From a virus (taxonomy: Duplodnaviria; Heunggongvirae; Uroviricota; Caudoviricetes), in IMG/VR virus record IMGVR_UViG_3300045988_142058: a stretch of 47,591 nucleotides of DNA; one strand, written 5' to 3'. Shown piece after piece: positions 1 through 47,591 of this stretch. The number at the start of each line of letters is the position of its first letter. Position 1 is the first letter of the stretch. The notes under the pieces were generated by a model that was not told where the DNA came from, searched no databases, and worked only from the letters and a program-made list of their open reading frames with translations. The translations under genes were made by a program, and so were the position numbers.

Positions 1-1517
1 GAGGTTGTCACGTACTTGTTATCGCCTGAGACATCAACTGACTTTGTTGCAGCAATTGATGCCATATTAATAGCCGAAGTTTGCCCAACCAGAGAATCGT
101 TGCAGACAAACTTTCCATAGGTAAAACCAAAACTATCCGTCCCGGTTTCGGGAACATCCATATTTGACGATCGCCCCCAACTGGCAGGGCTTTCCGAATT
201 GAGCATGTAGTTCGTTCTTTGCCCCTCAATAAGCAGGCCATCACGTTCAAATCGTGGCTCGTCAATGGCAGCCTCTGTCAGCACACCAGATTTATTTATA
301 TAGGTTGCTTTCGATGCGCGTTTAAACTTTACAACCTTATCGCCAGGCATCGTTATTTCATCATCACCAATAACAATCTTTTTATATGACGGCGAAAACC
401 CCGTAATCATATCCAGTGAATCGTTAAACGGTATCCACACATCAGGTAGCGGTTGAATAATCTTCCGGGCATCCTCCAGTGGCAATGCTTCGATATCCGA
501 GGCTGTTAAAGTAATATCTGACGAACCGTCAAATGAAACGTTGTTAATCTTCCGTGCAGTTTTTAATTTCGTTGCGGTGTCGGCGTTCCCCGTCAGTGCG
601 CCGTTGAGTCCGCCGTTGAAAATCTGGCGTTCACTCCATGTGTTAGCCGTGCTCAACAGGGGGATCTTTTCACCGCTTGTGCCGAGTTCTCTTAAACCAA
701 GGTACTGGATAACAGCAAGGACACTTGTTTTAGCCAGAATATTACGGCCGACTGACGTTAAATCAGCCAGGGCTACTGTGTCTTTACCGGTAAAGTACGG
801 CAATTTATTTGCAGCCGTCGCAAGTCCTGCCAGAGCGGTGAGCGTATCATCTGCTGGTTGTTTTTGCTTTGCTAGGTCAAACACTTCTTTGACGGCTTTT
901 GGCGTTGCAGCGCGCGTTTCAGAAGTACTGTTAGTGTCACTACTGAGTTGAACAATGCCTTTTGAGGTTAAAGTTGCATCAGGATGATTACGTGATTGCT
1001 CATGTTTTACAATGGCTTGCTTAAGTCGCTTTGCTGAAACAGCTAGGGAATCATCTGTACCTGCATCAATTTCTTGTTCATTAGCAAATCTTGCTACTCC
1101 AACAACAGTTTCGGTTGCGGGCGGGTTAATAAACTCAACATCACCAAATGTAATGTTTTTAGTATCAAGATTTTTAATTGCTATATCACTTGATATTAAA
1201 GCAATTGTAGAAGATGCTTTATTTATTATTACTTGTTCTTGCGAGTATACAGCAAACAATGTTCCTTTATTTGTATACAAACCTATTGTATGGACAACAT
1301 ACTCATCTTTACTATCATCCTTCGCAGTTACATGAATGGTATCAGGAGAAACGACTTTGCCTCCTATTGTGGTAAGTCGCTTTATTTCATCTGTTATTTC
1401 TGTTTGTGTGGTTGATGTGACATAATATCTACTACCTAAACCAACAGAAACGATCTCAACTTTATTTGTTCCAGTCTTGTTGGCATTAACCAGCTCCTGA
1501 CGCCCGGCGTCAGTCAT
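1..1517 (-). CDS. Tail fibre protein, N-terminal ~505 codons; gene continues across the circular junction into 46668..47591
   Basis: Minus frame open from ATG at 1517 (possible GTG at 1538 with AAGGA RBS) to position 1; absent from ORF track because no stop in window. Manual translation MTDAGRQELVNANKTG... contains fibre-type repeat [27 protein letters not shown]. Confidence 0.7.
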   Translation of the reverse strand, partial: MTDAGRQELVNANKTGTNKVEIVSVGLGSRYYVTSTTQTEITDEIKRLTTIGGKVVSPDTIHVTAKDDSKDEYVVHTIGLYTNKGTLFAVYSQEQVIINKASSTIALISSDIAIKNLDTKNITFGDVEFINPPATETVVGVARFANEQEIDAGTDDSLAVSAKRLKQAIVKHEQSRNHPDATLTSKGIVQLSSDTNSTSETRAATPKAVKEVFDLAKQKQPADDTLTALAGLATAANKLPYFTGKDTVALADLTSVGRNILAKTSVLAVIQYLGLRELGTSGEKIPLLSTANTWSERQIFNGGLNGALTGNADTATKLKTARKINNVSFDGSSDITLTASDIEALPLEDARKIIQPLPDVWIPFNDSLDMITGFSPSYKKIVIGDDEITMPGDKVVKFKRASKATYINKSGVLTEAAIDEPRFERDGLLIEGQRTNYMLNSESPASWGRSSNMDVPETGTDSFGFTYGKFVCNDSLVGQTSAINMASIAATKSVDVSGDNKYVTT

Positions 1518-1568
1518 CGTAAATAATAATTTACTCACGCTTAATTCCTTGAATTAACAAATCGCAAA

Positions 1569-2150
1569 TTAGCACTCACCAATTAATCGTACATAAGACA
1601 CAGGCTGGAAAGCACCGACAATACCAACACCACCTGAAACATTGGTTGCTTGCGAAAATGTAAATAGTGTTCTTGCCGACTTTGCACTCTTGATACTTCT
1701 TAACGTATCCTCCAACATCTCTTTCGAAGGAACAGCACCATGAAAAGAGTTAATCGAAGCAACAATTGAGGCTGTATATGGTTCGCCAGGTGGTGATGTT
1801 TCAAACCATTCTGTTATGTTTACCTCTCCACCCAAGCTATTTACTACATCTTCAACCGCTGCCCTTGTACCCTTTATTCGCTTTGTTCGTATTATTGATT
1901 TAAAAACAGAACGCTTTAACGATACAGGCCAACTATCCCTCCATGTATCAGCATTCCATTGCCAAGCTAAATGATCGAGAACAACTGAGTCCAGGTTATC
2001 AACAACGCTATATATTTCTGTCTTATATATTAAATTGTTAATTGCTTGTAGTTCATCATCGATAGCTTTCGACATAGCTATCACGTTCGGATCTCTAGCT
2101 AAGTTAGGAGGTAAAACATCCAACAAGCTAACATTAAAGATATCAGCCAT
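1569..2150 (-). CDS. Tail/baseplate protein, P2 gpI-like
   Basis: 193 aa; sits between baseplate J-like gene and tail fibre, the P2/Mu gpI position; 8-nt overlap with upstream gene. Confidence 0.5.
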   Translation of the reverse strand: MADIFNVSLLDVLPPNLARDPNVIAMSKAIDDELQAINNLIYKTEIYSVVDNLDSVVLDHLAWQWNADTWRDSWPVSLKRSVFKSIIRTKRIKGTRAAVEDVVNSLGGEVNITEWFETSPPGEPYTASIVASINSFHGAVPSKEMLEDTLRSIKSAKSARTLFTFSQATNVSGGVGIVGAFQPVSYVRLIGEC

Positions 2151-3267
2151 CCTCTAACCCCGCATACTGGCAATTTATATTTCTCTCTCTGGCGACCTGC
2201 GTCTCTCCAACCACAGTAAATACAGGACTTGATATTTCTAATCTTTTAGCCCCAGCATTTTTTAAACGTTGAATAATTTCATCTGGATTTATATCTCTTC
2301 CCATAACCGAACGTTGCCATTGTTTATACTCATCAATAGCTTTCTCAACCTCACTTTGAATTAATGTTGTTCTGTTTTTGTCCGATGAGTTAATCCAGTA
2401 TTTAATTATTATATCGTATTCAATGCTCTCTGGTTTCTTAACAAGAACTTTATCTGTGAATGGTCGAATATTAGTTGCAGAGAGAACGCTATTTATCTGC
2501 TCCAATAGTTCATCAGAAGGTATATCTCCGTTCTCTAACAAAGAACGGATTTCTACAGTTCCGGGCGATGGTGTATATACATTCACATCTTTTATATTCT
2601 GATTGGCTGTTCTTGTCCAATATTTATAAGAATCCTCCGGCCCTGCTGTAGACAGTTTTTCCGGCGACAGTTTTATTCTTTCAGCATAATTATCATCTGA
2701 CTCTGTATCAGCACCAGAATTAGATGTTGTTAGATTCCTTACGCTAGAAACATACGGCAACGGAGTCACCAACTCATTTATTTGCCCTGGTAAAAAGCCA
2801 TTCCCCGATAAACCAGGTATAACAGCATATCCTGAGACTGTACCAACTGTTTTCCCAGCAGGTATTTCCAACAAAACATCTGTTTGGAAAATAACACCAT
2901 TTCCAGTTGAAACTTGAGTGCCAGAAGGTATTGTATATATCCCCGATAATTTTGTTGACAGATTAAACTCAAATGTAGTCAAGGCAGATTGAGCTTCCAG
3001 CCTAGGCGTATCCGTCAGATAGCCTATATGGTCGAGATATTCACCTTCACCATATGTAAGAAGGTTTTGTTTTGCAGAAAAATCGATAGCTTTTCTTTGC
3101 TGTATAATAATCTCACACAATGATAAGATGAATAATCTACGTGGATCAGCAGGTGCTAATGTTTCACCTGTTATACTCTCAAAAGCTCTGATTGAACGAG
3201 TTGTTATATCAGTCGGGTTAGAATCTGCGAAAGTAATATCTGGCAAACCACCACGCGGCAACGTCAT
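2143..3267 (-). CDS. Baseplate J-like protein
   Basis: 374 aa; size and position downstream of gpW-like gene match baseplate J family. Confidence 0.65.
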   Translation of the reverse strand: MTLPRGGLPDITFADSNPTDITTRSIRAFESITGETLAPADPRRLFILSLCEIIIQQRKAIDFSAKQNLLTYGEGEYLDHIGYLTDTPRLEAQSALTTFEFNLSTKLSGIYTIPSGTQVSTGNGVIFQTDVLLEIPAGKTVGTVSGYAVIPGLSGNGFLPGQINELVTPLPYVSSVRNLTTSNSGADTESDDNYAERIKLSPEKLSTAGPEDSYKYWTRTANQNIKDVNVYTPSPGTVEIRSLLENGDIPSDELLEQINSVLSATNIRPFTDKVLVKKPESIEYDIIIKYWINSSDKNRTTLIQSEVEKAIDEYKQWQRSVMGRDINPDEIIQRLKNAGAKRLEISSPVFTVVGETQVARERNINCQYAGLEDG

Positions 3268-3584
3268 TCTCTAACTCCTATCACAAGTTTTGGCCTAATA
3301 AAACCATCAGAAACGTCCGTTCTTTCAAAAGTAACAGAATGGATAATCGCTCTAGGCTCAAACTCACTAATTTTTTGAATTATTTCTCGTGTTGCTGTAG
3401 CAATAAAAATTGGACTGGGGCTATCAACAAGACTTGAATTAACTCCTAATTTTCTGGCATATGGTACAGTGCCTATCTGAGTATTAATAATAGTAGAGAC
3501 ATTTTGCAAAACTTCTTCTACAACTGTTTTGGGCGACCAATCAATCGAGTAAGAAGGTGATGATATGGTAAACGTATTATTCAT
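3264..3584 (-). CDS. Baseplate wedge protein, gpW/GP46-like
   Basis: 106 aa; overlaps neighbours by 4 nt; V-W-J-I gene order. Confidence 0.5.
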   Translation of the reverse strand: MNNTFTISSPSYSIDWSPKTVVEEVLQNVSTIINTQIGTVPYARKLGVNSSLVDSPSPIFIATATREIIQKISEFEPRAIIHSVTFERTDVSDGFIRPKLVIGVRE

Positions 3585-4048
3585 AATAATTTACCTAACG
3601 CACTTCTAGTTTTTGACTCTATATTGCCAGTAATATCAACTAATGCTTCTTTCAGAGAGGTCTGTCCGACTTCCTGTAATTTAATGCCAACGATAATCAC
3701 TCGTGGATTCCCAGTTGGACCGAAATAAGTCCATGATTCCTCTATATCTGTAATTATAAAATTACCAAAATACTGAATGCCAATTACAACAGGATTTACT
3801 TCCTGAATTGATTGCATTGTCCTAAGTAATGAAAGCGCAGCCAATGGAACAATGCCAAGTGTTGTATCCAACCGCATATTAAAACTAACTTCATCCAGAT
3901 CTGGACCTATATCCTCCAGAACAGGTTTAAGCCCAATAACATCATGGCGCGCTACACGACGCTTTGACGTCCTTTTAAAATTGTTGAACGTATTCACCAC
4001 TATTGATGAGGCAACAAAAGGCATTGTACCAAGCATACCCACAATCAT
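3581..4048 (-). CDS. Hypothetical tail/baseplate-associated protein
   Basis: 155 aa, translationally coupled within the baseplate cluster. Confidence 0.4.
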   Translation of the reverse strand: MIVGMLGTMPFVASSIVVNTFNNFKRTSKRRVARHDVIGLKPVLEDIGPDLDEVSFNMRLDTTLGIVPLAALSLLRTMQSIQEVNPVVIGIQYFGNFIITDIEESWTYFGPTGNPRVIIVGIKLQEVGQTSLKEALVDITGNIESKTRSALGKLL

Positions 4049-4665
4049 GCCTGAGCCTCCGTTGTCGGAGCGTATTCCCCCTGAGCTGTGTGATGGTGGC
4101 CTTTAGATTTAATCCCATCAACATCTATATCACCATCAACAACCTTAACATTCCCAGAAATTGTAGCTGCAACACCTCCAGCAGAAGATCCTTTCATTCC
4201 ACCTTTGAAGGTTAGTAATCCTTCAACTGTAGCATTTCCGGTAATGATGGTTTCTGGAGCATCAATAGTTACGGTTCCTGTAGCCTTAACGGTTACATCT
4301 CCGACAGCATCAACAAGGAGTAAATTAGATTCTCTGTCTATCTCAATACGAGTTCCGTTATTAAATCTAATGACGCGTTTATTAACAGTATTAGATGGCG
4401 GCTTCTGTGTTTCATCATAAAAACTACCAAGAATAAAACCTTGTTGCGGCCCTGCGGGATGAAAGATACACAAAACTTGCTCACCAATATCTGGCATCCA
4501 GTAATCAGCATTCTTATCTGTATTTTTCACAATAACTGATAACTTTGCCGAAGTGACGTTATCCTGATCATCGAAAGTAACTCTTGCTGTAACATCACCA
4601 TCATCAATATCAGAAACAACGCCAACTCTTATAATCTGACGTAATAATGTTTCTAAATCATTCAT
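4045..4665 (-). CDS. Baseplate spike/assembly protein V-like
   Basis: 206 aa; N-terminal OB-like region (VGVVSDIDDGDVTARVTF), Gly-rich beta-helical C-terminus with HHH. Confidence 0.6.
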   Translation of the reverse strand: MNDLETLLRQIIRVGVVSDIDDGDVTARVTFDDQDNVTSAKLSVIVKNTDKNADYWMPDIGEQVLCIFHPAGPQQGFILGSFYDETQKPPSNTVNKRVIRFNNGTRIEIDRESNLLLVDAVGDVTVKATGTVTIDAPETIITGNATVEGLLTFKGGMKGSSAGGVAATISGNVKVVDGDIDVDGIKSKGHHHTAQGEYAPTTEAQA

Positions 4666-4667
4666 AA

Positions 4668-5669
4668 TTAATACCCATTAATTACTCTTCGGATATCAAT
4701 CGAGGTGGTATAACCACTAACCCCAATTGAATGCACAGCTTTCGATATAAGATATTTTCCAGAAAATGAACCGAATCCGTCCAGATTTATAGTTACACCA
4801 GCTACCAATCTGGTGTCTCCAACCAATACTAAAGATCCGGTATTTTGATATCTATTTTTAAGCCGCAAAGCAGCCTTTGCCTTACGTTTTGCTTCATCTA
4901 AATTAGCTACCAGTTTTCTTATCTTAAGATTCGACCCTTCTTCTACGGATGGATCTACCCAAGTATACGAAAGCGACTTTCTTTTTTTAGGTACGCGATA
5001 TTTGCACGTGCAACTTTTATACAAATCTGTAGATTGTGTGCTAAAGCTATATCTGATTATCTCATCAATACCTAACGTAAGCGTAGCGATAGGATCTTTT
5101 TGCTCAAACATCTCTTGAGCAAATATTATTAATTGGCTATCAGTGACCTTTAACGACAACCCTTCATCCTGGCAAAGTCGATGGAGAAATTTTAAATCGC
5201 TTTCCTCCATTTGATCTTCACGCGCATAATATGGATTACTATCACCATCAATAAGAAACAACAGTTCAAGGTTAGCTAATTTAGCTATAGAAGTTGCTAT
5301 ATCTTTAAGAGTTGTTTTTTCCCATGCATTACTTTTTAAATCACGTCTAATGCCTGATGAAACAGGAACAGAAACAGCAGTCACCTCAACAACAGAAGGT
5401 GGTCCAGAGCAAGTTATGCCATCTACCTGGAATTTCCCGCACTCAAGGACGATTTGATTTATAGGCTTAAAGCTCAAATCAATAAAATCACCCTTTTTAG
5501 GTGTCCAGTCTCCAGACCATTTCCCATCATCATTTTTTAATATAATAGAAATATCATCGACCTGACCATCTTCATTATCTGTATAAGACATTGACAAAAC
5601 ATCAGGTGACATATGAGCGGTAATATTTACATTCTGATATATAACATCAAAAAGCGTTTTACGTAACAC
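4668..5669 (-). CDS. Tail protein, P2 gpD-like
   Basis: 333 aa; follows tape measure and gpX-like gene as in P2-type tails. Confidence 0.5.
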   Translation of the reverse strand: MLRKTLFDVIYQNVNITAHMSPDVLSMSYTDNEDGQVDDISIILKNDDGKWSGDWTPKKGDFIDLSFKPINQIVLECGKFQVDGITCSGPPSVVEVTAVSVPVSSGIRRDLKSNAWEKTTLKDIATSIAKLANLELLFLIDGDSNPYYAREDQMEESDLKFLHRLCQDEGLSLKVTDSQLIIFAQEMFEQKDPIATLTLGIDEIIRYSFSTQSTDLYKSCTCKYRVPKKRKSLSYTWVDPSVEEGSNLKIRKLVANLDEAKRKAKAALRLKNRYQNTGSLVLVGDTRLVAGVTINLDGFGSFSGKYLISKAVHSIGVSGYTTSIDIRRVINGY

Positions 5670-5877
5670 TATTGCGTCTCCACGGAGGCAAATTGTTTAC
5701 TGATATTGGCATAACCGGAGCATCAGGAACTTTAAGAATAATTCCCGCAGAAAAAAGCACCGTGAAGCGGTGCTCAGTATTAGCATCAATAAGAAGATAA
5801 GACAGGTACTCATTACCATACAACTTTAACGCGATACTATCCCATGAGTCCCCTTGAACCGTTCTATAATCATCCAA
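5659..5877 (-). CDS. Tail protein X-like (LysM-like fold)
   Basis: 72 aa; YRTVQGDSWDSIALKLYG motif resembles P2 gpX/LysM; directly after tape measure. Confidence 0.45.
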   Translation of the reverse strand: MDDYRTVQGDSWDSIALKLYGNEYLSYLLIDANTEHRFTVLFSAGIILKVPDAPVMPISVNNLPPWRRNSVT

Positions 5878-8662
5878 AACTTAATCTCCGTTGTTGGAAC
5901 ATATGAGCACTCAATTTCTTCTCAAAATCAGAATATCCAGCATCTAATGCTCTTTTAGCTGCCGCCTCAGTTTCCTTTGGTGAACCAGCCGGAAGATTGA
6001 TTACAGGTGAATAGGTTATTCCACCAGTCACAGCGTTAACGTTCTGGCGAGGTCCAGAAGTCCCGGCGGCAGATATCCCGTGAGGTGATAAATTTGATTG
6101 CCCGAACTTGGTTGCTATTGCATTTTGTAAGCTGTTATTCCTGCTAACACCTGATGCCAGAGTAGTCATTATTGCACCACCTGACTTTGTTAGCTGTGAG
6201 AATGGACCTTTTTTCGCGTCAGAGAACGGTAAATACTCACGTACAGAAGAAAAAACGCCTTTCACTTCATTAATTAAAGCATTTGCTTTTGATTTTATCC
6301 CAGTGATTAACGTCTCAATTATTTTTGCACCTGACTCACTCCAGTTTATTCCAGATAAATAAGCCGTTACAGATTGGAATGCTCTTATAAAGAGTCCAAC
6401 TGGTGAAAAACGCATAAAAACAGATACCAGTGTATCTATGATTTTCTTTCCTGTTTCGCTCCAGTTAATGCCAGAAAGGTAATTTGTTGTAAGTTTAAAT
6501 GCTTTAATTAAGAACGGAAGCGGAGACATCCATTTAAAAGCACTAATTAATGTACTGTAAATTCTTACTCCTGCCGAACTCCAGTTTATGTTGGAAAGAT
6601 AATCCCATGCTTTACCAAACATAGATATAATCCATCCATTGAGGTCAAAGTTTAAGATAAAGTTTTTTATAGCCTCAAATGATTTAACTGTATATTCCTT
6701 AACAGAAGGCCAAACTCTGACAGCATAATCTCTGATCTTATCCCAATTCTGATAGAGCAATATTCCTGCGGCAACCAGTGCAGATATAGCCATCTGAATC
6801 CACCCGAAGGGTGTTAGCTTTGTCGCTACAGATAAAGCCAGCATAGCTACCCTACACGCTATAACCACACTTTTCATGGTTAGAAACGCACCTGCCGCCA
6901 TCACAATCTGAGACACAAAATTGGGGTTGTTAGCTACAAATTCACTAATTTTTGTAATCAGCGGAACCAAAACACTAAGCGCGGCATTCAAAGCTGGTTG
7001 CAAGGCCTGACCAAAACTTAATGATGCATTGCTAGCCTGAATACGTAATTGTTTCAATCGCTCCGCATTGTCTTTCGTTATATTGGCAAAATCGCGGTCA
7101 ATAACAGCACTTCCAGCCCCAAGAGATGTTGCTTTGATTCTCTGGTATTCCTTCCAGTTTTGAATCATCGGACGAACAAAGTTCTGAACCTGCATATCGC
7201 CAAATAGCTCACCAAGTAACTTCTGATCTCCGTTCTTAGTCATTTTCATGACAGAATGCATTGCAGCTTCGAATGGATTCTTCCCTTTTTTCTGCGCTGT
7301 TGTGACAATTTTATATAAATCTACACCGAAATTTTTCTTTGCTTTTTTTAGTGTTTCAGGGGAAAGTATTTTCGCCAAAAAGTTGTTCATATTATTAGCA
7401 GCCTCATCCGAAGTTGCAGCACCTTTGCGAGCTATCTGCAAAGCTGCCCCCATCGTCGCGGCGGCTTCTTTACCTCCCATTTTTAATGCCTGGAACTGAG
7501 CACCAAGCACAGGAAGATTTTTGGCCATATCTTTAAATTCAAAGTTTCCCTCTTTCCCTGCCTGAACCAGAATCCCCATTGCAGACTTCATTTGAGATGG
7601 ATCAATCTTCAATGAGTCACTTAATGTAAATGATGCTTTCGAGACATCGAGGATATCAGAGCCAGTAGCTGTAGCTGTTCGCCCAATAGTTAGTAGATTC
7701 GCCTGAGCCTCTTTATAATCCTGCCCAGCAGCGACGAGAAAACCCTGAGCGGCCTGAATATCAGATGCAAACTGGTTGGTGGCCGTTCCGGTAACAAGCA
7801 TCGCCTGCCCCATCGCCTGAACTTCTTCCGGCTTCATATCTGCCGTAAGACCAATCATTTTGTTTTCACGATTGAAATTTGCTGCATTGTTAGCAGCAGC
7901 AAATGCACCAGCCGCTACAGCACCAGTTTGTAATCCTGACCTTACAAGTTGACTCTTTGCCTCACCAAGATGCTCTCGCTTCAATTCACGCTGCCTTTCC
8001 AACGCGCGGTTTAACTCCTCCTGAGCACGTTTTACTGCAAGAACATTTTTCCGTGCTTCAGCCAACGCATTTTTATAGCTGTTAATTTTATCAATACGTT
8101 GTTTTTCTAATGCCCGGTTAAGTTCCTCCTGCTGTTTTTTCACTTGCTGAACATTTGCTCTGGCTAAAGCCAAAGCTGTTCTGTAGCGGTTAACCTGCTC
8201 AACGCTACGGGCCTGAGCCTCACGATTACGATCAATGCTTGCTTTAAGCTCTTTCTCTCTTGAGGCCAAAGCTCTGGCAGATGTATCAGCTCCCTGATAC
8301 GCAGACTTTAAAGCGGCCAGTTCTTCACGCTGAGAACGTAGTGATGCTCGTAAATTTGATGAATGTGTTTTTGCCTTCTCAAAGTCACGAAGCATCGCTC
8401 TGGTTGGATTGGCCGTGTTTTTTATTTGCTTCTGTAACTCTTCAACGCGAGCGGCAGCTTTATGATATTCGAGGGCAGTCTGTCCAACCTTTACTTTTAC
8501 AGATTGTAGCTTTTGAATTTCCCCATGTTCTTTCGTTAATCCAGCAAGCTCGGCATTTAATTTAGCAACAGCCTGATTAGCTGTAGTAAAACTTTTGGGG
8601 AGAGAGGCGGCAACTTTGCCGCCAATTTCAAAAGCCAGCTTAAAGTTCTTATTGCTGGCCAT
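5870..8662 (-). CDS. Tail tape measure protein
   Basis: 930 aa; coiled-coil N-terminal third with repeated QQVKKQQEELNRALE segments, hydrophobic middle, repeated W-rich C-terminal motifs; follows chaperone pair. Confidence 0.8.
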   Translation of the reverse strand: MASNKNFKLAFEIGGKVAASLPKSFTTANQAVAKLNAELAGLTKEHGEIQKLQSVKVKVGQTALEYHKAAARVEELQKQIKNTANPTRAMLRDFEKAKTHSSNLRASLRSQREELAALKSAYQGADTSARALASREKELKASIDRNREAQARSVEQVNRYRTALALARANVQQVKKQQEELNRALEKQRIDKINSYKNALAEARKNVLAVKRAQEELNRALERQRELKREHLGEAKSQLVRSGLQTGAVAAGAFAAANNAANFNRENKMIGLTADMKPEEVQAMGQAMLVTGTATNQFASDIQAAQGFLVAAGQDYKEAQANLLTIGRTATATGSDILDVSKASFTLSDSLKIDPSQMKSAMGILVQAGKEGNFEFKDMAKNLPVLGAQFQALKMGGKEAAATMGAALQIARKGAATSDEAANNMNNFLAKILSPETLKKAKKNFGVDLYKIVTTAQKKGKNPFEAAMHSVMKMTKNGDQKLLGELFGDMQVQNFVRPMIQNWKEYQRIKATSLGAGSAVIDRDFANITKDNAERLKQLRIQASNASLSFGQALQPALNAALSVLVPLITKISEFVANNPNFVSQIVMAAGAFLTMKSVVIACRVAMLALSVATKLTPFGWIQMAISALVAAGILLYQNWDKIRDYAVRVWPSVKEYTVKSFEAIKNFILNFDLNGWIISMFGKAWDYLSNINWSSAGVRIYSTLISAFKWMSPLPFLIKAFKLTTNYLSGINWSETGKKIIDTLVSVFMRFSPVGLFIRAFQSVTAYLSGINWSESGAKIIETLITGIKSKANALINEVKGVFSSVREYLPFSDAKKGPFSQLTKSGGAIMTTLASGVSRNNSLQNAIATKFGQSNLSPHGISAAGTSGPRQNVNAVTGGITYSPVINLPAGSPKETEAAAKRALDAGYSDFEKKLSAHMFQQRRLSFG

Positions 8663-8667
8663 TAGTA

Positions 8668-8850
8668 TTAATCCTCATTAAACACGTCAATCCATGCGAC
8701 GATTCGCCTCAACCGAAGCGAAAGCCAGTAGGATATAGGTGTTGATTGAGATGATTGAGATAGAGAACTCGCGGCCCTCATTATTTGCTTATCAATAGGT
8801 TTTTGCTCATCAAAACCTACGAGAGCAAAAAATTCTGTACCTTTTGGCAA
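8668..8850 (-). CDS. Frameshift extension of tail assembly chaperone (E'-like, -1 frame)
   Basis: -1 frame ORF overlapping 3' end of 8817..9098; reading FFALVG... after slip at heptamer 8826..8832. Confidence 0.5.
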   Translation of the reverse strand: MPKGTEFFALVGFDEQKPIDKQIMRAASSLSQSSQSTPISYWLSLRLRRIVAWIDVFNED

Positions 8851-9098
8851 ACTTTAACAAAGTCTTTCGCTGGCAATCCATTCAGATACTCTATCGGACG
8901 GCCAATACAGCGAGCAGCCAGAGCAACGTGGACTTTATGATCAAGTGATGTTTGAACTGTAACATGCCCTTGAGATTGTAGTAAGTCCGATACTTCTAAA
9001 ATATCGCTGCCTTTTAGGTTGTCTAAATCAAGGTTGAGTTCAGTCACCGGCTCGAAGTCTTCAAAACGATACTCTTTACTTAATTTAACGGTTTCCAT
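8817..9098 (-). CDS. Tail assembly chaperone, gpE-like
   Basis: 93 aa between tube and tape measure; ends in slippery T_TTT_TTG. Confidence 0.55.
   Translation of the reverse strand: METVKLSKEYRFEDFEPVTELNLDLDNLKGSDILEVSDLLQSQGHVTVQTSLDHKVHVALAARCIGRPIEYLNGLPAKDFVKVCQKVQNFLLS
8826..8832 (-). other. Putative -1 programmed frameshift slippery heptamer T_TTT_TTG
   Basis: Zero-frame codons aaT TTT TTG two codons before chaperone stop; -1 frame continues 58 codons to 8668. Confidence 0.5.
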
Positions 9099-9107
9099 TT
9101 TGTCACC

Positions 9108-9629
9108 TTATAAACCTAAATCATCACGAACGCTTTTTAATATATCTTCACCATCGAAGATACAAATAAAGTTCAATTTATCAATTTCCAGGACTTCTTT
9201 TCCATCAATAAATAATTTGATATAGAGAACTTCAAATTCATTCTCTGAATCAGTAGCCTTTGCCACCTGTAGCGAACCTAAATCCAGTTTTTTAGGGTTT
9301 AGCTTCATTGAAGCCCGAATGGGAACCGTTTTATATTTTCCTGTTCCGGCATCATAAACCTGCTGGCTACCACGAAAATCTACCTGATGCGATGAGGATA
9401 GAAATAATTTTGTACCAGCAGAGGTTAGGGTTCGCCATTTAAGAGAGACGGTCATTGGTTTGAAATGCCCCAGCGTTCCGCTCTCAAGCTCTCCAGCAAT
9501 ACCTGCACCACTAACTGTCTCTGTCATCATCTCGATTGATGGCAGCTTTGCGTCAGCAACACCGATAATACGGTTTCCCTCACCGTATACTGTAAAGTTA
9601 ATAAGTCTCTCAGGAATTTGATTGCTCAA
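9108..9629 (-). CDS. Tail tube protein
   Basis: 173 aa immediately downstream of sheath gene. Confidence 0.6.
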   Translation of the reverse strand: MSNQIPERLINFTVYGEGNRIIGVADAKLPSIEMMTETVSGAGIAGELESGTLGHFKPMTVSLKWRTLTSAGTKLFLSSSHQVDFRGSQQVYDAGTGKYKTVPIRASMKLNPKKLDLGSLQVAKATDSENEFEVLYIKLFIDGKEVLEIDKLNFICIFDGEDILKSVRDDLGL

Positions 9630-9645
9630 AGCAACCTCCTATTAT

Positions 9646-11109
9646 TTATTCAGAAAACAAGTTCAGCAGATAATCAGGATTATATTCCATGACGAACTCT
9701 ATATCTCTGGCAGGTGAGAATGGTGTCATTTTTACATGGAATTTAACAATCCCGTCCATCAATGACGTAATCGTGTTTTCAGACTGATCAAAGGTAACAA
9801 CACCACCTGCAATATCCTGATTACCTGTGAGGCCGTTAAGCCAAATATTCGCACTTGTAACAATCGATTCAATTAATCGACGGTTTGCAGGATTGTCTAT
9901 TTTTGACCAATGCGAAAGAATTAACGTATTACCCACCCAGTTAAACATACGTCGGCAAACACGAAATGCGTCTTTGGGGTCTGTAGATGTTGGATAAATA
10001 GCATTACGGTTTCCCCATGATTTCCAACCATCAAAATTAAGGCTTGTTACAATCCCCTGTCCATTTAAGTAGTTTGCCTGGCTAATGTTAAGCCATACTT
10101 CACTGCCATCTTTACGTACAGCACCGTCCATCTGTAGTTTTATATTTGACGGAGAACGTGATGGAATATCACCATACTGACTATCCAGCAAGCATGTTGC
10201 GGCCGCTAAATGGGTTGAGTGATGGTAAATATTGTCACCAAGTTTCACCATCGGCCAGCACACTGTCTGGTTAGCGGCCATGTGATTATTGTTCTGTTTC
10301 CATTCAGGAACAGCCGAGTAATCACTGATAGTAGATTTATCGGTCGGCGCATCCGTTATAGCTTCTGCTTTGAACAATTCACTAATCAGCGCGGCTTTAG
10401 CCGCCATTAGCTGACCAACTTCACTATCAGAACTAAATCCAGGTGCAATCACTTGTCCAGGAACTAACTTGAAGCGGGGATACACATCTGACAGTAACTC
10501 AAGCCCTGTATTGGCTTTAGTGTTGGAATCCACACCACCGATAATGTCATTTTTAGTTACGGCACCGGGATCAAGATGCGTATAACTAACCTTAAGAGTA
10601 GCGTCTTTTTCGGTAATTTTTCCTCCGCTAATAGCTGTAATGACCGTATAGCCATTATCATCCAGCGCCAGCACATAATCGGTATCAACCGTTAACCCAG
10701 GCGAATCACCATCTGCTTTTTTCACAACAACAGATTTATATAAGACACCATCGTTAGAGAGCGTACCTTTCCCGCCAGAAAGTTTTACTAACTCATCAGT
10801 AACGTCTTTCTTATGCTTTGCTGGATCAAGCACATTGATAAATACAACTGGCGCAACACCATATATTCCAAATGCGACTTTAATTACTTCGCTTAAAGTA
10901 TATTTCTCGAAGTTTGTGCTATATCCTATTTTAGATACGGCCTCTGCGTATGTATAAGCAATGATAGGTTTATTTACCGCTGAGGCTGGATCTTCTAACT
11001 GATTAACAGGAGCCGTACCAAATGCGACAATCAACCCAGCACTAACTTGCACTGGAGGAGTTATAGATGTAGCCAGCTCAGATATATAAATACCGTGGCG
11101 ATATCCCAT
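9646..11109 (-). CDS. Contractile tail sheath protein
   Basis: 487 aa; size and position (before tube, chaperone, tape measure) typical of sheath. Confidence 0.75.
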   Translation of the reverse strand: MGYRHGIYISELATSITPPVQVSAGLIVAFGTAPVNQLEDPASAVNKPIIAYTYAEAVSKIGYSTNFEKYTLSEVIKVAFGIYGVAPVVFINVLDPAKHKKDVTDELVKLSGGKGTLSNDGVLYKSVVVKKADGDSPGLTVDTDYVLALDDNGYTVITAISGGKITEKDATLKVSYTHLDPGAVTKNDIIGGVDSNTKANTGLELLSDVYPRFKLVPGQVIAPGFSSDSEVGQLMAAKAALISELFKAEAITDAPTDKSTISDYSAVPEWKQNNNHMAANQTVCWPMVKLGDNIYHHSTHLAAATCLLDSQYGDIPSRSPSNIKLQMDGAVRKDGSEVWLNISQANYLNGQGIVTSLNFDGWKSWGNRNAIYPTSTDPKDAFRVCRRMFNWVGNTLILSHWSKIDNPANRRLIESIVTSANIWLNGLTGNQDIAGGVVTFDQSENTITSLMDGIVKFHVKMTPFSPARDIEFVMEYNPDYLLNLFSE

Positions 11110-11399
11110 TATTTAACCTCCATGATAGAAGAAGAAACTCTAGAGTACATTACATACTCGACACTGGTTTTATCAGAAAGTCTTTTCTCTGCATCTGCAA
11201 AATCACTGGTTGCCACAAACAAACACTTTGCACCAGGAATATGTGATATTAATTTTTTACACTCTGGAGATAAGCCATTCTTAAATAATTTATGCTTCAA
11301 AATTGAGAGTTGAGGGATTGTTGGTCCTATATATACAAATGTTTGAGCAACATCTTCCTTCTTTTCTATATCTTCTTTACTACTTTTCTTATTAGCCAT
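11109..11399 (-). CDS. Hypothetical virion protein
   Basis: 96 aa, coupled to sheath gene start. Confidence 0.35.
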   Translation of the reverse strand: MANKKSSKEDIEKKEDVAQTFVYIGPTIPQLSILKHKLFKNGLSPECKKLISHIPGAKCLFVATSDFADAEKRLSDKTSVEYVMYSRVSSSIMEVK

Positions 11400-11885
11400 T
11401 TAGATAAACTCCTGAGACTGAATATTCTGAGGCTTTAATACTAGCCACGTTCCAGTTGCTTCCGTTATCCAATATGGATACGGTTGATCATCAAACATTC
11501 GCCATCTGATATCGCCCTGAAAAAGAAATTTCTCTTCAAGTAAAGGCCTCTCCTGAAAATGAAACATCATCCTTTCAAGAAGAGCCATTACCCATTCATA
11601 TCCAGTATGGTCCTCACAAAAACCACCTAGAAGAAACTTAACCTTAACTTCATCCGTTTCAGGCTGCATTCCTCCTTCCGTGGGCCTGATAATCACATGA
11701 GGAAATTCTGGCGGTTTATCTGGAGATGGTTGTGATTTAGGAGGCAAGTACCCTTTAAATATTGTTGGAACAAACAATTTAATATCGCTGTCTGTTTCAT
11801 CATAAGGAGGTCCCTGCACTAATAAATCATGGAAAACCTCATGTTCCAACCGATTTTTTATTGCATCTATCAAAAGATTAATCAA
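11400..11885 (-). CDS. Hypothetical head-tail completion protein
   Basis: 161 aa between capsid and tail modules. Confidence 0.35.
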   Translation of the reverse strand: MINLLIDAIKNRLEHEVFHDLLVQGPPYDETDSDIKLFVPTIFKGYLPPKSQPSPDKPPEFPHVIIRPTEGGMQPETDEVKVKFLLGGFCEDHTGYEWVMALLERMMFHFQERPLLEEKFLFQGDIRWRMFDDQPYPYWITEATGTWLVLKPQNIQSQEFI

Positions 11886-12226
11886 ATCGGCATTCCTCTG
11901 TTAGTATTAACAGTGAGAGTTATTTCCAATACACCAACATTATCTGATACTTCATCAACAATATAATTTTTACCGTTGATTTTCATTGACTGGTCTTTGA
12001 CTGGGAGAACAGGAAAATCTTTTCTTGAAACAAATAATATTATTTGCCCCTGATTTATTCCCTCTGCAAACTCAGCATATGAGCGTTTATTCCGCTCATG
12101 AATAAGGTCTGTATCAATAACGGCAAGGATATCCTTGCCGTCTATGTTATATGTATCGGCAAACTCTTTTTCATTGAGGAATATTGCAGAAATATCTTGC
12201 GCTATAACCTCTTTGAAGGAGTTCAT
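11882..12226 (-). CDS. Hypothetical head-tail connector protein
   Basis: 114 aa; position equivalent to lambda FII region. Confidence 0.35.
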   Translation of the reverse strand: MNSFKEVIAQDISAIFLNEKEFADTYNIDGKDILAVIDTDLIHERNKRSYAEFAEGINQGQIILFVSRKDFPVLPVKDQSMKINGKNYIVDEVSDNVGVLEITLTVNTNRGMPI

Positions 12227-12618
12227 TACTTCTTATCACCTTTTTTTTGCGTTGATTTTTTCGCATTACTGGTATCAGAAGTAGCTACAGATTCAGATGA
12301 ATCATCAGCAACCGTTTCCTCATTGCCGCCATCATCCTCAAACTCAACCTCGAATACACAGCTACCCGCCTCCGTTCGCGTAATCAACCCCGCGTCCACA
12401 GCATCATTAACAGCAGATGCGTATCCATGCTCAAAAGCTAACTTAGCAGCATCATAGCCCCCGGCCGATGCCAAATCCCCATCCTCTTCGGTGGCAATAG
12501 CATGTCCTGACGCAATCAGTTCAGCAATTCTGGAGTTATCCATTAGCCCATTAAGCAAACGGCCCGCTTTTAGCGAGCCGTGGCTTATCGTATCAATATT
12601 TTTAATCAGTCTGGCCAT
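12226..12618 (-). CDS. Hypothetical head protein with acidic C-terminus
   Basis: 130 aa directly after major capsid gene. Confidence 0.35.
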   Translation of the reverse strand: MARLIKNIDTISHGSLKAGRLLNGLMDNSRIAELIASGHAIATEEDGDLASAGGYDAAKLAFEHGYASAVNDAVDAGLITRTEAGSCVFEVEFEDDGGNEETVADDSSESVATSDTSNAKKSTQKKGDKK

Positions 12619-13662
12619 TTAAACCACCTTAGCCACCAGATAGGCATCAGCCACACCTGGATTAGGCAGTGGAGATGACTTCATGGCAACATAACGGCCA
12701 GCCGGCTTACGAGTTACCCAGGTGTCTGGAACTCGCGGTGACTCAACAATCGTTAGAGTCTTTTCGGCGTCATCTACAAGCTCTACAGCACCATACAGCA
12801 TCGTTCCTCGACCAGGAGAGCCAAAGAGGATCTTATCTTCCGGTACTAATGGTTCTGGTTTTCCTGTTTTATCATTGCGAATAAGTTCGTCGTAACCATA
12901 AAAATCGACACCTTCAAGATTGCCATAATGAGTTACGCCTTCTTCTAACTCCTTAGGCTCAATATACCCAAGCTCTTTTCGGCGATTCTCAAGATATTTA
13001 GTTACTGCTTCATTTTTAACGAAGGCATCAACAACTTTTGCGCCCATTACGGCAACACGAGGTGTAAAACCTGAAGTTAGTGATACCCGACGTCTCCAGT
13101 TGCGAACATTAACCAACGGATCTGATTTTGCTGCACTCCATAAATCATCACCTGTCAGTTCAAGATATGGTTTATCTCCTTCCTCTTCAGGCCAAAAATA
13201 AACTGTGTCATCCACTCCTTCACCAACAATATCAACCTGCCCCGTAAACAAGACTTGTGCACACATCCATTCTTCACGGCGGTTAACCATTTCATCAAGC
13301 TCAAGCAAATCTTTACCTAATTGCTCGGCGGCTCGTTCTGCTGGCGATTTTGCGTTGTAAATATTCTCACCCGGAAGCCTGTTTAAAAGCAGCTCGGCTG
13401 TTGTTACCAAATCAGGTGCAACAAGTGGTGGCTCCAGAGTTCTCGTTACAAAGCCGCGTCGCTCAACGGTTTTTGAGCCAAAACCTTTACCAACAAACGG
13501 AGCCATAGTACGGCCACCGCGAACAAAATCCAGATCAACTTTCTTTGTATTAAAGGTCTGAACACCAGGAAAAAAGGTACGAAGAAGAAAACGACGAGCC
13601 TTGAAATTCTGAATAACAGGCTCAAGCATTGTACGTCGTTCAAAAATATCAATATTCGGCAT
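12619..13662 (-). CDS. Major capsid protein, lambda gpE-like
   Basis: 347 aa; N-terminal FxxxRFLLRTFFPGVQTF pattern resembles gpE family; follows decoration-like gene. Confidence 0.7.
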   Translation of the reverse strand: MPNIDIFERRTMLEPVIQNFKARRFLLRTFFPGVQTFNTKKVDLDFVRGGRTMAPFVGKGFGSKTVERRGFVTRTLEPPLVAPDLVTTAELLLNRLPGENIYNAKSPAERAAEQLGKDLLELDEMVNRREEWMCAQVLFTGQVDIVGEGVDDTVYFWPEEEGDKPYLELTGDDLWSAAKSDPLVNVRNWRRRVSLTSGFTPRVAVMGAKVVDAFVKNEAVTKYLENRRKELGYIEPKELEEGVTHYGNLEGVDFYGYDELIRNDKTGKPEPLVPEDKILFGSPGRGTMLYGAVELVDDAEKTLTIVESPRVPDTWVTRKPAGRYVAMKSSPLPNPGVADAYLVAKVV

Positions 13663-13682
13663 AAAAATACGACCTCTTTATA

Positions 13683-14066
13683 TTATGCAGATGGATTTTG
13701 TTGTGCGGTATTAAGGAATATCCCAACCTTCCGGCAAGCCAGATATACATCGGCAATCTTTGCTGATTCAGGAAGGATAACCGCATGTGCATTGAACATT
13801 CCGGTCAGCCATGCTGTTCCAACTTGCGCTGAATCAGTCGCATCAATACTATGTTGAGCGATACAATACGGTTCTTTTGCCACCCCCTCACCAGAGAGAT
13901 TTATTGGTGCCACAGTGACAACATTTGTTGTCTGATCAATACTGACAAAAGCAAGCAACTCACCTCGATTTACTTTACCGCTGGCAAGTTTAATACTTGT
14001 TGTAATTGCTGGCATACCACCAGAAATAATCAGATTATCTGGTTCAAATGAAAAAGACTCTCGCAT
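13683..14066 (-). CDS. Head decoration protein-like
   Basis: 127 aa between protease/scaffold and major capsid, the gpD position. Confidence 0.5.
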   Translation of the reverse strand: MRESFSFEPDNLIISGGMPAITTSIKLASGKVNRGELLAFVSIDQTTNVVTVAPINLSGEGVAKEPYCIAQHSIDATDSAQVGTAWLTGMFNAHAVILPESAKIADVYLACRKVGIFLNTAQQNPSA

Positions 14067-14075
14067 AAACTCACC

Positions 14076-15164
14076 TTAATTTTTATCGCGGTTTTTAAAT
14101 ACTGACCCAATAACATTTTTTACTACTTCAGCTTGTTTATCGCCGTTGTTTTCTGGTTGATTAACATCAACTGAATCATTCACCTCATTTGCGTCTTCTT
14201 GCCGTTGATTAAGAAAGTTTTTGTTACGCGCTCGCTCTGCATTCATAATTTCTAAAGCAAGTTCAGCCGCAGAAATTCCCGTTTTGAACTTTGCATTCTT
14301 AACCAGGTCGTCATGACCTGGAATTACGCTATTCTCGATTGTTTCAATGCGCTCGCGTTCTGATTTAACGCCCTCGTCTTTACCAGCATTAAAAACCTGA
14401 TTGTATAATTCTGGATGTTTATTTTTTAATTCATCAAGAGTCACAACATCGTCCTCATTTTGTTCATTTAATTCAGTAGATAATTCATTTTTATTTTGTG
14501 GCAACTTTGCGAGCGAATCAGGTAATTTTGAAAACCTTGATGCTTCAAAAGTTATTCCATTGAGCGAAAGCATCCCTTCATTTATAGAAGCGGATAAGCG
14601 CATTGGTTTTTCAACTTCGTCAGCAAATCCAAGCTCTACAGCCTCTTCTGCATTTAGCCATGTTTCCTGATCCATTAGTTCAATTAATTTATCCTCAGAA
14701 AGCCCTGTTTTCTCCTTATATGCAGATAAAATACTATCTCGTATCTTATCCATCATCTCAGCAATATCACGTAGTTCATCCGCATCACCAGCAGCAAATG
14801 TCCACGGATTATGGATCATCATCATAGCATTAGATGGGATAACGACTTTATCACCTGCCATTGCAATAATGGTTGCAGCCGATGCAGCAATACCATCAAT
14901 ATAAACAGTAATATTAGCCTTATGACGTTTTAATGAAGAAAGAATAGCTTGAGCAGTAAAAACAGAACCACCATAACTATTAATTTTTACGTTGATAGCA
15001 TTTGATGATATATCCTTTAATTTATTAACTATGTCAGAAGAAGAAACCTCATCAAATTCGCCAATATATCCGTAGATTAAAAGTTCAGCCGGAGAGTCAT
15101 CTTCACCCGTGCTATTTTTTATTTCCCACCAATTAGGCATCATCTGTCTCCATATTTTGTTCAT
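14076..15164 (-). CDS. Prohead protease (ClpP-like) fused to scaffolding domain
   Basis: 362 aa; N-terminal ClpP-like motifs (INSYGGSV, GIAASAA, MMIHNP), charged coiled-coil C-terminal half. Confidence 0.75.
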   Translation of the reverse strand: MNKIWRQMMPNWWEIKNSTGEDDSPAELLIYGYIGEFDEVSSSDIVNKLKDISSNAINVKINSYGGSVFTAQAILSSLKRHKANITVYIDGIAASAATIIAMAGDKVVIPSNAMMMIHNPWTFAAGDADELRDIAEMMDKIRDSILSAYKEKTGLSEDKLIELMDQETWLNAEEAVELGFADEVEKPMRLSASINEGMLSLNGITFEASRFSKLPDSLAKLPQNKNELSTELNEQNEDDVVTLDELKNKHPELYNQVFNAGKDEGVKSERERIETIENSVIPGHDDLVKNAKFKTGISAAELALEIMNAERARNKNFLNQRQEDANEVNDSVDVNQPENNGDKQAEVVKNVIGSVFKNRDKN

Positions 15165-16707
15165 TTACCTCAGAAACAGGAGGCGTAATCAGCCCCAATT
15201 CACGGCGAGCATTCTCTTCTCTGCCACAAATTTGTGCGGTTTCTTCCCAGTTAAGACCTGACATTTCAGCCGCTTCCTTTTCACGGGTAGAGAATGTTTC
15301 CTCAACACGCAGTTTTGCAGCTTTGACTTCTTTAAGGGGATCTAATTGGCCTTGTGATGGGCCATACCATTGAGCGCCACTCCATGCAGCGCGATATTCA
15401 GGCCCATAAAAAAAACCAGGGGCAATAACACGACCTTTAGCAACGGCTTCGGCCAACCATTCCTCATAGATCGGTTGGCAAAATGACTGAACCATCCAGT
15501 CACGTCGCATACGGAACATTTTCCAGGCTTCAAGTAATGCGGCCCTGCTTGCGCTATAACTTGCTGTAAAATGCTTTACCAAGAGTTCGTAAGGGAGTTC
15601 TAAAGCAGCCCCAATTTGACGGCATATGGCGACAACAAAACCATCAAATGCCGTATTTGGTCGCCCGGGATTTGCTGTATCTATCGACTCACCTTCACCC
15701 AAACTTACTATGGAGCCATTCCCCATTTCTTGGGTGTTATCATCATGGTTATCGATCTGCTCGTACTGAGGGATACCCGATTCACCGACTGGTCCATCAG
15801 GAGCGTCTGTTTTAATAAAGACAGTAAACATCCCTGACACAACCGCAGCAACCAATTCAGCATCGGTGTATCGTCCTAACTGCTTCAATGCTTCAATTAC
15901 AGGAGCAAGGACAGGAACGCCACGGCGTTGCCCAGGCCTTTCAAAATCCTGCATGACATGCAGAATATTTCTTCTTCCTGTTTTACTCCCATATGCGGGA
16001 ATACGTTCCCACTTGCGGGTTACAAAACCAGAAGTCCCGGCTGGGTGATGTTTTGCAACCCAGTACGCCACAGGCTCGCTAAATTCACCAACCTCTACGC
16101 CACCGTAAAGATTTGGTATAAAACGATCCTCTGGATTGCAAACACGATCACCTTCAATTAAATAGACGCACAAATCATATATAACACCCTTACGCTTAAT
16201 AACTGGTAGCGCAGCAAATATATCGCCAGATGTTAAAGCAGATATTTGAACCAATGATTGCAATTGTCCAAAAGTACACATTCTTGATGCATCACAATTT
16301 GGAGAATCAGCCCATAATCTAAACTCACGCTCAACATGCTTTTCCCATGCTCGCGCTTCTTCCTGCGTCATCCCCAAGAAATCGGCATCAATGTTCGCAT
16401 TTAGTTTTAAACCGGAACCAACAACGTTTGTCCTGATAGTTTTTATTGCGCCAACCGATAGCGGGTTTCCCATGAAGAGATCACGAGAACGCTCACGCAA
16501 TTTATCTATATTTTTAACAATATCATCATCAGGAGAACCAGCTTTACTAAACCAACCCCTTAATGATTTTTTATGAGTGCTTGCACCATGACGTGAATAT
16601 CCAAGGTTATTAATACCTTCAAGTGCTTCTAACCGTTTTCTTGCCAAAGCTCGATTTAATGCCCTCTGAGGTGAAAACGGCGCAATAACTCGATCAAGAA
16701 TATTCAT
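15133..16707 (-). CDS. Portal protein, lambda gpB-like
   Basis: 524 aa, between gpW-like gene and protease. Confidence 0.8.
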   Translation of the reverse strand: MNILDRVIAPFSPQRALNRALARKRLEALEGINNLGYSRHGASTHKKSLRGWFSKAGSPDDDIVKNIDKLRERSRDLFMGNPLSVGAIKTIRTNVVGSGLKLNANIDADFLGMTQEEARAWEKHVEREFRLWADSPNCDASRMCTFGQLQSLVQISALTSGDIFAALPVIKRKGVIYDLCVYLIEGDRVCNPEDRFIPNLYGGVEVGEFSEPVAYWVAKHHPAGTSGFVTRKWERIPAYGSKTGRRNILHVMQDFERPGQRRGVPVLAPVIEALKQLGRYTDAELVAAVVSGMFTVFIKTDAPDGPVGESGIPQYEQIDNHDDNTQEMGNGSIVSLGEGESIDTANPGRPNTAFDGFVVAICRQIGAALELPYELLVKHFTASYSASRAALLEAWKMFRMRRDWMVQSFCQPIYEEWLAEAVAKGRVIAPGFFYGPEYRAAWSGAQWYGPSQGQLDPLKEVKAAKLRVEETFSTREKEAAEMSGLNWEETAQICGREENARRELGLITPPVSEVNEQNMETDDA

Positions 16708-16943
16708 AAATCTCTTATCACCACTCGTTTAATTCGTGGGCCTCGGCGTATACCTGCTGATAATCTTTCTACTTCATTACGCCAGTAATCCATCTCTTTT
16801 CTGACTTCTGATAAATCCGCACGAGTTAACTGCCGCGTACCAAATTTATATGACTGACCGCCAATAGCAATAGCGCGATATGCTTCCCGCCAGACAGATA
16901 ACATCTCTCTGGCTTCAGTCAGAGAAAATGCTTCATTGTTCAT
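16704..16943 (-). CDS. Head-tail joining protein, gpW-like
   Basis: 79 aa between large terminase and portal. Confidence 0.5.
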   Translation of the reverse strand: MNNEAFSLTEAREMLSVWREAYRAIAIGGQSYKFGTRQLTRADLSEVRKEMDYWRNEVERLSAGIRRGPRIKRVVIRDL

Positions 16944-16954
16944 TTATATTTCCT

Positions 16955-18811
16955 CTATATGGTTACGCCTTTACTTATAACTCTACGGCGTCTTCTACGT
17001 ATACCTGACGAGTTCTGCACATACACATTACCTCGCATTTCCTGTTCGGCAAGCCAGTTAAAATTAGGGTTCAGAATTTCCATCGCGGCAGTTGCATAGT
17101 TACGGCAATCAAGAGGCTCGTTACGCTCGTAGACTTTCACCCACTTTTCTTTTGTCTGCCCATTTTTATATTCAAATATTTTTTTCTCTGATAATAATCC
17201 TTTAAAGTATTCGGTATCATATCCTCTGTCAGAATCTAATGGGAAATGCATATAACCAGGACCAGGATCATGTAGTTTAATTCTTGCCATGATGGTCCCT
17301 TTACCATCATCAACCCCTAAATTAAACAACATAGCACCCACACGGTTATTATTACTTGGCTTTCCTATAAATGGTAAACCTACCCCACCACGCCCCCTGA
17401 TAGAGTATATTCGCCTTGATTCTCTCGGCTTAGTAAAGCGATATACCTCTGTCGTAAAATGCCCACCAGAGTCAATACAAACAGAAGAAATCTGTAATTT
17501 TCGACCGTCACGGAATGACCAGCTACGGAGTAAGTATTCATCAAGTTGTTTCCAGACAACATCTTGTGCGGGATCACCTAGGAATATTTTATATTCTATC
17601 CCCCATGACTCCTTACCTTTTCCCCAACCGACCAATTCACAAACTAAATACGTGTCCTGTACGTCAACACCAGCACTTAACAATAAAACATCATCTGGTA
17701 AAAACTCTTCAAACCTTATTCTGCGTTGCAACAAGTATTCAGGATCTATATCGTCTTTAGCATCCTCTTTCCATGGCTCACCCAGCTTAAGGTTAATAAA
17801 CTCCATTAATCCATTTTTATCGCGGTTTCTGGTTGCTTCCGTAAATTCTTCAACCAGCTCTGACAATGCAACCCACGGGGAGTAAAGACTGTTAATATGA
17901 AAACCAACAATACCTTTAACTCCAGTATGTTCAGCTATCCAAACCCCCTTCGCCAACCAATCAACGTCTGGTTTACCAGATCCGCGCATAATCCCGCCGC
18001 ACTCACAGCACTCATATCTGGCCGTTTCCGGTAACGCCTCACCTGAATCGCTCTTATCCCATCTGACTTGCGACCATTTCATCACCTGCATGGTGCCACA
18101 ACATGGGCAAGGAACATGGTAGTAACGCTGATCGGAGAGCTTAAACCACTTGTGGATTTTGCTCGTTTCCTCCAAAACAGGAGTAGAAACAAAAACTTTC
18201 TTACGATTATGAAAGTTGGTAGTACGCTGAATACCTAGTTTTAGTGGGTCGCCCTCCTGCGTCACACCGTAACGATCAATCTCATCAGCTAACAGTATTC
18301 GAATTGGCCTGGATGCAAGACCTGCTGGGGAATTAGCACCAACAAGTGCTATATATCCACCAGCGTAATGCTTCATACGTATAGTCGTGCTGGACTTTTT
18401 GGCTGCACCGCGCCCCTCTTTCCCTTCATGCAGCTTGTGTTTCAAACCAGGGGAATATTTGAACGTCGGATCAATACGCTCTTTTGAAAAAGCCTCAGCC
18501 GCCTCTACCGTTGGATAAATCATCAACTGAGGAGATGGCTCCTGATCTGCAAAGTAACCCATAACATTTAGCTGTAATTCGGATTTACCAATTTGCGAGC
18601 TACATTGCATCACTACTGTTTCTGTATCAGCGTCACCAATAACATCCATTGGTTCACGCAAATATGGCACTCGGCTTGTACGCCACGGCCCTGGCTCTGG
18701 AGACGTTCCCGGCGCTACATGACGATACTTATCAGCCCATTCGGAAACAGTTAGCCGTGATTTAGGGCGAAGCGCACGGAAAAAAGCGGTGCTCCATACT
18801 GTTTCGCCCAT
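16955..18811 (-). CDS. Terminase large subunit, lambda gpA-like
   Basis: 618 aa; Walker A-like QCSSQIGKSE; C-terminal nuclease-type region. Confidence 0.85.
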   Translation of the reverse strand: MGETVWSTAFFRALRPKSRLTVSEWADKYRHVAPGTSPEPGPWRTSRVPYLREPMDVIGDADTETVVMQCSSQIGKSELQLNVMGYFADQEPSPQLMIYPTVEAAEAFSKERIDPTFKYSPGLKHKLHEGKEGRGAAKKSSTTIRMKHYAGGYIALVGANSPAGLASRPIRILLADEIDRYGVTQEGDPLKLGIQRTTNFHNRKKVFVSTPVLEETSKIHKWFKLSDQRYYHVPCPCCGTMQVMKWSQVRWDKSDSGEALPETARYECCECGGIMRGSGKPDVDWLAKGVWIAEHTGVKGIVGFHINSLYSPWVALSELVEEFTEATRNRDKNGLMEFINLKLGEPWKEDAKDDIDPEYLLQRRIRFEEFLPDDVLLLSAGVDVQDTYLVCELVGWGKGKESWGIEYKIFLGDPAQDVVWKQLDEYLLRSWSFRDGRKLQISSVCIDSGGHFTTEVYRFTKPRESRRIYSIRGRGGVGLPFIGKPSNNNRVGAMLFNLGVDDGKGTIMARIKLHDPGPGYMHFPLDSDRGYDTEYFKGLLSEKKIFEYKNGQTKEKWVKVYERNEPLDCRNYATAAMEILNPNFNWLAEQEMRGNVYVQNSSGIRRRRRRVISKGVTI

Positions 18812-18816
18812 GAGGT

Positions 18817-19368
18817 TTATTCTTCCTGCTTAATAAATCGGGATTCCTGGAGCGCCTGAAGCGCAAAATTAATCTCGTCTTCAATAATGCGTTCGATCTC
18901 CCTGGCTGTTTTGCCTTCACAACGGGGAGCTGCTCTTGGAGCAATACTAAATAAGCGGCTACGCAATTCATTAGCTGCCAGAAATGCATCATCCCTGACC
19001 GCATCTTTAGCGATGAGAGAGCCTTCCTTTTCTTCAAATTCAAGGCGTTTCAGCTTTGCCTGATAAATTTTTTCTGCGGTCTTAGCCTTGTTGAATTGCA
19101 CCGCAACACCGGAAGTACCACCAGCTAATCCGGCATCATCAGCGGGTAACTCTGGTTGTTCCGAAGATATCCCATGCCCTCTTTTTCCATTTTCAGCAGA
19201 TACCTCACGGCCAACCTGTCGGCTCGCTTCATAAGCCGCACTGGCTTTATCAAAATCCAGCTTGCCGCTTTTCAGCACTGGAATGCGACCGGAACGACAG
19301 AGCTTCGTAACCATTGCCGGAGAAATACCTTTCCGGCGGGCAAACTCTGACTTACTGACGATGACCAT
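18817..19368 (-). CDS. Terminase small subunit
   Basis: First ATG at 19368 (track TTG at 19377); N-terminal HTH SKSEFARRKGISPAMVTKL. Confidence 0.6.
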   Translation of the reverse strand: MVIVSKSEFARRKGISPAMVTKLCRSGRIPVLKSGKLDFDKASAAYEASRQVGREVSAENGKRGHGISSEQPELPADDAGLAGGTSGVAVQFNKAKTAEKIYQAKLKRLEFEEKEGSLIAKDAVRDDAFLAANELRSRLFSIAPRAAPRCEGKTAREIERIIEDEINFALQALQESRFIKQEE

Positions 19369-19958
19369 TACTTGCAACCATTAGCAAGATACTGAACAAA
19401 TCCCTCATGCGTTTCATGCGCGTCGTGGTACTGACGATAAACATCCAGCAACAATGCAATTTCCATATCCGTCGCGGGAATACGTTCTTTATCAATAGCC
19501 AGGTACTTAATTTGAACAACAGGGGAAGAATTATCGTCTTCTTCCTGCGGCTGTTCATCGCTTAACATTTCGTCAAGCTCTGCATCATTAAACCCAAGCA
19601 GATCAATATCAAAATCATCATCCATTAACTCTTTGACTTCTTCGGCCAGAAGCTGCATATCCCAGCCAGCATTTAAGGCCAGCTTGTTATCTGCAATCCT
19701 GTACGCCTTCTTCTGTTTTTCAGAAAGGTTACTCAACCGAATCGCCGGAACTTTATCCATTTCCAGAATTTCGGCTGCTGCAAGCCGACCATGCCCCGCA
19801 ATCAGTTCATTCTTTTCATCGATCAGCACAGGATTAGTGAAACCGAACTCACGGATACTGTTCACCAACTGTTCAACCTGCTCATCTGAATGAGTCCGTG
19901 AATTTTTGGCGTATCTGAGCAGCTTACCGACTGGTAAATATTCGATTTTTAGAGCCAT
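19368..19958 (-). CDS. ParB-like nuclease domain protein
   Basis: 196 aa; ParB N-terminal motifs (NPVLIDEKNELIAGHGR, QKKAYRIADN); paralog of 22625..23248. Confidence 0.75.
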   Translation of the reverse strand: MALKIEYLPVGKLLRYAKNSRTHSDEQVEQLVNSIREFGFTNPVLIDEKNELIAGHGRLAAAEILEMDKVPAIRLSNLSEKQKKAYRIADNKLALNAGWDMQLLAEEVKELMDDDFDIDLLGFNDAELDEMLSDEQPQEEDDNSSPVVQIKYLAIDKERIPATDMEIALLLDVYRQYHDAHETHEGFVQYLANGCK

Positions 19959-20515
19959 TTTTTAACCGCCATAACACAACAGGTTAAAGAAAACTGTTTA
20001 ACTTATTGATACTAAAAGAGAAAAATGACGATCTTTTTACTCATAAAAAATCACACAAACCAGCATAATCATCTGATTTTATTAAGTTTTTATAAGTAAA
20101 AAGGATCTTGAGATGGTGTTTTGGTTAAAAGATTGGATGTATTTGCATGATTTATAACGATTTTTATCAGAACAACATCACATTGGTTAAAGATCTGCGC
20201 GTATCTTGATGATCTAAAAGAAAATTTTCTACTTTCTTTTTACCAGCACAAATACAGCAAAAAATCACGTTTTCCCGATATTTTTCAATGAGATGAGTAA
20301 ATTTCTTTTACCGCAACTTTTAACCTAACTTTTTTCACGTTTAGCTAGCCGAACATCGGGGTTCGAATGACCCGCATCCAACGCTTTTGGCCAGAAGGAC
20401 CCAATTCTGCCGGACGATGAAACGATGCTCGTGCTCACCCACAGACAGCCAGCGAGCGACGCTACAGAACACAGTGAATACACCCTGCATAACAACACCA
20501 TCAACCACACGATGA

Positions 20516-21235
20516 TTAACGAGAGAACGTCTTAGAAAGAATGTCATCAATAGCCTTTGTGACTTCATCAGCAAACGCATCGTCACCAGCACGTAGCGCC
20601 ACGCCATGCCAATCAAGACGCTGCGAATAGTTAGGTTGCTGGATAAACGTAAGGATCAACGTAGGACGCCGCCCAACGCGCTGCCAGACGCCTGGTTGAA
20701 GCGGGTTACTTGTACCAGGTCGAACAACAAAAAACTCCGTAGGCTTGCCCTGACGGCGATTTTGATGCGCATCTCGCTGAACTCTTAGGCCAGATAAGAC
20801 CTGCTGTAATTGCCCCCGCGAAATATTCCCGTATTTGTCCAGCTTTGCGCCGGGACCAGGAGCAAGCTGCCAGCCGTTAGGCAAATATCCACCAGCCCTT
20901 AGCGCCCCTTCTGAGCGTTTGTACTGTCGTTGGCCACCTTCGATTTGCGGAGTCAACGTTACAGGGGCTGGCGTTCCTCCCCATTCACGAGCATACACAA
21001 TGGCTGTAGGATCACTCTTCTTTGCGGCCAAAACGTAAGTAGAGTTCTGAATCCACGGCGTGGGCCTGTCAAATACCCGATTAATTTCATTCTTAATCGC
21101 AGCCTGAGAAGCCTTTGCCGTTCTGGTTGCCGCAAGCGCCATTGCGAATGGCAATTCGCGTTCTTCAAGGCGCTGGAGTTGTCGTTGAATATCCTGAGAA
21201 GAAAAATCAATCTTTATCTCAATTCTGTCAGCCAC
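20516..21235 (-). CDS. Hypothetical protein
   Basis: 239 aa ORF between methyltransferase and AT-rich intergenic region. Confidence 0.4.
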   Translation of the reverse strand: MADRIEIKIDFSSQDIQRQLQRLEERELPFAMALAATRTAKASQAAIKNEINRVFDRPTPWIQNSTYVLAAKKSDPTAIVYAREWGGTPAPVTLTPQIEGGQRQYKRSEGALRAGGYLPNGWQLAPGPGAKLDKYGNISRGQLQQVLSGLRVQRDAHQNRRQGKPTEFFVVRPGTSNPLQPGVWQRVGRRPTLILTFIQQPNYSQRLDWHGVALRAGDDAFADEVTKAIDDILSKTFSR

Positions 21236-21251
21236 CAGCGCCTCCTACACA

Positions 21252-22631
21252 CTACTTAATCAACGGCCGGAAAGCCGCCAACACATCATCAGATCGTCCG
21301 ATTGTTGAACCACCAGGCAACGGCAACTCAAACTCAAAACGAACAGCTTTCTCCAGACTCTCCCAGCGAAGAGAATCATCGTTAATAACGTGCAAATACC
21401 AGCTCTTACCGTTAAATACCGACCGCTTTATTCTGAAGCTATGCTCACGGCACAATTGCTTCACTTCCTCATCAGAATGAAACTTCTGATAAAACCAGTG
21501 TCCCTTCCGGTACAAAGCAGAAAAACCGTTATGGTCAATAAAATAAAGCCGGCTTATAGAGCTAGCAGCTTGCGTTCGTTTAAGCACACTCTCCAGCTCT
21601 CCACGACTACGGCCAGAAAAGAATATTGACCCACCAGCTTTACACAGGCCTTTCAGAACCGTCAGAACGGACCATTCAGCCTCGACACTATCGACCGAGT
21701 TCAAAACGCTATCGCAAATCACGTAGTCGTAACGCCCTCGCGTTTTTAAGTCGTCCACCAGCGTATCAATCATTCGGTTTGTTGCAGCCCTATCCAGAGT
21801 GTTTCCAGCGCCCTTACGGCGGAAAAGCTCGAGATCATGCAGGTTATATCCCTTTGCCCTGAGCATTCGCGCGTAGTCTCCCTGCCCCGAACCAAAATCA
21901 ATTCCTCTTGGCGTCTTGGCAATGATCGGGAGGATCAACGACTCATACAGGTTTGATTTCAGGCTGCCACCATTACGCAACCGCATAAGCTGCGCATACG
22001 TCTGGATGTATGTTGTTTTCTCCAGATGAGAATACTCAAATACACCATAAGTTTTATTCAGATAACTTTGGTATTTTTCCTTCTCAACATCAGGGATCAC
22101 AAACACCGTTAGCGGTGTGCGCGTCATCTTCGCTGCTAATGCATACTGAGCACAGTGAATAACCTCACCAGACTGAGTAGCAACACAACCACCCCACGGA
22201 CCATACTTGATAACCAGTTCCGCTATGTTCTTTCGAACATATGCCATTTTCGCGCGCATATTGCCTGAGATCTGGCTTGCCGATACCTGAACAAAACCAT
22301 GCTTATCTTCCAGACCGGACACCCTGCAACGCTCATCTCCGCTATCAAAATCCGTTCCGTTATGCAGTTGGTTAAACCGTACTTCGTCGTATACCGTCGT
22401 TTCACAGGGCAACACATACACCGCAGCACGCGTTATTCCCAACTTACGTAGCGCCTTCGTCCTTTGGTGTCCCGCCACCAGCAAATCGCCGCGCACTATC
22501 AATGGCTTCACAAGCCCCAGCTCCCTGACGCTTTCCGCCAGCCTCGCAAGATCATCCTCACCGATAAAACGCGGGTTATATTCCGCGCCGCGTAGGTGCG
22601 TTATGTCGTAATTCAGGTGAAGCATCAGCAC
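21252..22631 (-). CDS. ParB-domain / SAM-dependent DNA methyltransferase fusion
   Basis: 459 aa; N-terminal ParB-like (LVAGHQRTKA), C-terminal motif I-like IDFGSGQGDYA. Confidence 0.65.
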   Translation of the reverse strand: MLMLHLNYDITHLRGAEYNPRFIGEDDLARLAESVRELGLVKPLIVRGDLLVAGHQRTKALRKLGITRAAVYVLPCETTVYDEVRFNQLHNGTDFDSGDERCRVSGLEDKHGFVQVSASQISGNMRAKMAYVRKNIAELVIKYGPWGGCVATQSGEVIHCAQYALAAKMTRTPLTVFVIPDVEKEKYQSYLNKTYGVFEYSHLEKTTYIQTYAQLMRLRNGGSLKSNLYESLILPIIAKTPRGIDFGSGQGDYARMLRAKGYNLHDLELFRRKGAGNTLDRAATNRMIDTLVDDLKTRGRYDYVICDSVLNSVDSVEAEWSVLTVLKGLCKAGGSIFFSGRSRGELESVLKRTQAASSISRLYFIDHNGFSALYRKGHWFYQKFHSDEEVKQLCREHSFRIKRSVFNGKSWYLHVINDDSLRWESLEKAVRFEFELPLPGGSTIGRSDDVLAAFRPLIK

Positions 22632-23248
22632 ACCTCCCCAGCCAGCAATGCGGATACAAATCCGATATAGCTGCCATTATCATCAACATAACGAGACACC
22701 GCGCAGTCAAAACGATCCGCTTCCTCATCCGTTGCCGGGATTTTATGACCTCCAAATGACAGGTACTGAACTTTTACGCCTGATTTGGCCTCATCCTTCT
22801 CAAATGGGATATCCATACCCTCTGTGTCATCGTAGACCGCCGCACTCAATAAGTTATCCAGTTCGCGCTGAGTAAAACCAATTGAGTCCAGAGCAAAATC
22901 ATCGGCCGCAAGATCTGCAAGCTCCGCGCTTAACAACTCTTCATCCCAACCAGCATTCAGCGGAATACGGTTGTCGGCCAGACGATATGCCTTCTTCTGA
23001 TTCTCCGTTAGCCCAGCCAGAACAATGCAGGGAACATCATCCATCCCCAACTGAGTGGCCGCAGCAATTCGACCATGACCAGCAATTACAACGTTGTTCT
23101 CGTCTATCAGGATCGGATTAGTCCATCCGTACTCCTGTATGCTGGCAACAATCTGATCTACCTGCTCCACGGAGTGTGTGCGAGCGTTCTTTTCATAACC
23201 AATCAACACAGAAAGTGGTAAAGAAACCACATTAAGATGTTTTGTCAT
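22625..23248 (-). CDS. ParB-like nuclease domain protein
   Basis: 207 aa; same motif set as 19368..19958 (NPILIDENNVVIAGHGR, QKKAYRLADN). Confidence 0.75.
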   Translation of the reverse strand: MTKHLNVVSLPLSVLIGYEKNARTHSVEQVDQIVASIQEYGWTNPILIDENNVVIAGHGRIAAATQLGMDDVPCIVLAGLTENQKKAYRLADNRIPLNAGWDEELLSAELADLAADDFALDSIGFTQRELDNLLSAAVYDDTEGMDIPFEKDEAKSGVKVQYLSFGGHKIPATDEEADRFDCAVSRYVDDNGSYIGFVSALLAGEVC

Positions 23249-23482
23249 GCCGTTTATCCGCTAAAATCCCCTCGCTTGTGCAAGCAAGTGGGCCTCGGTT
23301 TGTATCCACGGCACCCTGTGGGTATGAATGACTGTCGTCAGGTCGCAACTGACGGCGGTCGCCCACCTTCCAGTAATAAAAAAGCCACCAGCATTAACTC
23401 CACAGCGAGCTGGAGTTAATGAGGCAGCTTTGGTTTGCGCATTATCGCAGCCCCTGATAGGCACAAGAGCTGCTGTAATGCG

Positions 23483-23893
23483 TTACGCAGGGATCAAACG
23501 GAGGCAGCCGTTATTTACCTCAATACGAGAGTATTCCGGCTTACCATCAACGATTCCGGTAATGACAAGTTCGCCATCAGACGAGCATTCTTCTTTGTCG
23601 TCTTCAAGTACCGCACCTTCTGGCAAATCAACACAGGCAAAAACAGGGCAGCCAGGATAACGATCATCTTCCATCGCAATCAGCATCGACTCACCGAACC
23701 ACTCTGTGGTAGCACGGCCATCAGCCGCCTGATAGTGAATCAGATACTGGTTTTCGCCATTTGCATACTGAGCACGGGCTTTAACTTCTCCCCATTCGTC
23801 ACTGATACGCATTGTTACCAGTTGGGATAATTCAAACTTAAACGGAACAGACTCTGCACCAATGGCTATCGGTTTATCTTCTTTCTTTTCCAT
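23483..23893 (-). CDS. Hypothetical protein
   Basis: 136 aa, AGGTGA RBS; preceded by intrinsic terminator. Confidence 0.4.
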   Translation of the reverse strand: MEKKEDKPIAIGAESVPFKFELSQLVTMRISDEWGEVKARAQYANGENQYLIHYQAADGRATTEWFGESMLIAMEDDRYPGCPVFACVDLPEGAVLEDDKEECSSDGELVITGIVDGKPEYSRIEVNNGCLRLIPA

Positions 23894-23903
23894 AACATCA
23901 CCT

Positions 23904-23933
23904 GAAAATAAAAGCCCCGCGACACCGCGAGGC
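23904..23933 (-). terminator. Intrinsic terminator inside cassette-1 operon (second)
   Basis: 8-bp GC stem then UUUUAUUUUC on minus RNA, just upstream of RBS of 23483..23893. Confidence 0.5.
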
Positions 23934-23941
23934 TGTAAGAG

Positions 23942-24094
23942 TTACTTTCGATAGAAATCAAGGCGCATTTGCTCCCGCTTAAGCCAAAAAGCTCTCTGCG
24001 CCACTAAGATGCGCCACAGGACACCAGCAATAACCACCAGCGAGATACAAAAACACACGGCCACAACCATCAGAAAAATGCCAAGACCATTCAT
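23942..24094 (-). CDS. Small hydrophobic membrane protein (50 aa)
   Basis: ATGA start/stop overlap with upstream gene; MNGLGIFLMVVAVCFCISLVVIAGVLW; below track size cut-off. Confidence 0.3.
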   Translation of the reverse strand: MNGLGIFLMVVAVCFCISLVVIAGVLWRILVAQRAFWLKREQMRLDFYRK

Positions 24095-24303
24095 GAAACT
24101 ATCCATTTTTCAATGAATACCTCCAGTAATATCAAGAGATACGCCGTACCCAGCGCGGTTCCTACCGATATAGCTAAGACAAACCTCAAAGATAACGAGG
24201 TATCTTTCGCTTTTCTCCAGACGTAAGCGCCAGCCAGAAATACCAACAAATCTCTTATTGGAAGCGGAAACCAGAACAAATCACTCGGCATAAGCACGAT
24301 CAT
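24091..24303 (-). CDS. Small membrane protein
   Basis: 70 aa, two hydrophobic segments. Confidence 0.4.
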   Translation of the reverse strand: MIVLMPSDLFWFPLPIRDLLVFLAGAYVWRKAKDTSLSLRFVLAISVGTALGTAYLLILLEVFIEKWIVS

Positions 24304-24580
24304 CTTCCGCTGCTGATTTACATGCCGCAGTTACTGATATATTGATAACCGGTGCGCTAATCGTGATGGACGACGCTGTCGGTTGACGCGATATAACTGA
24401 ACGATGGCTATCAATGAAGTCCACAATCTCATTCAGGCATTCTTTAGCTGCCTCATCGTGACTTTTTCCGTATGCTTCATGGAGGACTTTCATCCTCATC
24501 ATTGCTCCGTCACATATAGTCGAAAGCGCGTAAAGCACATCACTAACCGCCATTTCTTTTTTGGTGCTTGTCGAAGGCAT
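24281..24580 (-). CDS. Hypothetical protein
   Basis: 99 aa, first gene after terminator 24604..24631. Confidence 0.4.
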   Translation of the reverse strand: MPSTSTKKEMAVSDVLYALSTICDGAMMRMKVLHEAYGKSHDEAAKECLNEIVDFIDSHRSVISRQPTASSITISAPVINISVTAACKSAAEDDRAYAE

Positions 24581-24603
24581 CCCATGTTCTCCTTTGTCTG
24601 GAT

Positions 24604-24631
24604 GTAAAAAAGCCCCGGCAATTGCCGAGGC
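24604..24631 (-). terminator. Intrinsic terminator inside cassette-1 operon
   Basis: 10-bp stem (with G.U only in minus-strand RNA) followed by UUUUUUAC; in 74-nt gap after second gene. Confidence 0.55.
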
Positions 24632-24654
24632 TCGTTGTTCGTTATCGTTACGGT

Positions 24655-24855
24655 TTAATGCTCGCGTCGTCCGGCGACAACTTCGGATTTGTATTTCAGG
24701 TCGCCCAGCAAGAATTGCAGTTTAAGCATCTTTGCCGCCGTGTAGTTCCCTGATTCCACAACCTCTTTCATGAGGTCATAAACGGCCGCTACATCATCAG
24801 CCAGGAACTCTTTGCGTTGCTGCTCAGTCGCACGTTTGAAGGAAATACGCATCAC
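24655..24855 (-). CDS. Hypothetical protein
   Basis: 66 aa, coupled to upstream gene. Confidence 0.4.
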   Translation of the reverse strand: MMRISFKRATEQQRKEFLADDVAAVYDLMKEVVESGNYTAAKMLKLQFLLGDLKYKSEVVAGRREH

Positions 24856-25121
24856 TCATCATCTCCTGCCGCACATACAACCTCACAAAAAACATCAGCG
24901 GAATGTTTCTCCTTGAACGAATGACGCTCAAAACCGCACTCAATATCAGGCGCAAAAACATCCACCACATACGGTCTTTCAGAATGTTTGTTTTCCCAAC
25001 GATAAACCGTAGTGACGTTGAAATGTTTTAACGCTTCACGGAACTCAACGCTGCCCGTCAGGTTTTTTGAGGTCAGGTATTGCAGGAGGTTTTTTACTAC
25101 TTCACGGTCTTGTACTTTCAT
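24852..25121 (-). CDS. Hypothetical protein, first gene behind cassette copy 1
   Basis: 89 aa; ATG at 25121 preceded by cassette GGAG RBS. Confidence 0.45.
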   Translation of the reverse strand: MKVQDREVVKNLLQYLTSKNLTGSVEFREALKHFNVTTVYRWENKHSERPYVVDVFAPDIECGFERHSFKEKHSADVFCEVVCAAGDDE

Positions 25122-25230
25122 CGGGTTATCTCCGGTTTAACCAGGGCGGGTATCGCTCGGTTTCGGGTATAACCATAGGAAATTTTTTCCCACCTGTAAA
25201 GCACTTTTTATATAAATCTATAATTATATA
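25122..25230 (-). promoter_or_regulatory. Promoter-leader cassette copy 1
   Basis: ~109 bp near-identical to copies at 32043..32150 and 40979..41087; putative -35 TTTACA (25195..25200), -10 TATGGT (25172..25177), leader with GGAG RBS. Confidence 0.6.
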
Positions 25231-25233
25231 ATT

Positions 25234-25821
25234 CTATGACACTTGCCAGAGAGCATCATGCAACTGGATACCTCCATTGCACTGGTTGCCCCAGCCATGC
25301 CAGCCATCAGGTAAATCACCGCGAGCAAACAGCTCAATACGAGGAACATCGCCTAACAGCTTTACCAGCTTGTCACGGACCACATCAGGCTTCCGAGAAT
25401 GCTCCAGACGAGGCGATGTAAACGACTGAATGATTCCCGCATCAAGACGTGTCGGTAGTTTGCCTTTCACTGCAAACAAGCAATCTTCACTGTTTGCACG
25501 AGTCATATGCCCCATCCCCATCACCAGCTTATCTGGTTGTCGGCTACCACATTTGTTCCATGTGAAGCCCTTCATGGTCATCAGCCTGAATCCCCATGCT
25601 TTCACCACCAGCAACGCTTCTTCTGGCTGAGTCGGAACCCACCACATGGCCAACAAACACGATTCAGGATTAGCAAGCTGCCAGACAGGAATACGAGCAA
25701 TATCCTCAGCTTTCATCGTTGGATACTTAAAACCAGCGCCACGATTCCCATCCTTACACTTGTCTTTGTATTCCCAGGGGGGATCTGCATAAATCAGATT
25801 AAACAATGCAATTGCCTCCAT
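25234..25821 (-). CDS. MT-A70 family N6-adenine DNA methyltransferase
   Basis: 195 aa; DPPW motif (LIYADPPWEY). Confidence 0.8.
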   Translation of the reverse strand: MEAIALFNLIYADPPWEYKDKCKDGNRGAGFKYPTMKAEDIARIPVWQLANPESCLLAMWWVPTQPEEALLVVKAWGFRLMTMKGFTWNKCGSRQPDKLVMGMGHMTRANSEDCLFAVKGKLPTRLDAGIIQSFTSPRLEHSRKPDVVRDKLVKLLGDVPRIELFARGDLPDGWHGWGNQCNGGIQLHDALWQVS

Positions 25822-26129
25822 GTTAGTTGTGTCTCCGGCGCTTATCTCCGGCAGTCATAACGCTGGCCAGCTCTACAGCAAACACAACGAAAAGGGCACT
25901 AACCAGACTGATTAATGCCCTTGCCTGTTGTGTGCCGGATATCGCCCGACAACGCTGTTTTGGTAACACGGCTACAGTTCCGTGCCGCTCCAGCTTTTAC
26001 CCCTTTGCGGATAACAGGCCCTGCCTGTAACTTAGCCCCACGTTCGCCCGAAATGCGCACCAGGCACGCATAAAGATGAGCACGAAGGAAGTAACTCCAC
26101 CGCGCTTATCTTTATGTGTGAGAGTGAAT

Positions 26130-26205
26130 TGGTGGCCCCTACCGGATTTGAACCGATGACCGTGCGATTATGAGTCGCCTGCTCTAACCACTGAGCTAAG
26201 GGGCC
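26130..26205 (-). tRNA. tRNA with CAU anticodon, tRNA-Ile2 (lysidine)-like, CCA encoded
   Basis: 76 nt cloverleaf GGCCCCUUAGCUCAGUGGUUAGAGCAGGCGACUCAUAAUCGC...GGUUCAAAUCCGGUAGGGGCCACCA; 7-bp acceptor stem; resembles E. coli ileX from memory; elongator Met not excluded. Confidence 0.8.
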
Positions 26206-26374
26206 ATATTTGATCTGTTTGTCTGGTGTGGCGCCGCGCACGAAAATCCCAGCCAATAAATTCAGGATTTTTGGGCGCGGCGGCATATCAGACAAACATG
26301 GTTGATGCGTGCGCTAATGAGAAAAGCGCATAGAATGTTGTAACTATATATTTATATAATTATAGAAATATATA

Positions 26375-26584
26375 TTACTTTGGACAGTTGATTTCCCATG
26401 CCCTGTTATGAGCCAGAATATCTTTCTTTGTCTGGCGGTCCATAACATCGATATCGTGATCAGTCAGGTAGATGGGCTTTACCCAATCACAGGCGGTATC
26501 AACCACCACCGGGACGCTTCCACGACTCCCGCAGCTCGCGATCAACATCGTCATCAGCCATATGGTTAACACTCTGCTGTACAT
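26375..26584 (-). CDS. Outer-membrane spanin Rz1-like lipoprotein
   Basis: 69 aa; lipobox-like LIASC; overlaps 3' end of Rz-like gene in another frame. Confidence 0.55.
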   Translation of the reverse strand: MYSRVLTIWLMTMLIASCGSRGSVPVVVDTACDWVKPIYLTDHDIDVMDRQTKKDILAHNRAWEINCPK

Positions 26585-26777
26585 TGCCCACCTCTTTTGT
26601 CACTTCTATACGCCGCTCCGCAGTGGCTTTTACGGCGGCTGCATTCTCATTAATGCGCTGCTTTTCAGCTTCATCTTCGGCCTTTTCTCGCCCCTTCATA
26701 CGACCAAAACCAAACGCGCCGAATGCAACCAATATAATTGTGCCAATAAATGACAAAACGGCCTTCAAACCAGTCAT
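26499..26777 (-). CDS. Inner-membrane spanin Rz-like
   Basis: 92 aa; N-terminal TM, charged coiled-coil; follows endolysin. Confidence 0.6.
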   Translation of the reverse strand: MTGLKAVLSFIGTIILVAFGAFGFGRMKGREKAEDEAEKQRINENAAAVKATAERRIEVTKEVGNVQQSVNHMADDDVDRELRESWKRPGGG

Positions 26778-27316
26778 ACCACCACTCGCTCTTTCATCCA
26801 GCCGTAGACAAACGACTCATTCGCCTCGCGCTTCTCCGCCAACTCCAGATAGCGTTCGCCCTGCGTACAGTTCAGCGACGTCAGCATCACCCGTTCGCCG
26901 TCTTTTCCCCGATTCCCAAGATAAGCACGCAGCGCATTAATGGTACGTGGACCGATTCGTCCGTCTGCATCCAAATCGGGATACAGCTTCCCGCGCAGGT
27001 TGAACACATTCAGCCAGCGTTGAAGCATTTTTGACGCCACTGTTGGCCCCATGTTCACCCCCGTGTCACACAGCTCTGCAGCAATATCAGAGGATAATGC
27101 GGCCACCTGATCAAAGCGTGGTCCGTACCAGTAATCAGCCTCAAGGATTTCCAGTGCCTGTTCGCGAGTTAAATCGCGCATATCGCCACGGTATCCATGA
27201 GCACGGGCAGTGTTCTGAGTAATGCCCCACTTTGTTGGGCCTCCCTTGTCGTCAGGGTGATCAACATAACCGCCCTCTTTCCCAAGAATGCTGTTAAAAA
27301 TCTCATCTTTGGTCAT
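26774..27316 (-). CDS. Endolysin, GH108-like with peptidoglycan-binding domain
   Basis: 180 aa; ILGKEGGYVDHPDDKGGPTKWGIT motif; C-terminal DGRIGPRTINAL. Confidence 0.8.
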   Translation of the reverse strand: MTKDEIFNSILGKEGGYVDHPDDKGGPTKWGITQNTARAHGYRGDMRDLTREQALEILEADYWYGPRFDQVAALSSDIAAELCDTGVNMGPTVASKMLQRWLNVFNLRGKLYPDLDADGRIGPRTINALRAYLGNRGKDGERVMLTSLNCTQGERYLELAEKREANESFVYGWMKERVVV

Positions 27317-27635
27317 GATTAAACCCTAATGCGTCAACTATCCGCGCCAGATTGCCCCTGAAATACAGAACAACGATGCAGATAATCAGATTTCCAATAA
27401 CCACCAGCCAGTGGGATTCTTGATAAAGACCGAACACATAACGGAAGGGAACATTGGCGTATACAATGACGTAGATATAAGCCAGAAAGGAAACAAATGG
27501 ACGATGCCTGGAGTCTTTCCGTCGATAAAGCATCAGCGCCATTACTATTACTGTGCAAAGCACCGCATTAATCAGTGCTGACGGGTCACTGCTTACCATT
27601 TGAACCCCCTCCACGTAAGCGGGAAAGCATTCCAA
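27303..27635 (-). CDS. Membrane protein, holin/antiholin-like
   Basis: 110 aa, multiple hydrophobic segments; start uncertain. Confidence 0.4.
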   Translation of the reverse strand: MECFPAYVEGVQMVSSDPSALINAVLCTVIVMALMLYRRKDSRHRPFVSFLAYIYVIVYANVPFRYVFGLYQESHWLVVIGNLIICIVVLYFRGNLARIVDALGFNHDQR

Positions 27636-27981
27636 AGATGCTACCGAGATCCTGGCTGTTTACGAACGTGAGGATTTTAATGGTCAATGCAGCCACAATA
27701 ACCGCACCAAGCGCATCCAGAGGACGATCGTTGTAGCTGGTCCATTTGGCAAGAAATGAGCCAACTAACGGCGCTCCAATCACTCCAACAATGAACGATG
27801 TAAAGAAATAGCCAATCAGCTTGAGACGGCTAATATTCACCGCTGTAGCAACATAGAAAACAGCGCCAGCAAATGCCCCGAATACAACGCCGTAATCAAT
27901 ACCAGTTGCAATACCAAAAACGCTGGCACCCATCAGGCCACCAGCAGCAACGGCCGTACCGGAAATTGGTTCTGCTGACAT
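27586..27981 (-). CDS. Putative holin
   Basis: 131 aa, 3-4 predicted TM segments, upstream of endolysin. Confidence 0.55.
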   Translation of the reverse strand: MSAEPISGTAVAAGGLMGASVFGIATGIDYGVVFGAFAGAVFYVATAVNISRLKLIGYFFTSFIVGVIGAPLVGSFLAKWTSYNDRPLDALGAVIVAALTIKILTFVNSQDLGSIFGMLSRLRGGGSNGKQ

Positions 27982-28171
27982 TGAAATCCTCGTTAAAAAA
28001 AAAGCCCCGCCGAAAAAGGCAGGGCTTCATAAAGCAACAAATTACGCGGTAATCGCTTAACGCAGTTTTACTACGTTAAATGAAACACTACACCCAGTTA
28101 CCACCTAAAACAAGGTTTCCCCATAAAAAAACCTTCATATCGTGGTTAATCGATCAATAAAAAAGCAATGT

Positions 28172-28363
28172 TCAACTTTTTACCAACTGAACATCCCGAC
28201 CAGGACTTCCATAATATTCGCCGATATTCCACTGCTTAAGTTGAGTAATCTTCTCCAACTTAACTCCCACAGAATCCAATTTCTGCCATGTTTTCGGTTG
28301 TATGTGCCTCATTACCCGCTCTGAATATCTAAATACTGCTCGTAGCCTCGCTAAATTGCTCAC
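28172..28363 (-). CDS. Hypothetical small protein
   Basis: 63 aa ORF. Confidence 0.3.
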   Translation of the reverse strand: MSNLARLRAVFRYSERVMRHIQPKTWQKLDSVGVKLEKITQLKQWNIGEYYGSPGRDVQLVKS

Positions 28364-29064
28364 TTGTCGCCTCCTTTACGAATCTGTTCCGCCCACTCCT
28401 CAAGAGATTTCTCCGCATATTCACCGGACAGGCCATCAATCGGGTGCGGTTCATTAGCCAACTCTTCTTTCGCTGACAAAATCATGCGTGTAACGTCGAA
28501 AACTTCACGCAAAGACTTATTGATAAATCCGTGATTGAACGCAGCAGCAAGACGGCTTGCGGTGTAGTTAATCCCCTCGTTGCGTGCCTCCGCACGTATT
28601 TCAGCCAGGAAAGCGTCGGTGGCTGACATATTTCCTGTTGCCTTCATGGCCTTCAAAATAACCAGAACGCCATCTCGCCCAACCAACTCGGAGATAATCT
28701 CAGTGTTGTCGCCAACAACATCACAGAATGCCTGAACAGCTTTACGAGCAAGTGCATTCTCCGCCGCCAGCGCCGCACGACAGGCCTCCAGTTCAGCAAT
28801 ACGCTTGTTTTGGGCTTCCCGCTCATCCAGTAGTGCCTGTACTACTTCAGGGTTGAAAGCTGCGATATAACGAGCGTTGTTCTCTGCGTTTTCCTGTCCA
28901 TCAAAGCCGGTCCATTTGATAACGTCTTCACATCGTTTATCACCGGGTGTATGCACCGCATATGTACCAGTACCCGACGAAATAAATGCGACCCATTCGC
29001 CTTGTGTTGCCTGTTTTGCTATCTCACGCAGCGCCTGATAATTAATTGCTGTGCTGTTAGTCAT
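28360..29064 (-). CDS. Hypothetical protein
   Basis: Start moved to ATG 29064 (MTNSTAINYQ...), 8-nt overlap with upstream gene; 234 aa. Confidence 0.4.
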   Translation of the reverse strand: MTNSTAINYQALREIAKQATQGEWVAFISSGTGTYAVHTPGDKRCEDVIKWTGFDGQENAENNARYIAAFNPEVVQALLDEREAQNKRIAELEACRAALAAENALARKAVQAFCDVVGDNTEIISELVGRDGVLVILKAMKATGNMSATDAFLAEIRAEARNEGINYTASRLAAAFNHGFINKSLREVFDVTRMILSAKEELANEPHPIDGLSGEYAEKSLEEWAEQIRKGGDK

Positions 29065-29398
29065 TCCAAGACTCCAGCTCTGTTTCAATTTCTTTATCGA
29101 TCTCATCGTTTGTGGCTTCTTCATCCAGATGGTCACGAGCCTCTTTACGATACTTTTCTCTATGCGCTTCATACCAGTTAGAAAACTCCGGCGACCAGCC
29201 TGTGTCCTTGCCGTCGTAGTCAAACTTGGCATTTTTCTCAGCCATGCTTTCAACCATGTTTTCAGCCGTAATAAGCCCCAATTCACGCATCCCACGCAAA
29301 AAACTCTTACGCATGTGAGGACTAACTTTCGAATCACAAATAGGCTTAAATTTGACTTCCCAACGGCGAATACAACGTGCATTAAGTGATTTGTTCAT
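29057..29398 (-). CDS. Hypothetical protein
   Basis: 113 aa ORF. Confidence 0.4.
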   Translation of the reverse strand: MNKSLNARCIRRWEVKFKPICDSKVSPHMRKSFLRGMRELGLITAENMVESMAEKNAKFDYDGKDTGWSPEFSNWYEAHREKYRKEARDHLDEEATNDEIDKEIETELESWND

Positions 29399-29400
29399 AG

Positions 29401-29997
29401 TTATGCTTCCTGAATACGCTTAAACTCAATTACCCATACCCACGGGTTAGATAGCCAGTTCTCTTGCCCGTAAATACCGCGCCAGATATCACCAAAGCCA
29501 ACGCGATAAACCGCTTCCGGCGGTGTAATCTTGTACGTCGCCGGAGATGCACCTTCCGCTTTAGCATCTGCCTCGCTCATGTCATGTAGCCGTTCCACAC
29601 GCACATCGGTTATTTCCAACAGAATACGGCTGGCCCAACGTGGCATGTGAATTGATGGGGTCCAACCCTCAGCTGGCTTGCTACTATCTGAGTAATCAGC
29701 CTTGTAATCACACAGTTCAGAAGCCAGAGAGACACCATCTTTGATTTCCTGAATGACATCGTTATCCAGCCAAAAAGCGTTGAATGTTTCACGTACCCAT
29801 ATGCGATCACCAACGTTACCGAACGGACATAAACCATGTTTCGGTGCATCCATAACATGGGTACAGACACCATTGCGTTTCTTTGTCGGTTTACTGATAA
29901 CCAGGCAGTTATCCGCCCCGACATTTTTTACAGGTCGGCGAGTCTGCGTTTTCCTTCCTTCGAGGATGGCCCGGACCATCTCATCGTTAAAAATCAT
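29401..29997 (-). CDS. ASCH-domain-like protein
   Basis: Start at MIFNDEMVRAILEGRKTQTRR; motif resembles ASCH fold. Confidence 0.4.
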   Translation of the reverse strand: MIFNDEMVRAILEGRKTQTRRPVKNVGADNCLVISKPTKKRNGVCTHVMDAPKHGLCPFGNVGDRIWVRETFNAFWLDNDVIQEIKDGVSLASELCDYKADYSDSSKPAEGWTPSIHMPRWASRILLEITDVRVERLHDMSEADAKAEGASPATYKITPPEAVYRVGFGDIWRGIYGQENWLSNPWVWVIEFKRIQEA

Positions 29998-30008
29998 GCC
30001 GCGCTCTT

Positions 30009-30257
30009 TCACTCTCCCTCCCACGTTTTCAGACTTTCACCACAAAACGGGCAAAATGAGACTCGAATAGGTGATTTAGAAAACTCACCGGAACGCAACA
30101 TCACCAAATCAGGTCCACGGGTTAAACTCTCATTCCAGATTTTGTATAGCAGTAAGCCTTTTCTTACTGAGCATTCAGCATCGTGCTCAAGAGACTTTGC
30201 CAATGCAGCACACGGCTCTATTCGATTGCCATTAATTCGACAATTTGATCCACTCAC
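30009..30257 (-). CDS. Small Cys-rich (zinc-ribbon-like) protein
   Basis: GTG start overlapping upstream stop (GTGA) with GGAGG RBS; Cys pairs NCRINGNRIEPC and CPFCG. Confidence 0.4.
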   Translation of the reverse strand: MSGSNCRINGNRIEPCAALAKSLEHDAECSVRKGLLLYKIWNESLTRGPDLVMLRSGEFSKSPIRVSFCPFCGESLKTWEGE

Positions 30258-30619
30258 TTCAACTCCTCCCGACGACGTTCCTGAAGCTCTAGCATTGCGG
30301 CTCGGAAATCCTGCCACCATTCCTCATCTGCAACGGGGGTGTTTCGCTCCAGCACCTTGTCCGCATCAGCGATCAGGTTTGCCAGACTCTTGTCTGAAAT
30401 CTTCGTTACCAAAGTCGTTGGTTGCTCAACCTGCCCGATAGGTTTTATCGTGCTCAAAAGGAGGCGACGGCGGGAAAGTGGTGCGCCACAACGACGGCCA
30501 TCTTCCTTGCGATATGTTTCTTTCGGACCAACACACCAGGTTGTCGGCGTTTCGCGTAACTTCACTTTTTTCTCACCATCAATGGTGATGATTATTCCGG
30601 TATGGGTTTTGATGCTCAT
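30254..30619 (-). CDS. Hypothetical protein
   Basis: 121 aa ORF. Confidence 0.4.
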   Translation of the reverse strand: MSIKTHTGIIITIDGEKKVKLRETPTTWCVGPKETYRKEDGRRCGAPLSRRRLLLSTIKPIGQVEQPTTLVTKISDKSLANLIADADKVLERNTPVADEEWWQDFRAAMLELQERRREELK

Positions 30620-30897
30620 GCCACAGCCCCTCTCAACGGCTTAACTTTGGCTAATAAGGTGTTAAACAACATGGAGTTAGGATTCATGCCAAATGGCAAT
30701 TCCGGTTTAGCGGAGTAGTACAGGCAACCATTTATTTTCCTGGTTGTTATCTGTCCTTCGGCAACCATGCTTCTCAGTCTGCAACGCATAGAGTTCTGCG
30801 ACACACCAATGTGCTCCGCGATTACGTCCACTTTTGAACATGGGTGATCGGTCAGGAAATTAATCACATCTTGGGGGTTAATAATTTTGCGTTTCAT
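30616..30897 (-). CDS. Putative winged-helix DNA-binding protein
   Basis: Second ATG (MKRKIINPQ) has AAGGA RBS; HTH-like VDVIAEHIGVSQNSMRCRLRSMVAEGQI. Confidence 0.4.
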   Translation of the reverse strand: MKRKIINPQDVINFLTDHPCSKVDVIAEHIGVSQNSMRCRLRSMVAEGQITTRKINGCLYYSAKPELPFGMNPNSMLFNTLLAKVKPLRGAVA

Positions 30898-30943
30898 TGT
30901 CGAGGCGTCCTTATACATTTATATAAATATATAATTCTATATA

Positions 30944-30963
30944 CGGCGGGAGACATCCCGCCG
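30944..30963 (-). terminator. Terminator-like hairpin after first gene of cassette-2 operon
   Basis: 8-bp stem CGGCGGGA/TCCCGCCG 12 nt after stop at 30975, followed by AU-rich tract. Confidence 0.4.
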
Positions 30964-30974
30964 TAGGCTTACTG

Positions 30975-32042
30975 TCAGGCTTTCAATAGCGATTCTTTCA
31001 GATATCGGGCATCAGCCAGGGCATTTGGAGTAATCTTGCGAACCCATGCATTACGGGTTGGACTCCACTTAAAGGCGCGTGATTTAAGCAGCGAACGAAT
31101 GTTTGCCTCTGGTTTGCCAGGGAAATAAAACAGGATGCGGTTATCCTCTGGATCTATCTCCATAGAAAAGTCGTCGTATTCTTCGCGCTGTGCTCCTGTT
31201 ACAGACTTGACCGATTCAAGCTCCTTAATACGGCTCTGTAGTCGTTTGATCTCGGCGTTATTGTTGCTCAGTGCGTATGAAGGGAATCCGATGCGCCCAC
31301 AGAAATCTCCGGCCAGTAACTCTTTGGCTTCGCTTTCTGTAAACCTGAGATCGATTAATGCAGAAAGCTGCTGTAATTGGTCTTTTTTGTATTTGCGAAT
31401 GGCCTTATTTGCGGCCTTCATTTTGACGTGTGACTTCATGCAGCCTTGCAGCTTACGAAGCAACTTAAATAGCGCATCAGGATCATCAGACGAAATTCCA
31501 TTACGACCAACACCTGCGGCTTTGCTCTCGTAGTGTGATGCTTTACTTTCGCATTCAACAAACGCTTTTCTGAATAACGCATCAGCTTTAGACAAACGGC
31601 GGCGATGGCCTTTCGCGCTATAATGGTCAACTAAAATCGGCTGGCCTAACGGGATCACATCCAACAGGTCATGCGCTCGCTTATGCGCTACCGCACCTTC
31701 TTTTCTGGCTTTTTCTGCACGAGCAATATATCGGGCAAGACGCGCGTTCTGGCGTTCCTGATAGGTGTTTACGTAATCATCTCCGCGCTGCTGCTGTTCA
31801 AGCCATGCTTTACGCAGATCTTCTGTTACGTCCACCAGCTCCGCAGGGATACAACCAGTTTGGGCTTCATAAGAGTAACCATCCTCATAGATACGCCCAT
31901 CGTCTTCAACAAAGAAAAAGGTTTCGTGCTCATCGCTTTTGACCATACGACCATTAACATGGCGTAATAGGTAGCCAGTATCAGTGCTTAACAGGCTGTT
32001 AGGGTTGTTGATCCAGTCAGAAATAATTACTTGTTTATTCAT
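30975..32042 (-). CDS. DUF3560-like protein, first gene behind cassette copy 2
   Basis: 355 aa; start at cassette RBS; family call from memory only. Confidence 0.4.
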   Translation of the reverse strand: MNKQVIISDWINNPNSLLSTDTGYLLRHVNGRMVKSDEHETFFFVEDDGRIYEDGYSYEAQTGCIPAELVDVTEDLRKAWLEQQQRGDDYVNTYQERQNARLARYIARAEKARKEGAVAHKRAHDLLDVIPLGQPILVDHYSAKGHRRRLSKADALFRKAFVECESKASHYESKAAGVGRNGISSDDPDALFKLLRKLQGCMKSHVKMKAANKAIRKYKKDQLQQLSALIDLRFTESEAKELLAGDFCGRIGFPSYALSNNNAEIKRLQSRIKELESVKSVTGAQREEYDDFSMEIDPEDNRILFYFPGKPEANIRSLLKSRAFKWSPTRNAWVRKITPNALADARYLKESLLKA

Positions 32043-32150
32043 CAGATTTCTCCGGTTTAACCAGGGCGGGTATCGCTCGGTTTCGGGTATAACCTTAGGA
32101 AATTTTTTCCCACCTGTAAAGCACTTTTTATATAAATCTATAATTATATA
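32043..32150 (-). promoter_or_regulatory. Promoter-leader cassette copy 2
   Basis: Differs from copy 1 at -10 (TAAGGT) and in ~8 nt next to ATG; lies between Q-like gene and lysis-containing operon. Confidence 0.6.
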
Positions 32151-32211
32151 TTTATAGATTTTCGATGTTCCCGATGTCTACACACCATCAAAACAGCTCA
32201 AAATGACACTT

Positions 32212-32589
32212 TCACTCTCTTCGCTTTTTCAAATAGTCGACAACATACGCCCTGGCTTTTGCCAGCTTCCGGCGATACTGTCTGAGACTAAGAGAAAGGG
32301 CGTGGGCTTTATCAATATGCGGTGCATTTATGTCGAGGCCCCGAATCTCCCACGCCCCGTATTCAATTCGGACAACCAGCGCCGCAGTCTCATCAACTAC
32401 CGTGAGGGCCGTCACCGCTCCCTCGATACTGGTTTCCAGTGAGTCATTTGGTGCGCCGCCCCCTCCGGTAAACTGGCAACGCGTAACCATCATCATTTCT
32501 AACATCGACGCGAAACCGCTACGGGCGTTGCAGCCATTGCGCACCCACAGCGCCCATAGCTCAAACAAGCTATCCAGATCGCGTCTCAC
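32212..32589 (-). CDS. Putative late-gene antiterminator Q-like protein
   Basis: 125 aa; last gene of Cro-side operon, immediately upstream of cassette 2 and lysis operon; N-terminal LFELWALWVRNG resembles small Q family. Confidence 0.4.
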   Translation of the reverse strand: MRRDLDSLFELWALWVRNGCNARSGFASMLEMMMVTRCQFTGGGGAPNDSLETSIEGAVTALTVVDETAALVVRIEYGAWEIRGLDINAPHIDKAHALSLSLRQYRRKLAKARAYVVDYLKKRRE

Positions 32590-32592
32590 TGT

Positions 32593-32925
32593 TCAGATCT
32601 CCCGTATCGTGACGGGATAAAGCGCCTCTACCTGCTTTTTCTTCATGATGTAGACGTCTGTTCGCACACCTTTAGTGTCGACACAATCAATCGTCCCATC
32701 GTCATAAAACACCATGAAATCAAGTTTATAAACGACACCACCAGGCAGATGAAAAGGCACCTGCATAAGAAACGTCACAACGCGGCCAGCTTTTCTCAGT
32801 AGCTTCAGTTCGCAGTAGTAATCAGCCTCTTTTTTGCTATCAAAAGCGATATCATCGACAACAGTTTTTTTATTGCCGTATTTGCTTTTCCTGGTCGCTG
32901 GTTTGCGAAAGCCGGTATATCTCAT
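32593..32925 (-). CDS. DUF1064-family protein
   Basis: 110 aa with hallmark SKYGNKKT...FDSKKEA...KLDF...DTKG pattern. Confidence 0.6.
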   Translation of the reverse strand: MRYTGFRKPATRKSKYGNKKTVVDDIAFDSKKEADYYCELKLLRKAGRVVTFLMQVPFHLPGGVVYKLDFMVFYDDGTIDCVDTKGVRTDVYIMKKKQVEALYPVTIREI

Positions 32926-33326
32926 TTGGTATCCCCTGGTACTTCACCAAGACTAAGATCAAACCCAATTTCGTCTTTAACTGACTGCGGCAACAGCTCC
33001 CACGTCTGCGCACACAAAAATTCATCGGTGCCATAACGCTCAACAAAGCGAGCACAATTACTCAGGGGAGGGTGACGAACGGCAATATGCGGAGGCACGC
33101 GCCCACCACCAGGCACAACACCGCGATGATGTGGTGCGCACAACCCAAAGCTATGGAAGTGGCAATTCTCATCAACGCTGCCGTAATCAGGATCGTGATG
33201 TAGCTCCGTCCACAGCTCTGGATTCTCAATTTCACGGCCATCAATAATGCAAGCTATGCAACCCACGTGAGTGAGCACCGCTTGTATATAAAGTTTCTCT
33301 TTCTTCGTTGGTGTACGTCCGTTCAT
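32922..33326 (-). CDS. Hypothetical Cys/His-rich protein
   Basis: 134 aa with CIACII...HHDPDYG...CHFHSFGLCAPHH. Confidence 0.35.
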   Translation of the reverse strand: MNGRTPTKKEKLYIQAVLTHVGCIACIIDGREIENPELWTELHHDPDYGSVDENCHFHSFGLCAPHHRGVVPGGGRVPPHIAVRHPPLSNCARFVERYGTDEFLCAQTWELLPQSVKDEIGFDLSLGEVPGDTK

Positions 33327-33559
33327 CAGCGCCCCTTACCATTGATAAAGAGGTTGAACTCGTTGATTAACTGGACATACATGCTTCTGGCCGCGTAGTT
33401 CTTTGCCAGCTCTTTACGGGATGAGATCCCGCAAAACTCACGCAGAATCACAGAGGCCTCAGAACTGTTTGAAACCTTCTTCCCTGTTTTACTGGTCAGA
33501 AAGCGCCAGAATTGGGGATTCTGGCAATGCATCGCAGCACCGCGAACATAACTACTCAT
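33326..33559 (-). CDS. Hypothetical protein
   Basis: 77 aa, coupled in early operon. Confidence 0.35.
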   Translation of the reverse strand: MSSYVRGAAMHCQNPQFWRFLTSKTGKKVSNSSEASVILREFCGISSRKELAKNYAARSMYVQLINEFNLFINGKGR

Positions 33560-34071
33560 TGATGGCCCCCGTCATTTCTGGTGCTTTTCACCGTGCGGCT
33601 TCTTAAAAACCTGCCATCACGAACAACAGACACTTCTCGTTTACCCAACCTCATTTCACGGCGGTAACATTCAGAAAATGCCTCGTCCGGCATCATATAA
33701 ATGCGACGCTTCGCCTCCGTATCCAGAAGGGAACGGCTTGGGGTTACATATAAGAACGACTCATCAATAGGGACAAAACCACGAGCAAGAATTGCTGGCA
33801 GAATACCAGGAAGAACGCAGAAAACAGCTCCACGATGCAGCAACATCTGGTACTCCATGACCTCCGTAATCCCCGTAACGACTGTTACGGTGTCACGTCT
33901 GTTACGGCTGGCAACCAGTCGCTGCACACCTCCAATTTTCTGCTCTACAGATAGACGTTTGCTATCGTTATCAATATGATCGATAACAAATCCTTTAATC
34001 GTTTGATCAAGGTAGTGCACCACCTGCGATTGAATCTGGTGATTATCACCAAAGAAGGCCAGAATCATCAT
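33556..34071 (-). CDS. Hypothetical protein
   Basis: 171 aa, second gene of Cro-side operon. Confidence 0.35.
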   Translation of the reverse strand: MMILAFFGDNHQIQSQVVHYLDQTIKGFVIDHIDNDSKRLSVEQKIGGVQRLVASRNRRDTVTVVTGITEVMEYQMLLHRGAVFCVLPGILPAILARGFVPIDESFLYVTPSRSLLDTEAKRRIYMMPDEAFSECYRREMRLGKREVSVVRDGRFLRSRTVKSTRNDGGHQ

Positions 34072-34562
34072 TCCTCAAGCCTCCCAAGTGCTGAACGCCG
34101 GGCGTTGCTAATCTCCTTATGAATCAGCTCGATATCGCTGGAATCTTTATTCTTAAGCTCCAGCACAGTAATCGCATCACGAACCTCTGAAACGGTTACG
34201 TGTGAGTGTTTCCAGCGAGCAATGAATCGCGGACCGCGTAGATTGCAACGCTCCGCAGGCATCCCCAGCTCAGAGAAAACCGCTTTCAGCCTTGATAAGC
34301 AGTTAACAGGGAGATTCCCTTTGATCTTGTTCTGCCGAACCGATGTGCCATCGCTACGCTGGCGCTGACGCTCGGCAAAATCTGCCGCCCATTGCTGGAC
34401 GTTAATCCGGCCTTCCGAATACGCCACCAGCAGCGTCAGGTTATCCGCACGAGGGAATCTCTCGAAGCGATACCAGGCACCAATCAGTGATGACGTAAAG
34501 CCAAACTTTCTGGCAACACCAATTTGGCCTCCATTTTCGTCAACCCACTCCTGAAAGGTCAT
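34068..34562 (-). CDS. Cro-like regulator (HTH N-terminus with ~100 aa extension)
   Basis: 164 aa; divergent from CI-like gene across operator region. Confidence 0.5.
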   Translation of the reverse strand: MTFQEWVDENGGQIGVARKFGFTSSLIGAWYRFERFPRADNLTLLVAYSEGRINVQQWAADFAERQRQRSDGTSVRQNKIKGNLPVNCLSRLKAVFSELGMPAERCNLRGPRFIARWKHSHVTVSEVRDAITVLELKNKDSSDIELIHKEISNARRSALGRLEE

Positions 34563-34581
34563 TTAACGAACTCCAGTTAAA

Positions 34582-34596
34582 ACCACGATATGTGGT
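34582..34596. promoter_or_regulatory. Operator ACCAC-gatat-GTGGT in cI/cro intergenic region
   Basis: Perfect inverted half-sites, 5-bp spacer. Confidence 0.6.
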
Positions 34597-34602
34597 ATTA
34601 AA

Positions 34603-34617
34603 ACCACATATCGTGAG
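34603..34617. promoter_or_regulatory. Degenerate operator ACCAC-atatc-GTGAG
   Basis: Adjacent to first operator; right half imperfect. Confidence 0.4.
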
Positions 34618-34684
34618 TTTTTCAATGGGCGAAACAAAAAATAACCTTCTATTTGTGGTCCACCTCTCGTCTTACCATGTGAAA

Positions 34685-34699
34685 ACCACTAAATGTGGT
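34685..34699. promoter_or_regulatory. Operator ACCAC-taaat-GTGGT near cI start
   Basis: Perfect half-sites, 38 bp upstream of cI ATG. Confidence 0.6.
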
Positions 34700-34736
34700 A
34701 ATGTATAAATAACCCACCATTCACGATTGATGAGAC

Positions 34737-35393
34737 ATGAAAAGCAACGACGAGAACATCAAGAAAGAAATAGGTCTGCGCATTCAGACTCTACGGAAAC
34801 AATCCGGCATGACTGCCGGAGATCTCCAGCAAGTCACTGGAATAGGCTTAAGCACCTTGCAGAACTATGAGGCCGGATTAAGACAACCATCTATACCTGC
34901 CATCAAGAAAATCGCGCACGCCCTGAAAGCATCAGCGCCTTATATCGCGTGCTTAACAGATAACCCGTTCCCACCCCAGAATACTAACGCTCCTGTTATT
35001 CCTGGGCTTGTAGCTATAAAAAATGACATAGCATCGCACGCCGGAGAAAAGCCAGTGCTGGCGATAGAACAGGAGATTCTACGAAGCAAGAACATCAACC
35101 CATCGTCTCTGTCAGTTCTCCAGAGCAACGATGAGTTAATGTCACCAACAATATCCCCTGGCTCCCAAGTCCTGATTAATACAGACGATACAGAGATTCA
35201 TGAGGGGATCTATGCCCTTGAAGACAGAAATGGCCTGGTTGTTTTGAGGCACTGTAGAGTCATACCGGGTGACAATGCTGTTATGCTGTCAACCGAAAGG
35301 GATGCTGAAATGAACACTAAGCATCTGAATAACGAGGAATTTAAGCGTTATAAAGTTCTGGGCCGCGTAGTTAGTGTTGTCAACTGGTTATGA
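34737..35393 (+). CDS. CI-like repressor (HTH + LexA/S24-like C-terminal domain)
   Basis: 218 aa; N-terminal HTH (LRKQSGMTAGDLQQVTGIGLSTLQNYEAG); C-terminal S24-like fold. Confidence 0.8.
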   Translation: MKSNDENIKKEIGLRIQTLRKQSGMTAGDLQQVTGIGLSTLQNYEAGLRQPSIPAIKKIAHALKASAPYIACLTDNPFPPQNTNAPVIPGLVAIKNDIASHAGEKPVLAIEQEILRSKNINPSSLSVLQSNDELMSPTISPGSQVLINTDDTEIHEGIYALEDRNGLVVLRHCRVIPGDNAVMLSTERDAEMNTKHLNNEEFKRYKVLGRVVSVVNWL

Positions 35394-35435
35394 TACACAG
35401 CACGGCGAAAGCCGTGCATTTCTACGCTCAAAAAA

Positions 35436-35450
35436 ACCACATTTTGTGGT
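35436..35450. promoter_or_regulatory. Operator-like ACCAC-atttt-GTGGT downstream of cI
   Basis: Perfect half-sites; after hairpin 35401..35416; could also act as weak terminator. Confidence 0.45.
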
Positions 35451-35485
35451 TTTGACAACATGTGAAAGTATAAAAGAGGCTACGC

Positions 35486-35860
35486 ATGGAATTACATACA
35501 GCCAATAAAAACGAAACTCTGATCACTGCTGGAATCGAAATCCAAGCGTTGAACATAGCGATTGAGTGTATGTTATGCCAAATCATTGATAATGAGAAAG
35601 ATATCGACTGGATATCATCTACCCTTCATCTTGCTTACGAGCAAAAAGCCTGCCTCAAAACAGCCTTACAATACGATGTGCCTTCTGTATCAAAGCTGTG
35701 CCAGTCATTGATGGCATATAACAGAGCTATCATTTCTGTATGCCTCATGATTCTCGATGAGAATACCCCTCTTAGCGACCGCTCAGAAGCAGCTCTAACC
35801 CTCTCACGTAAACAGCGACAGCTAGCAAATCAACTGATATCAACGATAGCTGACCTCTGA
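35486..35860 (+). CDS. Hypothetical protein downstream of repressor
   Basis: 124 aa, AAGAGG RBS; operator-like site D upstream. Confidence 0.4.
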   Translation: MELHTANKNETLITAGIEIQALNIAIECMLCQIIDNEKDIDWISSTLHLAYEQKACLKTALQYDVPSVSKLCQSLMAYNRAIISVCLMILDENTPLSDRSEAALTLSRKQRQLANQLISTIADL

Positions 35861-35864
35861 CTGC

Positions 35865-35884
35865 AAGCGGGCTAACGCCCGCTT
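35865..35884 (+). terminator. Hairpin terminator after gene 35486..35860
   Basis: 8-bp stem AAGCGGGC/GCCCGCTT, loop TAAC, then AU-rich sequence. Confidence 0.4.
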
Positions 35885-36010
35885 ATATGATTATAGTTTT
35901 ATATAATTATATAAAACGCTTTTCATCCGCCAAAAAGTTGGTTATGCTTACCTCGTTCTATAAATATAGATTTATAGAATTATATAACCAAACACATGGA
36001 GTCTCGACAA

Positions 36011-36664
36011 ATGACTATCTCTGTAGGTATTTTCAACGGAAAAGGCGGCGTAACCAAATCAACAATTGCCCGTGCTTTAGCAGTTGCTTATGCAAAGGCT
36101 GGCTGGAATGTATGCCTGATCGATATGGATGTGCTTAACGGAACGGTAACGCGTTGGGTACAACGCAGAATGGCCAACAATATCGAACCAGCAATCGCGG
36201 CGCAGCCGTGCGGCACACCATCACAAGTCCAGAAAATCATCGAATCAGAAGTATACGACCTGGTTATCGTCGATGGCGGTGCCTACGCATCTGAATCAGT
36301 ACCGAAGCTCTCTGAATTTCTGGATATGGTTATTTTGCCAACCAGATTCTCTACCGATGACCTGGAAACCACCGTTAACACAGCTCATGGCATCGTTAAA
36401 AAGGGTGTGCCAATCAAGAAAATTTGCATGGTGTTCTCAGGCGCGGCTGAAAACGAAGCCGACTACATTGAAGCCCAAGAGTACCTGGCTAATACGCCAT
36501 ACTTTGTTGTCGATAAGTACATTCCCCACAAGCCAGCTCTGAGCAAAGCTCAGGATAAGGGCTTAAGCCTCATTGAGTGCTCATACGTTGCGCCACGCAA
36601 AAAGGCAGACGACGTTATTCAGGGGATTATCAACCAGCTTGAGGCTCTGACTACTGCCGCGTAA
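36011..36664 (+). CDS. parA: ParA-like partition ATPase (small, type Ib-like)
   Basis: Deviant Walker A FNGKGGVTKST; start at second ATG with GGAG RBS. Confidence 0.8.
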   Translation: MTISVGIFNGKGGVTKSTIARALAVAYAKAGWNVCLIDMDVLNGTVTRWVQRRMANNIEPAIAAQPCGTPSQVQKIIESEVYDLVIVDGGAYASESVPKLSEFLDMVILPTRFSTDDLETTVNTAHGIVKKGVPIKKICMVFSGAAENEADYIEAQEYLANTPYFVVDKYIPHKPALSKAQDKGLSLIECSYVAPRKKADDVIQGIINQLEALTTAA

Positions 36665-36707
36665 TATATAATTATAGTTTTATAGATTTATATAAGAGGG
36701 TATACAC

Positions 36708-36956
36708 ATGGCCGCACCATCAAAACCACCAAAGAAGAACAGCAAAGGCGTACCGCCATCGATCGAACAACCGCAGGTTTTCGACCCGACTGAAACGCCA
36801 ACCAGAACCAAATCAGGTGGGGCACAAATGGCGTTTAACGTCGACCCTGAATTTAAACGTGAGTACAAAACATTCGCCAGCTCAATGGATATGTCATTGA
36901 AAGAAGTGCTGACAAAATCTTTTGAGTTACTCAAGGCTCAATACAACCAGAAGTAA
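36708..36956 (+). CDS. ParG/ParB-like small partition DNA-binding protein
   Basis: 82 aa after parA; basic N-tail, RHH-like C-terminus. Confidence 0.5.
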   Translation: MAAPSKPPKKNSKGVPPSIEQPQVFDPTETPTRTKSGGAQMAFNVDPEFKREYKTFASSMDMSLKEVLTKSFELLKAQYNQK

Positions 36957-37018
36957 GAGAAGGTGACGGCCTCCAGCGCCAACTGTTGGCCGTCGCGACA
37001 CAACAAGGGGAATTTGTT

Positions 37019-37168
37019 ATGTCCGAACAACAATATACACGGTTACTGAAAACTCGTCTAACCGACCTCAAACGGCTGCAAGCTGGCCGCTTATTTGCCC
37101 TGCTATCCACCAGACCAGAATGGGTACGTGAAGCAGTTCTGAAAGGCTTAATGCGCTCCAGCGTTTAA
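37019..37168 (+). CDS. Hypothetical small protein
   Basis: MSEQQYTRLLKTRL...; AAGGGG RBS; 49 aa. Confidence 0.3.
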   Translation: MSEQQYTRLLKTRLTDLKRLQAGRLFALLSTRPEWVREAVLKGLMRSSV

Positions 37169-37178
37169 ATTCAACCAT

Positions 37179-37200
37179 AAAAAAGGCCCCCGAAGGGGCC
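37179..37200 (-). terminator. Intrinsic terminator for small-peptide transcript
   Basis: GGCCCC-cgaa-GGGGCC followed on minus RNA by UUUUUU; 7 nt after peptide stop. Confidence 0.6.
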
Positions 37201-37206
37201 TAATCG

Positions 37207-37329
37207 CTACTTGCTGCTAATGTTTATCGTCACATTCAGAGCGTTATCAGTAATCTTCCAACCCTCCCCATGTGGCGTAAACAAAGCTCCAGTAACAACG
37301 ATAAAAATACACATACAGTATTTTTTCAT
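37207..37329 (-). CDS. Small hydrophobic peptide (40 aa), candidate type I toxin
   Basis: MKKYCMCIFIVVTGALFTPHGEGW...; AAGGG RBS; intrinsic terminator immediately after stop; upstream leader carries 15-nt antisense target. Confidence 0.4.
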   Translation of the reverse strand: MKKYCMCIFIVVTGALFTPHGEGWKITDNALNVTINISSK

Positions 37330-37622
37330 TGTATGGCCCTTACAGGCCGTTTCACGGCATCCCCACCGACGAAAACAACGCGAGAGCAAGCACGGCTGCT
37401 TGTGCTTGCATGTACGGCAACAGGAAATCCTCCCCTAAAGTCGGTGCCCGGGTGCGAATCGGCGGGAAGGTCCACAGGTATTTTACGATTATTTTAAGAT
37501 TAGTAATAGGAAAGAAATTAAACGAAAAAAACAGTTTATTTTCACAAAATCAGTAACCTACCCACAATCTGTGAGTTTGCTGACACAACAAGAACCACAA
37601 TTTTTTGATGTATAATAGTGGA

Positions 37623-37753
37623 CTATTATTACCTTTTGAGTAAAATCAATTTGCTGCTTGTGCTTGCGTGGTTGTTTATACAACAACGTAATGCTGAAAG
37701 GACCGCGAATCCGATCAGCACGAAAGAACCGTCCTCAATAGGGCGGTTTTTTT
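37623..37753 (+). ncRNA. Candidate ~130 nt small RNA (antitoxin-like)
   Basis: TATAAT -10 at 37611..37616; intrinsic terminator at 37728..37753; contains GCTGCTTGTGCTTGC (37653..37667). Confidence 0.4.
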
Positions 37754-37772
37754 GTTTCTGCCTACCAATAAA

Positions 37773-37787
37773 CCCACGCTATGTGGT
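37773..37787. promoter_or_regulatory. Near-operator CCCAC-gctat-GTGGT in antirepressor leader
   Basis: One mismatch to consensus; between sRNA terminator and ant operon. Confidence 0.3.
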
Positions 37788-37900
37788 TGTCTCTGTTAAA
37801 ATCCCGCCGTATTGACATGAATGCGCCATTGGTGGACACTTTCCGAGCCGTAGCAAAATCTACGGTCGGGATTAGCCTCCTGAATAACACGATGGCGCAT

Positions 37901-37921
37901 ACCGCGTTAGCGGTTTTTTTA
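37901..37921 (+). terminator. Second intrinsic terminator in antirepressor leader
   Basis: ACCGC-gtta-GCGGT followed by TTTTTTT. Confidence 0.45.
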
Positions 37922-38082
37922 TGCGTAGAGCACTGTTACGCCCAAATTATGGTGGGTCGTACAGGGGCGGAGAAATCCGCGCCGGTTCGTCATTGTGTCC
38001 GGTAAGGCTAACCCTGTACGGCTCACCACCATTTGATTAGCCTCGAATGGCGGTGATAGTTCCATATACTGGAGATATCACA

Positions 38083-38274
38083 ATGACAAACCTACCCCAT
38101 GACTATTACGTCAACCTCGTAAAGATCCTTCTCAAGAAAGCCTCATACGCCGATAAATTCCGCCTGGCTGAAATCATCGAGCGCGAAGCTATGCGCATCG
38201 CCAGCAACGATAACGCTGTTTCTGACGCAAAAATCTCCCTCGTAACCAAAGTAGTTATGGGAGGTGCAAAATGA
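38083..38274 (+). CDS. Hypothetical small protein upstream of antirepressor
   Basis: 63 aa, GGAGA RBS, stop overlaps antirepressor ATG. Confidence 0.4.
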   Translation: MTNLPHDYYVNLVKILLKKASYADKFRLAEIIEREAMRIASNDNAVSDAKISLVTKVVMGGAK

Positions 38275-39452
38275 AAACGCTTCCGACCGTTAACACCCTA
38301 CAGCCTATCCTGCATAACCAGCTCCCCGTTATCACTACTGAACTACTGGCGCAATTGTATGGAACCGAGCGCCAACGTCTGACAAACAATTTCAATAGAA
38401 ACAAGGAACGTTTTATAGAAGGTAAACACTTTTTTAGGATAGAAGGTAAAGAGTTACGAGAGTTGAAGAACAAAAACTCTTTAAGAGTTCCTGTGAGAGT
38501 AGTTAACGAACCATCTTTAAGAGGGTTACAAATTCCCCCGAAAGTTCGCTCCCTCATCCTCTGGACAGAACGCGGGGCTGCACGTCACGCCAAAATGCTT
38601 GAAACTAACCAAGCGTGGGATGTGTTCGAACGGCTGGAAGACTGCTATTTCAACCAGAACGCACAAACGGCCGCGACCGTTACCGTCTCGCCAAGCAATG
38701 CTCGTGAGGTTGTCGATACGCTCAACGCCAAACCGATGTTTTACATTAAGGTGTGCAATAACGAGCCACTCACAACCTCAGCCGATGTTGCCCAGGCATT
38801 CAGCACCACAAACAATTCCATCGTTATGGCCATCGATGCGTTACGCATTCCTCGCACAGCTGCGGCGCGTCATTTCTTTAAAGAGCAACGACCGTTGGAA
38901 GGAAGCGACCGCGAAATAACAATCTATCGCATGACAAAAGACGGATTTACCTTGCTCATGGAGAGCATCGACGGTCCAAGCGTGAAAGATATCAAGCTGG
39001 CCTACATTGAAGCCTTTAACGCTATCAGCAGCGTGTTAAAAACACAGTACGAGCGTGATCTGGCTAAACGACTGTACCAAGAAAAAACGATTATCCGCGC
39101 GGCAACAGAGCATAATCGGCTATTAACGGAACCGAACTACAGGAAGGAACTAATCAAGGAGTTTGACAAGGCAACAGGGAAAACCAAAGCGGCGCTAAAT
39201 CTGCCAGCAATGACTCAGGAAAATGTGATATCAGCCTTACTTCTTGATCTGCTCAGAAACGCCAGAGCACTTATCAGCTTTGACGAAAACCTGAATCCTC
39301 AGCTCAAGCTACTACCACCGACAGGCAAAGTAGTCGACCAAGCTGATCACAACAGCATACTCAGCGTACTGGATGCAAACCTGCCAGCCAAGACACTACA
39401 GGATCTGATAAAAACATGTGCTGATAAGCTGGCACAGAAAAGCAGACCATAA
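38271..39452 (+). CDS. Antirepressor (ORF6N/ANT N-terminus, Rha-like C-terminus)
   Basis: 393 aa; N-terminal LPVITTELLAQLYGTERQRLTNNFNRNKERF; terminator after stop. Confidence 0.75.
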   Translation: MKTLPTVNTLQPILHNQLPVITTELLAQLYGTERQRLTNNFNRNKERFIEGKHFFRIEGKELRELKNKNSLRVPVRVVNEPSLRGLQIPPKVRSLILWTERGAARHAKMLETNQAWDVFERLEDCYFNQNAQTAATVTVSPSNAREVVDTLNAKPMFYIKVCNNEPLTTSADVAQAFSTTNNSIVMAIDALRIPRTAAARHFFKEQRPLEGSDREITIYRMTKDGFTLLMESIDGPSVKDIKLAYIEAFNAISSVLKTQYERDLAKRLYQEKTIIRAATEHNRLLTEPNYRKELIKEFDKATGKTKAALNLPAMTQENVISALLLDLLRNARALISFDENLNPQLKLLPPTGKVVDQADHNSILSVLDANLPAKTLQDLIKTCADKLAQKSRP

Positions 39453-39456
39453 CTAC

Positions 39457-39489
39457 AAGGGGCTACGGCCCCTTACTCTTTTCTCTCTT
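39457..39489 (+). terminator. Terminator after antirepressor
   Basis: 7-bp stem AAGGGGC/GCCCCTT then U-rich ACTCTTTTCTCTCTT. Confidence 0.55.
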
Positions 39490-39651
39490 ATCAACGCCAG
39501 AGACTTTCTGAAAATCCTTTCGAATAGCGTCAGCGTCACACGCCAAGCCCATACTGGAACGTGTCGCCATATGACGAAAATGATCAACTGCCGGAAACAA
39601 AGAAATAATGGACCCAATAGCTTGCAGCAAACTCGCTTTTCTACGCATCAT
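39463..39651 (-). CDS. Hypothetical small protein (62 aa), convergent with antirepressor
   Basis: ATGATG start with GGTGG RBS; otherwise unsupported. Confidence 0.25.
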   Translation of the reverse strand: MMRRKASLLQAIGSIISLFPAVDHFRHMATRSSMGLACDADAIRKDFQKVSGVDKREKSKGP

Positions 39652-40187
39652 AATTCCACCATAACTGATAACCACCCTTCAGACACAACCCCCCCTCCCC
39701 CCATACAGGGTGCCCTTTACCGGAGTTCCGGCCCCTTCTCAAAAGCATCAAAAAAAGCTCGAGATCGAGTACCGGAACTCATGCCACCAGATAGCTCCAC
39801 ATCGTTTCCAATGCTTCGCCGCCGTGTGCGCCCTGTGGCCCACAATCATGCCATTGGTCGTCTGATATACCTTCTTCTGCTCATAGAGCACAGGCGAGTT
39901 GTCGCACTCCTGCCTTTCTCAGACTCGACTTAGTTTAGATCGCTGTTCCTGGCTTGCGTCAGCACACTTTCCCCTTGTACGCATACCCGCGCGCCACTTC
40001 GCCCAAAAACACCGAACCCAACGAAGTGGCAAAGACAACGACGCGAGCGTGAGTCTGAAATGGGCACCAGTAAAAAAGGGGTTGCAGGCGCAAAAAGATT
40101 TGATTATCTTTAGACGCAAGAAAGCCGCCCCAATCAAGAGGTGTCTTTTTAAATCCAGCCTACCAAGCAAGATTTAAATTTCAGACT

Positions 40188-40220
40188 GAAAACCGCCCGG
40201 CAAGGCGGTTTTTGTCTTTC
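40188..40220. terminator. Bidirectional terminator downstream of HTH gene
   Basis: AAAACCGCC-cggcaa-GGCGGTTTTT with A-run before and T-run after. Confidence 0.55.
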
Positions 40221-40261
40221 TGGCGCTTACATTACACCACCATAAAACGATCCGTAAAGGA

Positions 40262-40534
40262 TCATTTGATCCCTTGTTCCAATTCTGACGACACTTTAAC
40301 CTTTTCCCATACAAGGGTTTGCAGCCTTAACAGAATCGCGTCTTTATCAAGGTGTGAAAGATCCTTCACCATATCGTCAAACGACAGAACGCGAATGGCC
40401 ATCTCAATGACCCTCGGCGGCTCCCCCTTCTCATATCGCTTATATGTAGCCAACGATATCCCAAATTCTTCGGCGGCTCGCTCCTGCGTCCAGTTCATCC
40501 CACGACGCCATAATTTCAATTCATAACCCGTCAT
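40262..40534 (-). CDS. XRE-family HTH DNA-binding protein
   Basis: Start at MTGYELKLWRRGMNWTQERAAEEFGISLATYKRYEKG with AGGAGG RBS; perfect IR upstream. Confidence 0.55.
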   Translation of the reverse strand: MTGYELKLWRRGMNWTQERAAEEFGISLATYKRYEKGEPPRVIEMAIRVLSFDDMVKDLSHLDKDAILLRLQTLVWEKVKVSSELEQGIK

Positions 40535-40563
40535 AGCACCCTCCTCGCACAATATTAACACTC

Positions 40564-40588
40564 GCAAAGTGTCAAAATGACACTTTGC
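40564..40588. promoter_or_regulatory. Perfect inverted repeat GCAAAGTGTCA-aaa-TGACACTTTGC
   Basis: 11-bp arms, ~25 nt upstream of RBS of HTH gene 40262..40534; no U-run. Confidence 0.4.
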
Positions 40589-40597
40589 GCATTGTGT

Positions 40598-40978
40598 TTA
40601 CTTAACGAGGAATAAAAATGGTTTATTGTTCGGCGGTGTAATCGGGGCTGGCTCGCTTTTGCTCATGCGATCAGTGTACCAAGCCAACTCCTTGTCAAAG
40701 TAAGCCTGATTAAAATAGGCCATGAATGTAGTTTCAAATCCATAACGACCGCTAATACGCAGCATCTGATTGCCGTTCTCTGTTTCCAGATATACCTGGG
40801 CACGTTCCTGATTCTCCTTCAGCCAGGTTAAAGCCTCATCGCATGAGGACACACGATACTCATCATCGTAGCCGTCATCGATGCGGCTTGAGGAAGAACG
40901 GCAAATCACGCCAACAGAACCAGCCAGGATAGTTTGAATTTTAAGGAAAGCGTTTTTGCGGATTTTAATCATGCTCAT
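40598..40978 (-). CDS. Hypothetical protein, first gene behind cassette copy 3
   Basis: 126 aa; ATG at 40978 preceded by cassette RBS. Confidence 0.45.
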   Translation of the reverse strand: MSMIKIRKNAFLKIQTILAGSVGVICRSSSSRIDDGYDDEYRVSSCDEALTWLKENQERAQVYLETENGNQMLRISGRYGFETTFMAYFNQAYFDKELAWYTDRMSKSEPAPITPPNNKPFLFLVK

Positions 40979-41087
40979 CGGGTTATCTCCGGTTTAACCA
41001 GGGCGGGTATCGCTCGGTTTCGGGTATAACCTTAGGAAATTTTTTCCCACCTGTAAAGCACTTTTTATATAAATCTATAATTATATA
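40979..41087 (-). promoter_or_regulatory. Promoter-leader cassette copy 3
   Basis: One substitution relative to copy 1; heads operon 40598..40978 plus HTH gene. Confidence 0.6.
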
Positions 41088-41245
41088 AATAATAGTAACT
41101 GGTGTTTTTTTAGGCGAAGCATTAAACATTTTTGTTTAGCTTATTGGCAAGGTCTTGAAAAAGACATTTCAGCAATGCTATACCATTGAACATGGTATCG
41201 GCTGAATTTTGTAATTAACACATTTTAAACAATTTGAGGTGCCAA

Positions 41246-41530
41246 ATGGCTAAACAAAAATCTGAAATTGATGCTATTCGAGCATTAACAGAAGTAACAA
41301 TTAAAGGTTTTGAGCAGGTTGCTCAGGCATTAGTTGATATGAGAGAAGCTCAGGGAAAAGTCGTACGAGCAACATATAATGGATTAACCTCCTCAGGAAA
41401 ATCTCGCTATGTTGCATCGCTAGTAGAGGAAGTAGGATCACAAGCTGAAGTAAGCCGCATGTTAAATATCACACCAGGGCGCGTTAGCCAGCTTATGAAG
41501 TCCGAAAAAAACCGCAAAAATGGTAAGTAA
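41246..41530 (+). CDS. Putative small HTH DNA-binding protein
   Basis: ATG at 41246 with GAGGT RBS; C-terminal HTH-like GSQAEVSRMLNITPGRVSQLMK; ATACCAT-N5-ATGGTAT upstream. Confidence 0.45.
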   Translation: MAKQKSEIDAIRALTEVTIKGFEQVAQALVDMREAQGKVVRATYNGLTSSGKSRYVASLVEEVGSQAEVSRMLNITPGRVSQLMKSEKNRKNGK

Positions 41531-41535
41531 ATAAG

Positions 41536-41556
41536 TAAGGCCCCAATGGGGCCTTA
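41536..41556. terminator. Hairpin between convergent genes 41246..41530 and higA
   Basis: Perfect 9-bp stem TAAGGCCCC/GGGGCCTTA, 3-nt loop. Confidence 0.45.
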
Positions 41557-41563
41557 CATTATG

Positions 41564-41863
41564 TTAGACATGGAACGCTACTCGCTTTCCTGTAGGAAGC
41601 TCAACATCCAGGCTTAATTTGCCTCCCATAGCTTCAACGTAACGCTTTAATGTCGCCAGCTTTAAATCATTTCCGCGCTGCTCCAGCTTTGTTACTGCTG
41701 GCTGGCTTATACCCATCGCCTCAGCAACCTGTTTTTGTGATAACTGGAGTTCTTCACGCATCATCTGCAAGCCGACCTCAAGAATCATCTCATCTGCCAT
41801 TTCTTTAATTCGCGCCTGGCTTTCAGGTGAACGGCTGGCAATCACCTCATCTAATGTTCTCAT
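41564..41863 (-). CDS. HigA-like antitoxin (XRE HTH)
   Basis: 99 aa; HTH LSQKQVAEAMGISQPAVTKLEQ; downstream of and coupled to toxin gene. Confidence 0.65.
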   Translation of the reverse strand: MRTLDEVIASRSPESQARIKEMADEMILEVGLQMMREELQLSQKQVAEAMGISQPAVTKLEQRGNDLKLATLKRYVEAMGGKLSLDVELPTGKRVAFHV

Positions 41864-42210
41864 TACTTGCTCTCCAGTGTGTTCAGATGTGCTGCAAACT
41901 CATCCTCAGCTATACGCACCAGTTTTTCATAAAACCGTTTATCGTTACTTTTGTCTCCTGCACAAAGAACGATGGCCCGGCGAATCGGATCGAACGCATA
42001 AAAGGCTCTTATCGGACGGCCAGAAAACTGAACGCGAAGCTCTTTCATATTTTTGTACCGAGAACCTTTTACGGTATCGGCATATGGCCTGGGTAACTCA
42101 GGTCCGTAAACCTGTAGCTTTTTCAAATCAGCCAAAACCTTTTCCTGAAGAGCGTCTTCTTGCTCATTTAGCCAGTCGTCAAATCGCTGGCTAAAAAGTA
42201 CCGTCCACAT
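41863..42210 (-). CDS. RelE/HigB-like toxin (phage Gp49-like)
   Basis: Start at ATG 42210 (AGGA RBS); toxin-first gene order. Confidence 0.6.
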   Translation of the reverse strand: MWTVLFSQRFDDWLNEQEDALQEKVLADLKKLQVYGPELPRPYADTVKGSRYKNMKELRVQFSGRPIRAFYAFDPIRRAIVLCAGDKSNDKRFYEKLVRIAEDEFAAHLNTLESK

Positions 42211-42243
42211 GCTCAATCCTATAACCTGTAGTTTATATCACTA

Positions 42244-42272
42244 ACCATATAACCTGTGAGTTATAATTTCAA
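42244..42272 (-). promoter_or_regulatory. higBA promoter with direct-repeat operator
   Basis: -35 TTGAAA (42267..42272), 17-bp spacer, -10 TATGGT (42244..42249); ACAGGTTATA repeats at 42221..42229 and 42249..42257. Confidence 0.45.
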
Positions 42273-42454
42273 GAAAAACGGGGCTATTTAACATAATGGA
42301 CGTTATCGGCACCACCGGATCACCGTTCATTGTCGGATCTAAAAAATCCGCTCAAAAGATCATGTTTTCCTGGGCGTTTTCCACCGTTTTTTATGTTGCT
42401 TATTTGTTAATGAAATCTCGTTTTCAGTTTCGCCTCATTTTCGACGCGAAAGCC

Positions 42455-42745
42455 CTATTTTTGTGACTTTACTCCTGGCATATGGACTTCCCAGCGACGA
42501 ATCCCCATAGCTGCGCAAAAATCAGCCACATAATTCAATCCCGCCCATTCGCGGATACCACCACGGGCTTTTTCAATGAAAACGGCAATCCCTTTTTTAT
42601 TGAGAGCAAAAAGCCGCCAGCTTTTTGTCACTTCGTCCTGGGTAGCCACAACACAAGTGAAAGCTCCCATGCGATACAGGTCCAAGAACTCTTTGCGTGT
42701 TTTGCGTACAAGTTCCATAACAAACCTCATATTTGCATGTTTCAA
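42455..42745 (-). CDS. Hypothetical protein
   Basis: 96 aa ORF between origin region and higBA. Confidence 0.35.
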   Translation of the reverse strand: MKHANMRFVMELVRKTRKEFLDLYRMGAFTCVVATQDEVTKSWRLFALNKKGIAVFIEKARGGIREWAGLNYVADFCAAMGIRRWEVHMPGVKSQK

Positions 42746-43041
42746 ACATCTGTTTTGTTATCAATGAAGATTAACCCTAACCCAGCGAAGTAACACAGCA
42801 GCGCCCAGGCTGCATACGGAATGCTGGATCTGGATGTGGACTCCTTTAACATCTGCCAGTTGCGAACATTGCGACTATCTTTTAAGCCTAGTTTTTTGGC
42901 CAACTGCGAGCCGCTCATTCCGGTCAGGCCAATGACTGCCCGAACTTCTCCACATGTAGGAGATTCCCATTCATCCGCTTTTTTTAAACAAGCCGGATTC
43001 AACATTTTTAAAACAGTATCTTTATCCATAACCATCTCCAT
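42742..43041 (-). CDS. Putative HTH DNA-binding protein
   Basis: HTH-like GLTGMSGSQLAKKLGLKDSRNVRNW; hydrophobic C-terminus. Confidence 0.4.
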   Translation of the reverse strand: MEMVMDKDTVLKMLNPACLKKADEWESPTCGEVRAVIGLTGMSGSQLAKKLGLKDSRNVRNWQMLKESTSRSSIPYAAWALLCYFAGLGLIFIDNKTDV

Positions 43042-43089
43042 TTATTATATCTACGATGGTAGGAAATCTTTTCCTATGTGGCAATAGAA

Positions 43090-43670
43090 ATTTACTACAT
43101 TGCGTATAAGACAAGTTTTCTATGTCTAATAGGAAATGATGTTTCTTACGTTTTATCGCGTTCTGATGGCTACTGTGTGCGTATTTATCGACGTTTATCG
43201 ATAAGGCTCGCCCCTTCCTCCTGCAAAGCCCGGCCGTAGGCCTTATTTCGGCCTTATATAAATTGATTTTGTATAGTTCGAAACGTGCCGTTTCGAAAAG
43301 GATGATCAGGCTGCTCCATGCCTCCGGCAAGTGCCGGAGGAGGTATATATTTGAGCGTAGCGACTCGAACCGGCGCGAGCTTTAGCTCGCTGCAAGGGCG
43401 AACATATTCACAGGCAAAGCCTGCGTAAGTTAAATAAAGAAAGTCTTAATAAAAGAAAGTGATTTTGCATTTATTTGTTTAGTGCATCTATTATAAAAAA
43501 CCATTTGCATATACATATCAAAACTGTGGATAACTTTATTAGCCGATGCCTGTGAAGGCGATATTTTTGCTGTGTTCAGGTTTAGAGAAAATTAATTTAG
43601 ATTGTTTTTTGAACAAACATTTTATTGCGACGTAGATAATCCTCCGGTAAAACCGGATTCATCATTAAGG
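43090..43670. other. Candidate replication origin downstream of repA
   Basis: ~580 bp without credible ORF; DnaA box TGTGGATAA at 43525..43533; AT-rich stretch with ATTTGCAT repeats; perfect palindromes 43277..43297 and 43321..43340; TTTATCGA direct repeats. Confidence 0.45.
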
Positions 43671-43674
43671 TGGG

Positions 43675-44523
43675 TTAATGTTGGAGTGATTTCCAGGTCT
43701 TTCTTAACCTGTTATAACGCTGCTCAACGAGGGATCGTAAATATGCAAGGTCAGCTCCAGGATACATGCCATCAGCAAATTCCTGGCTAACCTCTCTAGT
43801 GATTTGATGACGAAGTTCGGCCTCTCCCTTTTCCCGAACAAGACGCGCAGCTCTCTCCGCTGCTTTCTGTTTTGCCTTTATCTCTCTGGCCGTCTTCCTC
43901 TGACGCCATACATTCTCCATCTGCTCCTGAATAACAATACGCTTATAATCAGCCTCCGTTATCGCTTTTTTAAGCCGTTCGCTATTCTTCGCATTGAAGT
44001 AATTAAGTTTCTGGCTAACCGCACGTCTCCATGCTTGTTCAGTAATACCAACGGTTTCCAGCAGTTGATCACGAATCTCTATTTTCGCTGGCCAATACTG
44101 TTTATTCACCCGATCCCAGCGACGTTCATAATCAATAAAACCTAACTCTTTCAGTTGCGACAACGCCCTTGTACAGCGCGTTATAGACTTGTTCCCAGCT
44201 TCGGATACGGTAGACAGGCCGCAAAAATCAGCCAACGCCTCAGCACTGGCCAGAACCCGCTTAGAAATGATGTTTACATGGTGCAAAATCGCAGCAATCA
44301 CAGCATTAATTGCCCGACGACGATGCTCGTTTATCCGGCGTTTCCGCTCTGACGGTTGATTAACGTAGAACGCAACCTCACACGTAAGATCACGACCATT
44401 AATGCGCTGTAAAGCATCAGATAACACCAGCGGCAGCTTGTGCGTATGGTGCTTTGGAGGCTGGAACTCCGGCGACAAATTACAAACGTAAGCTGAACGT
44501 AGAGACGGCATTGGTCTATCCAT
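43675..44523 (-). CDS. repA: Replication initiator RepA, IncFII RepA1-like
   Basis: ATG at 44523 (MDRPMPSLRS...); block ...ALADFCGLSTVSEAGNKSITRCTRALSQLKELGFIDY... matches IncFII RepA1 pattern CGL-T-S-AG--SITR-TRAL--L-ELG-I-Y (from memory). Frame open upstream to 44685. Confidence 0.8.
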   Translation of the reverse strand: MDRPMPSLRSAYVCNLSPEFQPPKHHTHKLPLVLSDALQRINGRDLTCEVAFYVNQPSERKRRINEHRRRAINAVIAAILHHVNIISKRVLASAEALADFCGLSTVSEAGNKSITRCTRALSQLKELGFIDYERRWDRVNKQYWPAKIEIRDQLLETVGITEQAWRRAVSQKLNYFNAKNSERLKKAITEADYKRIVIQEQMENVWRQRKTAREIKAKQKAAERAARLVREKGEAELRHQITREVSQEFADGMYPGADLAYLRSLVEQRYNRLRKTWKSLQH

Positions 44524-44535
44524 ATGTTCGCTCTT

Positions 44536-44650
44536 GCGTCCACGGAAAACCAACGTATAATGGGAGTTGTCGAGGCGCCCATGGATATGTTTGTTGGTTT
44601 TCCGTGGATGTCGCAAGAAGCCCGCAGATTTATCTGCGGGCTTTTTGTTT
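44536..44650 (+). ncRNA. Candidate CopA-like antisense RNA in repA leader
   Basis: Plus-strand intrinsic terminator (9-bp stem 44620..44628/44633..44641 + TTTTTGTTT) antisense to repA leader; 16-bp stem-loop 44539..44608. 5' end not defined. Confidence 0.4.
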
Positions 44651-44690
44651 CCATATCTGGTCGTTTTCCAACCAGACACCCACAATCGTA

Positions 44691-44705
44691 ACCACGTTAC
44701 GTGGT
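44691..44705. promoter_or_regulatory. Operator-type ACCAC-gttac-GTGGT in repA leader
   Basis: Same half-sites and spacing as immunity operators; ~100 nt downstream of putative repA promoter. Confidence 0.5.
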
Positions 44706-44811
44706 TTTAAGAGAACTCTACCACAACACTTTCGGTCATGCACGAAGTCTCTCGCTAATCGAACGATAATCCACCAGTAAAAGGATCTAAATCGGATCTC
44801 GTGTTGCGAGC

Positions 44812-44839
44812 ATCATACTACTGGCCTAACTCCAGTCAA
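44812..44839 (-). promoter_or_regulatory. Putative repA promoter TTGACT-16-TATGAT
   Basis: Minus strand -35 (44834..44839), -10 (44812..44817), just after Tfa stop. Confidence 0.45.
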
Positions 44840-44861
44840 TGATGAACATAACAACACTCCT

Positions 44862-45389
44862 TTATTCTGGTTTGTCTGGCCATTCGGGGTTTGCTGTGTC
44901 CACGCGGCTGACAAGAACACTGTAGCGTTCCCATGCTTCCAGTCGTGTGCGTTCCTCGTCTGTTGCCATATTCAGCCTGACAGCGCGTTCCAGCGGCTGG
45001 ATGACTGATTCAGCTTCGGAAAGCAATGCGGCCTTTTGTGATTCGGCTTGTTGTTGCTGTTCGTCTGCCGTATAAATCCGTTTAACTACAGCTCCATCCT
45101 TAAACATCCACTTTCCTGAATCATCAGCGCGGCGGTTGGCTGTAATATCAGGAACCTCAACGACGCTAAAACCTTCAGGGTTAAGCGTGGAGGCATCTTT
45201 AGTGATGGCGACAATAATATTATTTGCATCGTAAACAATCTTTATTGTGTCTGGCTGAAAGTTTTTCACTTCCTCATACCAGTTTTTTCCGTCCTCAGAG
45301 TAAAGCCAGATAACTCCGTGTTTCTTTGTTAACTCATACTGTTCCAGTGTTTTAGCGTTACCCGCTTTTATGTTCTTTAAGTGCATCAT
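44862..45389 (-). CDS. Tail fibre assembly protein (Tfa-like)
   Basis: 175 aa after second fibre gene; C-terminal ...[13 protein letters not shown]. Confidence 0.6.
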
Positions 45390-45390
45390 A

Positions 45391-46380
45391 TTAAACGCTC
45401 GCTACATTATACCAGGTGCCATTTATATACTTTTGAACGGGTCTGTAATAAACGCCCGCTATATTATCGGCAGAGTTGGAACCTGTATCCTGAACATTAA
45501 TACCAGACAATACATGACCTGACGGGCACTGGAAATTCCATGTTTGCCAGTTGTTTACTCCATAATATTGCTGTGAACCAAGTCGAACATCTTTCACATA
45601 ACGGGAATCAAAGTTACCGTAATCCGAGGGGTTAACACGCCCTGTAATATTTATGGTTTTATTACTTTGAATGCTGCCGGAGACAAAGCGCATAACATGG
45701 ACGTTATTAGCATAAACGTCCAGATTACCGTCGCCATTTTGTTTAAAGCCCGTGTCATTATCACCCAAAACAATCGAGTTACCGCCAAGAGCACTGGATG
45801 TTCCGATACCCAGTGCACCATTCAATTGACCACCAGATAACGACAGTGCACCGACATCTCCCGCTGTAGGTTTTCGCGTTGTGGTATAAAACTCAGACCA
45901 GTCAGCCTCGAATCCGTAACCGTCACGAGCAGAACGATAAAAAATACCGCCGTTATTATAATTAACGCGGAACTGGGCGGCGGGACAACTTCCTTCACCG
46001 ATATTAAAATGAAGAATTAACGTTGATGCCCCACCAATAGTTGCGTTATAGGCTCCGCTACTCCAGTTCCATCCAACGGCTTTATCATTCGCAACGGTAT
46101 CTCCTGTTTTTCCTGAAGCAAATGCACCAATATTTTTCGGCGTCAGGTTAATATCTGATGTTCCATCAAACGAAACGGAATTAATCTTTCTCGCGGTTTT
46201 CAGCTTTGTAGCCGTTGAGGCATTGCCGGACAGCTCACCAGAAATGCCACCAACAACTGTTAGATCACCAGTTATTGTGCCGCCTGAACTTTCCAGTTTT
46301 TTAGCAACATCACTCTTAATAGAGTCGATTTCTTTTTTCAGATTAGTTATATCTGCTGGTATCGTTGTCACTGTTGCCAT
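45391..46380 (-). CDS. Second tail fibre protein
   Basis: 329 aa; [27 protein letters not shown] shared with first fibre; Gly/Asn-rich distal region. Confidence 0.65.
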
Positions 46381-46389
46381 ATTAATTCC

Positions 46390-46668
46390 TTACGCCCATT
46401 CCCGCAGCGGTTGTTCTAATTTAACTTCAAAACCATCAAACATTTGTTGTTTCAAACTGTCGTTTAAAATACGAACATTAACAAAGAAGCCATCATTTTT
46501 AATCACTGTTGGTTCTTCGTTCTCGCCGTTTGGTATTTCGGTATATGTAATACCTACAACATCAAGAAGGATGTTGTTTTGCAGTTCTTCATTATCGTGC
46601 CAGGATATACTCTCTAAAAAAGAGTCGTATTCTTCCCTGTCTCTGAATTTCAACGTAATATCTTTCAT
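46390..46668 (-). CDS. Hypothetical protein (possible chaperone for first fibre)
   Basis: 92 aa directly after first fibre stop. Confidence 0.35.
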   Translation of the reverse strand: MKDITLKFRDREEYDSFLESISWHDNEELQNNILLDVVGITYTEIPNGENEEPTVIKNDGFFVNVRILNDSLKQQMFDGFEVKLEQPLREWA

Positions 46669-47591
46669 TAAATAACCTCAGCCATTTGTTGGTCTGTTAA
46701 TGCTTTATGCCATATTCTGAAATTCCTGATATGACCAAATAGATGACGTGCCCCTGATGTGGTTTGACCTCCTATTCTAATAAAGGTCCGCGTTTTTACG
46801 CCCGTCCATTCCGTTTCAATGGTTTTAGTAGCCTCACCGTTAGAAACTACTCGTTTAGTACCGTCAGAATAAATATTAAAACCACCAATGAATTTTCGAA
46901 CATCCGTTCGACCAGTAAACAAACTAGAAACGTAACTACTTGTCGACGCTTTATAAGTTTGCATATAAAGCTGACCGTAATATCTCTCGGTTGTGTTAAA
47001 AGCGTATGTGATTGACTCAATAGGCGGCACACCAGAAAAATCAAAAATACGCGGTGCTACATTAGGGGGAATATCGCCCCAATTCCTGTTAACCTCGACC
47101 AAACAAGTAAGCGGTCTGTTATAAATGTTGTTTTCGGTCGGGATCGTAACCATATCACTCGCACGAGTCGCCGCCGTCGTTCCTGATATAATAAAAGATG
47201 ATACACAAGGCCCATTTTCTACTTGTGGGGTGGCCAGATAAATATAGTCACCAGATACGGTTGCCCCGCCCTGCTTAGGAGAATACTGTATCTGAGAACC
47301 TATTTTTAACTCCCCATCAATTGCCTGAATTGTTGCCTCAGCAAAAATCCATCCTGTAGTTTCATCCTTCCTGACTCGTGCCGTAATTCTACCGGAAGCA
47401 CCACCTGTCATATTAATTTCAAGCGTTTGTGTATCAATATACGCATCACCAAGAAAAGTTGTTGCGCTACCGTCATACTTATCAAACCGTATACGTAACC
47501 TTACCTGTCGTTCTGTTTTAAAACGGCATGAGGTTGTCACGTACTTGTTATCGCCTGAGACATCAACTGACTTTGTTGCAGCAATTGATGC
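46668..47591 (-). CDS. Tail fibre protein, C-terminal portion (same gene as 1..1517)
   Basis: Same reading frame as 1..1517 across the 62-bp junction; complete gene ~2379 nt (~792 aa). Confidence 0.7.
   Translation of the reverse strand, partial: ASIAATKSVDVSGDNKYVTTSCRFKTERQVRLRIRFDKYDGSATTFLGDAYIDTQTLEINMTGGASGRITARVRKDETTGWIFAEATIQAIDGELKIGSQIQYSPKQGGATVSGDYIYLATPQVENGPCVSSFIISGTTAATRASDMVTIPTENNIYNRPLTCLVEVNRNWGDIPPNVAPRIFDFSGVPPIESITYAFNTTERYYGQLYMQTYKASTSSYVSSLFTGRTDVRKFIGGFNIYSDGTKRVVSNGEATKTIETEWTGVKTRTFIRIGGQTTSGARHLFGHIRNFRIWHKALTDQQMAEVI
47530..47591. repeat. 62-bp terminal redundancy identical to 1..62 (circular closure)
   Basis: Exact identity of the two window ends. Confidence 0.95.

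Follow-up and report, generated by a model that had tools for sequence, protein, structure and literature searches.

A complete p-p47-family phage-plasmid genome of Escherichia coli with contig ends inside a tail-fibre stretch shared with lambdoid prophages

Virion, maintenance and immunity genes

The window, that is the whole stretch of 47,591 nucleotides of viral DNA that was analysed, carried a packaging and head module with head-tail connector genes on the minus strand (11400..19958), identified by Pfam and by the annotation of two E. coli plasmids, NZ_CP103765.1 and NZ_CP020518.1. This module held a ParB_N protein (19368-19958), a 186-aa ORF that may be the small terminase (18817-19377), TerL (16955-18811; GpA_ATPase, E = 7e-76; GpA_nuclease, E = 2.5e-84), a gpW-like gene (16704-16943), and genes for the portal (15133-16707), a ClpP-type protease (14076-15164), a decoration protein (13683-14066) and the major capsid protein (12619-13662). 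A contractile-tail and baseplate module occupied 1569..11109 on the same strand, with the sheath (9646-11109), tube (9108-9629), tape measure (5870-8662), a gpD-like gene (4668-5669) and baseplate V/W/J/I (1569-4665). These assignments were taken from the collinear genes of the two plasmids, which align with this region without a gap. Two holin-family genes and a GH108 endolysin formed the lysis genes (26774..27981, minus), named after the RefSeq annotation of collinear plasmid genes with ~98-99% identical DNA, and a tRNA-Met with a CAT anticodon was found by ARAGORN and by the Rfam tRNA model (26130..26205, minus). Upstream of the packaging genes, the minus-strand region 20516..23248 encoded two further ParB_N-domain proteins by Pfam, one at 22625-23248 and one fused to a methyltransferase domain at 21252-22631, together with a 239-aa ORF that has no Pfam family.

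TerL shared 28% identity with lambda gpA across 92% of its length, and the terminase is thus of the family used in lambda-like cos packaging. Because TerL is of the lambda gpA type, the packaged genome is most likely a linear molecule with cohesive ends, which would lie away from the ends of the contig. The non-coding region upstream of the packaging genes (19959..20515, minus) was nearly invariant across four relatives and is the candidate cos region. Three Yersinia phage records start or end at window position 20372|20373 or at most 12 nt away, 414 bp upstream of the first gene of these phages, and one of them, vB_YpM_44, aligns no further than 20360. The cos cut is probably near 20372|20373; these records are flagged as circular, so that their shared start point may be a convention instead of a mapped end, and no IMG/VR contig ended at the proposed position. 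In the lytic state, the gpA-type terminase would cut concatemers at cos upstream of the packaging genes, and the linear, cohesive-ended virion DNA would re-circularise after injection. The original prediction had set a real circle against a packaged linear genome with defined ends. This was a false dichotomy, since a gpA-type terminase predicts cos-cut linear virion DNA; the check suggested with that prediction already allowed for packaged ends at another site.

A replication initiator of the IncFII RepA family was encoded at 43675..44685 on the minus strand (IncFII_repA, E = 7.5e-44), and the gene is annotated as repA in both plasmids. The Pfam match begins at residue 63, and RepA probably has its true start further downstream than the TTG at 44685. 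Structured-RNA matches at 44535..44653 on the opposite (plus) strand, with hairpins, a GC-rich stem and a T-run terminator, mark a candidate CopA-like antisense RNA over the repA leader. Rfam CopA had no match at E <= 1 at the leader or upstream of repA, and MOB-suite gave the replicon no type. A toxin-antitoxin pair (41564..42216, minus) consisted of a HigB/Gp49-like toxin (41863-42216; Gp49, E = 5.7e-23) and an HTH antitoxin (41564-41863; HTH_3, E = 4e-10). A maintenance and regulation block on the plus strand (34737..36956) held a CI-like HTH regulator (34737-35393; HTH_3), a ParA ATPase (35996-36664; CbiA/ParA/MipZ) and a small 82-aa ORF (36708-36956), which, judged solely from its position, may encode the centromere-binding partner of ParA. 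Downstream on the same strand, a module resembling P1-type immunity I (37847..39452) comprised an isrK RNA (37847-37920; RF01394, 65.7 bits, above gathering), a C4 antisense RNA (37945-38033; RF01695, 70.8 bits versus a gathering score of 45) and an ORF6N/Rha antirepressor-like gene (38271-39452; ORF6N, Phage_pRha). A C4 RNA upstream of an antirepressor-like gene is the arrangement of P1-type immunity I (c4-icd-ant), which is assigned here putatively from sequence.

No integrase was found among the annotations of the collinear RefSeq plasmids or by Pfam in the window-specific ORFs. An integrative temperate phage was rejected on this ground and because the head module was chromosomal in just 1 of 85 places in complete E. 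coli genomes. A linear plasmid prophage of the N15 type was likewise rejected, as protelomerase was absent from the annotations of the RefSeq plasmids, which are deposited as circular, and from the scanned window-specific ORFs. Structural, packaging and lysis genes thus lay with replication and partition genes on one replicon without an integration module, the combination that defines a phage-plasmid. During lysogeny, the element would persist as a low-copy circular plasmid replicated by the IncFII-type RepA, probably under control of the antisense RNA. Segregation would be carried out by ParA and its small partner protein, with stabilisation by the HigB-like toxin-antitoxin pair, and quiescence would be kept by the CI-like repressor and the P1-style circuit of C4 RNA and antirepressor.

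The tail-fibre gene across the join

When the terminal overlap was collapsed, a tail-fibre ORF on the minus strand ran in phase through the join of the contig ends, as had been predicted: the frame was open over 804 codons, beginning at 1553, crossing base 1/47529 and reaching the stop at 46668. The join lies within this ORF, but the intervals originally given for it (46668..47591 plus 1..1517) add up to 2,441 nt. This total cannot be divided by 3, as it includes the 62 bp of the overlap twice. The corrected join (46668..47529 plus 1..1517) gives 2,379 nt, or 792 codons and a stop. The 5' part of the gene spans 1..1538, starting at GTG 1538 or ATG 1517, and the 3' part, which holds the receptor-binding tip, spans 46668..47529 with the stop codon at 46668-46670. 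GTG 1538 has the Shine-Dalgarno motif AAGGAA 7 nt upstream and is the fibre start annotated in the near-identical plasmids NZ_CP103765.1 and NZ_CP020518.1; both points make it the more likely start (799 aa) over ATG 1517. A Phage_fiber_2 repeat (Pfam, E = 2e-18) supported the identity of the product as a tail fibre. Its N-terminal ~220 aa were common to Yersinia phages, with homology to Yersinia phage record L001 stopping at 859, and the block from 47146 through the join to 455 resembled lambdoid stf genes, with 87-95% identity.

Directly downstream of the fibre gene, a 92-aa ORF (46390..46668, minus) matched no Pfam family and was kept in both plasmids; it is possibly a fibre chaperone. A second fibre cassette followed on the same strand (44862..46380, by Pfam), made up of a 329-aa fibre protein with a gp37_C-like domain (45391-46380; gp37_C, E = 4e-5) and a 175-aa tail-fibre assembly protein (44862-45389; Caudo_TAP, E = 1.4e-37). 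One good motif resembling a Hin/Gin-type crossover site was present in the fibre gene at 684-704. Its sole inverted partner, 86% complementary over 21 nt, was at 44698-44718 in the repA control region, and the window contained no inverted pair of crossover sites flanking alternative fibre ends. A tblastn search of the circularised window with the Hin of vB_YpM_41 returned nothing significant (best E-value 0.36). With neither a serine invertase nor a flanking inverted site pair, and with both fibre cassettes on one strand, an invertible fibre switch of the Hin/Gin/Cin kind was rejected.

The terminal duplicate and the authenticity of the join

Direct comparison confirmed the earlier claims that positions 1-62 are identical to 47530-47591 and that the unique length is 47,529 bp. 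This was the longest exact terminal overlap of the window; the 62-mer occurred at these two sites only and had no match in the reverse complement, and the probability of such an identity arising by chance (~4^-62) is negligible. The window ended in an exact direct repeat of 62 bp, the terminal-overlap criterion for a circular contig, with a left copy at 1..62 and a right copy at 47530..47591 that becomes redundant upon circularisation of the sequence. In some phages the genome ends are direct repeats, tens to hundreds of bp long, and completeness tools based on such repeats treat these overlaps alike, so the 62 bp could be taken for a true terminal repeat of a linear virion genome with T7-type defined ends or a short terminal redundancy. 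We consider this extremely unlikely: the repeat is in the interior of a tail-fibre gene that is intact and conserved, the 62-mer is present as a single copy in the closed plasmids, a lambda gpA-type terminase is a cohesive-end packaging enzyme, and the position of the repeat is accounted for by a 176-nt stretch shared with other replicons. The duplicate is without biological meaning.

The 62-mer was centred exactly in this 176-nt stretch, which is identical to lambdoid stf genes and consists of a left 57 nt (47473..47529) and a right 119 nt (1..119; the 62-mer plus 57 nt). All 34 of 34 lambdoid contigs in IMG/VR matched the 57 nt left of base 1 and the 57 nt right of base 62 exactly, and mismatched the window at 47472 and 120. 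The stretch was the sole exact run of at least 119 nt within a block of ~866 bp that is ~87.5% identical to lambdoid stf, the next longest run being 42 nt. At an identity of at least 99%, the 176-mer was found in 575 E. coli records and was chromosomal in 1,207 of the 1,235 matching places; it was chromosomal in ~10% of complete E. coli genomes. The point at which the contig was cut is not arbitrary.

The overlap of 62 nt arises because each end runs 119 nt into the 176-nt repeat (2 x 119 - 176 = 62). Contigs broken at repeats have end sequences of length maxK with MEGAHIT and metaSPAdes, or maxK-1 with IDBA_UD, and the usual k-list of MEGAHIT includes 119 (COBRA preprint, 10.1101/2023.05.30.542503). 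The contig would accordingly be a unitig of a de Bruijn graph, bounded on both sides by the single 176-nt tail-fibre stretch, which would also occur in the stf gene of a lambdoid prophage co-resident in the sample, and 119 nt would be the vertex length of the graph, as with MEGAHIT at k = 119 or IDBA_UD at maxk = 120. We infer both the assembler setting and the co-resident prophage from this arithmetic and from the coincidence that exact centring would otherwise demand. An exact duplicate could also come from an isolated graph cycle written out from an arbitrary start k-mer by a Velvet-type assembler, where 62 = k-1 with k = 63, a common assembler value, and the biological conclusion of a complete circle would be unchanged. 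This is quite improbable, as the start would have to fall by chance on the exact centre of the sole long stretch shared with lambdoid genes (~1 in 47,529, or 0.24% for a start anywhere inside the 176-mer). Beyond its part in the assembly, the island of identity might mark recent recombination or a favoured site of crossover, with swaps of receptor-binding tips or transient cointegrates with lambdoid prophages possible. We regard this as rather unlikely; if true, the ambiguous closure of the contig would reflect real exchange between phage-plasmid and lambdoid prophages in the sampled population.

The overlap and the in-phase ORF, on which the original prediction had relied for a circle, were both real but were no proof by themselves, because the ends lie symmetrically in a repeat of 176 nt that chromosomal lambdoid prophages also have. 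A terminal overlap is weaker evidence where contig ends fall within a repeat common to other replicons, and an element between two copies of the 176-nt repeat would yield the identical contig. The evidence for a circle came from relatives. In NZ_CP103765.1 and NZ_CP020518.1, two independently closed circular E. coli plasmids (as deposited), the window from 47146 through the join to 23000 aligned as one ungapped HSP of 23,384 bp (98.6% and 98.85% identity, respectively). Both plasmids were collinear with the window over the full circle; in NZ_CP020518.1, 44,096 of 47,529 bp were aligned, and the ~7% of the window left unaligned to this best closed plasmid consisted of mosaic accessory segments. 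Moreover, an exact 60-mer spanning the join was present in NZ_CP020518.1 and in 34 IMG/VR contigs. By these sequence comparisons, the join is authentic.

The same relatives bear on two further explanations. First, the element could have recombined through the shared fibre stretch into the stf gene of a chromosomal lambdoid prophage, the circle being one of two equally valid resolutions of the graph. By graph logic, a contig with one repeat at both ends fits either resolution, joins that rest on end overlap are hypotheses (COBRA preprint, 10.1101/2023.05.30.542503), the 176-mer is common on E. coli chromosomes, and the head module of the family has one chromosomal occurrence. Such a cointegrate is nevertheless very unlikely. 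The head/terminase module occurred in 72 of 5,426 complete E. coli genomes at 99% identity and was plasmid-borne in 84 of 85 places, exactly the same join exists in closed plasmids, the element has a full set of replication, partition and addiction genes and no integrase, and homology beyond the 176 nt is just ~87%. Second, the circle could be chimeric or incomplete, through a jump to a lambdoid prophage in the fibre region or through closure via the repeat with loss of a stretch, such as the part of the 49-kb Yersinia phages that codes for the invertase and the alternative fibres. The window is indeed ~1.5 kb shorter than vB_YpM_41 and is without hin and the inverted fibre cassette, and prophages have paralogues of the region in which the join lies. 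However, both closed plasmids have the identical invertase-less order of fibre, 92-aa ORF, second fibre, assembly protein and repA, ungapped over the join; the flanks of the 176-mer are 98-99% identical to the plasmids versus ~87% to the lambdoid genes; and the size is inside the family range. There is very little probability that a segment was lost or wrongly joined.

Together, the original prediction was supported in its three main parts, namely completeness of the genome, circularity of the replicon and an overlap produced by assembly, mostly on evidence other than its own. The window represents a single, full copy of the genome of a temperate phage-plasmid of the myovirus type, belonging to the 'p-p47' family of E. 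coli, and the molecule that was sampled was presumably a circular plasmid. We are confident in the overall account, in which a complete p-p47 phage-plasmid is kept as a plasmid lysogen and packaged by cos, with the overlap coming from the 176-nt repeat. The finding is correct and ordinary, and the virus is of an already known E. coli kind.

Comparison with known phage-plasmids and phages

The p-p47 family comprises 118 elements that average 49.4 kb, including CP032086.1; 109 of the 118 are within 42-56 kb, the copy number is 1.2-2.6, transfer by cell-free phage preparations requires a tail gene, copy-up mutations fall in the predicted CopA/CopT upstream of repA, and extrachromosomal maintenance with virion transfer was demonstrated by experiment for p-p49 (Svedholm et al., bioRxiv 10.64898/2026.08.19.745698). 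The window matched CP032086.1, a named member, and carried the backbone of the family, and its 47,529 bp fall in the size range of 42-56 kb. Examples used here were plasmid unnamed2 of strain 222 (NZ_CP020518.1, 48,175 bp), pMB9880_3 (NZ_CP103765.1) and the ATCC 25922 plasmid CP009073.1 (48,488 bp). The window shared with p-p47 a collinear backbone at 97-99% nucleotide identity, with repA, parA, toxin-antitoxin, immunity, head, tail and lysis genes in common and an alike fibre arrangement and sequence over the join. It differed from these plasmids only in mosaic accessory segments (for example 28344-29409, 45623-46121 and 46772-47146), and comparison with a closed plasmid revealed no resistance gene or transposon in the window.

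Yersinia phages vB_YpM_39/41/44 (OR545053-OR545055, ~49 kb) were 99.2% identical to the window in the structural module of 19.5 kb. For most of the remainder, to which repA and the toxin-antitoxin pair belong, the identity was 97-98%. Since these relatives are deposited as phage genomes, the shared backbone makes virions. Unlike the window, the Yersinia phages have a Hin invertase and an invertible fibre segment of ~3 kb (inverted repeats at 20189-20220 and 23274-23306 of L001), and the fibre of the window diverges from theirs after ~residue 220.

P1 is the prototype of circular plasmid prophages. The window resembled it as a circular low-copy plasmid prophage with a contractile tail, C4 antisense RNA/antirepressor immunity and many dispersed copies of one regulatory motif, with an invertible fibre segment in the relatives of the window. 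Unlike P1, it has an IncFII-type RepA instead of the P1 RepA/iteron system and a terminase of the gpA (cos) type instead of pac/headful packaging, and the backbones are without sequence relationship. Lambda has in common with it a gpA-domain TerL followed by gpW-like, portal, ClpP-type protease, decoration and capsid genes in the lambda order, whereas the window differs in the low identity of TerL to gpA noted above, in its contractile tail, in the lack of an integrase, and in having a candidate cos only. Similarly, the IncFII plasmids R1/NR1 share an IncFII_repA-family RepA and a structured antisense-strand element with a terminator over the leader, and differ in that the element of the window does not match the Rfam CopA model.

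The terminal overlap and the tail-fibre reading frame

The first 62 bases of the window were identical to its last 62, and this was the longest exact terminal overlap. The 62-mer had no further copy in the window on either strand. Collapsing the overlap left 47,529 bp of unique sequence, and both the identical ends and the unique length were thus as originally predicted. A tail-fibre gene was also found to run in phase across the join (base 47529 to base 1), with an open minus-strand frame of 804 codons that begins at 1553, crosses the join and reaches its stop at 46668. The fibre ORF, 46668..47529 plus 1..1517, measured 2,379 nt. The intervals proposed earlier, 46668..47591 plus 1..1517, had to be corrected, since they count the overlap twice and give 2,441 nt, which is not divisible by three. 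The gene probably starts at a GTG at 1538, giving a product of 799 aa; this codon has an AAGGAA ribosome-binding site, and the same start is annotated for near-identical genes on RefSeq plasmids. The protein of the join-spanning ORF contained a phage tail-fibre repeat by Pfam.

Origin of the 62 bp

The fibre tip, which spans the join between 47146 and 455, resembled the side-tail-fibre (stf) genes of lambdoid prophages, with ~87.5 % identity over ~866 bp to stf in 34 IMG/VR lambdoid contigs. Within it, a perfect run of 176 nt (47473-47529 plus 1-119) was common to the window and all 34 contigs, the next longest perfect run being 42 nt. The terminal 62-mer was exactly central in the 176-nt run, with 57 nt on either side. 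Such a perfect run amid a block of ~87 % identity may be a patch of recent gene conversion between plasmid and prophage fibre genes. At an identity of at least 99 %, the 176-mer was present in 575 E. coli records, almost always chromosomal, and about 10 % of the complete E. coli genomes (e.g. Nissle 1917) had it on the chromosome. Since the run is this common on E. coli chromosomes, it is plausible that the sample contained a co-resident copy.

For a repeat of length m and an assembly vertex of length v, contig ends overlap by 2v-m; an overlap of 62 at m = 176 gives a vertex length of 119. A de Bruijn-graph contig would enter one repeat from both sides and run one vertex length into it at each end, and ends overlapping by 62 nt would be the by-product of v = 119 in a 176-nt repeat. 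According to the COBRA preprint (10.1101/2023.05.30.542503), the end sequences of repeat-broken contigs equal maxK for MEGAHIT and metaSPAdes or, with IDBA_UD, maxK-1, and 119 is in the usual MEGAHIT k-list. IDBA_UD at maxk = 120 suits v = 119 equally well. A first reading of the overlap as k-1 for k = 63 was dropped on the exact 57/62/57 centring. Any arbitrary cut of an isolated cycle, k = 63 being one example, must hit the exact centre of the 176-mer by chance (about 1 in 47,529) and is much less favoured. The arithmetic and the centring make a contig bounded by a shared repeat much the better explanation.

Closed relatives, topology and family

A contig with both ends in a shared repeat is compatible with a free circle, and it fits equally an element flanked on the chromosome by two copies of the repeat. 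The in-phase fibre ORF, originally put forward as an argument for the circle, does not tell these two apart. Two plasmids deposited as closed circles were informative in a way that the ORF was not. pMB9880_3 (NZ_CP103765.1, 48,945 bp) and 'unnamed2' of strain 222 (NZ_CP020518.1, 48,175 bp) showed 98.6 % and 98.85 % identity, respectively, to the part of the window that starts at 47146, passes the join and ends at 23000, each in a single 23,384-bp match with 0 gaps. Both closed plasmids aligned ungapped over the join, which is therefore authentic, with no loss or scrambling at that place. NZ_CP020518.1 was collinear with the window around the whole circle (44,096 of 47,529 bp aligned), the rest being short replaced accessory segments, and the exact join-spanning 60-mer was present in this plasmid and in 34 IMG/VR contigs. 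The window's own source contig was not recovered from IMG/VR with window-specific 50-mers. Gene order near the join in both plasmids was fibre, 92-aa ORF, second fibre, fibre-assembly protein and repA. A chimeric or truncated closure could be suspected because the window lacks two features of the 49-kb Yersinia phages, their hin invertase and their inverted fibre cassette, but the same invertase-less arrangement occurred in closed plasmids. Moreover, the flanks of the 176-mer were 98-99 % identical to plasmids and only ~87 % to lambdoid genes, and such a closure is excluded.

Of 5,426 complete E. coli genomes, 72 carried the head and terminase genes (window 11400-19400) with 98.5-99.6 % identity, on plasmids in 84 of 85 places and chromosomal in one; among the matches listed (60 records), the records were 32-94 kb. 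The matter was decided in favour of the circle because closed plasmids carry the identical join, 84/85 relatives are on plasmids, replication, partition and addiction genes are present, and no integrase was found. On the same grounds, a cointegrate between two chromosomal repeat copies is unlikely, and the prediction of a circular replicon that is complete and whose ends overlap through assembly was upheld. That the 62 bp are a true terminal repeat of virion DNA is excluded by the conserved ORF in which they lie, by their occurring just once in closed plasmids and by the type of terminase.

Three deposited Yersinia phages (vB_YpM_39/41/44) shared 97-99 % identity with most of the window; since deposited phages share the backbone, it makes virions. 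The lineage was named p-p47 by a 2026 preprint (Svedholm et al., bioRxiv 10.64898/2026.08.19.745698), which gives the copy number as 1.2-2.6 and reports transfer through cell-free phage preparations, for which a tail gene is required, and mutations in predicted CopA/CopT, upstream of repA, that raise copy number. A member named there, CP032086.1, was among the window's matches, and on sequence the window is a further member of this known phage-plasmid family. An Rfam search for CopA upstream of repA gave no match at the gathering score or at E <= 1. Assignment to the 'pSLy3' group, considered for a ~48-kb enterobacterial phage-plasmid, was rejected, as pSLy3 is an 85-134-kb SSU5-type siphovirus group. 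NZ_CP032086.1 (E. coli ATCC 25922, 94,204 bp) held two head-module places; other assemblies of ATCC 25922 have a plasmid of 48,488 bp, about half as long. The larger record probably represents a dimer or a duplication made in assembly, and the p-p47 preprint (10.64898/2026.08.19.745698) lists it as a size outlier.

The Yersinia phage relatives had a gene for a Hin invertase together with an invertible fibre segment of ~3 kb; in the Yersinia phage record L001, this segment has inverted repeats at 20189-20220 and 23274-23306, and hin lay at 23377-23931. The window and some closed plasmids were without the invertase and had two fibre cassettes in tandem on one strand. A crossover-like motif, TTCTCTTAAACCAAGGTA, was retained at 684-704 within the fibre gene, where it encodes LGLREL. 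It looks as if a host-range switch was lost or replaced. The hin of the relatives and the 684-704 motif had raised the idea that the join lies within an active invertible fibre segment. It was rejected because an invertase is absent from the window, the site taken for a partner is in the repA leader, and the fibre cassettes are co-oriented.

Together, the p-p47 phage-plasmid genome is complete, and the finding is ordinary and already known in kind, with the duplicated ends a by-product of the assembler. The family occurs in about 1.3 % of complete E. coli genomes, to which the window adds one member, and can carry resistance genes, of which the window carries none. The practical gain is for annotation: the record needs trimming to 47,529 bp, a circular topology flag, the label p-p47-family phage-plasmid and a tail-fibre gene annotated over the origin. 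The sole mildly instructive aspect is methodological, in that a terminal overlap shorter than the assembler k can arise from one repeat shared with another replicon. In such cases, 'complete circular genome' calls made from an overlap need outside support, for example from read pairs, long reads or closed relatives. The length and position of the overlap betray such a contig, and here the circularity called from it was independently confirmed.

Packaging, gene content and regulatory elements

One half of the window was the phage late region, all on the minus strand, and the other half held plasmid and regulatory functions. The large terminase, in the late half, was of the lambda gpA type (Pfam GpA_ATPase 7e-76, GpA_nuclease 2.5e-84), with 28 % identity to lambda gpA over 92 % of its length. 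Such a terminase most likely produces cohesive-end linear virion DNA from concatemers, and the proposed choice between a circle and a linear packaged genome whose ends are defined was a false one. Upstream of the packaging genes, 557 bp of non-coding DNA (19959-20515) form the likely cos region. All three Yersinia phage records start or end between window bases 20372 and 20373 or at most 12 nt away, vB_YpM_44 aligning only up to 20360, and ~100 bp around this point were invariant in four relatives. The point lies 414 bp upstream of the first gene of the Yersinia phages, a layout resembling that of lambda. A cos cut at this point is a prediction; against taking it as firm, the Yersinia phage records are flagged circular, and none of the IMG/VR contigs ended at it (four matches, 4/4 internal, which is uninformative). 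Three proteins with ParB_N domains (19368-19958, 21252-22631 and 22625-23248), one of them fused to a methyltransferase domain, adjoined the candidate cos site and the terminase genes; ParA was 13 kb from this cluster, its sole neighbour a small 82-aa ORF. The ParB_N proteins may serve packaging, partition or DNA modification.

From the annotation of collinear plasmids, the late half also encoded a gpW-like protein, the portal, a ClpP-type protease, the decoration and major capsid proteins, and the sheath, tube, tape measure, baseplate and fibres. In the plasmid half, Pfam identified an IncFII-family RepA (7.5e-44), a ParA ATPase and a CI-like HTH protein, and a HigB/Gp49-like toxin with an HTH antitoxin. 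This half also held a tRNA-Met, and holins and a GH108 endolysin were annotated in the collinear RefSeq plasmids. No integrase, invertase or protelomerase was found by tblastn for Hin, Pfam searches of window-specific ORFs and the RefSeq annotation of collinear plasmids. The ryfA RNA family had a full-length match at 37179-37475 (minus strand; 143.5 bits versus a gathering score of 80). Enterobacterial ryfA loci code for a small peptide that is toxic, accompanied by an antisense RNA, and this locus may be a second addiction module.

A 114-nt element was present in three copies, 91-100 % identical, at 25118-25231, 32038-32151 and 40975-41088. On the minus strand, the order in each was AT-rich motif, promoter-like stretch, conserved leader, GGAGA ribosome-binding site and ATG, the ATGs belonging to three different genes. 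The copies look like one promoter and leader reused for three operons. Since alignments to relatives tended to break at these elements, they may be module boundaries for recombination as well. The 20-nt AT-rich motif TATAAATCTATAATTATATA occurred 12 times with up to 3 mismatches, compared to 0.02 expected, at 25211, 26345-26372, 30922, 32131-32156, 35884-35984, 36665-36692 and 41068. All copies were intergenic and several flanked parA. The motif may be a dispersed repressor operator or a partition site, and its scattered copies can be likened to the C1 operators of phage P1. Above the gathering score, Rfam placed isrK and C4 antisense RNAs at 37847-38033, and directly downstream Pfam identified an ORF6N/Rha antirepressor-like gene (38271-39452). 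This is an immunity-I arrangement of the P1/P7 type, although the element is otherwise unrelated to P1.

Follow-up and report, generated by a model that had tools for sequence, protein, structure and literature searches.

Virion genes on a closed circle

The window, by which we mean the whole stretch of 47,591 nucleotides analyzed here, begins and ends with the same 62 bases (1 to 62 identical to 47530 to 47591), a terminal overlap that is an assembly artifact of a circular molecule with a true size of 47,529 bp. The main tail fiber gene spans this junction on the minus strand, with its N-terminal two thirds at 1 to 1538 and its C-terminal part at 46668 to 47529, and joining the ends restores one open reading frame (ORF) of 799 amino acids (aa). 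Given the identical ends and the restored ORF, we conclude that the window is a closed circle. The distal fiber part (1 to 455) resembles lambdoid side tail fibers. The fiber region (44862 to 47529, minus strand) also encodes a tail fiber assembly protein (44862 to 45389), a second fiber-like protein (45391 to 46380), and a 92-aa ORF.

The remaining virion genes are also on the minus strand. A P2-type contractile tail and baseplate module (1569 to 11109) encodes Tail_P2_I, baseplate J, a W-like protein, the baseplate V spike, the gpD hub, tail protein X, the tape measure, an assembly chaperone, tube protein FII, and the sheath. The head and connector module (11109 to 16943) comprises four small connector proteins, a ClpP-type protease, a lambda-family portal, a DUF6148 protein, capsid protein E (12619 to 13662), and a weak gpD-like decoration protein. 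Packaging genes (16955 to 19958) encode a TerL of the lambda gpA type (16955 to 18811), TerS (18817 to 19377), and a ParB/Srx-domain protein (19368 to 19958). Of three genes at 20516 to 23248, one encodes a protein that matches a PHROG annotated "minor tail protein," one a ParB_N-methyltransferase fusion, and one a further ParB/Srx protein. A lysis cassette (26499 to 27981) contains two holins, a GH108 endolysin that bears a peptidoglycan-binding domain, and an ORF of 92 aa. A first-pass annotation of this DNA had proposed a complete virion module with a lambda-like head and a P2/Mu-like tail. Head, packaging, tail, and lysis genes were all found at or close to where it had placed them, and the lambda-type TerL, lambda-family portal, ClpP protease, and capsid protein E bear out the lambda-like head. 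The tail assignment holds for its P2 part (tube FII, baseplate J, gpD hub, and Tail_P2_I); the Mu part does not, as no Mu-specific families were seen.

A candidate cos site with a 12-nt cohesive end lies at 20361 to 20372, where the minus strand reads GGTCATTCGAAC. The records of Yersinia phages vB_YpM_41 and vB_YpM_44 were opened exactly 12 nt apart at this very place. Virion DNA would be linear with a 12-nt cohesive end and would circularize after injection.

These two genomes and that of vB_YpM_39 are nearly identical to the window and were deposited as phages with Y. pestis EV76 as host, their virion origin being as given in the deposited records alone. All 23 packaging, head, and tail genes of vB_YpM_41, together with its lysis genes, have full-length counterparts in the window at 98 to 100% identity, and no frameshifts or insertion sequence (IS) insertions were seen. 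A defective, domesticated phage-like plasmid, which kept plasmid replication and lost infectious virions, might be suspected from the many plasmid records of this lineage that are annotated simply as unnamed plasmids, from a distal tail fiber unlike that of the phage-derived relatives, and from the missing invertase (a tblastn query with a relative's hin invertase gave no match in the window). However, the intact, full-length genes, their identity to phage-deposited genomes, and a tail fiber ORF that is whole after closure make such decay improbable, and we favor a functional phage. That the element produces infectious virions is a prediction drawn wholly from the near-identical genomes deposited as Y. 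pestis EV76 phages; its virion production, copy number, and plasmid stability are likewise predicted from relatives or by inference.

Replication, partition, and stability functions

RepA is encoded on the minus strand at 43675 to 44523 and matches PF02387 (E value of 7.5e-44) and the NCBIfam model NF040977, RepA_IncFII_LM (233 bits against a cutoff of 70). Its score against the canonical equivalog TIGR03474 (incFII_RepA) is 82 bits, below the cutoff of 446.9, and along part of its length it shares ~32 to 37% identity with canonical IncFII RepA. The earlier description as an IncFII-type RepA is thus sound for the superfamily and fails for the canonical equivalog. Opposite the repA leader, a candidate antisense (countertranscript) RNA at 44533 to 44652 on the plus strand consists of a long stem-loop with a terminator hairpin and U-run after it. 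The predicted RNA has a folding energy of -69.5 kcal/mol (z = -11.8), and a Salmonella relative preserves its stems, with two compensatory changes. Rfam CopA gave no match at E values up to 5, and no CopB-sized ORF was found upstream of repA. The repA control region (44691 to 44839, minus strand) contains a copy of the operator described below (44691 to 44705) and a promoter-like site (44839 to 44812).

An origin candidate lies at 43400 to 43560 on the minus strand, where a DnaA box (43525 to 43533) adjoins a stretch of 27% GC. This box, TTATCCACA, is the sole perfect DnaA box of the element and lies 142 bp past the repA stop; such a box is not significant by itself (at least one occurred in 38 of 100 shuffles), and it is its position downstream of repA that is suggestive of an origin. 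We propose that the IncFII-superfamily RepA would act at this DnaA-box and AT-rich origin, with its synthesis throttled by the antisense RNA targeting the repA leader. A PF02387 RepA and an antisense RNA gene in the repA leader are shared with the IncFII plasmids R1/R100, and the position of the origin candidate, with its DnaA box ~140 bp downstream of repA, is suggestive of a further likeness. In contrast to R1/R100, the window lacks a TIGR03474 RepA, an Rfam CopA match, and a CopB-sized ORF; its predicted antisense RNA is unrelated but analogous, and a phage-type operator occupies the place of the CopB-controlled promoter.

The partition cassette (35883 to 36956, plus strand) consists of AT-rich repeats (35883 to 35995 and 36664 to 36703), a small Walker-type ParA of 217 aa (36011 to 36664), and, after it, an ORF for an 82-aa partner (36708 to 36956). 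ParA has matches to CbiA/ParA/MipZ-type families, lacks an N-terminal DNA-binding domain, scores below the NCBIfam ParA_partition cutoff, and weakly matches ParF of TP228 (4dzz) and another small ParA (5u1g). The repeats form one family of 24 to 32 nt located upstream of parA and between parA and the partner gene, and are candidate centromere sites. The partner has no Pfam, NCBIfam, or PDB sequence match; its AlphaFold2 model (pLDDT of 65) is disordered over residues 1 to 40, followed by two helices, and a Foldseek search with this model found nothing. Of the ParA/ParG-like pair claimed earlier, ParA stands on its family matches, while "ParG-like" was not demonstrated for the 82-aa protein by the PDB, AlphaFold2, or Foldseek comparisons. 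Segregation would depend on the small ParA, the 82-aa partner, and the AT-rich repeats.

Two toxin-antitoxin systems may add postsegregational killing. On the minus strand, a HigB toxin of the Gp49/RelE type (41863 to 42216; PF05973, E value of 5.7e-23) is encoded ahead of its HigA antitoxin (41564 to 41863; HTH_3, E value of 4e-10); a RelE/HigB-fold toxin gene upstream of a helix-turn-helix (HTH) antitoxin gene is what the first-pass annotation had read as a HigB/HigA-like pair. The second is a type I system of the timPR type. A ryfA/timP-type toxin mRNA (37179 to 37475, minus strand; Rfam score of 143.5 bits against a gathering score of 80) carries a hydrophobic ORF of 40 aa (37207 to 37329), and a candidate TimR-like antitoxin small RNA (sRNA) lies at 37622 to 37760 on the plus strand with an intrinsic terminator after it. 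Within this sRNA, 37653 to 37670 is complementary to 37395 to 37412 of the toxin mRNA over 18 nt with one G-U pair. All the marks of a timPR locus (ryfA RNA, hydrophobic ORF, divergent sRNA, and terminator) are present, and we predict a toxin-antitoxin system whose design matches that described for enterobacterial chromosomes in the part of PMC7667032 on which we draw. That part of the paper does not discuss plasmid- or phage-borne copies, whereas the copy here is on a phage-plasmid; its place beside the partition genes suggests a role in plasmid addiction.

A dif/cer-like Xer site was found at 42286 to 42463 on the minus strand, with the core (42286 to 42313) reading GGTGCCGATAA-CGTCCA-TTATGTTAAAT. 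The core combines a perfect XerD arm with a 6-bp spacer, differs from the E. coli dif consensus by two mismatches, and has the same sequence in four relatives; its pattern had no matches in 200 shuffles. The ~150 bp on the XerC side of the core are common to small E. coli plasmids, as one would expect of a resolution site of the cer/psi type. Dimers would be resolved here by the host XerCD recombinase, so the phage would need no recombinase of its own. In line with the first-pass annotation, in which no integrase was recognized, no recombinase family was recognized among ORFs of at least 170 aa, each of which was scanned against Pfam or is the tail fiber.

A dif-like core of this kind might instead be the entry point of an integrative element that uses host XerCD to enter chromosomal dif (IMEX-like), the circle being its excised or replicative form. 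One of the 102 E. coli places matching the virion module is indeed chromosomal (this place is absent from the matches listed). However, the other 101 are on plasmids of 47 to 52 kb, all 116 places matching the replicon region with the Xer site are on plasmids and none are chromosomal, the genes for replication and partition are all present on the element, and its XerC-side flank is of the cer/psi kind. Integration at dif is therefore very unlikely, and we retain the reading of the Xer site as a dimer resolution site. The gene content, circular closure, and absence of an integrase all fit the extrachromosomal prophage proposed in the first-pass annotation, and the plasmid location of the relatives settles the point.

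Immunity region and early genes

A CI-like repressor (34737 to 35393, plus strand) has an HTH_3 domain; its C-terminal domain is weakly S24-like, with the Pfam S24 match below threshold and the Ser/Lys catalytic pair apparently absent by manual alignment. Between the divergent early and cI promoters lies an operator cluster (34582 to 34699) with the palindrome ACCAC-N5-GTGGT at 34582 and 34685 and a degenerate copy at 34603. A further copy (35436 to 35450) lies upstream of a 124-aa ORF (35486 to 35860) and the par genes. In total, the motif has seven matches with at most one mismatch against 0.79 expected, five of them in regulatory regions, and it is conserved in a relative with a CI of 65% identity. 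The CI-like repressor is the putative binder of these sites; a second small HTH_3 protein of 101 aa (40262 to 40567, minus strand; profile match) is also encoded. Matches to LexA boxes were not above chance expectation, and none fell in regulatory regions.

An immI-like module (37773 to 39452, plus strand) begins with an operator-like site (37773 to 37787, one mismatch) and contains an isrK-like RNA (37847 to 37920; Rfam score of 65.7 against a gathering score of 50), a C4 antisense RNA (37945 to 38033; 70.8 against 45), a 75-aa ORF, and, downstream of C4 and this ORF, an ORF6N+Rha antirepressor gene (38271 to 39452). The module is conserved in three relatives, and ryfA, C4, and isrK exceed their Rfam gathering scores in the window and in three relatives. 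In our model, lysogeny would be held by the CI-like HTH repressor at the ACCAC-N5-GTGGT operators, and the route to induction would probably be the C4 RNA and antirepressor module, resembling immI of P1.

The early leftward operon (28360 to 34562, minus strand) encodes an Ead/Ea22-like protein, a DUF1064 protein, a P1 Ref-type nuclease, and several proteins of unassigned function. A DUF3560 protein in this operon has a C terminus matching a PHROG annotated as primase, and no initiator or helicase was recognizable in the operon. Also encoded are an MT-A70 DNA methyltransferase (25234 to 25821, minus strand; profile match) and a tRNA-Met with anticodon CAT (26130 to 26205, minus strand) that is conserved in relatives. 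A PADLOC search of the accessory ORFs returned methyltransferases only. Plus-strand ORFs at 39418 to 40526 were considered as genes and rejected, since relatives place genes there on the minus strand.

The GC content is 38 to 44% in the tail and head half and 45 to 49% elsewhere. This difference, along with the assembly overlap of the contig, could be taken to indicate that the assembly is chimeric or that a small plasmid and an unrelated prophage have formed a cointegrate. Yet the window is colinear from end to end with dozens of plasmids that were finished independently and with phage records, and its plasmid genes are interleaved with phage regulatory genes, par lying between cI and ant and repA adjoining the tail fiber genes. 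We give almost no credence to a chimeric origin and treat the window as a single element.

Several features described here extend the first-pass annotation: the candidate repA-leader antisense RNA, the DnaA box with its AT-rich stretch, the dif/cer-like Xer site, timPR (ryfA), the C4/isrK-antirepressor module, the candidate 12-nt cos, and the palindromic operator, present at repA as well as in the par operon and immunity region.

Relatives and relation to named phage-plasmids

The features by which a phage-plasmid is recognized occur together in the window: a virion, packaging, and lysis set, RepA and partition genes, an extrachromosomal circle, and no integrase or excisionase. It is highly probable that the window holds the whole genome, probably a functional one, of a temperate myovirus lysogenizing as a low-copy circular plasmid. 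The virion module was found in 72 of 5,426 complete E. coli genomes (~1.3%). ATCC 25922 carries a lineage member as a 48,488-bp plasmid (CP009073), and NZ_CP020497.1 is 99.0% identical over window positions 1 to 24000 and ~98% identical over 66% of the remainder. The lineage plasmids and Yersinia phages share the backbone and gene order of the window, including RepA, ParA, CI, HigB, the Xer site, ryfA, C4, and the operators; RepA, ParA, the 82-aa protein, CI, and HigB are 97.7 to 100% identical to those of vB_YpM_41. They differ from the window in the distal tail fiber region and in an accessory stretch at ~39.4 to 41.5 kb. Where the window has a second fiber gene set, the Yersinia phages and the Salmonella relative have a hin invertase with an invertible segment.

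The combination of genes noted in the first-pass annotation is not new, since the lineage is abundant in databases and one member, pDETEC34 (CP116126), is listed as a phage-plasmid (PMC10100714, Table S10). That the lineage is already common in sequenced E. coli also indicates that the element is real, but not a new kind. For a published lineage name, our literature search found only this listing of pDETEC34, and none of six lineage accessions occurred in the phage-plasmid catalogue supplements searched as text. Gilcrease and Casjens reportedly treated the circular plasmid prophages of Enterobacteriales in 2018, a treatment that may cover the lineage.

We compared the element with ten curated phage-plasmid types (P1_1, P1_2, N15, SSU5_pHCM2, pMT1, pCAV, pSLy3, pKpn, AB_1, and cp32). 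Its 47.5 kb fits none of those whose sizes were compared, which are ~95 to 122 kb for P1, SSU5-related, and AB types, ~55 kb for the siphovirus N15, and 28 to 33 kb for cp32. The pSLy3 type was considered and rejected, being an SSU5-related siphovirus type of ~110 kb. Megablast returned one Punavirus record, and the inspected matches outside the lineage were tail fiber pieces. Judged by size and megablast, the lineage is not a member of any of the ten types.

Among named systems, P1 shares a circular-plasmid myovirus life style with replication, partition, and addiction modules, immunity based on C4 antisense RNA and an antirepressor, a Ref nuclease homologue, and scattered operators; tail fiber inversion is common to P1 and the window's relatives. 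In contrast, the window is half the size of P1, has unrelated head and tail genes, falls outside the curated P1 groups, and carries a host Xer site instead of the Cre/lox of P1. P1 uses an iteron RepA, ParA/ParB, and packaging from pac, whereas in the window RepA is of the IncFII superfamily and is accompanied by a candidate antisense RNA, ParA is small and has the 82-aa partner, and packaging would start from a candidate cos. The closest named virion module is that of Vibrio phages X29, phi 2, Rostov 7, and vB_VpaM_XM1 (TerL 63 to 65% identical), which share with the window the order from a ParB-like gene, TerS, TerL, portal, ClpP, and capsid E to sheath and baseplate, as well as DUF1064, Ead/Ea22, and Ant in the early region. 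Unlike the window, vB_VpaM_XM1 has neither RepA nor ParA in its record as inspected, and two of its genes are annotated as integrases.

We can only speculate that the lineage is a distinct, formally undescribed phage-plasmid type, in which an X29-like integrative myovirus swapped its integrase for a plasmid module and the single IncFII-superfamily replicon became wired into immunity; we advance this tentatively and lean against it on balance. The operator of the cI/early region also occurs just upstream of the repA leader, where it might stand in for CopB control, and the prophage repressor might hold RepA at the plasmid level. Induction would then derepress repA and outrun the antisense RNA, leading to lytic, runaway replication. 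If derepressed repA drives lytic replication, this would explain the lack of a recognizable separate lytic initiator.

Phage-plasmids transfer genes in two ways, viral and plasmid, and surveys of plasmids or prophages often overlook them. The present lineage, found in ~1.3% of complete E. coli genomes, including the quality control strain ATCC 25922, lies outside the ten groups recognized by present typing tools. Since all maintenance functions are mapped on a compact element of 47.5 kb (replicon, partition, Xer site, two toxin-antitoxin systems, C4/antirepressor switch, and cos), it may be a convenient model for the coupling of repressor and copy control. Its value lies in annotation and in being a tractable model rather than in a new principle.

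Circular structure, gene content and relatives

The window begins and ends with the same 62 bases (1..62 and 47530..47591; an exact direct repeat). This terminal repeat lies inside a tail fiber gene and is the assembly overlap of a circular contig; removal of one copy leaves a circle of 47,529 bp. On the closed circle, a minus-strand ORF running from 1538 over the junction to 46668 encodes a 799-aa tail fiber that is colinear with the fiber gene of plasmid NZ_CP020497.1. Given the identical ends and the fiber ORF restored across the junction, we conclude that the window represents an entire circular molecule that was opened within a gene and has no chromosomal flanks. On the linear window, ORF callers split the fiber gene and miss the 799-aa product.

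Claimed genes were checked with Pfam, PHROGs, and NCBIfam. The head, tail, and lysis genes named in the first-pass annotation are present according to Pfam and PHROGs. The head and packaging genes are of lambda type (TerL gpA, lambda-family portal, ClpP protease, capsid protein E, and a TerS assigned by a PHROG match), those of the tail are of P2 type (tube FII, baseplate J, gpD hub, baseplate V, tail protein X, and Tail_P2_I), and lysis is represented by two holins and a GH108 endolysin. That annotation had recognized no integrase or excisionase, and a Pfam scan of all ORFs of at least 170 aa except the tail fiber likewise returned no recombinase family, while the hin invertase of a relative, used as a tblastn query, produced only noise in the window. 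GC content is 38 to 44% in the tail and head genes (1..24000) versus 45 to 49% in the regulatory and plasmid half (24000..47591), a step suggesting that the two halves have a mosaic origin. A tRNA-Met gene (anticodon CAT; 26130..26205) lies between a methyltransferase gene and the lysis cassette and is kept in all relatives checked. Three proteins with ParB_N/Srx domains, one of them a methyltransferase fusion, are encoded in the vicinity of the terminase genes (19368..19958, 21252..22631, and 22625..23248). These do not form the partition system, and the "ParB" labels that PGAP gives them could mislead plasmid typing.

Positions 1 to 24000 of the window match the 48,172-bp plasmid NZ_CP020497.1 at 99.0% identity over 100% of their length, and about two-thirds of the right half matches it at ~98%. 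The virion module is carried by 72 of 5,426 complete E. coli genomes, in which 101 of its 102 places are on plasmids of 47 to 52 kb and the remaining one is chromosomal. The region comprising the replicon and Xer site was found at 116 places, all of them on plasmids. Strain ATCC 25922 is among the carriers (CP009073, 48,488 bp). One assembly of this strain has the element in a 94,204-bp plasmid record (NZ_CP032086.1) with three matching places, while other assemblies give 48,488 bp; the larger record could reflect a multimer or an assembly error. Further relatives occur in E. albertii, E. fergusonii, Klebsiella, and Salmonella, and plasmid pDETEC34 (CP116126, 47,568 bp) has been entered under "phage-plasmid" (PMC10100714, Table S10).

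The same genome has also been deposited as Yersinia phages vB_YpM_39, 41, and 44 (host Y. pestis EV76). All 23 packaging, head, and tail genes of vB_YpM_41, as well as its lysis genes, have full-length counterparts in the window at 98 to 100% identity; RepA is 97.7% identical, and identity reaches 100% for each of ParA, its 82-aa partner, CI, and HigB. The only large differences from these phages are in the distal tail fiber and in the hin invertase with its invertible fiber segment, which the window lacks. Since isolates 41 and 44 carry this segment inverted relative to each other (21073..23931 of the vB_YpM_41 record, L002; 20970..23828 of the vB_YpM_44 record, L006), inversion is active in those relatives. 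At the corresponding position, the window has a second, co-oriented set of fiber genes without an invertase.

Altogether, the closed circle, the combination of virion and plasmid genes, and the plasmid-borne relatives bear out the initial reading of the window as a phage-plasmid. Its description as a novel mosaic does not hold, as near-identical plasmids are already known by the dozen, along with several phage records and a single explicit listing as a phage-plasmid. What our analysis adds to a lineage already abundant in public data is a functional map of the whole element, together with one idea that can be tested, namely, repressor control of the repA promoter region.

Predicted replication, partition and stable inheritance

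RepA (43675..44523, minus strand) belongs to the IncFII superfamily, with matches to PF02387 (E value of 7.5e-44) and to NCBIfam NF040977, RepA_IncFII_LM (233 bits against a cutoff of 70). The IncFII-type RepA of the first-pass annotation therefore stands at the level of superfamily but not as the canonical incFII_RepA equivalog, for which it scored 82 against 447; identity to canonical IncFII RepA is 32 to 37% over part of the length only. The longest repA ORF (43675..44685) runs over the antisense RNA gene, as does the 326-aa RepA annotated by PGAP in relatives. A shorter, 282-aa product starting at 44523 is probably the better choice, supported by the Pfam alignment and by the PGAP start in a Salmonella relative.

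Opposite the repA leader (~44533..44652), a long stem-loop is followed by a terminator hairpin and U-run (minimum free energy of −69.5 kcal/mol, z score of −11.8). Four relatives retain this structure, and the one from Salmonella shows two compensatory changes in it. The predicted antisense RNA has the same design as a CopA-type countertranscript, and a search with Rfam CopA gave no match to it. The element has only one perfect DnaA box, found 142 bp downstream of the repA gene and adjoining a stretch with 27% GC. Its placement suits an R1-type origin, although one box by itself carries no statistical significance. Replication would depend on RepA under the control of an antisense countertranscript, with a candidate origin downstream of repA.

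The partition cassette consists of ParA (36011..36664), a 217-aa Walker protein weakly similar to ParF, followed by an 82-aa ORF (36708..36956); AT-rich repeats lie ahead of parA and in the gap between it and the 82-aa ORF. The 82-aa protein had no match in Pfam, NCBIfam, or PDB. Its structural model, with a disordered N terminus of 40 residues and then two helices, is compatible with, although not proof of, a ParG-like ribbon-helix-helix protein. Both genes of the proposed ParA/ParG-like pair are present, the second as a candidate ParG-like protein only.

On the minus strand at 42286..42313, the sequence GGTGCCGATAA-CGTCCA-TTATGTTAAAT has two mismatches to E. coli dif and a perfect XerD arm. 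The core is identical in four relatives and had no matches in 200 shuffles. We newly recognize it here as part of a dif/cer-like Xer site (42286..42463), at which host XerCD would replace a phage-encoded Cre-like function. The ~150 bp on the XerC side recur at 87 to 92% identity in unannotated DNA of ~35 small (24- to 35-kb) E. coli plasmids, as would be expected for cer/psi-type accessory sequences.

Two addiction systems are predicted. Pfam confirmed the HigB/HigA-like pair proposed earlier, with a HigB toxin (Gp49 family, PF05973) encoded upstream of an HTH antitoxin. Adjoining the par genes is an Rfam ryfA match (37179..37475, minus strand; 143.5 bits) that covers a 40-aa hydrophobic ORF (37207..37329). 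A divergent candidate small RNA (~37622..37760) contains an 18-nt stretch that pairs with the toxin mRNA and is followed by a terminator. The layout is that of the timP/TimR arrangement as outlined in PMC7667032, and each of the three relatives examined, plasmid and phage, has the locus. It would represent a complete timPR-type type I system, newly recognized here as the second addiction system.

Candidate packaging site, immunity and a proposed repA operator

The vB_YpM_41 record begins with GGTCATTCGAAC followed by CCCGATG (L002 1..20), while the vB_YpM_44 record ends with the same 12-mer (L006 49019..49037) and begins with CCCGATG. From these two phage records, opened 12 nt apart at one and the same place, we infer a candidate cos site with a 12-nt cohesive end, GGTCATTCGAAC, at 20361..20372 of the window. 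It precedes the ParB/Srx, TerS, and TerL genes by ~400 bp, a position consistent with a lambda-type terminase.

A CI-like protein (34737..35393, plus strand) with an HTH_3 domain and a weak S24-like domain is encoded divergently to the early operon. Seven matches to the palindrome ACCAC-N5-GTGGT were found at up to one mismatch, against 0.79 expected by chance. Five of these, four perfect and one with a single mismatch, are in regulatory regions: two between cI and the early operon, one downstream of cI before the operon holding the par genes, one before the isrK/C4/antirepressor operon, and one immediately ahead of the repA leader. Two Escherichia/Yersinia relatives retain these sites. In a Salmonella relative with a CI that is 65% identical, those between cI and the early operon, downstream of cI, and near repA persist, although spacers and flanks have diverged. 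It is possible, though we consider it rather unlikely, that the repA promoter region is under the control of the phage repressor, so that plasmid maintenance and lytic replication could share one replicon; this proposal is drawn solely from where the operator lies and from its conservation. In the early operon, neither a helicase nor a second initiator was recognized, and the sole hint there is a DUF3560 protein whose C terminus matches a PHROG annotated as primase.

The isrK-like RNA, C4 RNA, 75-aa ORF, and ORF6N-plus-Rha antirepressor of the window resemble the immI region of P1. Since no LexA box was found in the window and the catalytic pair of CI appears to be absent, induction would proceed via the antirepressor and not by repressor self-cleavage.

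Comparison with known systems

P1 is likewise a myovirus that persists as a circular plasmid; it too has functions for replication, partition, and addiction as well as C4-controlled antirepression, and it shares fiber inversion with relatives of the window. However, the virion genes are unrelated to those of P1, and we reject the window as a P1 relative. P1 has an iteron RepA and Cre/lox, whereas the window has an IncFII-superfamily RepA with an antisense RNA and a host Xer site; partition of the small-ParA kind and cos packaging also differ from P1. A canonical IncFII replicon was rejected as well, given the failed equivalog and the lack of a CopA or CopB homologue. Among the ten curated phage-plasmid types, none of those compared by published size and morphology fits, and Gilcrease and Casjens (2018) may already list the type. 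Outside the lineage, the closest named virion modules are those of Vibrio phages X29, phi 2, Rostov 7, and XM1, with TerL at 63 to 65% identity and the same gene order. XM1 has no plasmid genes and carries two annotated integrase genes.

Follow-up and report, generated by a model that had tools for sequence, protein, structure and literature searches.

We asked whether the tail assembly chaperone gene of a 47,591-nucleotide phage genome (the window, by which we mean the whole stretch of DNA analysed) encodes one protein or two, the second being made by ribosomes that slip into the -1 frame just before the end of the gene. An earlier note on this DNA had read the locus in the second way, as the conserved two-product frameshift of long-tailed phages. 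Our analysis supports this: heptamer invariance among relatives, purifying selection on the -1 frame, the lack of a start of its own for that frame and the precedent of Vibrio phage X29 all point in the same direction. With a probability of roughly 90%, the sequence indicates programmed -1 ribosomal frameshifting in the tail assembly chaperone gene, of the kind known from E/E+E' of phage P2.

The genes concerned lie on the minus strand in the order sheath, tube, chaperone, -1 extension, tape measure, 72-aa protein, gpD-like and gpV-like. The tail sheath gene (487 aa, 9646..11109) was assigned from the ORF list and orthologue annotations only: ON470591 calls the orthologue 'tail sheath protein FI', and the PGAP name is 'phage tail sheath family protein'. 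A Pfam search returned no match for this ORF. The tail tube gene (173 aa, 9108..9629) matched PF04985 Phage_tube (FII) over its full length (E 3.5e-44), and the tape measure gene (930 aa, 5870..8662) matched PF10145 PhageMin_Tail (E 1e-20), which bears out the earlier placement of the chaperone between tube and tape-measure genes. These are followed by a small ORF (72 aa, 5877..5659) called 'tail protein X' in ON470591, a gpD-like gene (333 aa, 5669..4668; PF05954) and a gpV-like spike gene (206 aa, 4665..4045; PF04717). The presence of sheath and tube genes indicates that the phage of the window has a contractile tail. The window is the genome of a phage-plasmid, and its head module is lambda-like (capsid E, decoration protein, ClpP-type protease and gpA terminase).

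The 0-frame product of the chaperone gene is 93 aa long (8817..9098, minus strand) and runs from ATG at 9098, which has an AAGGTG Shine-Dalgarno sequence 5 nt upstream, to TAG at 8817. It matched phrog_3140 'tail assembly chaperone' with E 1.3e-41 (143.8 bits), and the predicted fusion product scored higher against the same profile (158.5 bits), with residues 1-137 aligned. The match of the 93-aa product to PF10109 Phage_TAC_7, which Pfam describes as 'E, or 41 or 14', was borderline at 25.5 bits against a cut-off of 25, and covered residues 3-91 and profile positions 1-78 of 79; the fusion scored 23.8 bits. All seven clade members tested (7/7) matched PF10109, with E ~4e-5. PGAP names the 93-aa product 'phage tail assembly protein', and no NCBIfam model matched the short product, the extension or the fusion. 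The identification of the gene as a tail assembly chaperone, made earlier from the letters alone, thus stands on both the phrog_3140 and the PF10109 matches. The PF10109 profile ends at the proposed slip site, and it does the same in P2 gpE+E' (P2 residues 7-85, profile 2-78).

The 3' end of the chaperone gene reads ...CAG AAT TTT TTG CTC TCG TAG, giving the C-terminus ...KVQNFLLS. The slippery heptamer T_TTT_TTG (8826..8832, minus strand), the proposed site of a tandem -1 slip, stands here in phase X_XXY_YYZ: TTTTTTG occupies 8832..8826 within the 0-frame codons AAT TTT TTG (8834..8826). Two sense codons, CTC and TCG, separate it from the TAG at 8819..8817, exactly as the earlier note had it. 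The -1 frame is open from 8850 to a TAA at 8670..8668, so its proposed end at 8668 was also exact. The length of 58 codons given for it was slightly off: counted from the first heptamer base there are 54 sense codons and a stop, 55 codons in all (8832..8668), and counted from the nearest upstream stop there are 60 sense codons. Translated from the heptamer, this -1 extension (the 'E-prime' or 'T' analogue, 8668..8832, minus strand) reads FFALVGFDEQKPIDKQIMRAASSLSQSSQSTPISYWLSLRLRRIVAWIDVFNED. The ATG of the tape-measure gene (8662), with a GAGGA Shine-Dalgarno sequence upstream, lies six bases past the TAA. The predicted frameshift fusion (8668..9098, minus strand) has 143 aa, of which residues 1-91 would come from the 0 frame and residues 92-143 from the -1 frame; at its junction ...KVQNFL would be joined to ALVGF..., and it would end in ...FNED. 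A tandem slip predicts the junction peptide VQNFLALVGFDEQK, and ...NFFALVGF... would point to a P-site-only or other slip.

By itself the heptamer counts for little, because TTTTTTG is present 18 times in the window (both strands). We therefore screened the 180 mechanical ORFs of at least 60 aa in the window for an in-phase X_XXY_YYZ heptamer no more than 20 codons from the stop, together with a -1 frame that stays open for 30 codons or more beyond the stop. Only two of the 180 passed, the chaperone locus and one artefact. The latter, ORF 38599..38919 (TTTAAAG), is a mechanical TTG ORF nested in a real gene (38271..39452; 393 aa, ORF6N/Rha domains), and that gene constitutes its '-1 frame'.

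Conservation was examined at several distances. The window region was 100% identical to Yersinia phage vB_YpM_41 (OR545054) and 97% identical to vB_YpM_39 and two Escherichia phages, and a scan of viral contigs returned only copies 95-97% identical, too similar to inform. A protein search provided relatives at 69-75% protein identity from Hafnia, Klebsiella, Enterobacter, Salmonella and Citrobacter; their loci were fetched by exact-protein look-ups and have the identical gene order. Scanning genome contigs with the chaperone alignment gave zero confirmed loci. Among 1.84 billion representatives, a profile search picked out 282 relatives (E <= 1e-3), many of them with an ...FLL motif near the C-terminus. 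The heptamer itself was compared in 14 loci including P2, plus Vibrio phage X29, with protein identity down to about 30%.

In all 14 loci and in X29, the phase of the heptamer and its position near the chaperone stop were invariant, and only its last base varied. The distance from the heptamer to the end of the chaperone stop was 16 nt in the closer relatives checked, in the distant relatives L023 and L024 and in X29, and 22 nt in the distant relative L022. L022 carries T_TTT_TTA in the same phase, with a -1 extension of 57 codons ending at the tape-measure start; L024 carries T_TTT_TTG in the same phase, with an extension of 55 codons that also ends there; and L023 has T_TTT_TTG in the same phase on a contig too short to show the whole extension. 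Among the closer relatives, the codons flanking TTTTTTG differ. Across the 14 loci, the codon preceding TTT encodes N, S, R, T or G and its third base is always T; the Phe of the heptamer is always TTT, and the Leu is always TTG or TTA. Three bases of the heptamer are thus fixed by synonymous choice alone, which shows that the heptamer is under selection at the nucleotide level.

A conserved run of this kind could act on the polymerase instead of the ribosome. On this reading of the locus as transcriptional slippage, RNA polymerase would add an extra U on the T6 run, and the resulting U7 mRNAs would encode the fusion with the ribosome unshifted. Efficient transcriptional slippage in bacteria usually needs a run of ~8-9 or more A/T, however, and the run here is only 6 T. 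The six-T homopolymer is conserved in every relative, either mechanism predicts that the run and the frame after it are kept, and transcriptional realignment is a documented route of bacterial recoding (PMC5009743). Yet the run always stands in X_XXY_YYZ phase and is always followed by G or A, and for the same site in P2 both the record's annotation and PMC3091744 speak of a translational frameshift. We consider transcriptional slippage very unlikely at this locus, and ribosomal frameshifting the better account of the conserved heptamer.

Whether the -1 frame beyond the chaperone stop is coding was analysed in the window and in those relatives at 69-75% identity, eight in number, for which enough downstream sequence exists. 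The -1 ORF was open in all of them (8/8 and the window), was 54-61 codons long and contained whole-codon indels only; in the relatives, its end abuts or overlaps the tape-measure ATG. Past the chaperone stop, variable sites were distributed over the three codon positions of the -1 frame as 28/14/42, and the pooled pN in this frame was 0.20 vs a pS of 0.63. The corresponding pN/pS values in the other two frames were 0.29/0.29 and 0.34/0.15, with 2-7 stops. An open frame and a pN/pS signal were thus found in the -1 frame only, which shows that the stretch is protein-coding in that frame and that the -1 extension is under purifying selection. Since both heptamer and frame are conserved in relatives, a chance arrangement is dismissed.

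A coding -1 ORF could still be a separate small gene that has its own start and forms no fusion. Two start codons come into question: TTG at 8850, giving 60 aa, and ATG at 8781..8779, giving a protein of 37 aa (MRAASS...). Annotators have called the ORF as a stand-alone gene, with phrog_30074 matching residues 1-60 (E 1.7e-38), and nr holds a 37-aa 'hypothetical protein' that begins at the internal Met, a residue invariant in the alignment. Nevertheless, neither a conserved start codon nor a Shine-Dalgarno sequence for the -1 ORF was found in the window and relatives. A Shine-Dalgarno sequence precedes the starts of the chaperone and tape-measure genes but neither of the two candidates; L014 and L015 have CTG in place of the TTG; and the -1 frame of most relatives is open for only 7-19 codons before the heptamer. 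Furthermore, the residues between the heptamer and the internal Met are conserved at the protein level (VG[FL] and PID.Q), and a separate gene leaves the synonymous-site conservation of the heptamer unexplained. Taken together, these observations make an independent gene very unlikely. The last alternative, that 8668..8816 is a non-coding spacer in which heptamer and open frame are coincidental or a decaying, functionless remnant, fits the unannotated 155-nt stretch in deposited records and the 18 occurrences of TTTTTTG in the window, but is effectively refuted by a pN/pS well below 1 in the -1 frame only, by an open frame with whole-codon indels in eight relatives and openness in more distant ones, and by invariant synonymous sites in the heptamer.

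Under programmed frameshifting, most ribosomes on the 93-aa chaperone gene would terminate at the TAG at 8819..8817. A minority would slip back by one base at U_UUU_UUG, with the peptidyl-tRNA-Phe on UUU and the aminoacyl-tRNA-Leu on UUG, and would then read the -1 frame to the TAA at 8670..8668, yielding the 143-aa fusion ...KVQNFL-ALVGFDEQK...FNED. If the two products work like lambda gpG/gpGT and P2 gpE/gpE+E', the N-terminal domain common to both would coat the tape-measure protein, whose gene comes directly after. The C-terminal extension, present in the minor product only, would bring in tube subunits, and how often ribosomes slip would determine the proportion of short to long product. 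The ribosomal nature of the shift, its efficiency and the roles of both products are what we infer from these systems.

P2 is among the closest known systems; its tail genes form the FETUD operon, in the order FI-FII-E-E'-T-U-D. According to a passage of PMC3091744 that cites Christie et al. 2002, P2 shifts at TTTTTTG to make E (91 aa) and E+E' (142 aa), and GenBank AF063097 annotates a '-1 translational frameshift' for gpE+E'. The window resembles P2 in its contractile tail and in the order of sheath, tube, chaperone, -1 extension and tape measure. In both, the PF10109 domain ends at T_TTT_TTG in identical phase, the local motif is K-V-x-x-F-L, and AAGGT lies 6 nt upstream of the heptamer. 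The product sizes are close (91/142 aa in P2 vs 93/143 aa in the window), the extension ends at the tape-measure start, and neither has a conserved downstream hairpin. The two differ in that the stop comes 6 codons after the heptamer in P2 and 2 in the window, in that the window's extension lacks the PF06528 domain, and in that the window is a phage-plasmid with a lambda-like head module and not a P2-like genome. Protein similarity between the window and P2 gpE+E' was not significant by BLASTP (E 5.2), nor was that between the clade profile and P2 E+E' by hhalign (E 0.19); homology to P2 therefore rests on the shared PF10109 match and the architecture.

Lambda G/GT offers a more distant parallel. 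Lambda is a siphovirus, and its slip heptamer is G_GGA_AAG. The layout is that of the window: overlapping ORFs, placed after the major tail (or tube) gene and before the tape-measure gene, give two products with a common N-terminus, through a -1 slip at a heptamer close to where the first ORF ends. Sequence similarity to the window is not detectable. PMC5009743 describes the lambda-type logic, in which the short form is abundant, the long form is rare and both are absent from the virion, and summarises Levin et al. 1993 and Xu, Hendrix & Duda 2004, 2013 and 2014 on lambda gpG/gpGT and the conserved tail-chaperone frameshift of long-tailed dsDNA phages. In lambda the ratio (~30:1) and the binding partners have been established; for the window we only infer them. 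Because the window's phage has a contractile tail, with sheath and tube, P2 E/E+E' is the closer analogue.

A link at the sequence level is provided by Vibrio phage X29 / phi 2 (NC_024369.2), whose chaperone is 44% identical to that of the window. Two products are annotated in its record, a 'lambda gpG analog' and, as a joined protein of 147 aa, a 'lambda gpGT analog'. The X29 gene ends AAT TTT TTG AAC GCA TAG, that is, TTTTTTG, two codons and TAG, as in the window. The extensions are of comparable length and share a motif (TPIPYWM..L..LI.F vs TPISYWL..L..IV.W), and that of X29 also stops just short of the tape-measure gene. Host and genome type differ, and the frameshift is annotated in X29 but unannotated in the window's group.

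The extension falls outside the P2 family model. PF06528 (Phage_P2_GpE) gave zero matches in it, even at E up to 10, and was absent from 7/7 clade fusions, whereas P2 E+E' scores 76.3 bits. The extension did match phrog_30074, a 62-position profile with no assigned function, over residues 1-60 with E 1.7e-38; in nr its one entry is the 37-aa protein mentioned above. When the fusion was modelled with AlphaFold2, the mean pLDDT was 87, with a shallow alignment over the extension, and the model predicted two strands followed by four helices in the N-terminal part and two more helices in the extension. No meaningful match in the PDB was found by sequence-profile search or by Foldseek of the model. 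In BFVD the best match of the model was a 147-aa viral protein (142 columns aligned, 36% identity, E 3.7e-10), and the next matches were proteins named tail assembly chaperone.

What might stimulate slippage was considered on both sides of the heptamer. Upstream, a Shine-Dalgarno-like element, AAGGT (8839..8843, minus strand), lies 6 nt before the heptamer and is a candidate stimulator. At this spacing GGT does not vary among the 14 loci, P2 included, or in X29 (within AAGGT at 8843..8839 in the window), and the third base of the codon before the Val is always G, whether that codon encodes K, R, A, G or Q. One may speculate from this sequence pattern that the upstream GGU stimulates slippage. 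Its spacing of 6 nt is at the lower edge of the range of 6-17 nt upstream searched for such elements in PMC4066793.

Downstream, RNAalifold and single-sequence folds of the window and relatives found no conserved stimulatory RNA structure. RNAalifold on the relatives gave 7 weak pairs only, none adjoining the heptamer and none with compensatory changes, and the fold z-scores of the downstream segments of relatives were inconsistent, from -2.45 to +0.65. In the window a 9-bp hairpin with an 8-nt loop (GUAGGUUUU / AAAACCUAU; 8795..8820, minus strand) is predicted to start 5 nt past the heptamer; no function is ascribed to it, the relatives lacking the same helix. A downstream hairpin is absent in P2 and its Burkholderia relatives as well (PMC3091744).

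The heptamer may itself be inefficient. U_UU.U_UU.G is not among the efficient E. coli heptamers, and it is missing from the 18 under-represented motifs (negative z-score) with >0.1% unstimulated slippage (PMC4066793). Slippage at U_UUU_UUG is thus possibly low, which would agree with the low-frequency need expected here, like the ~30:1 ratio of G to GT in lambda (PMC5009743). A joint proposal, which we regard as doubtful, is that the extension forms a distinct, uncatalogued 'T/E-prime' domain class and that a weak U_UUU_UUG is boosted by the close upstream Shine-Dalgarno-like element. The domain part of this proposal draws on the unmatched PF06528, the two predicted helices and an invariant TP.(S/T)YW...L motif held in common with X29. 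If true, the upstream element would replace a downstream RNA structure as stimulator.

Deposited records do not reflect the predicted fusion. The 143-aa product was annotated in none of the records checked, namely the Yersinia phages vB_YpM_39/41/44, the Escherichia phages vB_EcoM-613R2/473R2 and the RefSeq plasmid NZ_CP062206. PGAP called nothing between the 93-aa ORF and the tape-measure gene on plasmid copies, and the annotation tables viewed leave 155 nt as apparently non-coding. Among 5,426 complete E. coli genomes, 71 carry the locus on plasmids, and 62 plasmids in PLSDB have it as well. We found no literature on the window's phage group that covers product ratio, the need for both products or their absence from the virion.

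The class of frameshift is well known, and the finding leaves the understanding of tail assembly and of frameshifting unchanged. New are its occurrence in an unannotated, diverged phage-plasmid lineage and an extension outside the Pfam P2 GpE model. The main value of the finding is an annotation fix, in that the 143-aa fusion, a tail protein called essential, is missing from deposited records. In addition, this lineage keeps the P2-type TTTTTTG at synonymous positions and thereby offers a comparison set for the stimulators of a weak heptamer.

Upstream of the T_TTT_TTG heptamer (8832..8826, minus strand), the proposed -1 slip site in the 93-aa tail assembly chaperone ORF, a GGT lies 6 nt 5' of the slip site and was invariant in 14 of 14 loci compared, P2 among them, and also in Vibrio phage X29. 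The comparison was based on loci L007-L018, L022-L024 and L020, to which X29 (L025) was added. In the codon preceding the conserved Val, the amino acid varies while the third base is always G (AAG, AGG, GCG, GGG and CAG), and this G-ending codon creates a Shine-Dalgarno-like (A)AGGU(G), located in the window at 8839..8843 (minus strand). The (A)AGGU(G) is a possible upstream stimulator of frameshifting. Downstream, a 9-bp hairpin (GUAGGUUUU/AAAACCUAU; 8795..8820, minus strand) is predicted to start 5 nt 3' of the heptamer, and the TAG stop of the chaperone falls inside it. The hairpin is common to the window and its 97% relatives; when sought in the clade at ~70% identity, it was not conserved.

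Among the database relatives of the chaperone, the 116-aa P0010 and the 83-aa P0013 (E. coli plasmid ABMY55_24265) lose the frame mid-gene, which reflects either sequencing errors or decay of phage-plasmid copies of the tail module. About 12 distant family members of 165-210 aa (including P0018, P0019, P0021, P0024, P0026 and P0032) each gave two separate matches to the 93-position chaperone profile, suggesting that the chaperone domain has been duplicated in tandem in some phages.

The heptamer screen of the window returned one further candidate, ORF 38599..38919 (plus strand), with TTTAAAG 14 codons ahead of its stop. This was rejected as a screen artefact, being a mechanical TTG ORF that lies out of frame within a real 393-aa gene with ORF6N/Rha domains (38271..39452, plus strand).

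The 487-aa protein at the sheath position (11109..9646, minus strand) had no Pfam match at E <=0.01, yet the records of related elements name it 'tail sheath', which indicates a diverged sheath family. A 459-aa protein (21252..22631, minus strand) carries both a methyltransferase domain and, at its N-terminus, a ParB domain, and is predicted to be a ParB-like nuclease/methyltransferase fusion; such fusions are common in phages and plasmids.

The element in the window is a phage-plasmid. Besides a complete myovirus structural module, it encodes a replication protein of the IncFII RepA family (43675..44685, minus strand), which matches PF02387 at E 7.5e-44, as well as a ParA-type ATPase (35996..36664, plus strand). 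The tail locus is a 100% match to that of 'Yersinia phage vB_YpM_41', which was lytically isolated, and is also carried by 62 PLSDB plasmids of ~48-52 kb, all non-mobilizable (62/62). Across 5,426 complete E. coli genomes, the locus was present in 71, on plasmids in every case and on chromosomes in none.

Follow-up and report, generated by a model that had tools for sequence, protein, structure and literature searches.

ParB-domain and methyltransferase genes upstream of the terminase of an Escherichia coli phage-plasmid: a possible composite of core and cargo genes

Introduction

Upstream of the terminase genes of a 48-kb Escherichia coli phage-plasmid, which has a circular plasmid state, lie three genes with ParB-type domains and two methyltransferases, one of which is itself fused to such a domain, and this raises the question of whether these genes belong together and what they might do at this place. 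In the preliminary description of the DNA analysed here (47,591 nucleotides, hereafter the window) they were taken to form a single operon, with packaging and anti-restriction as candidate roles. The five genes and their domains were recovered at exactly the coordinates given there, all on the minus strand and with matching Pfam and PHROG assignments (Table 1), and because 64 complete E. coli genomes carry the same arrangement at 98% identity, their clustering is beyond chance. Across the loci compared, ParB-domain genes and orphan methylases indeed recur beside terminases, and three ParB genes together are as unusual as had been supposed: among 62 viral loci carrying the ParB2/ParB-MT module described below, a ParB gene additional to the module pair occurs only in this lineage and in three others.

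Table 1. Features of the terminase-proximal region of the window
Feature	Coordinates	Strand	Evidence or remarks
TerL, large terminase subunit, lambda gpA type	16955..18811	-	PF05876 E 7e-76, PF20454 E 2.5e-84
TerS, small terminase subunit	18817..19377	-	phrog_57 E 4.5e-42
ParB1, small ParB/Srx protein, 196 aa	19368..19958	-	PF02195 E 3.8e-8, 33.7 bits
AT-rich non-coding stretch, cos to ParB1	19959..20360	.	without ORF or annotated gene
Putative cos, 12 nt, GGTCATTCGAAC on minus strand	20361..20372	.	inferred from Yersinia phage record ends
p239, 'minor tail protein' family annotation	20516..21235	-	phrog_1924 E 3e-97
Optional cargo block, lysis cassette to p239	21247..26300	-	absent from about 15 relatives
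ParB-MT, 459 aa	21252..22631	-	Methyltransf_23 31.3 bits; ParB_N 24.4 bits
ParB-MT residues 226-459, class-I SAM methyltransferase domain	21255..21956	-	
ParB-MT residues 99-225, basic middle domain peculiar to the family	21957..22337	-	pI 9.3
ParB-MT residues 1-98, ParB/Srx nucleotide-binding domain	22338..22631	-	YNPR, AGHQR, FNQLHN invariant
ParB2, small ParB, 207 aa	22625..23248	-	phrog_620 E 4e-74; PF02195 23.9 bits
Terminator-like hairpin upstream of p136 and ParB2	23913..23934	-	9-bp stem, 7 GC pairs, then T-run
Terminator-like hairpin, MT-A70 gene group versus downstream genes	24610..24633	-	10-bp stem, 7 GC pairs, then T-run
MT-A70 N6-adenine methyltransferase, 195 aa	25234..25821	-	PF05063 E 4e-23; phrog_359

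Core and optional parts of the cluster

The assumption of one operon could not be confirmed, because a 557-nt non-coding gap carrying the putative cos site cuts off ParB1 from ParB2, ParB-MT and MT-A70, and because two strong terminator-like hairpins intervene between MT-A70 and ParB2. Mapped onto the window, two Yersinia phage records (vB_YpM_39 and vB_YpM_41) are cut between positions 20372 and 20373 and a third (vB_YpM_44) between 20360 and 20361, and the resulting 12-nt offset points to a putative cohesive-end site of that length. The region between this site and ParB1 contains a 31-nt imperfect inverted repeat (20033-20103) and may harbour binding sites for the terminase or for ParB, or serve as a late leader. 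The first gene past the putative cos is ParB1, the stop codon of which overlaps the start of TerS (TAATG, read directly at the junction), the likely true TerS start being the ATG at 19368 as in RefSeq, and ParB1 is predicted to be translationally coupled to TerS. On the other side of the gap, p239, for which no Pfam match was found, is a core gene of the right genome end that is present in all relatives and borders the cargo region.

Nor do the genes behave as a single unit when relatives are compared. ParB1 lies directly before TerS in all type-A and type-B relatives, whether the cargo is present or absent, and is retained even where none of the other cluster genes can be found; it is a core gene. 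ParB2, ParB-MT and MT-A70, in turn, are optional cargo together with a tRNA gene, six small ORFs and p136, which make up the remainder of the block, and homology to the type-B relatives begins at 21246, just outside it. A dependence of ParB1 on MT-A70 or ParB-MT is excluded by its persistence in relatives without a nearby phage methylase. However, ParB1 is split in two relatives (L098 and L145), and a partial cargo deletion corresponding to 23829..21347 of the window has removed ParB2 and ParB-MT from another (L127), so that neither ParB1 nor the pair seems strictly essential.

Domain structure of the ParB proteins

ParB1 and ParB2 are paralogues, as had been proposed, since a full-length alignment of the two shows 48% identity (E 5e-62). 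In both, a nucleotide-binding domain is followed by an acidic helical linker and a C-terminal domain of about 45 aa. While ParB1 exceeds the PF02195 cut-off of 26.3 bits, ParB2 falls slightly below it, and the small-ParB family profile hits the N-domains of Noc, Spo0J and ParB with an E value of about 1e-13. With the canonical CTP-dependent clamps ParB, Noc and KorB they share this N-terminal fold and the phosphate-binding Arg and Asn residues of Boxes I, II and III (in ParB1 N-x-R, GHGR and DN); the Box I Asn/Arg and the Box II Arg are invariant in the small ParB and ParB-MT families alike, and the Asn of Box III never varies in ParB-MT and reaches at least 90% conservation among the small ParBs. 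Unlike these clamps, they have no canonical C-terminal dimerisation domain and neither a ParA partner nor a ParA-binding motif, and the catalytic Glu of the canonical GERR is replaced by His (GHGR or GHQR). A domain search detected no HTH or other recognisable DNA-binding domain in ParB1 or ParB2, and an RHH-like reading of the small C-terminal domain found no support in Pfam.

The fusion of a ParB domain to a methyltransferase does exist, but it is not of the familiar ParB-N6_N4 DNA methylase type. It probably begins at the ATG at 22625, two codons further on, which is used by RefSeq and the cluster representative (457 aa); this start overlaps the stop codon of ParB2 (TGATG). The ParB_N score lies slightly below the cut-off, and the ParB fold of the N-terminus is supported by a predicted model (pLDDT 95), in which this part deviates by 1.2-2.8 A from phage ParB/Srx proteins after superposition. 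The middle domain carries the invariant motifs GPWGG, IHxAQYA, YGxFxY and QTxAQ and has no sequence relative in the PDB; its order of strands and helices is that of the ParB fold, with a weak profile match (probability 5%). The C-terminal domain scores above the Methyltransf_23 cut-off of 27 bits and displays motif I (IDFGSGQGD), an acidic residue at the end of beta-2 (E268) and a beta-4 motif (CDSVLNSVD), whereas neither a DPPY or PC motif nor a PF01555 match was found in ParB-MT. It is a class-I SAM enzyme of generic kind (small-molecule/tRNA type) and cannot be recognised as a DNA methylase. As the folds closest to it are those of methyltransferases for small molecules and tRNA, DNA may not be its substrate, and anti-restriction DNA methylation cannot simply be assumed. 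With respect to charge, ParB-MT is basic (pI 9.1) as opposed to the acidic ParB2 (pI 4.3); ParB1 is likewise strongly acidic.

A conserved pair of genes in phages and bacteria

In 50 of 51 viral loci from IMG/VR a small ParB gene lies directly upstream of ParB-MT on the same strand, and in 42 of these 50 the two genes overlap or abut. Among bacterial genomes, counted at species level, 62 of 73 show the same order; they represent about nine phyla and range from Enterobacterales to Streptomyces, Chloroflexota, Planctomycetota and Bacteroidota. In addition, two proteins (P0256 and P0261) have a complete small ParB naturally fused in frame to ParB-MT, their N-terminal 200 aa matching the small-ParB profile with a probability of 99% (E 4e-18). 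Because their adjacency is conserved and natural fusions exist, ParB2 and ParB-MT constitute a conserved and widespread module of the phage late region. Its typical distance upstream from the terminase is 0.7-3.6 kb; it often lies at contig ends, occurs also in the late region of integrated prophages, and in one locus adjoins an Acb2/Tad1-like anti-defence gene. Most genomes have a third, uncharacterised Cys-rich gene of about 145 aa that is absent from the window, which carries a two-gene version of the canonical three-gene module.

Fusions of a ParB-CTPase domain with Methyltransf_23 (PF13489), that is, of the same two Pfam domains as in ParB-MT, have been described as enriched in phages and prophages (PNAS 2025, PMC12704722). 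In that survey one member from a gut phage and one from an alphaproteobacterium were purified and screened for NTP binding, SAM-methyltransferase fusions bound ATP, and the fusion was regarded as one protein, to which 'predicted DNA methyltransferase activity' was ascribed; its accessible part does not describe a small ParB as obligate partner, a third gene, three-domain natural fusions, a location next to the terminase or a fold unlike that of DNA methylases. Other ParB domains are fused to MT-A70 (phrog_21315) or to N6_N4 methylases (phrog_498; for example M.EcoGIX, M.BceJIII and Bce_0392). The N-termini of the latter are 43-53% identical to the nucleotide-binding domain and linker of ParB1 and ParB2, but these fusions end in a methylase instead of the short C-terminal domain, and differ from ParB-MT in methyltransferase class. 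In three loci (L100, L103 and L104) such ParB-N6_N4 fusions take the place of ParB1 directly before a GpA-type TerS.

The MT-A70 methylase

Judged by its sequence, MT-A70 is an ordinary orphan adenine methylase of the common M.EcoGV type of Stx phages, with homologues in 502 phage records. It is 73.7% identical to the adenine methylase of phage TL-2011c and, over residues 7-181, to M.EcoGV/M.EcoPA8orf6770P, with which it shares an intact DPPW motif, while its C-terminus is different. In the window it resides in the late cargo region, in contrast to the early-left region in Stx phages, and no homologues of its Stx-phage neighbour genes, where PNB partners would be expected, were found there. 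The substrate of this type of enzyme is disputed in the literature, GATC DNA and 16S rRNA both having been proposed.

Possible functions

The closest functional parallel is ParB176, a phage ParB without DNA-binding domain that is required for the action of the T-dioxygenase 5mYOX176 on dsDNA (PNAS 2026, PMC13229309). By its described layout (nucleotide-binding domain, short helical segment, long linker, C-terminal domain) it resembles ParB2, and each is encoded beside a cognate nucleic-acid-modifying enzyme, predicted as such for ParB-MT, often near the terminase; the partner of ParB2, however, is a class-I SAM methyltransferase and not an Fe/2OG dioxygenase, and unlike 5mYOX176 has a ParB nucleotide-binding domain of its own. 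ParB2 might accordingly bind NTP and ParB-MT, acting as adaptor or activator, and ParB-MT would modify nucleic acid, the likeliest target being phage DNA that has been replicated and is about to be packaged; it would leave a methyl mark set by a fold other than that of conventional DNA methylases, the likely benefit of which would be evasion of host defences. ParB1, a paralogue fixed in the core packaging operon (cos, ParB1, TerS, TerL), would serve as a ParB-type adaptor at or with the packaging machinery, and MT-A70 travels in the same cargo block. We put the probability of this adaptor or activator reading at roughly 40%. Against it stand the acidic nature of ParB1 and ParB2, which lack a recognisable DNA-binding domain, and the missing DNA-methylase signature of ParB-MT, and since mutations of NTP-pocket residues in the 5mYOX system did not abolish activation (PMC13229309), gating by NTP is not assured.

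It is also conceivable, if rather unlikely, that ParB-MT methylates a small molecule or signalling nucleotide, tRNA, rRNA or a protein, that the ParB/Srx domains are nucleotide-binding or regulatory and not clamps, and that the module is an anti-defence or host-takeover enzyme which by chance occupies a cargo slot beside the terminase. In line with this, ParB-MT lacks the DPPY and PC motifs, the ParB/Srx fold also includes sulfiredoxin and serine kinase, both ATP-using enzymes, the module can neighbour an anti-defence gene (see above), and a phage MT-A70 annotated as DNA methylase reportedly prefers 16S rRNA (PMC10810198). However, both ParB domains are closest to the nucleotide-binding domains of the DNA clamps ParB and Noc, sister fusions of the same ParB clade contain bona fide DNA methylases, the middle and methyltransferase domains of ParB-MT are basic, and a connection with DNA is suggested by the fact that unrelated phages all have the module next to the terminase.

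The label 'nuclease' given to the ParB domains in the preliminary description is a matter of name, as no nuclease-specific motif could be identified. That they nick DNA, aiding cos cleavage or packaging as do HNH proteins near some terminases, or degrade host or competitor DNA is improbable: TerL comprises, besides its ATPase, a complete gpA endonuclease domain of its own, the conserved partner of ParB2 is a methyltransferase and not a terminase, the canonical Box II Glu is His, and ParB1 is interrupted in two relatives. Nicking ParB/Srx proteins are known, though (the ParB-methylase Bce_0392, Osa and the Sulfolobus 'ParB domain protein nuclease'; reviewed in PMC5512222), the small-ParB profile matches PDB 5k5d (E 1e-3), and ParB1 is coupled to TerS immediately past cos.

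There is still less reason to assume that the ParB proteins are regulators or silencers of late genes that act in the neighbourhood of cos and the late operon in the manner of KorB, DndB or IbrB, with the methyltransferase as an accessory. The ParB genes do head the late packaging operon behind a 400-nt AT-rich leader with inverted repeats, and regulators with the ParB fold are known in DndB and in KorB (cited in PMC12704722 and PMC13229309), but the absence of a detectable HTH or other DNA-binding domain speaks against this, and the invariant, catalytically complete methyltransferase domain and the natural fusions would be left unexplained. Finally, a role as centromere-binding partition proteins of a plasmid prophage, as the circular plasmid state in E. 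coli and the label 'chromosome (plasmid) partitioning protein' in public records might imply, is very improbable given that the plasmid has its own type-Ib-like pair 13 kb away (ParA, 35996-36664, and an 82-aa RHH-like protein, 36708-36956), that the ParB sequences contain neither an HTH domain nor the LG[KR]G ParA-binding motif, and that the same module resides in the late region of integrated prophages.

Packaging and anti-restriction remain candidate roles. Gene anatomy, gene pairing, natural fusions, core-versus-cargo status and fold classes can be read directly, and the cluster is best regarded as a composite of the core gene ParB1, the optional pair ParB2/ParB-MT and an ordinary phage adenine methylase. 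Its informative feature, overlooked in the preliminary description, is the conserved pairing of ParB2 with ParB-MT.

Gene order of the phage-plasmid

The window is 98% identical across the cluster region to circular plasmids of about 48 kb from 64 complete E. coli genomes, one of which is the 48,488-bp plasmid of ATCC 25922, and about 97-98% identical to the three Yersinia myoviruses vB_YpM_39, vB_YpM_41 and vB_YpM_44, so that it represents a phage-plasmid. Its genes lie on the minus strand in the order lysis cassette, tRNA, cluster region, terminase, head and tail; the exceptions, near 34.7-39.5 kb, are those for the repressor, for partition and for replication. A reading of the open reading frames in the window recovered every gene that a preliminary description had named, and in agreement with that description the terminase genes come next, with the small terminase gene (TerS) following ParB1 and preceding a large terminase gene (TerL) of the gpA type as judged by a domain match.

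The tRNA gene at the start of the optional block delimited below was called by ARAGORN as a tRNA-Met with a CAT anticodon, and its RefSeq orthologue is labelled tRNA-Ile; if the latter label applies, it would be a lysidine-type tRNA-Ile2. In the same block, p136 is an acidic protein assigned to phrog_1935, a family with a function-less label, and differs in length among relatives; its gene is preceded by two small ORFs coding for very hydrophobic proteins. The protein p239 belongs to a PHROG family labelled 'minor tail protein' and has no Pfam match; its gene stands alone at the right genome end beside the putative cos site and distant from the tail genes, and distant homologues are found at the same place, just before ParB and terminase genes, in other phages.

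Coordinates of the features discussed (positions in the window, or in related IMG/VR loci where an L-number is given)
Feature	Position	Strand	Remark
ParB1, small ParB gene	19368-19958	-	
Gene-free stretch	19959-20515		557 nt
Imperfect inverted repeat	20033-20103		31 nt, 77% complementary, 9-nt spacer
Putative cos	20361-20372	-	GGTCATTCGAAC; context 20355-20380
p239	20516-21235	-	
Optional cargo	21247 to about 26300		tRNA, MT-A70, small ORFs, p136, ParB2, ParB-MT
ParB-MT, ParB-methyltransferase fusion	21252-22631	-	459 aa
ParB2, small ParB gene	22625-23248	-	
p136	23483-23893	-	
Terminator-like hairpin	23934-23913		
Two hydrophobic ORFs	23942-24303		54 and 70 aa
Terminator-like hairpin	24633-24610		
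MT-A70 methylase gene	25234-25821	-	195 aa
tRNA	26130-26205	-	
Lysis cassette	26375-27981	-	
ParA	35996-36664	+	plasmid partition
82-aa protein after ParA	36708-36956	+	C-terminal half FNVDPEFKREYKTFASSMDMSLKEVLTKSFELL resembles ribbon-helix-helix
Third gene (examples)	L020:1610-2041, L155:6382-6819, L161:6845-7336, L199:6441-6953		directly after ParB-MT
Distant p239 homologues (examples)	L100:3001-3837, L148:200-925		
Split ParB1	L098:4001-4592, L145:5252-5843		two ORFs; same contig
Deletion junction	L127:7796-7984		p136 start joined to ParB-MT end

Core genes and optional cargo

Among about 45 related IMG/VR loci gathered with p239 and ParB1 as anchors, four (L125, L126, L128 and L130) have the arrangement of the window. 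About 15 loci whose upstream sequence extends for 3.9 kb or more have the lysis cassette almost directly before p239, ParB1, TerS and TerL, and none of them contains MT-A70, ParB2 or ParB-MT; the nucleotide homology between the window and such cargo-less relatives starts at 21246, between the stop codon of ParB-MT and the start of p239. The locus L127 is a deletion variant and thus a natural knockout of ParB2 and ParB-MT, its core being 97.6% identical to the window while the stretch from 23829 to 21347 is missing and just the last ~96 nt of ParB-MT are kept. Since both the cargo-less relatives and L127 retain ParB1, this gene is a core gene of the packaging operon, and the segment from 21247 to about 26300 is optional cargo at the classic site that separates the lysis genes from the packaging genes. 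Most copies in E. coli include the cargo: ParB1-TerS occurs at 99% identity or more in 71 genomes, and complete ParB2 and ParB-MT genes occur in 66.

As a result of the 2.5-kb deletion in L127, the start of p136 is followed directly by the last ~30 codons of ParB-MT. Also, chromosomal segments with 60-80% identity to parts of ParB1-TerS or ParB2-ParB-MT exist in more than 1,000 complete E. coli genomes, which makes related genes with a ParB domain very common among the prophages of this species.

A putative cos site within the cluster

According to ORF calls as well as to the RefSeq annotation, the stretch separating ParB1 from p239 is free of genes. The ends of the deposited genomes of vB_YpM_39 and vB_YpM_41 fall between window positions 20372 and 20373, and those of vB_YpM_44 between 20360 and 20361. 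The 12-nt offset between these ends corresponds to the sequence GGTCATTCGAAC, which is located about 1 kb upstream of TerS and flanked by the partly symmetric CGGGT/ACCCCG. Such an offset between records is expected if a cohesive end of 12 nt is assigned now to one terminus and now to the other, and on this basis, i.e., the ends of deposited phage records, we regard the site as a putative cos; it fits a lambda-type terminase, to which class the TerL is assigned by its gpA domain match. The left end of the virion genome would then carry ParB1-TerS-TerL and the right end ParB2-ParB-MT-p239. The AT-rich leader between the putative cos and ParB1 contains the imperfect inverted repeat, which is possibly a protein-binding site or an RNA structure.

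In addition, two strong terminator-like hairpins lie between MT-A70 and ParB2. The proposal that the three ParB-domain genes and their neighbours form one operon is therefore not borne out, as the gene-less 557 nt with the putative cos and these two hairpins split the cluster. The count of three ParB-domain genes is a lineage-specific accident, resulting from a core ParB gene together with a cargo module.

ParB1 at the head of the packaging operon

The stop codon of ParB1 overlaps the start codon of TerS (TAATG), a junction like that between ParB2 and ParB-MT (TGATG). The nearest non-orthologous relatives of ParB1 are the N-termini of ParB-N6_N4 DNA-methylase fusions, with 43-53% identity over the nucleotide-binding domain and linker. 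Such a fusion is encoded immediately before a gpA-type TerS in L100 and L103, overlapping the TerS start in L100, and about 1 kb upstream of TerS in L104; in other phages a solo small ParB gene is located about 1.2 kb upstream of TerL. As fusions and solo ParBs occupy this place in other phages, a ParB-domain gene heading a gpA-type packaging operon is a widespread arrangement, and the C-terminal part of its product is variable, being a DNA methylase in some phages and a small C-terminal domain in others.

In the profile phrog_21315 (415 positions), ParB1 matches positions 24-94 and the MT-A70 protein of the window positions 238-407, so that some phages fuse a ParB domain to an MT-A70 methylase. 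The functional link between ParB1 and MT-A70 suggested by this profile is weakened by the persistence of ParB1 where MT-A70 is absent, and since ParB1 persists without MT-A70 and without ParB-MT it cannot depend on either of them. ParB1 is split into two ORFs in two loci from the same contig, which may reflect a frameshift, a sequencing error or dispensability, and it is also cut short in L099 and L130.

ParB-MT and its small-ParB partner form a widespread module

ParB-MT matches phrog_5475 over its full length (E 5e-261) and within about 460 aa comprises a ParB nucleotide-binding domain, a conserved middle domain and a SAM methyltransferase of class I; the Methyltransf_23 match is above threshold, and the methyltransferase domain proposed for the 459-aa protein is thereby corroborated. 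A word-indexed search returned 704 homologues that are 45-97% identical over their full length and share this architecture, and among 1.84 billion representative sequences 312 clusters at 50% identity were found at E <= 1e-30, nearly all of 450-490 aa. Members occur in Enterobacterales, Alphaproteobacteria, Bacillota, Planctomycetota, Myxococcota, Chloroflexota, Bacteroidota, Kiritimatiellae and Actinomycetota, the latter with many from Streptomyces and Kitasatospora (in the high-GC DNA of the Streptomyces neighbourhood simple ORF calling is unreliable and the Pfam scan uninformative), and just seven cultured-phage records contain a homologue.

A small ParB of 186-250 aa is encoded directly upstream of ParB-MT on the same strand in 50 of the 51 viral loci having upstream sequence, overlapping or abutting it in 42, and likewise in 62 of 73 species-level genomes. 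In many phages this module lies 0.7-3.6 kb upstream of a large terminase gene of the gpA, Terminase_2, Terminase_3 or Terminase_6 type, often at the very end of the contig. In two metagenomic proteins, P0256 (658 aa) and P0261 (659 aa), a whole small ParB is joined in frame to ParB-MT, and such natural fusions are textbook 'Rosetta stone' evidence of physical cooperation between the two. In a further protein, P0174, the C-terminal motif of the small ParB is the only part of it preceding ParB-MT, which hints at the C-terminal domain as the contact point.

A third gene, found directly after ParB-MT in 32 of 62 viral loci and in 61 of 73 genomes, codes for a Cys-rich protein of ~145 aa (range ~145-170) with the motifs FRYxWxK...HCAxCL...YxCGV...TCRNxQF and also GFD, which matches none of the Pfam or PHROG families. 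This gene is missing from the window and its enterobacterial relatives, and the window thus contains a two-gene version of a three-gene operon.

Protein anatomy and fold class

With respect to the ParB domains ascribed to all three proteins, that of ParB1 exceeds the Pfam ParB_N threshold (PF02195, 33.7 bits), whereas those of ParB2 (23.9 bits) and of the ParB-MT N-terminus (24.4 bits) remain about 2 bits under the cut-off and are secured by other means. In particular, ParB2 has a PHROG match with E 4e-74, a profile of the small-ParB family matches the nucleotide-binding domains of Noc, Spo0J and ParB (E about 1e-13), and phage ParB/Srx proteins can be superposed at 1.2-2.8 A on the N-terminal part of the AlphaFold model of ParB-MT; this model reached a pLDDT of 95 with an alignment of 108 sequences, compared with 34 from the single sequence. 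That ParB1 and ParB2 are paralogous is borne out by 48% identity from end to end.

The small ParBs, ParB1 and ParB2 included, consist of a nucleotide-binding domain followed by a helical segment and a spacer, both acidic, and by a C-terminal domain of ~45 aa with the motif kIPxTxxExxxLxxxxxxYxxxxGxxxGFVxxLL. They are acidic (pI 4.3-4.5), Pfam scans revealed no helix-turn-helix (HTH), and of the residues of Box I, Box II (GHGR) and Box III, N21, G57 and R60 are invariant and N93 nearly so. ParB-MT has the invariant residues N19, R21, G54, H55, R57, N87 and N91 in the boxes YNPR, AGHQR and FNQLHN, followed by a basic family-specific middle domain and the class-I methyltransferase with an intact SAM motif I. 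The phosphate-binding residues, i.e., N/Q-x-R in Box I, G-x-x-R in Box II and the Asn of Box III, are thus conserved in both families, as in ParB/Srx proteins. Whether these proteins would hydrolyse NTPs is uncertain, because the Glu of Box II is replaced by His.

The fold neighbours of ParB-MT are small-molecule and tRNA methyltransferases, kinship to DNA methyltransferases was not found, and according to the model its methyltransferase has a non-DNA-methylase fold. An assignment as a ParB plus N6_N4_Mtase DNA-methyltransferase fusion was rejected, since both PF01555 and a (D/N/S)PP(Y/F/W) motif are lacking; true ParB-N6_N4 fusions do occur in other loci. The PADLOC MTase_II hits to ParB1, ParB2 and ParB-MT cover just the ParB part of fusion models and provide no evidence of a methylase. 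A Foldseek search of BFVD with ParB-MT gave separate matches to ParB alone or methyltransferase alone and none to the whole fusion. For the middle domain a second, degenerate ParB fold is a possibility suggested by the same order of elements and the right hhalign register, yet it was not adopted at a probability of 5% and with a profile that has no PDB hit; similarly, a ribbon-helix-helix in the C-terminal domain of the small ParBs fits the sequence pattern, but none of 25 members matches Pfam RHH.

The MT-A70 methylase

The 195-aa protein had rightly been described as an MT-A70 enzyme: it matches the full profile PF05063 (E 4e-23), contains the DPPW motif within YADPPWEY, and matches the catalytic domains of the ciliate MTA1 and of METTL3. 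Homologues are present in 502 phage records, and it is 73.7% identical to an 'adenine methylase' of a Stx2a phage. The family, with M.EcoGV and M.EcoPA8orf6770P, is annotated as a GATC m6A DNA methylase, and M.EcoGV when overproduced methylated GATC in vivo; in a 2023 study the enzyme together with its partner PNB-2 was reported to prefer 16S rRNA (PMC10810198). The protein in the window differs from the Stx-phage methylase at its C-terminus, and the genes flanking the latter have no match among the small ORFs of the window, where a PNB-like partner was not found either. Within the lineage MT-A70 covaries with the module (found in 4 of 4 loci that have the module and in 0 of ~15 that do not), because both lie in one cargo block. 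MT-A70 is, in short, an ordinary member of its family.

Possible functions

ParB-fold proteins have been recognised only recently beyond chromosome-segregation clamps. In one case, a phage ParB switches on a DNA-modifying dioxygenase (2026; PMC13229309). Compared by description, the small ParBs share a layout with ParB176, which activates the phage enzyme 5mYOX176, a thymine dioxygenase: a nucleotide-binding domain, a helical segment, a linker and a C-terminal domain, no DNA-binding domain, and an adjacent enzyme. Proceeding from the observed anatomy, pairing, fusions, fold classes and core or cargo status, we infer that ParB2 likely binds ParB-MT and, late in infection, serves as its adaptor or activator on nucleic acid, given the precedent of ParB176/5mYOX176 and the many ParB-methylase fusions, and that ParB1 is likely a comparable adaptor at the packaging machinery. 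By analogy, the module would be a ParB-partnered nucleic-acid-modifying enzyme unit, and ParB-MT is predicted to depend on ParB2 for activity on dsDNA, as in the 5mYOX-ParB class.

A more elaborate proposal, which we consider improbable at a rough probability of 0.15, is that ParB2, ParB-MT and, elsewhere, the third Cys-rich protein constitute a new phage nucleic-acid modification system. A heteromeric clamp gated by NTP would arise from the two different ParB nucleotide-binding domains, load in the vicinity of cos and travel in cis along the phage genome with the non-canonical methyltransferase of class I on board; just before packaging, it would place a methyl mark unlike m6A, m4C and m5C, e.g., at an unusual base position or on the backbone; ParB1 would be the sister adaptor coupling the ParB clamp to the small terminase.

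The main rival to a ParB-guided enzyme on phage DNA assumes that the methyltransferase of ParB-MT acts on a non-DNA substrate, and is favoured both by its small-molecule and tRNA methyltransferase fold neighbours and by the preference for 16S rRNA reported for an MT-A70-family enzyme (PMC10810198). Less likely are readings of the ParB genes as nucleases, regulators or partition genes. A centromere-binding role in partition was rejected, since the plasmid has its own ParA pair and characteristic features are missing: ParA and the 82-aa protein probably form a type-Ib partition pair 13 kb away from the ParB genes, TIGR00180 scores are 16-40 bits against a cut-off of 58, and neither an HTH nor the LG[KR]G motif was detected in the ParB proteins by Pfam scan and sequence reading; moreover, the presence of the module in integrated prophages counts against it. 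The labels 'DNA methyltransferase', 'nuclease' and 'partition protein' that these genes bear in public records are thus without support.

Implications for phage biology

A survey of December 2025 lists the ParB+Methyltransf_23 fusion as a phage-enriched architecture, with one example from a phage and one from a bacterium tested for NTP binding (PMC12704722). These fusions and the family in the window are alike by domain description; the accessible part of that text mentions neither the obligate pairing with a small ParB nor the third gene, nor does it describe natural fusions, the terminase-side position or the non-DNA-methylase fold.

The module represents a second ParB-plus-enzyme unit, which is much more widespread, occurs in about nine bacterial phyla and is nearly always located next to the packaging genes; the natural fusions argue for a physical complex. 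The phage-plasmid of E. coli offers a tractable model, as ATCC 25922 carries it and nature provides variants that have the module, lack it or have lost it by deletion. Identification of the substrate could bring to light a modification of phage nucleic acid or an anti-defence chemistry that is new, and could also show how ParB adaptors deliver enzymes.

Follow-up and report, generated by a model that had tools for sequence, protein, structure and literature searches.

A probable lambda-type cos site with a long repeat array in a widespread E. coli phage-plasmid

The gene-free gap and its neighbouring genes

The window (the whole stretch of DNA analysed here, 47,591 nt) corresponds to a ~48-kb E. 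coli phage-plasmid, and the genes around the region of interest lie on its minus strand. This region is a 557-bp gap at positions 19959-20515, bounded exactly by the minus-strand ORFs 19368-19958 and 20516-21235. The first-pass annotation had found no convincing ORF in it, and this holds: the ORFs that overlap the gap are all short (33-91 aa), and relatives show non-triplet indels there. The division into an AT-rich and a GC-richer part described at the time is equally real, with a GC content of 0.23-0.32 over ~19950-20349 compared with 0.55-0.57 over 20350-20499. The orientation needs correcting. The flanking genes are encoded on the minus strand, and hence the site must be read along that strand too, with the GC-richer part coming before the AT-rich part as transcription runs.

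Read along the minus strand, the locus consists of a GC-rich spacer, a cosQ-like heptamer, 23 nt, a 12-nt block (putative cosN), a CTAGCT box, ~400 bp of AT-rich DNA (putative cosB), and the genes for a ParB/Srx-domain protein, the small terminase (TerS) and the large terminase (TerL). The ParB/Srx-domain protein (196 aa, 19368-19958, minus strand; PF02195, phrog_620) is encoded by the first gene after the site. TerS (186 aa, 18817-19377, minus strand; phrog_57, E = 4.5e-42) has a Cox-like helix-turn-helix (HTH) at residues 6-39; a comparison with lambda Nu1 (residues 3-33) in hhalign gave a weak match (E = 0.0017 but a probability of 15%), and a sequence search of the PDB with TerS returned chance matches only. 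TerL (618 aa, 16955-18811, minus strand; PF05876, E = 7e-76; PF20454, E = 2.5e-84) carries the gpA ATPase and nuclease domains that place it in the gpA family, is 28% identical to lambda gpA over 92% of its length, and is predicted to nick cosN.

The variable GC-rich spacer (20404-20515, minus strand), which runs from the stop codon of the upstream 239-aa gene to cosQ, is outside the conserved core of the site. It occurs in at least three non-homologous versions among syntenic relatives, with 5-25% identical columns across four enterobacterial sequence classes, and has no stable RNA fold (z = -0.57). No tRNA was called in the gap, a tRNA suggested by GGTTCGAAT being recovered neither with ARAGORN nor with the Rfam tRNA model, and Rfam gave no match at E <= 1 within 19900-20560.

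Elsewhere, the element encodes an IncFII RepA (43678-44685, 23 kb from the gap), a single ParA (35996-36661, 16 kb from the gap), an MT-A70 methyltransferase and a ParB-methyltransferase fusion. Genes annotated as 'ParB' stand on both sides of the gap, and the proteins flanking it match the ParB N-terminal/Srx domain only; in the 196-aa protein (PF02195), no recognised DNA-binding HTH was found. The exact ParB protein of the window is listed in 11,341 blocks of a public assembly collection, and 71 of 72 matches in complete E. coli genomes are on plasmids. Every contig returned by the exact-protein look-up runs through the site and thus carries no information on ends. Scanning species-representative genomes with the small terminase gave no confirmed relative, and a scan with the ParB profile returned mostly unrelated ParB-domain phage genes with few informative cos-like loci. 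We consider it very probable that the element is a temperate myovirus kept as a circular plasmid and that the gap is its cos, organised like that of lambda.

The AT-rich repeat array and its candidate binders

The putative cosB (~400 bp, ~19960-20350) contains nine GGTWAAA(A)G(A) repeats in both orientations together with two IHF-consensus sites. The GGTWAAA motif is found seven times in 19959-20360 versus 0.36 times per kb elsewhere, a ~48-fold enrichment, and none of 2000 shuffles reached seven. Direct repeats had been noticed in the first pass, and the copies of TTGGTTAAA at 20121 and 20183 (the whole window holds only three) turn out to belong to this larger family. The first three repeats point one way and most of the others the opposite way.

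R1 (TTAGGTTAA, 20316-20325, minus strand) is the best-conserved repeat in all relatives. It occupies bp 48-57 from the end, the positional equivalent of lambda R3, which lies around bp 56-59 (PMC4669245, Fig 2 legend). R2 (GGTAAAAGAA, 20303-20312, minus strand) is in tandem with R1, with a period of 12 at 20305-20333, and is followed by R3 (GGTAAAAAGA, 20235-20244, minus strand). R4 (GGTTAAAGAT, 20185-20194, plus strand) is inverted relative to R1-R3, and its TTTAACC is conserved in all classes; R5 (GGTTAAAAGA, 20123-20132, plus strand) is inverted as well. The degenerate R6 (AGTAAAAAGG, 20095-20104, plus strand) ends the right arm of a 31-nt inverted repeat, whose left arm holds the degenerate R7 (GAGTAAAAAG, 20033-20042, minus strand). 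The arms of this inverted repeat (I1; 20033-20063 and 20073-20103) are 77% complementary, its region has 65% identical columns across the four classes, and GTAAAAAGATC of R7 is conserved in three of them. R8 (GGTTAAAGAA, 19982-19991, plus strand) is again inverted, with a conserved TAACC, while R9 (GGTTAAA, 19961-19967, minus strand) overlaps the ribosome-binding region of the ParB/Srx gene and may be coincidental.

IHF site a (20066-20078; AATCAGATGATTA on the minus strand, matching WATCARNNNNTTR) is centred between the inverted R6 and R7, and the L009, L014 and L039 sequence classes retain it. IHF site b (19999-20011, minus strand; TAACTTATTGATA as written on the plus strand) lies between R7 and R8 and is perfect in the window and in the L014 and L039 types, with one or two mismatches in L015 and L009. 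Of the eight consensus matches in the 47.6-kb window, two fall in cosB, and both are flanked by repeats of opposite orientation. At the level of sequence, the region thus has the arrangement expected of a cosB, that is, repeats beside cosN and an IHF site between opposed repeats.

The GATC cluster reported in the first pass fared less well. Sites are present at 20030, 20104, 20192 and 20211, four against 0.86 expected from local dinucleotide shuffles (0.95% of which contain at least four), and their density ties that of the densest 200-bp stretch of the window, making the enrichment real but modest. They are, however, largely a by-product of the repeat motif, with three of the four sites abutting repeats: two directly extend a repeat (20192-20195 for R4 and 20030-20033 for R7), and a third lies one base after a repeat. 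The GATC at 20104-20107 overlaps the last base of R6. Given the modest enrichment and this adjacency, we downgraded the cluster as an independent signal.

TerS is the predicted binder of the R repeats, through its N-terminal HTH, and we infer that TerS and IHF bind the cosB sites. In L015, L160, L164 and the Vibrio phages, the repeat positions are all GTTAAC (at the aligned position of R2 in L015, L160 and L164; extended to GGTTAAC at that of R3 in L015), and the predicted TerS recognition helix of these phages differs. L028, considered as a natural chimera with a retained cos and a TerS 48% identical, proved to be a frameshift artefact and is uninformative.

Alternatively, the ParB/Srx protein could bind the repeats, either in place of TerS or alongside it. 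A doubtful reading, but one with some chance of being right, retains the region as cos and has the AT-rich array bound mainly by the ParB/Srx protein (19368-19958) as a third packaging or end-handling factor, so that TerS needs only R1. The position of the gene fits this proposal, since every enterobacterial relative, as well as Vibrio phages X29 and XM1, has it between cosB and TerS; the arrays are also largest in the enterobacterial relatives, with 9 to at least 12 sites, and N15 requires just one R3-type site (PMC4669245). Against it, relatives without a ParB gene between cos and TerS keep short arrays after cosN (L171, for example, has three copies of ATGCAACYRGTT), the match of the protein is confined to the N-terminal domain described above, and the TerS recognition helix varies in step with the repeat motif. 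In the Vibrio and marine relatives with a ParB gene, the arrays comprise just 2-5 sites. Remoter relatives, L171 and L175 among them, lack the gene, whose product is a clade-specific member of the packaging module.

An elaboration of this reading, which we regard as unlikely, would make packaging in the clade a three-protein system. The ParB/Srx protein would bind or remodel the expanded enterobacterial array (9 to at least 12 sites) as an additional cos-recognition or end-processing factor, maybe tuned by adenine methylation of those GATC sites that directly extend several of the repeats, which would restrict packaging to plasmid copies whose replication or methylation state is right. We found no paper linking ParB-like proteins to cos function.

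It is more unlikely still that the AT-rich part also acts in late-gene control, as a promoter or activator array for the ParB-TerS-TerL-head operon that is possibly Dam-modulated through GATC. This part does lie directly upstream of the first gene of the structural module, the excess of GATC and the two methyltransferase genes of the element would suit such a role, and three sequence classes preserve GATCCTTTTTAC and GTAAAAAGATC in inverted arrangement. Nevertheless, a scan of both strands for signals of the late control region suggested in the first pass found no sigma-70-like promoter (zero versus 2.1 expected) and no terminator, and because the neighbouring genes are all co-directional, read-through across cos, as in lambda, suffices. 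Furthermore, the whole interval in the Vibrio relatives is ~140 bp, almost all repeats and free of GATC, and GATC is lost in some classes, such as L009.

The probable cos core and the genome ends

The cosQ-like heptamer GGGTCCT (20396-20402, minus strand) is located 23 nt upstream of the first nick, and both its sequence and this spacing are identical to those of lambda (48473-48479). The enterobacterial relatives have kept it, as have Vibrio phages XM1 and X29, and in IMG/VR relatives it recurs at a spacing of 22-25 nt, with the variant AGGTACT in L160, L163 and L165. The role of cosQ is in the termination of packaging (PMC4669245), and GGGTCCT is predicted to be the corresponding signal here.

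The cohesive-end block 5'-GGTCATTCGAAC-3' (cosN; 20361-20372, minus strand) was delimited from record and contig ends, with predicted nicks at 20373/20372 on the minus strand and 20360/20361 on the plus strand. It is enclosed by the TTCGAA-centred quasi-palindrome at 20356-20374 that the first-pass annotation had singled out and that reads TCGGGGTTCGAATGACCCG. In the spacer between cosN and R1 lies the CTAGCT box (20343-20348; minus strand CGGCTAGCTAAACG), recognised by its conservation: in all the relatives, those from Vibrio and from viromes included, CTAG never varies and CTAGCT hardly does (CTAGAT in L015, L160 and L164). At the matching place lambda carries TTTTCGCTATTT. Among 27 syntenic loci, conservation is highest over cosQ-cosN-R1-R2 (70-95% identical columns), the 16-mer around cosN being invariant in the first IMG/VR set by ascertainment, which the TerS-found L164 and L160 relieve only partly.

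The ends themselves come from several kinds of record. Yersinia phage isolates 97-99.8% identical to the window have records that differ only in which end holds the 12-mer: those of vB_YpM_39 and vB_YpM_41 start with GGTCATTCGAAC followed by CCCGATG, and that of vB_YpM_44 starts with CCCGATG and ends with GCG followed by GGTCATTCGAAC. Vibrio phage XM1 (65% TerL identity, with the ParB-TerS-TerL order kept) has GGTGCTCGCGAC at both ends of its record plus a terminal A, and the record of X29 breaks within 1 nt of the homologous place, ending in 11 of the 12 bases. Eight IMG/VR virome contigs from TerS/TerL relatives start exactly at GGTNNNNNNNNN followed by CCC[G/A]...CTAGCT. In one contig, L184, an Illumina adapter tail ending in TCTTCCGATCT is fused directly to GGTGCGCGCCAC. 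Indirectly, then, the near-identical records show both of the edges of GGTCATTCGAAC that nicks 12 bp apart would leave, XM1 has its own 12-mer at each end, and the eight virome contigs begin at the homologous one.

The terminase most likely cuts the genome in the gap, leaving 12-base sticky ends. The adapter fusion in L184 can be read as an end-repaired physical end, and since the 12-mer would be retained only if the overhang was 5', it suggests 5' overhangs. The 12-mer kept at left ends, the L184 adapter and the right-end 12-mer plus A of XM1 all fit filled-in 5' overhangs in these relatives, and we tentatively infer the same polarity for the element of the window. The cos proposal of the first pass, made from position alone, is well supported by the record ends, the breakpoints of relatives, a cosQ at lambda spacing and a gpA-family TerL, and the records of the sequenced isolates point away from packaged ends elsewhere or headful packaging.

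That submitters' conventions or assembly errors produced the record and contig ends at the 12-mer, with packaging proceeding other than by cohesive ends, appears very unlikely to us. The Yersinia phage records are flagged 'circular', submitters often rotate genomes, and we found no publication on these phages or on how the start points of their records were chosen. Rotation, however, usually starts at a gene rather than 414 bp upstream of one, and the three records use both edges of a single 12-mer. Nor would it explain the duplication of the 12-mer at both ends of XM1, or eight unrelated virome assemblies beginning at the homologous base, one of them fused to an adapter; a TerL of the gpA family and a lambda cosQ at lambda spacing agree with cohesive ends as well. 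Scarcely credible is the idea that the AT-rich region serves the plasmid form as its replication origin or partition (centromere) site, for although clustered short repeats, GATC sites and 'ParB'-annotated genes on both sides might evoke one, the region has no DnaA boxes, the IncFII-type RepA initiator and the only ParA are as distant as noted above, the flanking 'ParB' proteins have just the N-terminal/Srx domain, and the same repeat architecture accompanies the terminase genes in Vibrio phages and in virome contigs that, at the loci examined, share no plasmid genes.

Comparison with known packaging sites and a possible mechanism

With lambda, the site shares the cosQ heptamer, its 23-nt distance to the nick and, as predicted here, a 12-nt staggered cut. 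In both, the left nick falls within CG/GG, and a TTCG-CTA box is found on the right. In both, the first repeat lies ~48 bp from the end, where lambda has R3, and repeats in both orientations flank an IHF consensus between an inverted pair, lambda I1 (the IHF site) being located between R3 and R2 (lambda cos anatomy according to PMC4669245). Just downstream follow genes for a gpA-family TerL and for a TerS that here has a predicted N-terminal HTH. The differences are no less clear. The 12-mer GGTCATTCGAAC matches that of lambda at 3 of 12 positions, and the phage thus falls outside the 'lambda-like phages' as strictly defined by Feiss et al. (PMC4669245); the 12-mer of the distant relative L171, GGTCGGCGCAAC, is closer to lambda (7 of 12). 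The cosB measures ~400 bp with nine repeats and two IHF-consensus sites, compared with 120 bp, three and one in lambda, and the repeat motif is unrelated (GGTWAAAAG versus CGTTTCC). Here, a ParB/Srx gene is inserted between cosB and the TerS gene, and the replicon is a circular plasmid. Most of the extra length of cosB is unaccounted for by our main model.

The closest isolated relatives of the packaging module are Vibrio phages X29, phi 2, Rostov 7 and vB_VpaM_XM1 (TerL 63-66% identical), a group proposed as 'Weiviridae' (PMC11432961). They have the same order of end, repeats, ParB-like gene, TerS and TerL, together with a homologous cosQ box, the GCG/GGT...AC/CCCG cut site and the CTAGCT box. 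In contrast, their 12-mer is GGTGCTCGCGAC, their cosB is only ~140 bp long with five direct GTTAACA repeats and no GATC, and the C-terminal half of their ParB diverges. The XM1 paper contains no discussion of termini, and a paper mentioning vB_EcoM-613R2 does not discuss cos.

The 'simple' cos of N15, a phage whose prophage is likewise a plasmid, also belongs to the lambda type; its cosQ is conserved, and its critical TerS site lies where lambda has R3 (PMC4669245). The ends of N15 are lambda-like (10 of 12), unlike those described here; it has a single critical repeat and an accessory one inside the TerS gene rather than a nine-repeat array, and its plasmid is linear with telomeres, whereas that of the window is circular. 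P1 packages by headful, using PacA/PacB and hexamer TGATCA/G repeats. Its pac is comparable as the packaging site of an E. coli phage-plasmid with clustered GATC associated with repeats, but the present site combines a gpA-type terminase with defined 12-nt ends and has no more than four GATC sites, of which one reads TGATC.

A mechanism on the lambda plan would run as follows. During lytic growth, TerS (18817-19377) would bind the repeats through its N-terminal HTH, aided by IHF bending, and would position the gpA-type TerL (16955-18811) for two nicks 12 bp apart, leaving 5'-protruding 12-nt cohesive ends. Packaging would probably proceed towards decreasing window coordinates, taking in the ParB, TerS, TerL, head and tail genes in turn, until the next cos, putatively recognised through cosQ, is cut and packaging ends. 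After injection, the ends would anneal and be ligated, and the circle would replicate as an IncFII-RepA/ParA plasmid.

The site is of a known kind, a lambda-type cos; new are its own sticky ends and a much longer repeat array. What the lambda plan leaves unexplained is this array, along with the presence of a ParB/Srx gene among the packaging genes. The lambda cosQ heptamer and its exact spacing persist alongside terminases only 28% identical, despite diverged cohesive ends. For a very widespread E. coli phage-plasmid, the location at which its DNA is cut and packaged, and probably the manner, are now pinned down. This gives a correct linear map and a 12-nt end sequence that can be used to tell virions from plasmids, and it defines the minimal signal that would let the phage mobilise other DNA.

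Genome ends and the cos site

The 557-bp gene-free gap (19959-20515) is a lambda-type cos site, the first of the two alternatives (cos or late control region) proposed by the first-pass annotation. The records of three Yersinia pestis phage isolates, which share 97-99.8% identity with the window in both structural and non-structural halves, differ solely in which end bears a 12-nt block (window 20361-20372): vB_YpM_39 and vB_YpM_41 start with GGTCATTCGAAC followed by CCCGATG and end in GGATGCG, and vB_YpM_44 starts with CCCGATG and ends in GGATGCG followed by GGTCATTCGAAC. One block switching ends is the pattern given by a 12-nt cohesive end. The Vibrio phages X29, phi 2, Rostov 7, and XM1, the nearest isolated relatives by large terminase (TerL, 63-66% identity), have the same order of end, ParB-like gene, small terminase (TerS), and TerL. 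The XM1 record carries its own 12-mer, GGTGCTCGCGAC, at both ends with one extra A after the right copy, a pattern consistent with 5' overhangs that have been filled in and A-tailed; the X29 break lies within 1 nt of this place, the record ending in 11 of the 12 bases.

More distant relatives were collected by a small-terminase profile scan of IMG/VR (TerS 31-56%, TerL 53-77% identical). Eight virome contigs begin exactly at GGTNNNNNNNNN, followed by CCC(G/A)...CTAGCT. In one contig (L184), an Illumina adapter tail ending in GTGCTCTTCCGATCT is fused directly to GGTGCGCGCCAC and CCCG, and its sister contigs read through the junction as GGGTCCT, 24 or 25 nt, GGTCGGGGCGAG, and CCCG. End repair of a left end leaves the 12-mer in place only for a 5' overhang, and we infer the same polarity for the window's own element. 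Several lineages independently show breaks at the two edges of the 12-mer, which makes an arbitrary choice of record start very unlikely.

At the nicks (slashes), lambda reads ACGGGTCCTTTCCGGTGATCCGACAGGTTACG / GGGCGGCGACCT / CGCGGGTTTTCGCTATTT and the minus strand of the window TTGGGTCCTTCTGGCCAAAAGCGTTGGATGCG / GGTCATTCGAAC / CCCGATGTTCGGCTAGCT. GGGTCCT is identical in lambda (48473-48479, its cosQ) and in the window (20396-20402) and lies 23 nt from the nick in both. A cos site consists of cosQ, cosN, and cosB, of which cosQ, a highly conserved 7-bp site, is required for packaging termination; lambda cosB comprises 120 bp with R3, R2 (inverted), and R1, and the IHF site I1 sits between R3 and R2 (Feiss et al., PMC4669245). 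The window's first repeat, at bp 48-57 from the end, occupies the position of lambda R3. The window's cosB (~19960-20350), about three times as long as that of lambda, is a notable detail, as is a ParB/Srx gene within the packaging module. Only 3 of the 12 cohesive-end bases agree with lambda, so that by the definition of Feiss et al. the element is not "lambda-like"; certain distant relatives come nearer to the lambda end (e.g. GGTCGGCGCAAC in locus L171).

Repeats of cosB and their conservation

Every feature first described is there: the gap with an AT-rich and a GC-richer half, the GATC sites, both copies of TTGGTTAAA, and a quasi-palindrome centred on TTCGAA. The four GATC sites (0.86 expected; 0.95% of local shuffles reach 4) carry modest statistical weight. 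The weight of the GGTWAAA family, to which TTGGTTAAA belongs, is strong: seven copies in 402 bp, versus 0.36/kb in the rest of the window, a count reached by none of 2000 dinucleotide shuffles. Including degenerate copies there are nine repeats, numbered outward from cosN. Read on the gene strand, R1, R2, R3, R7, and R9 point forward, and R4, R5, R6, and R8 are reversed. Of the GATC sites, two are direct extensions of a repeat (GGTTAAAGATC, GTAAAAAGATC) and another lies one base past a repeat (GTAAAAAGGATC), which largely accounts for the cluster. The IHF consensus WATCARNNNNTTR has only eight matches in the whole window, two of them in cosB: one (20066-20078, IHF-a) at the centre of an imperfect inverted repeat of 31 nt, with R6 and R7 at the ends of its arms, and one (19999-20011) between R7 and R8.

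A 16-mer spanning cosN, used as query, retrieved 27 syntenic IMG/VR loci, which fall into four or five sequence classes and share the order 239-aa gene, ~100-146 bp, cosN, ~355-415 bp, ParB, TerS, TerL; its invariance across them is by ascertainment. Found through TerS instead, L164 has the same 12-mer and L160 has GGTCATTCGTAC. Conservation peaks over cosQ-cosN-R1-R2, with 70-95% of columns identical (four classes), has secondary peaks at R6/IHF-a and R7, and falls to 5-25% in the GC-rich upstream spacer. Relatives that are otherwise syntenic differ in that spacer (20404-20515), of which there are no fewer than three unrelated versions, and homology returns a few bases ahead of GGGTCCT, forming a sharp mosaic boundary at the cos edge.

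The repeat motif co-varies as a set. GTTAAC stands at every aligned repeat position in L015 and L164, five direct copies of GTTAACA fit into ~140 bp in the Vibrio phages, and L160 has at least 12 GGTTAACAAA/TTTGTTAACC sites, of which the first three are likewise forward and all others reversed; repeat number ranges from ~2-5 (marine relatives) to these 12 or more. The predicted TerS recognition helix varies in parallel (SPAMVTKL, SRAAITKL, SHVWVKKL). L160 (IMGVR_UViG_640753048_000002; TerL 77% identical) has a variant cosQ, AGGTACT, and a cosB longer than the window's, in the region about 530 bp upstream of its ParB gene.

Within the cohesive-end region, 20359-20369 contains GGGTTCGAATG, similar to the tRNA T-arm consensus GGTTCGAAT; neither a tRNA nor a piece of one was detected there, and the likeness looks coincidental.

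The phage-plasmid and its gene order

The window is a phage-plasmid of roughly 48 kb. A 661-bp stretch around the gap has matches of 97-99.7% identity in 72 complete E. coli genomes, 71 of them on plasmids of ~47-50 kb such as pATCC25922_1, whose RefSeq annotation comprises a lambda-like head module, a P2-like contractile tail module, lysis genes, and, confirmed by Pfam, an IncFII-type RepA, ParA, and a toxin-antitoxin pair. Every gene around the gap is encoded on the minus strand: TerL (16955-18811; gpA ATPase and nuclease domains), TerS (18817-19377; phrog_57), and a 196-aa ParB/Srx-domain protein (19368-19958), and, upstream of the gap, the 239-aa protein (20516-21235), a 459-aa ParB_N-methyltransferase fusion (21252-22631), and a second, 207-aa ParB/Srx paralogue (22625-23248). 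These last two (21252-23248), just upstream of cosQ, would be at the last-packaged end of the genome, and an MT-A70 methyltransferase gene (25237-25821, minus) lies farther upstream. The cluster is kept beside cos in several relatives; that it serves DNA modification or anti-restriction is speculation. Among IMG/VR loci L051-L126, many metagenomic viral contigs encoding a ParB_N-domain relative of the 196-aa protein stop 13-150 bp upstream of the gene for it, which suggests that genomes opening with a ParB-like gene are common far outside this family.

Elsewhere, an 8-bp AT unit (TTATATAA or TAATTATA) forms five intergenic tandem arrays of 3-4 copies (25208-25237, 26341-26374, 32128-32156, 35883-35914, 41065-41088), scattered across the non-structural half with one just upstream of the ParA gene; they may serve as operators or as centromere-like sites. 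Matches to ryfA, isrK, and C4 antisense RNA at the Rfam gathering score (37179-38033 and 38271-39449) adjoin an ORF6N/Rha-domain protein, and the area resembles a P1/P7-type antisense-controlled antirepressor immunity region. A tRNA (26130-26205, minus, anticodon CAT) is called tRNA-Met by ARAGORN and Rfam; RefSeq has tRNA-Ile at the matching relative place in pATCC25922_1, between the lysis genes and the MT-A70 gene. Downstream of the IncFII-type repA, at the expected place of an IncFII-type origin, AT-rich DNA contains two adjacent TTAAATAAAGAAAGT-like 15-mers (43430-43460).

Repeat binding and other readings of the gap

All protein-DNA contacts at the window's cos are ones that we infer. 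In relatives without the ParB gene, cosN is still followed by short repeat arrays, and this persistence favours the small terminase as the putative repeat binder. Binding of the array by the ParB/Srx protein, which concerns part of the mechanism, is the most serious open alternative. A late promoter in the gap has no support and is rather unlikely. It is unlikely that the AT-rich region is a replication origin or centromere: DnaA boxes are absent from it, RepA and ParA are 23 kb and 16 kb away, only the N-terminal/Srx domain is present in the flanking "ParB" proteins, and the repeat architecture moves with the terminase genes into hosts and contigs without those plasmid genes. The gap as an RNA gene is unsupported.

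We found no published description of cos for this phage-plasmid. The lambda-type cos described here is a further case of a well-known type of site, notable for how deeply cosQ and its spacing are conserved and for non-lambda cohesive ends.
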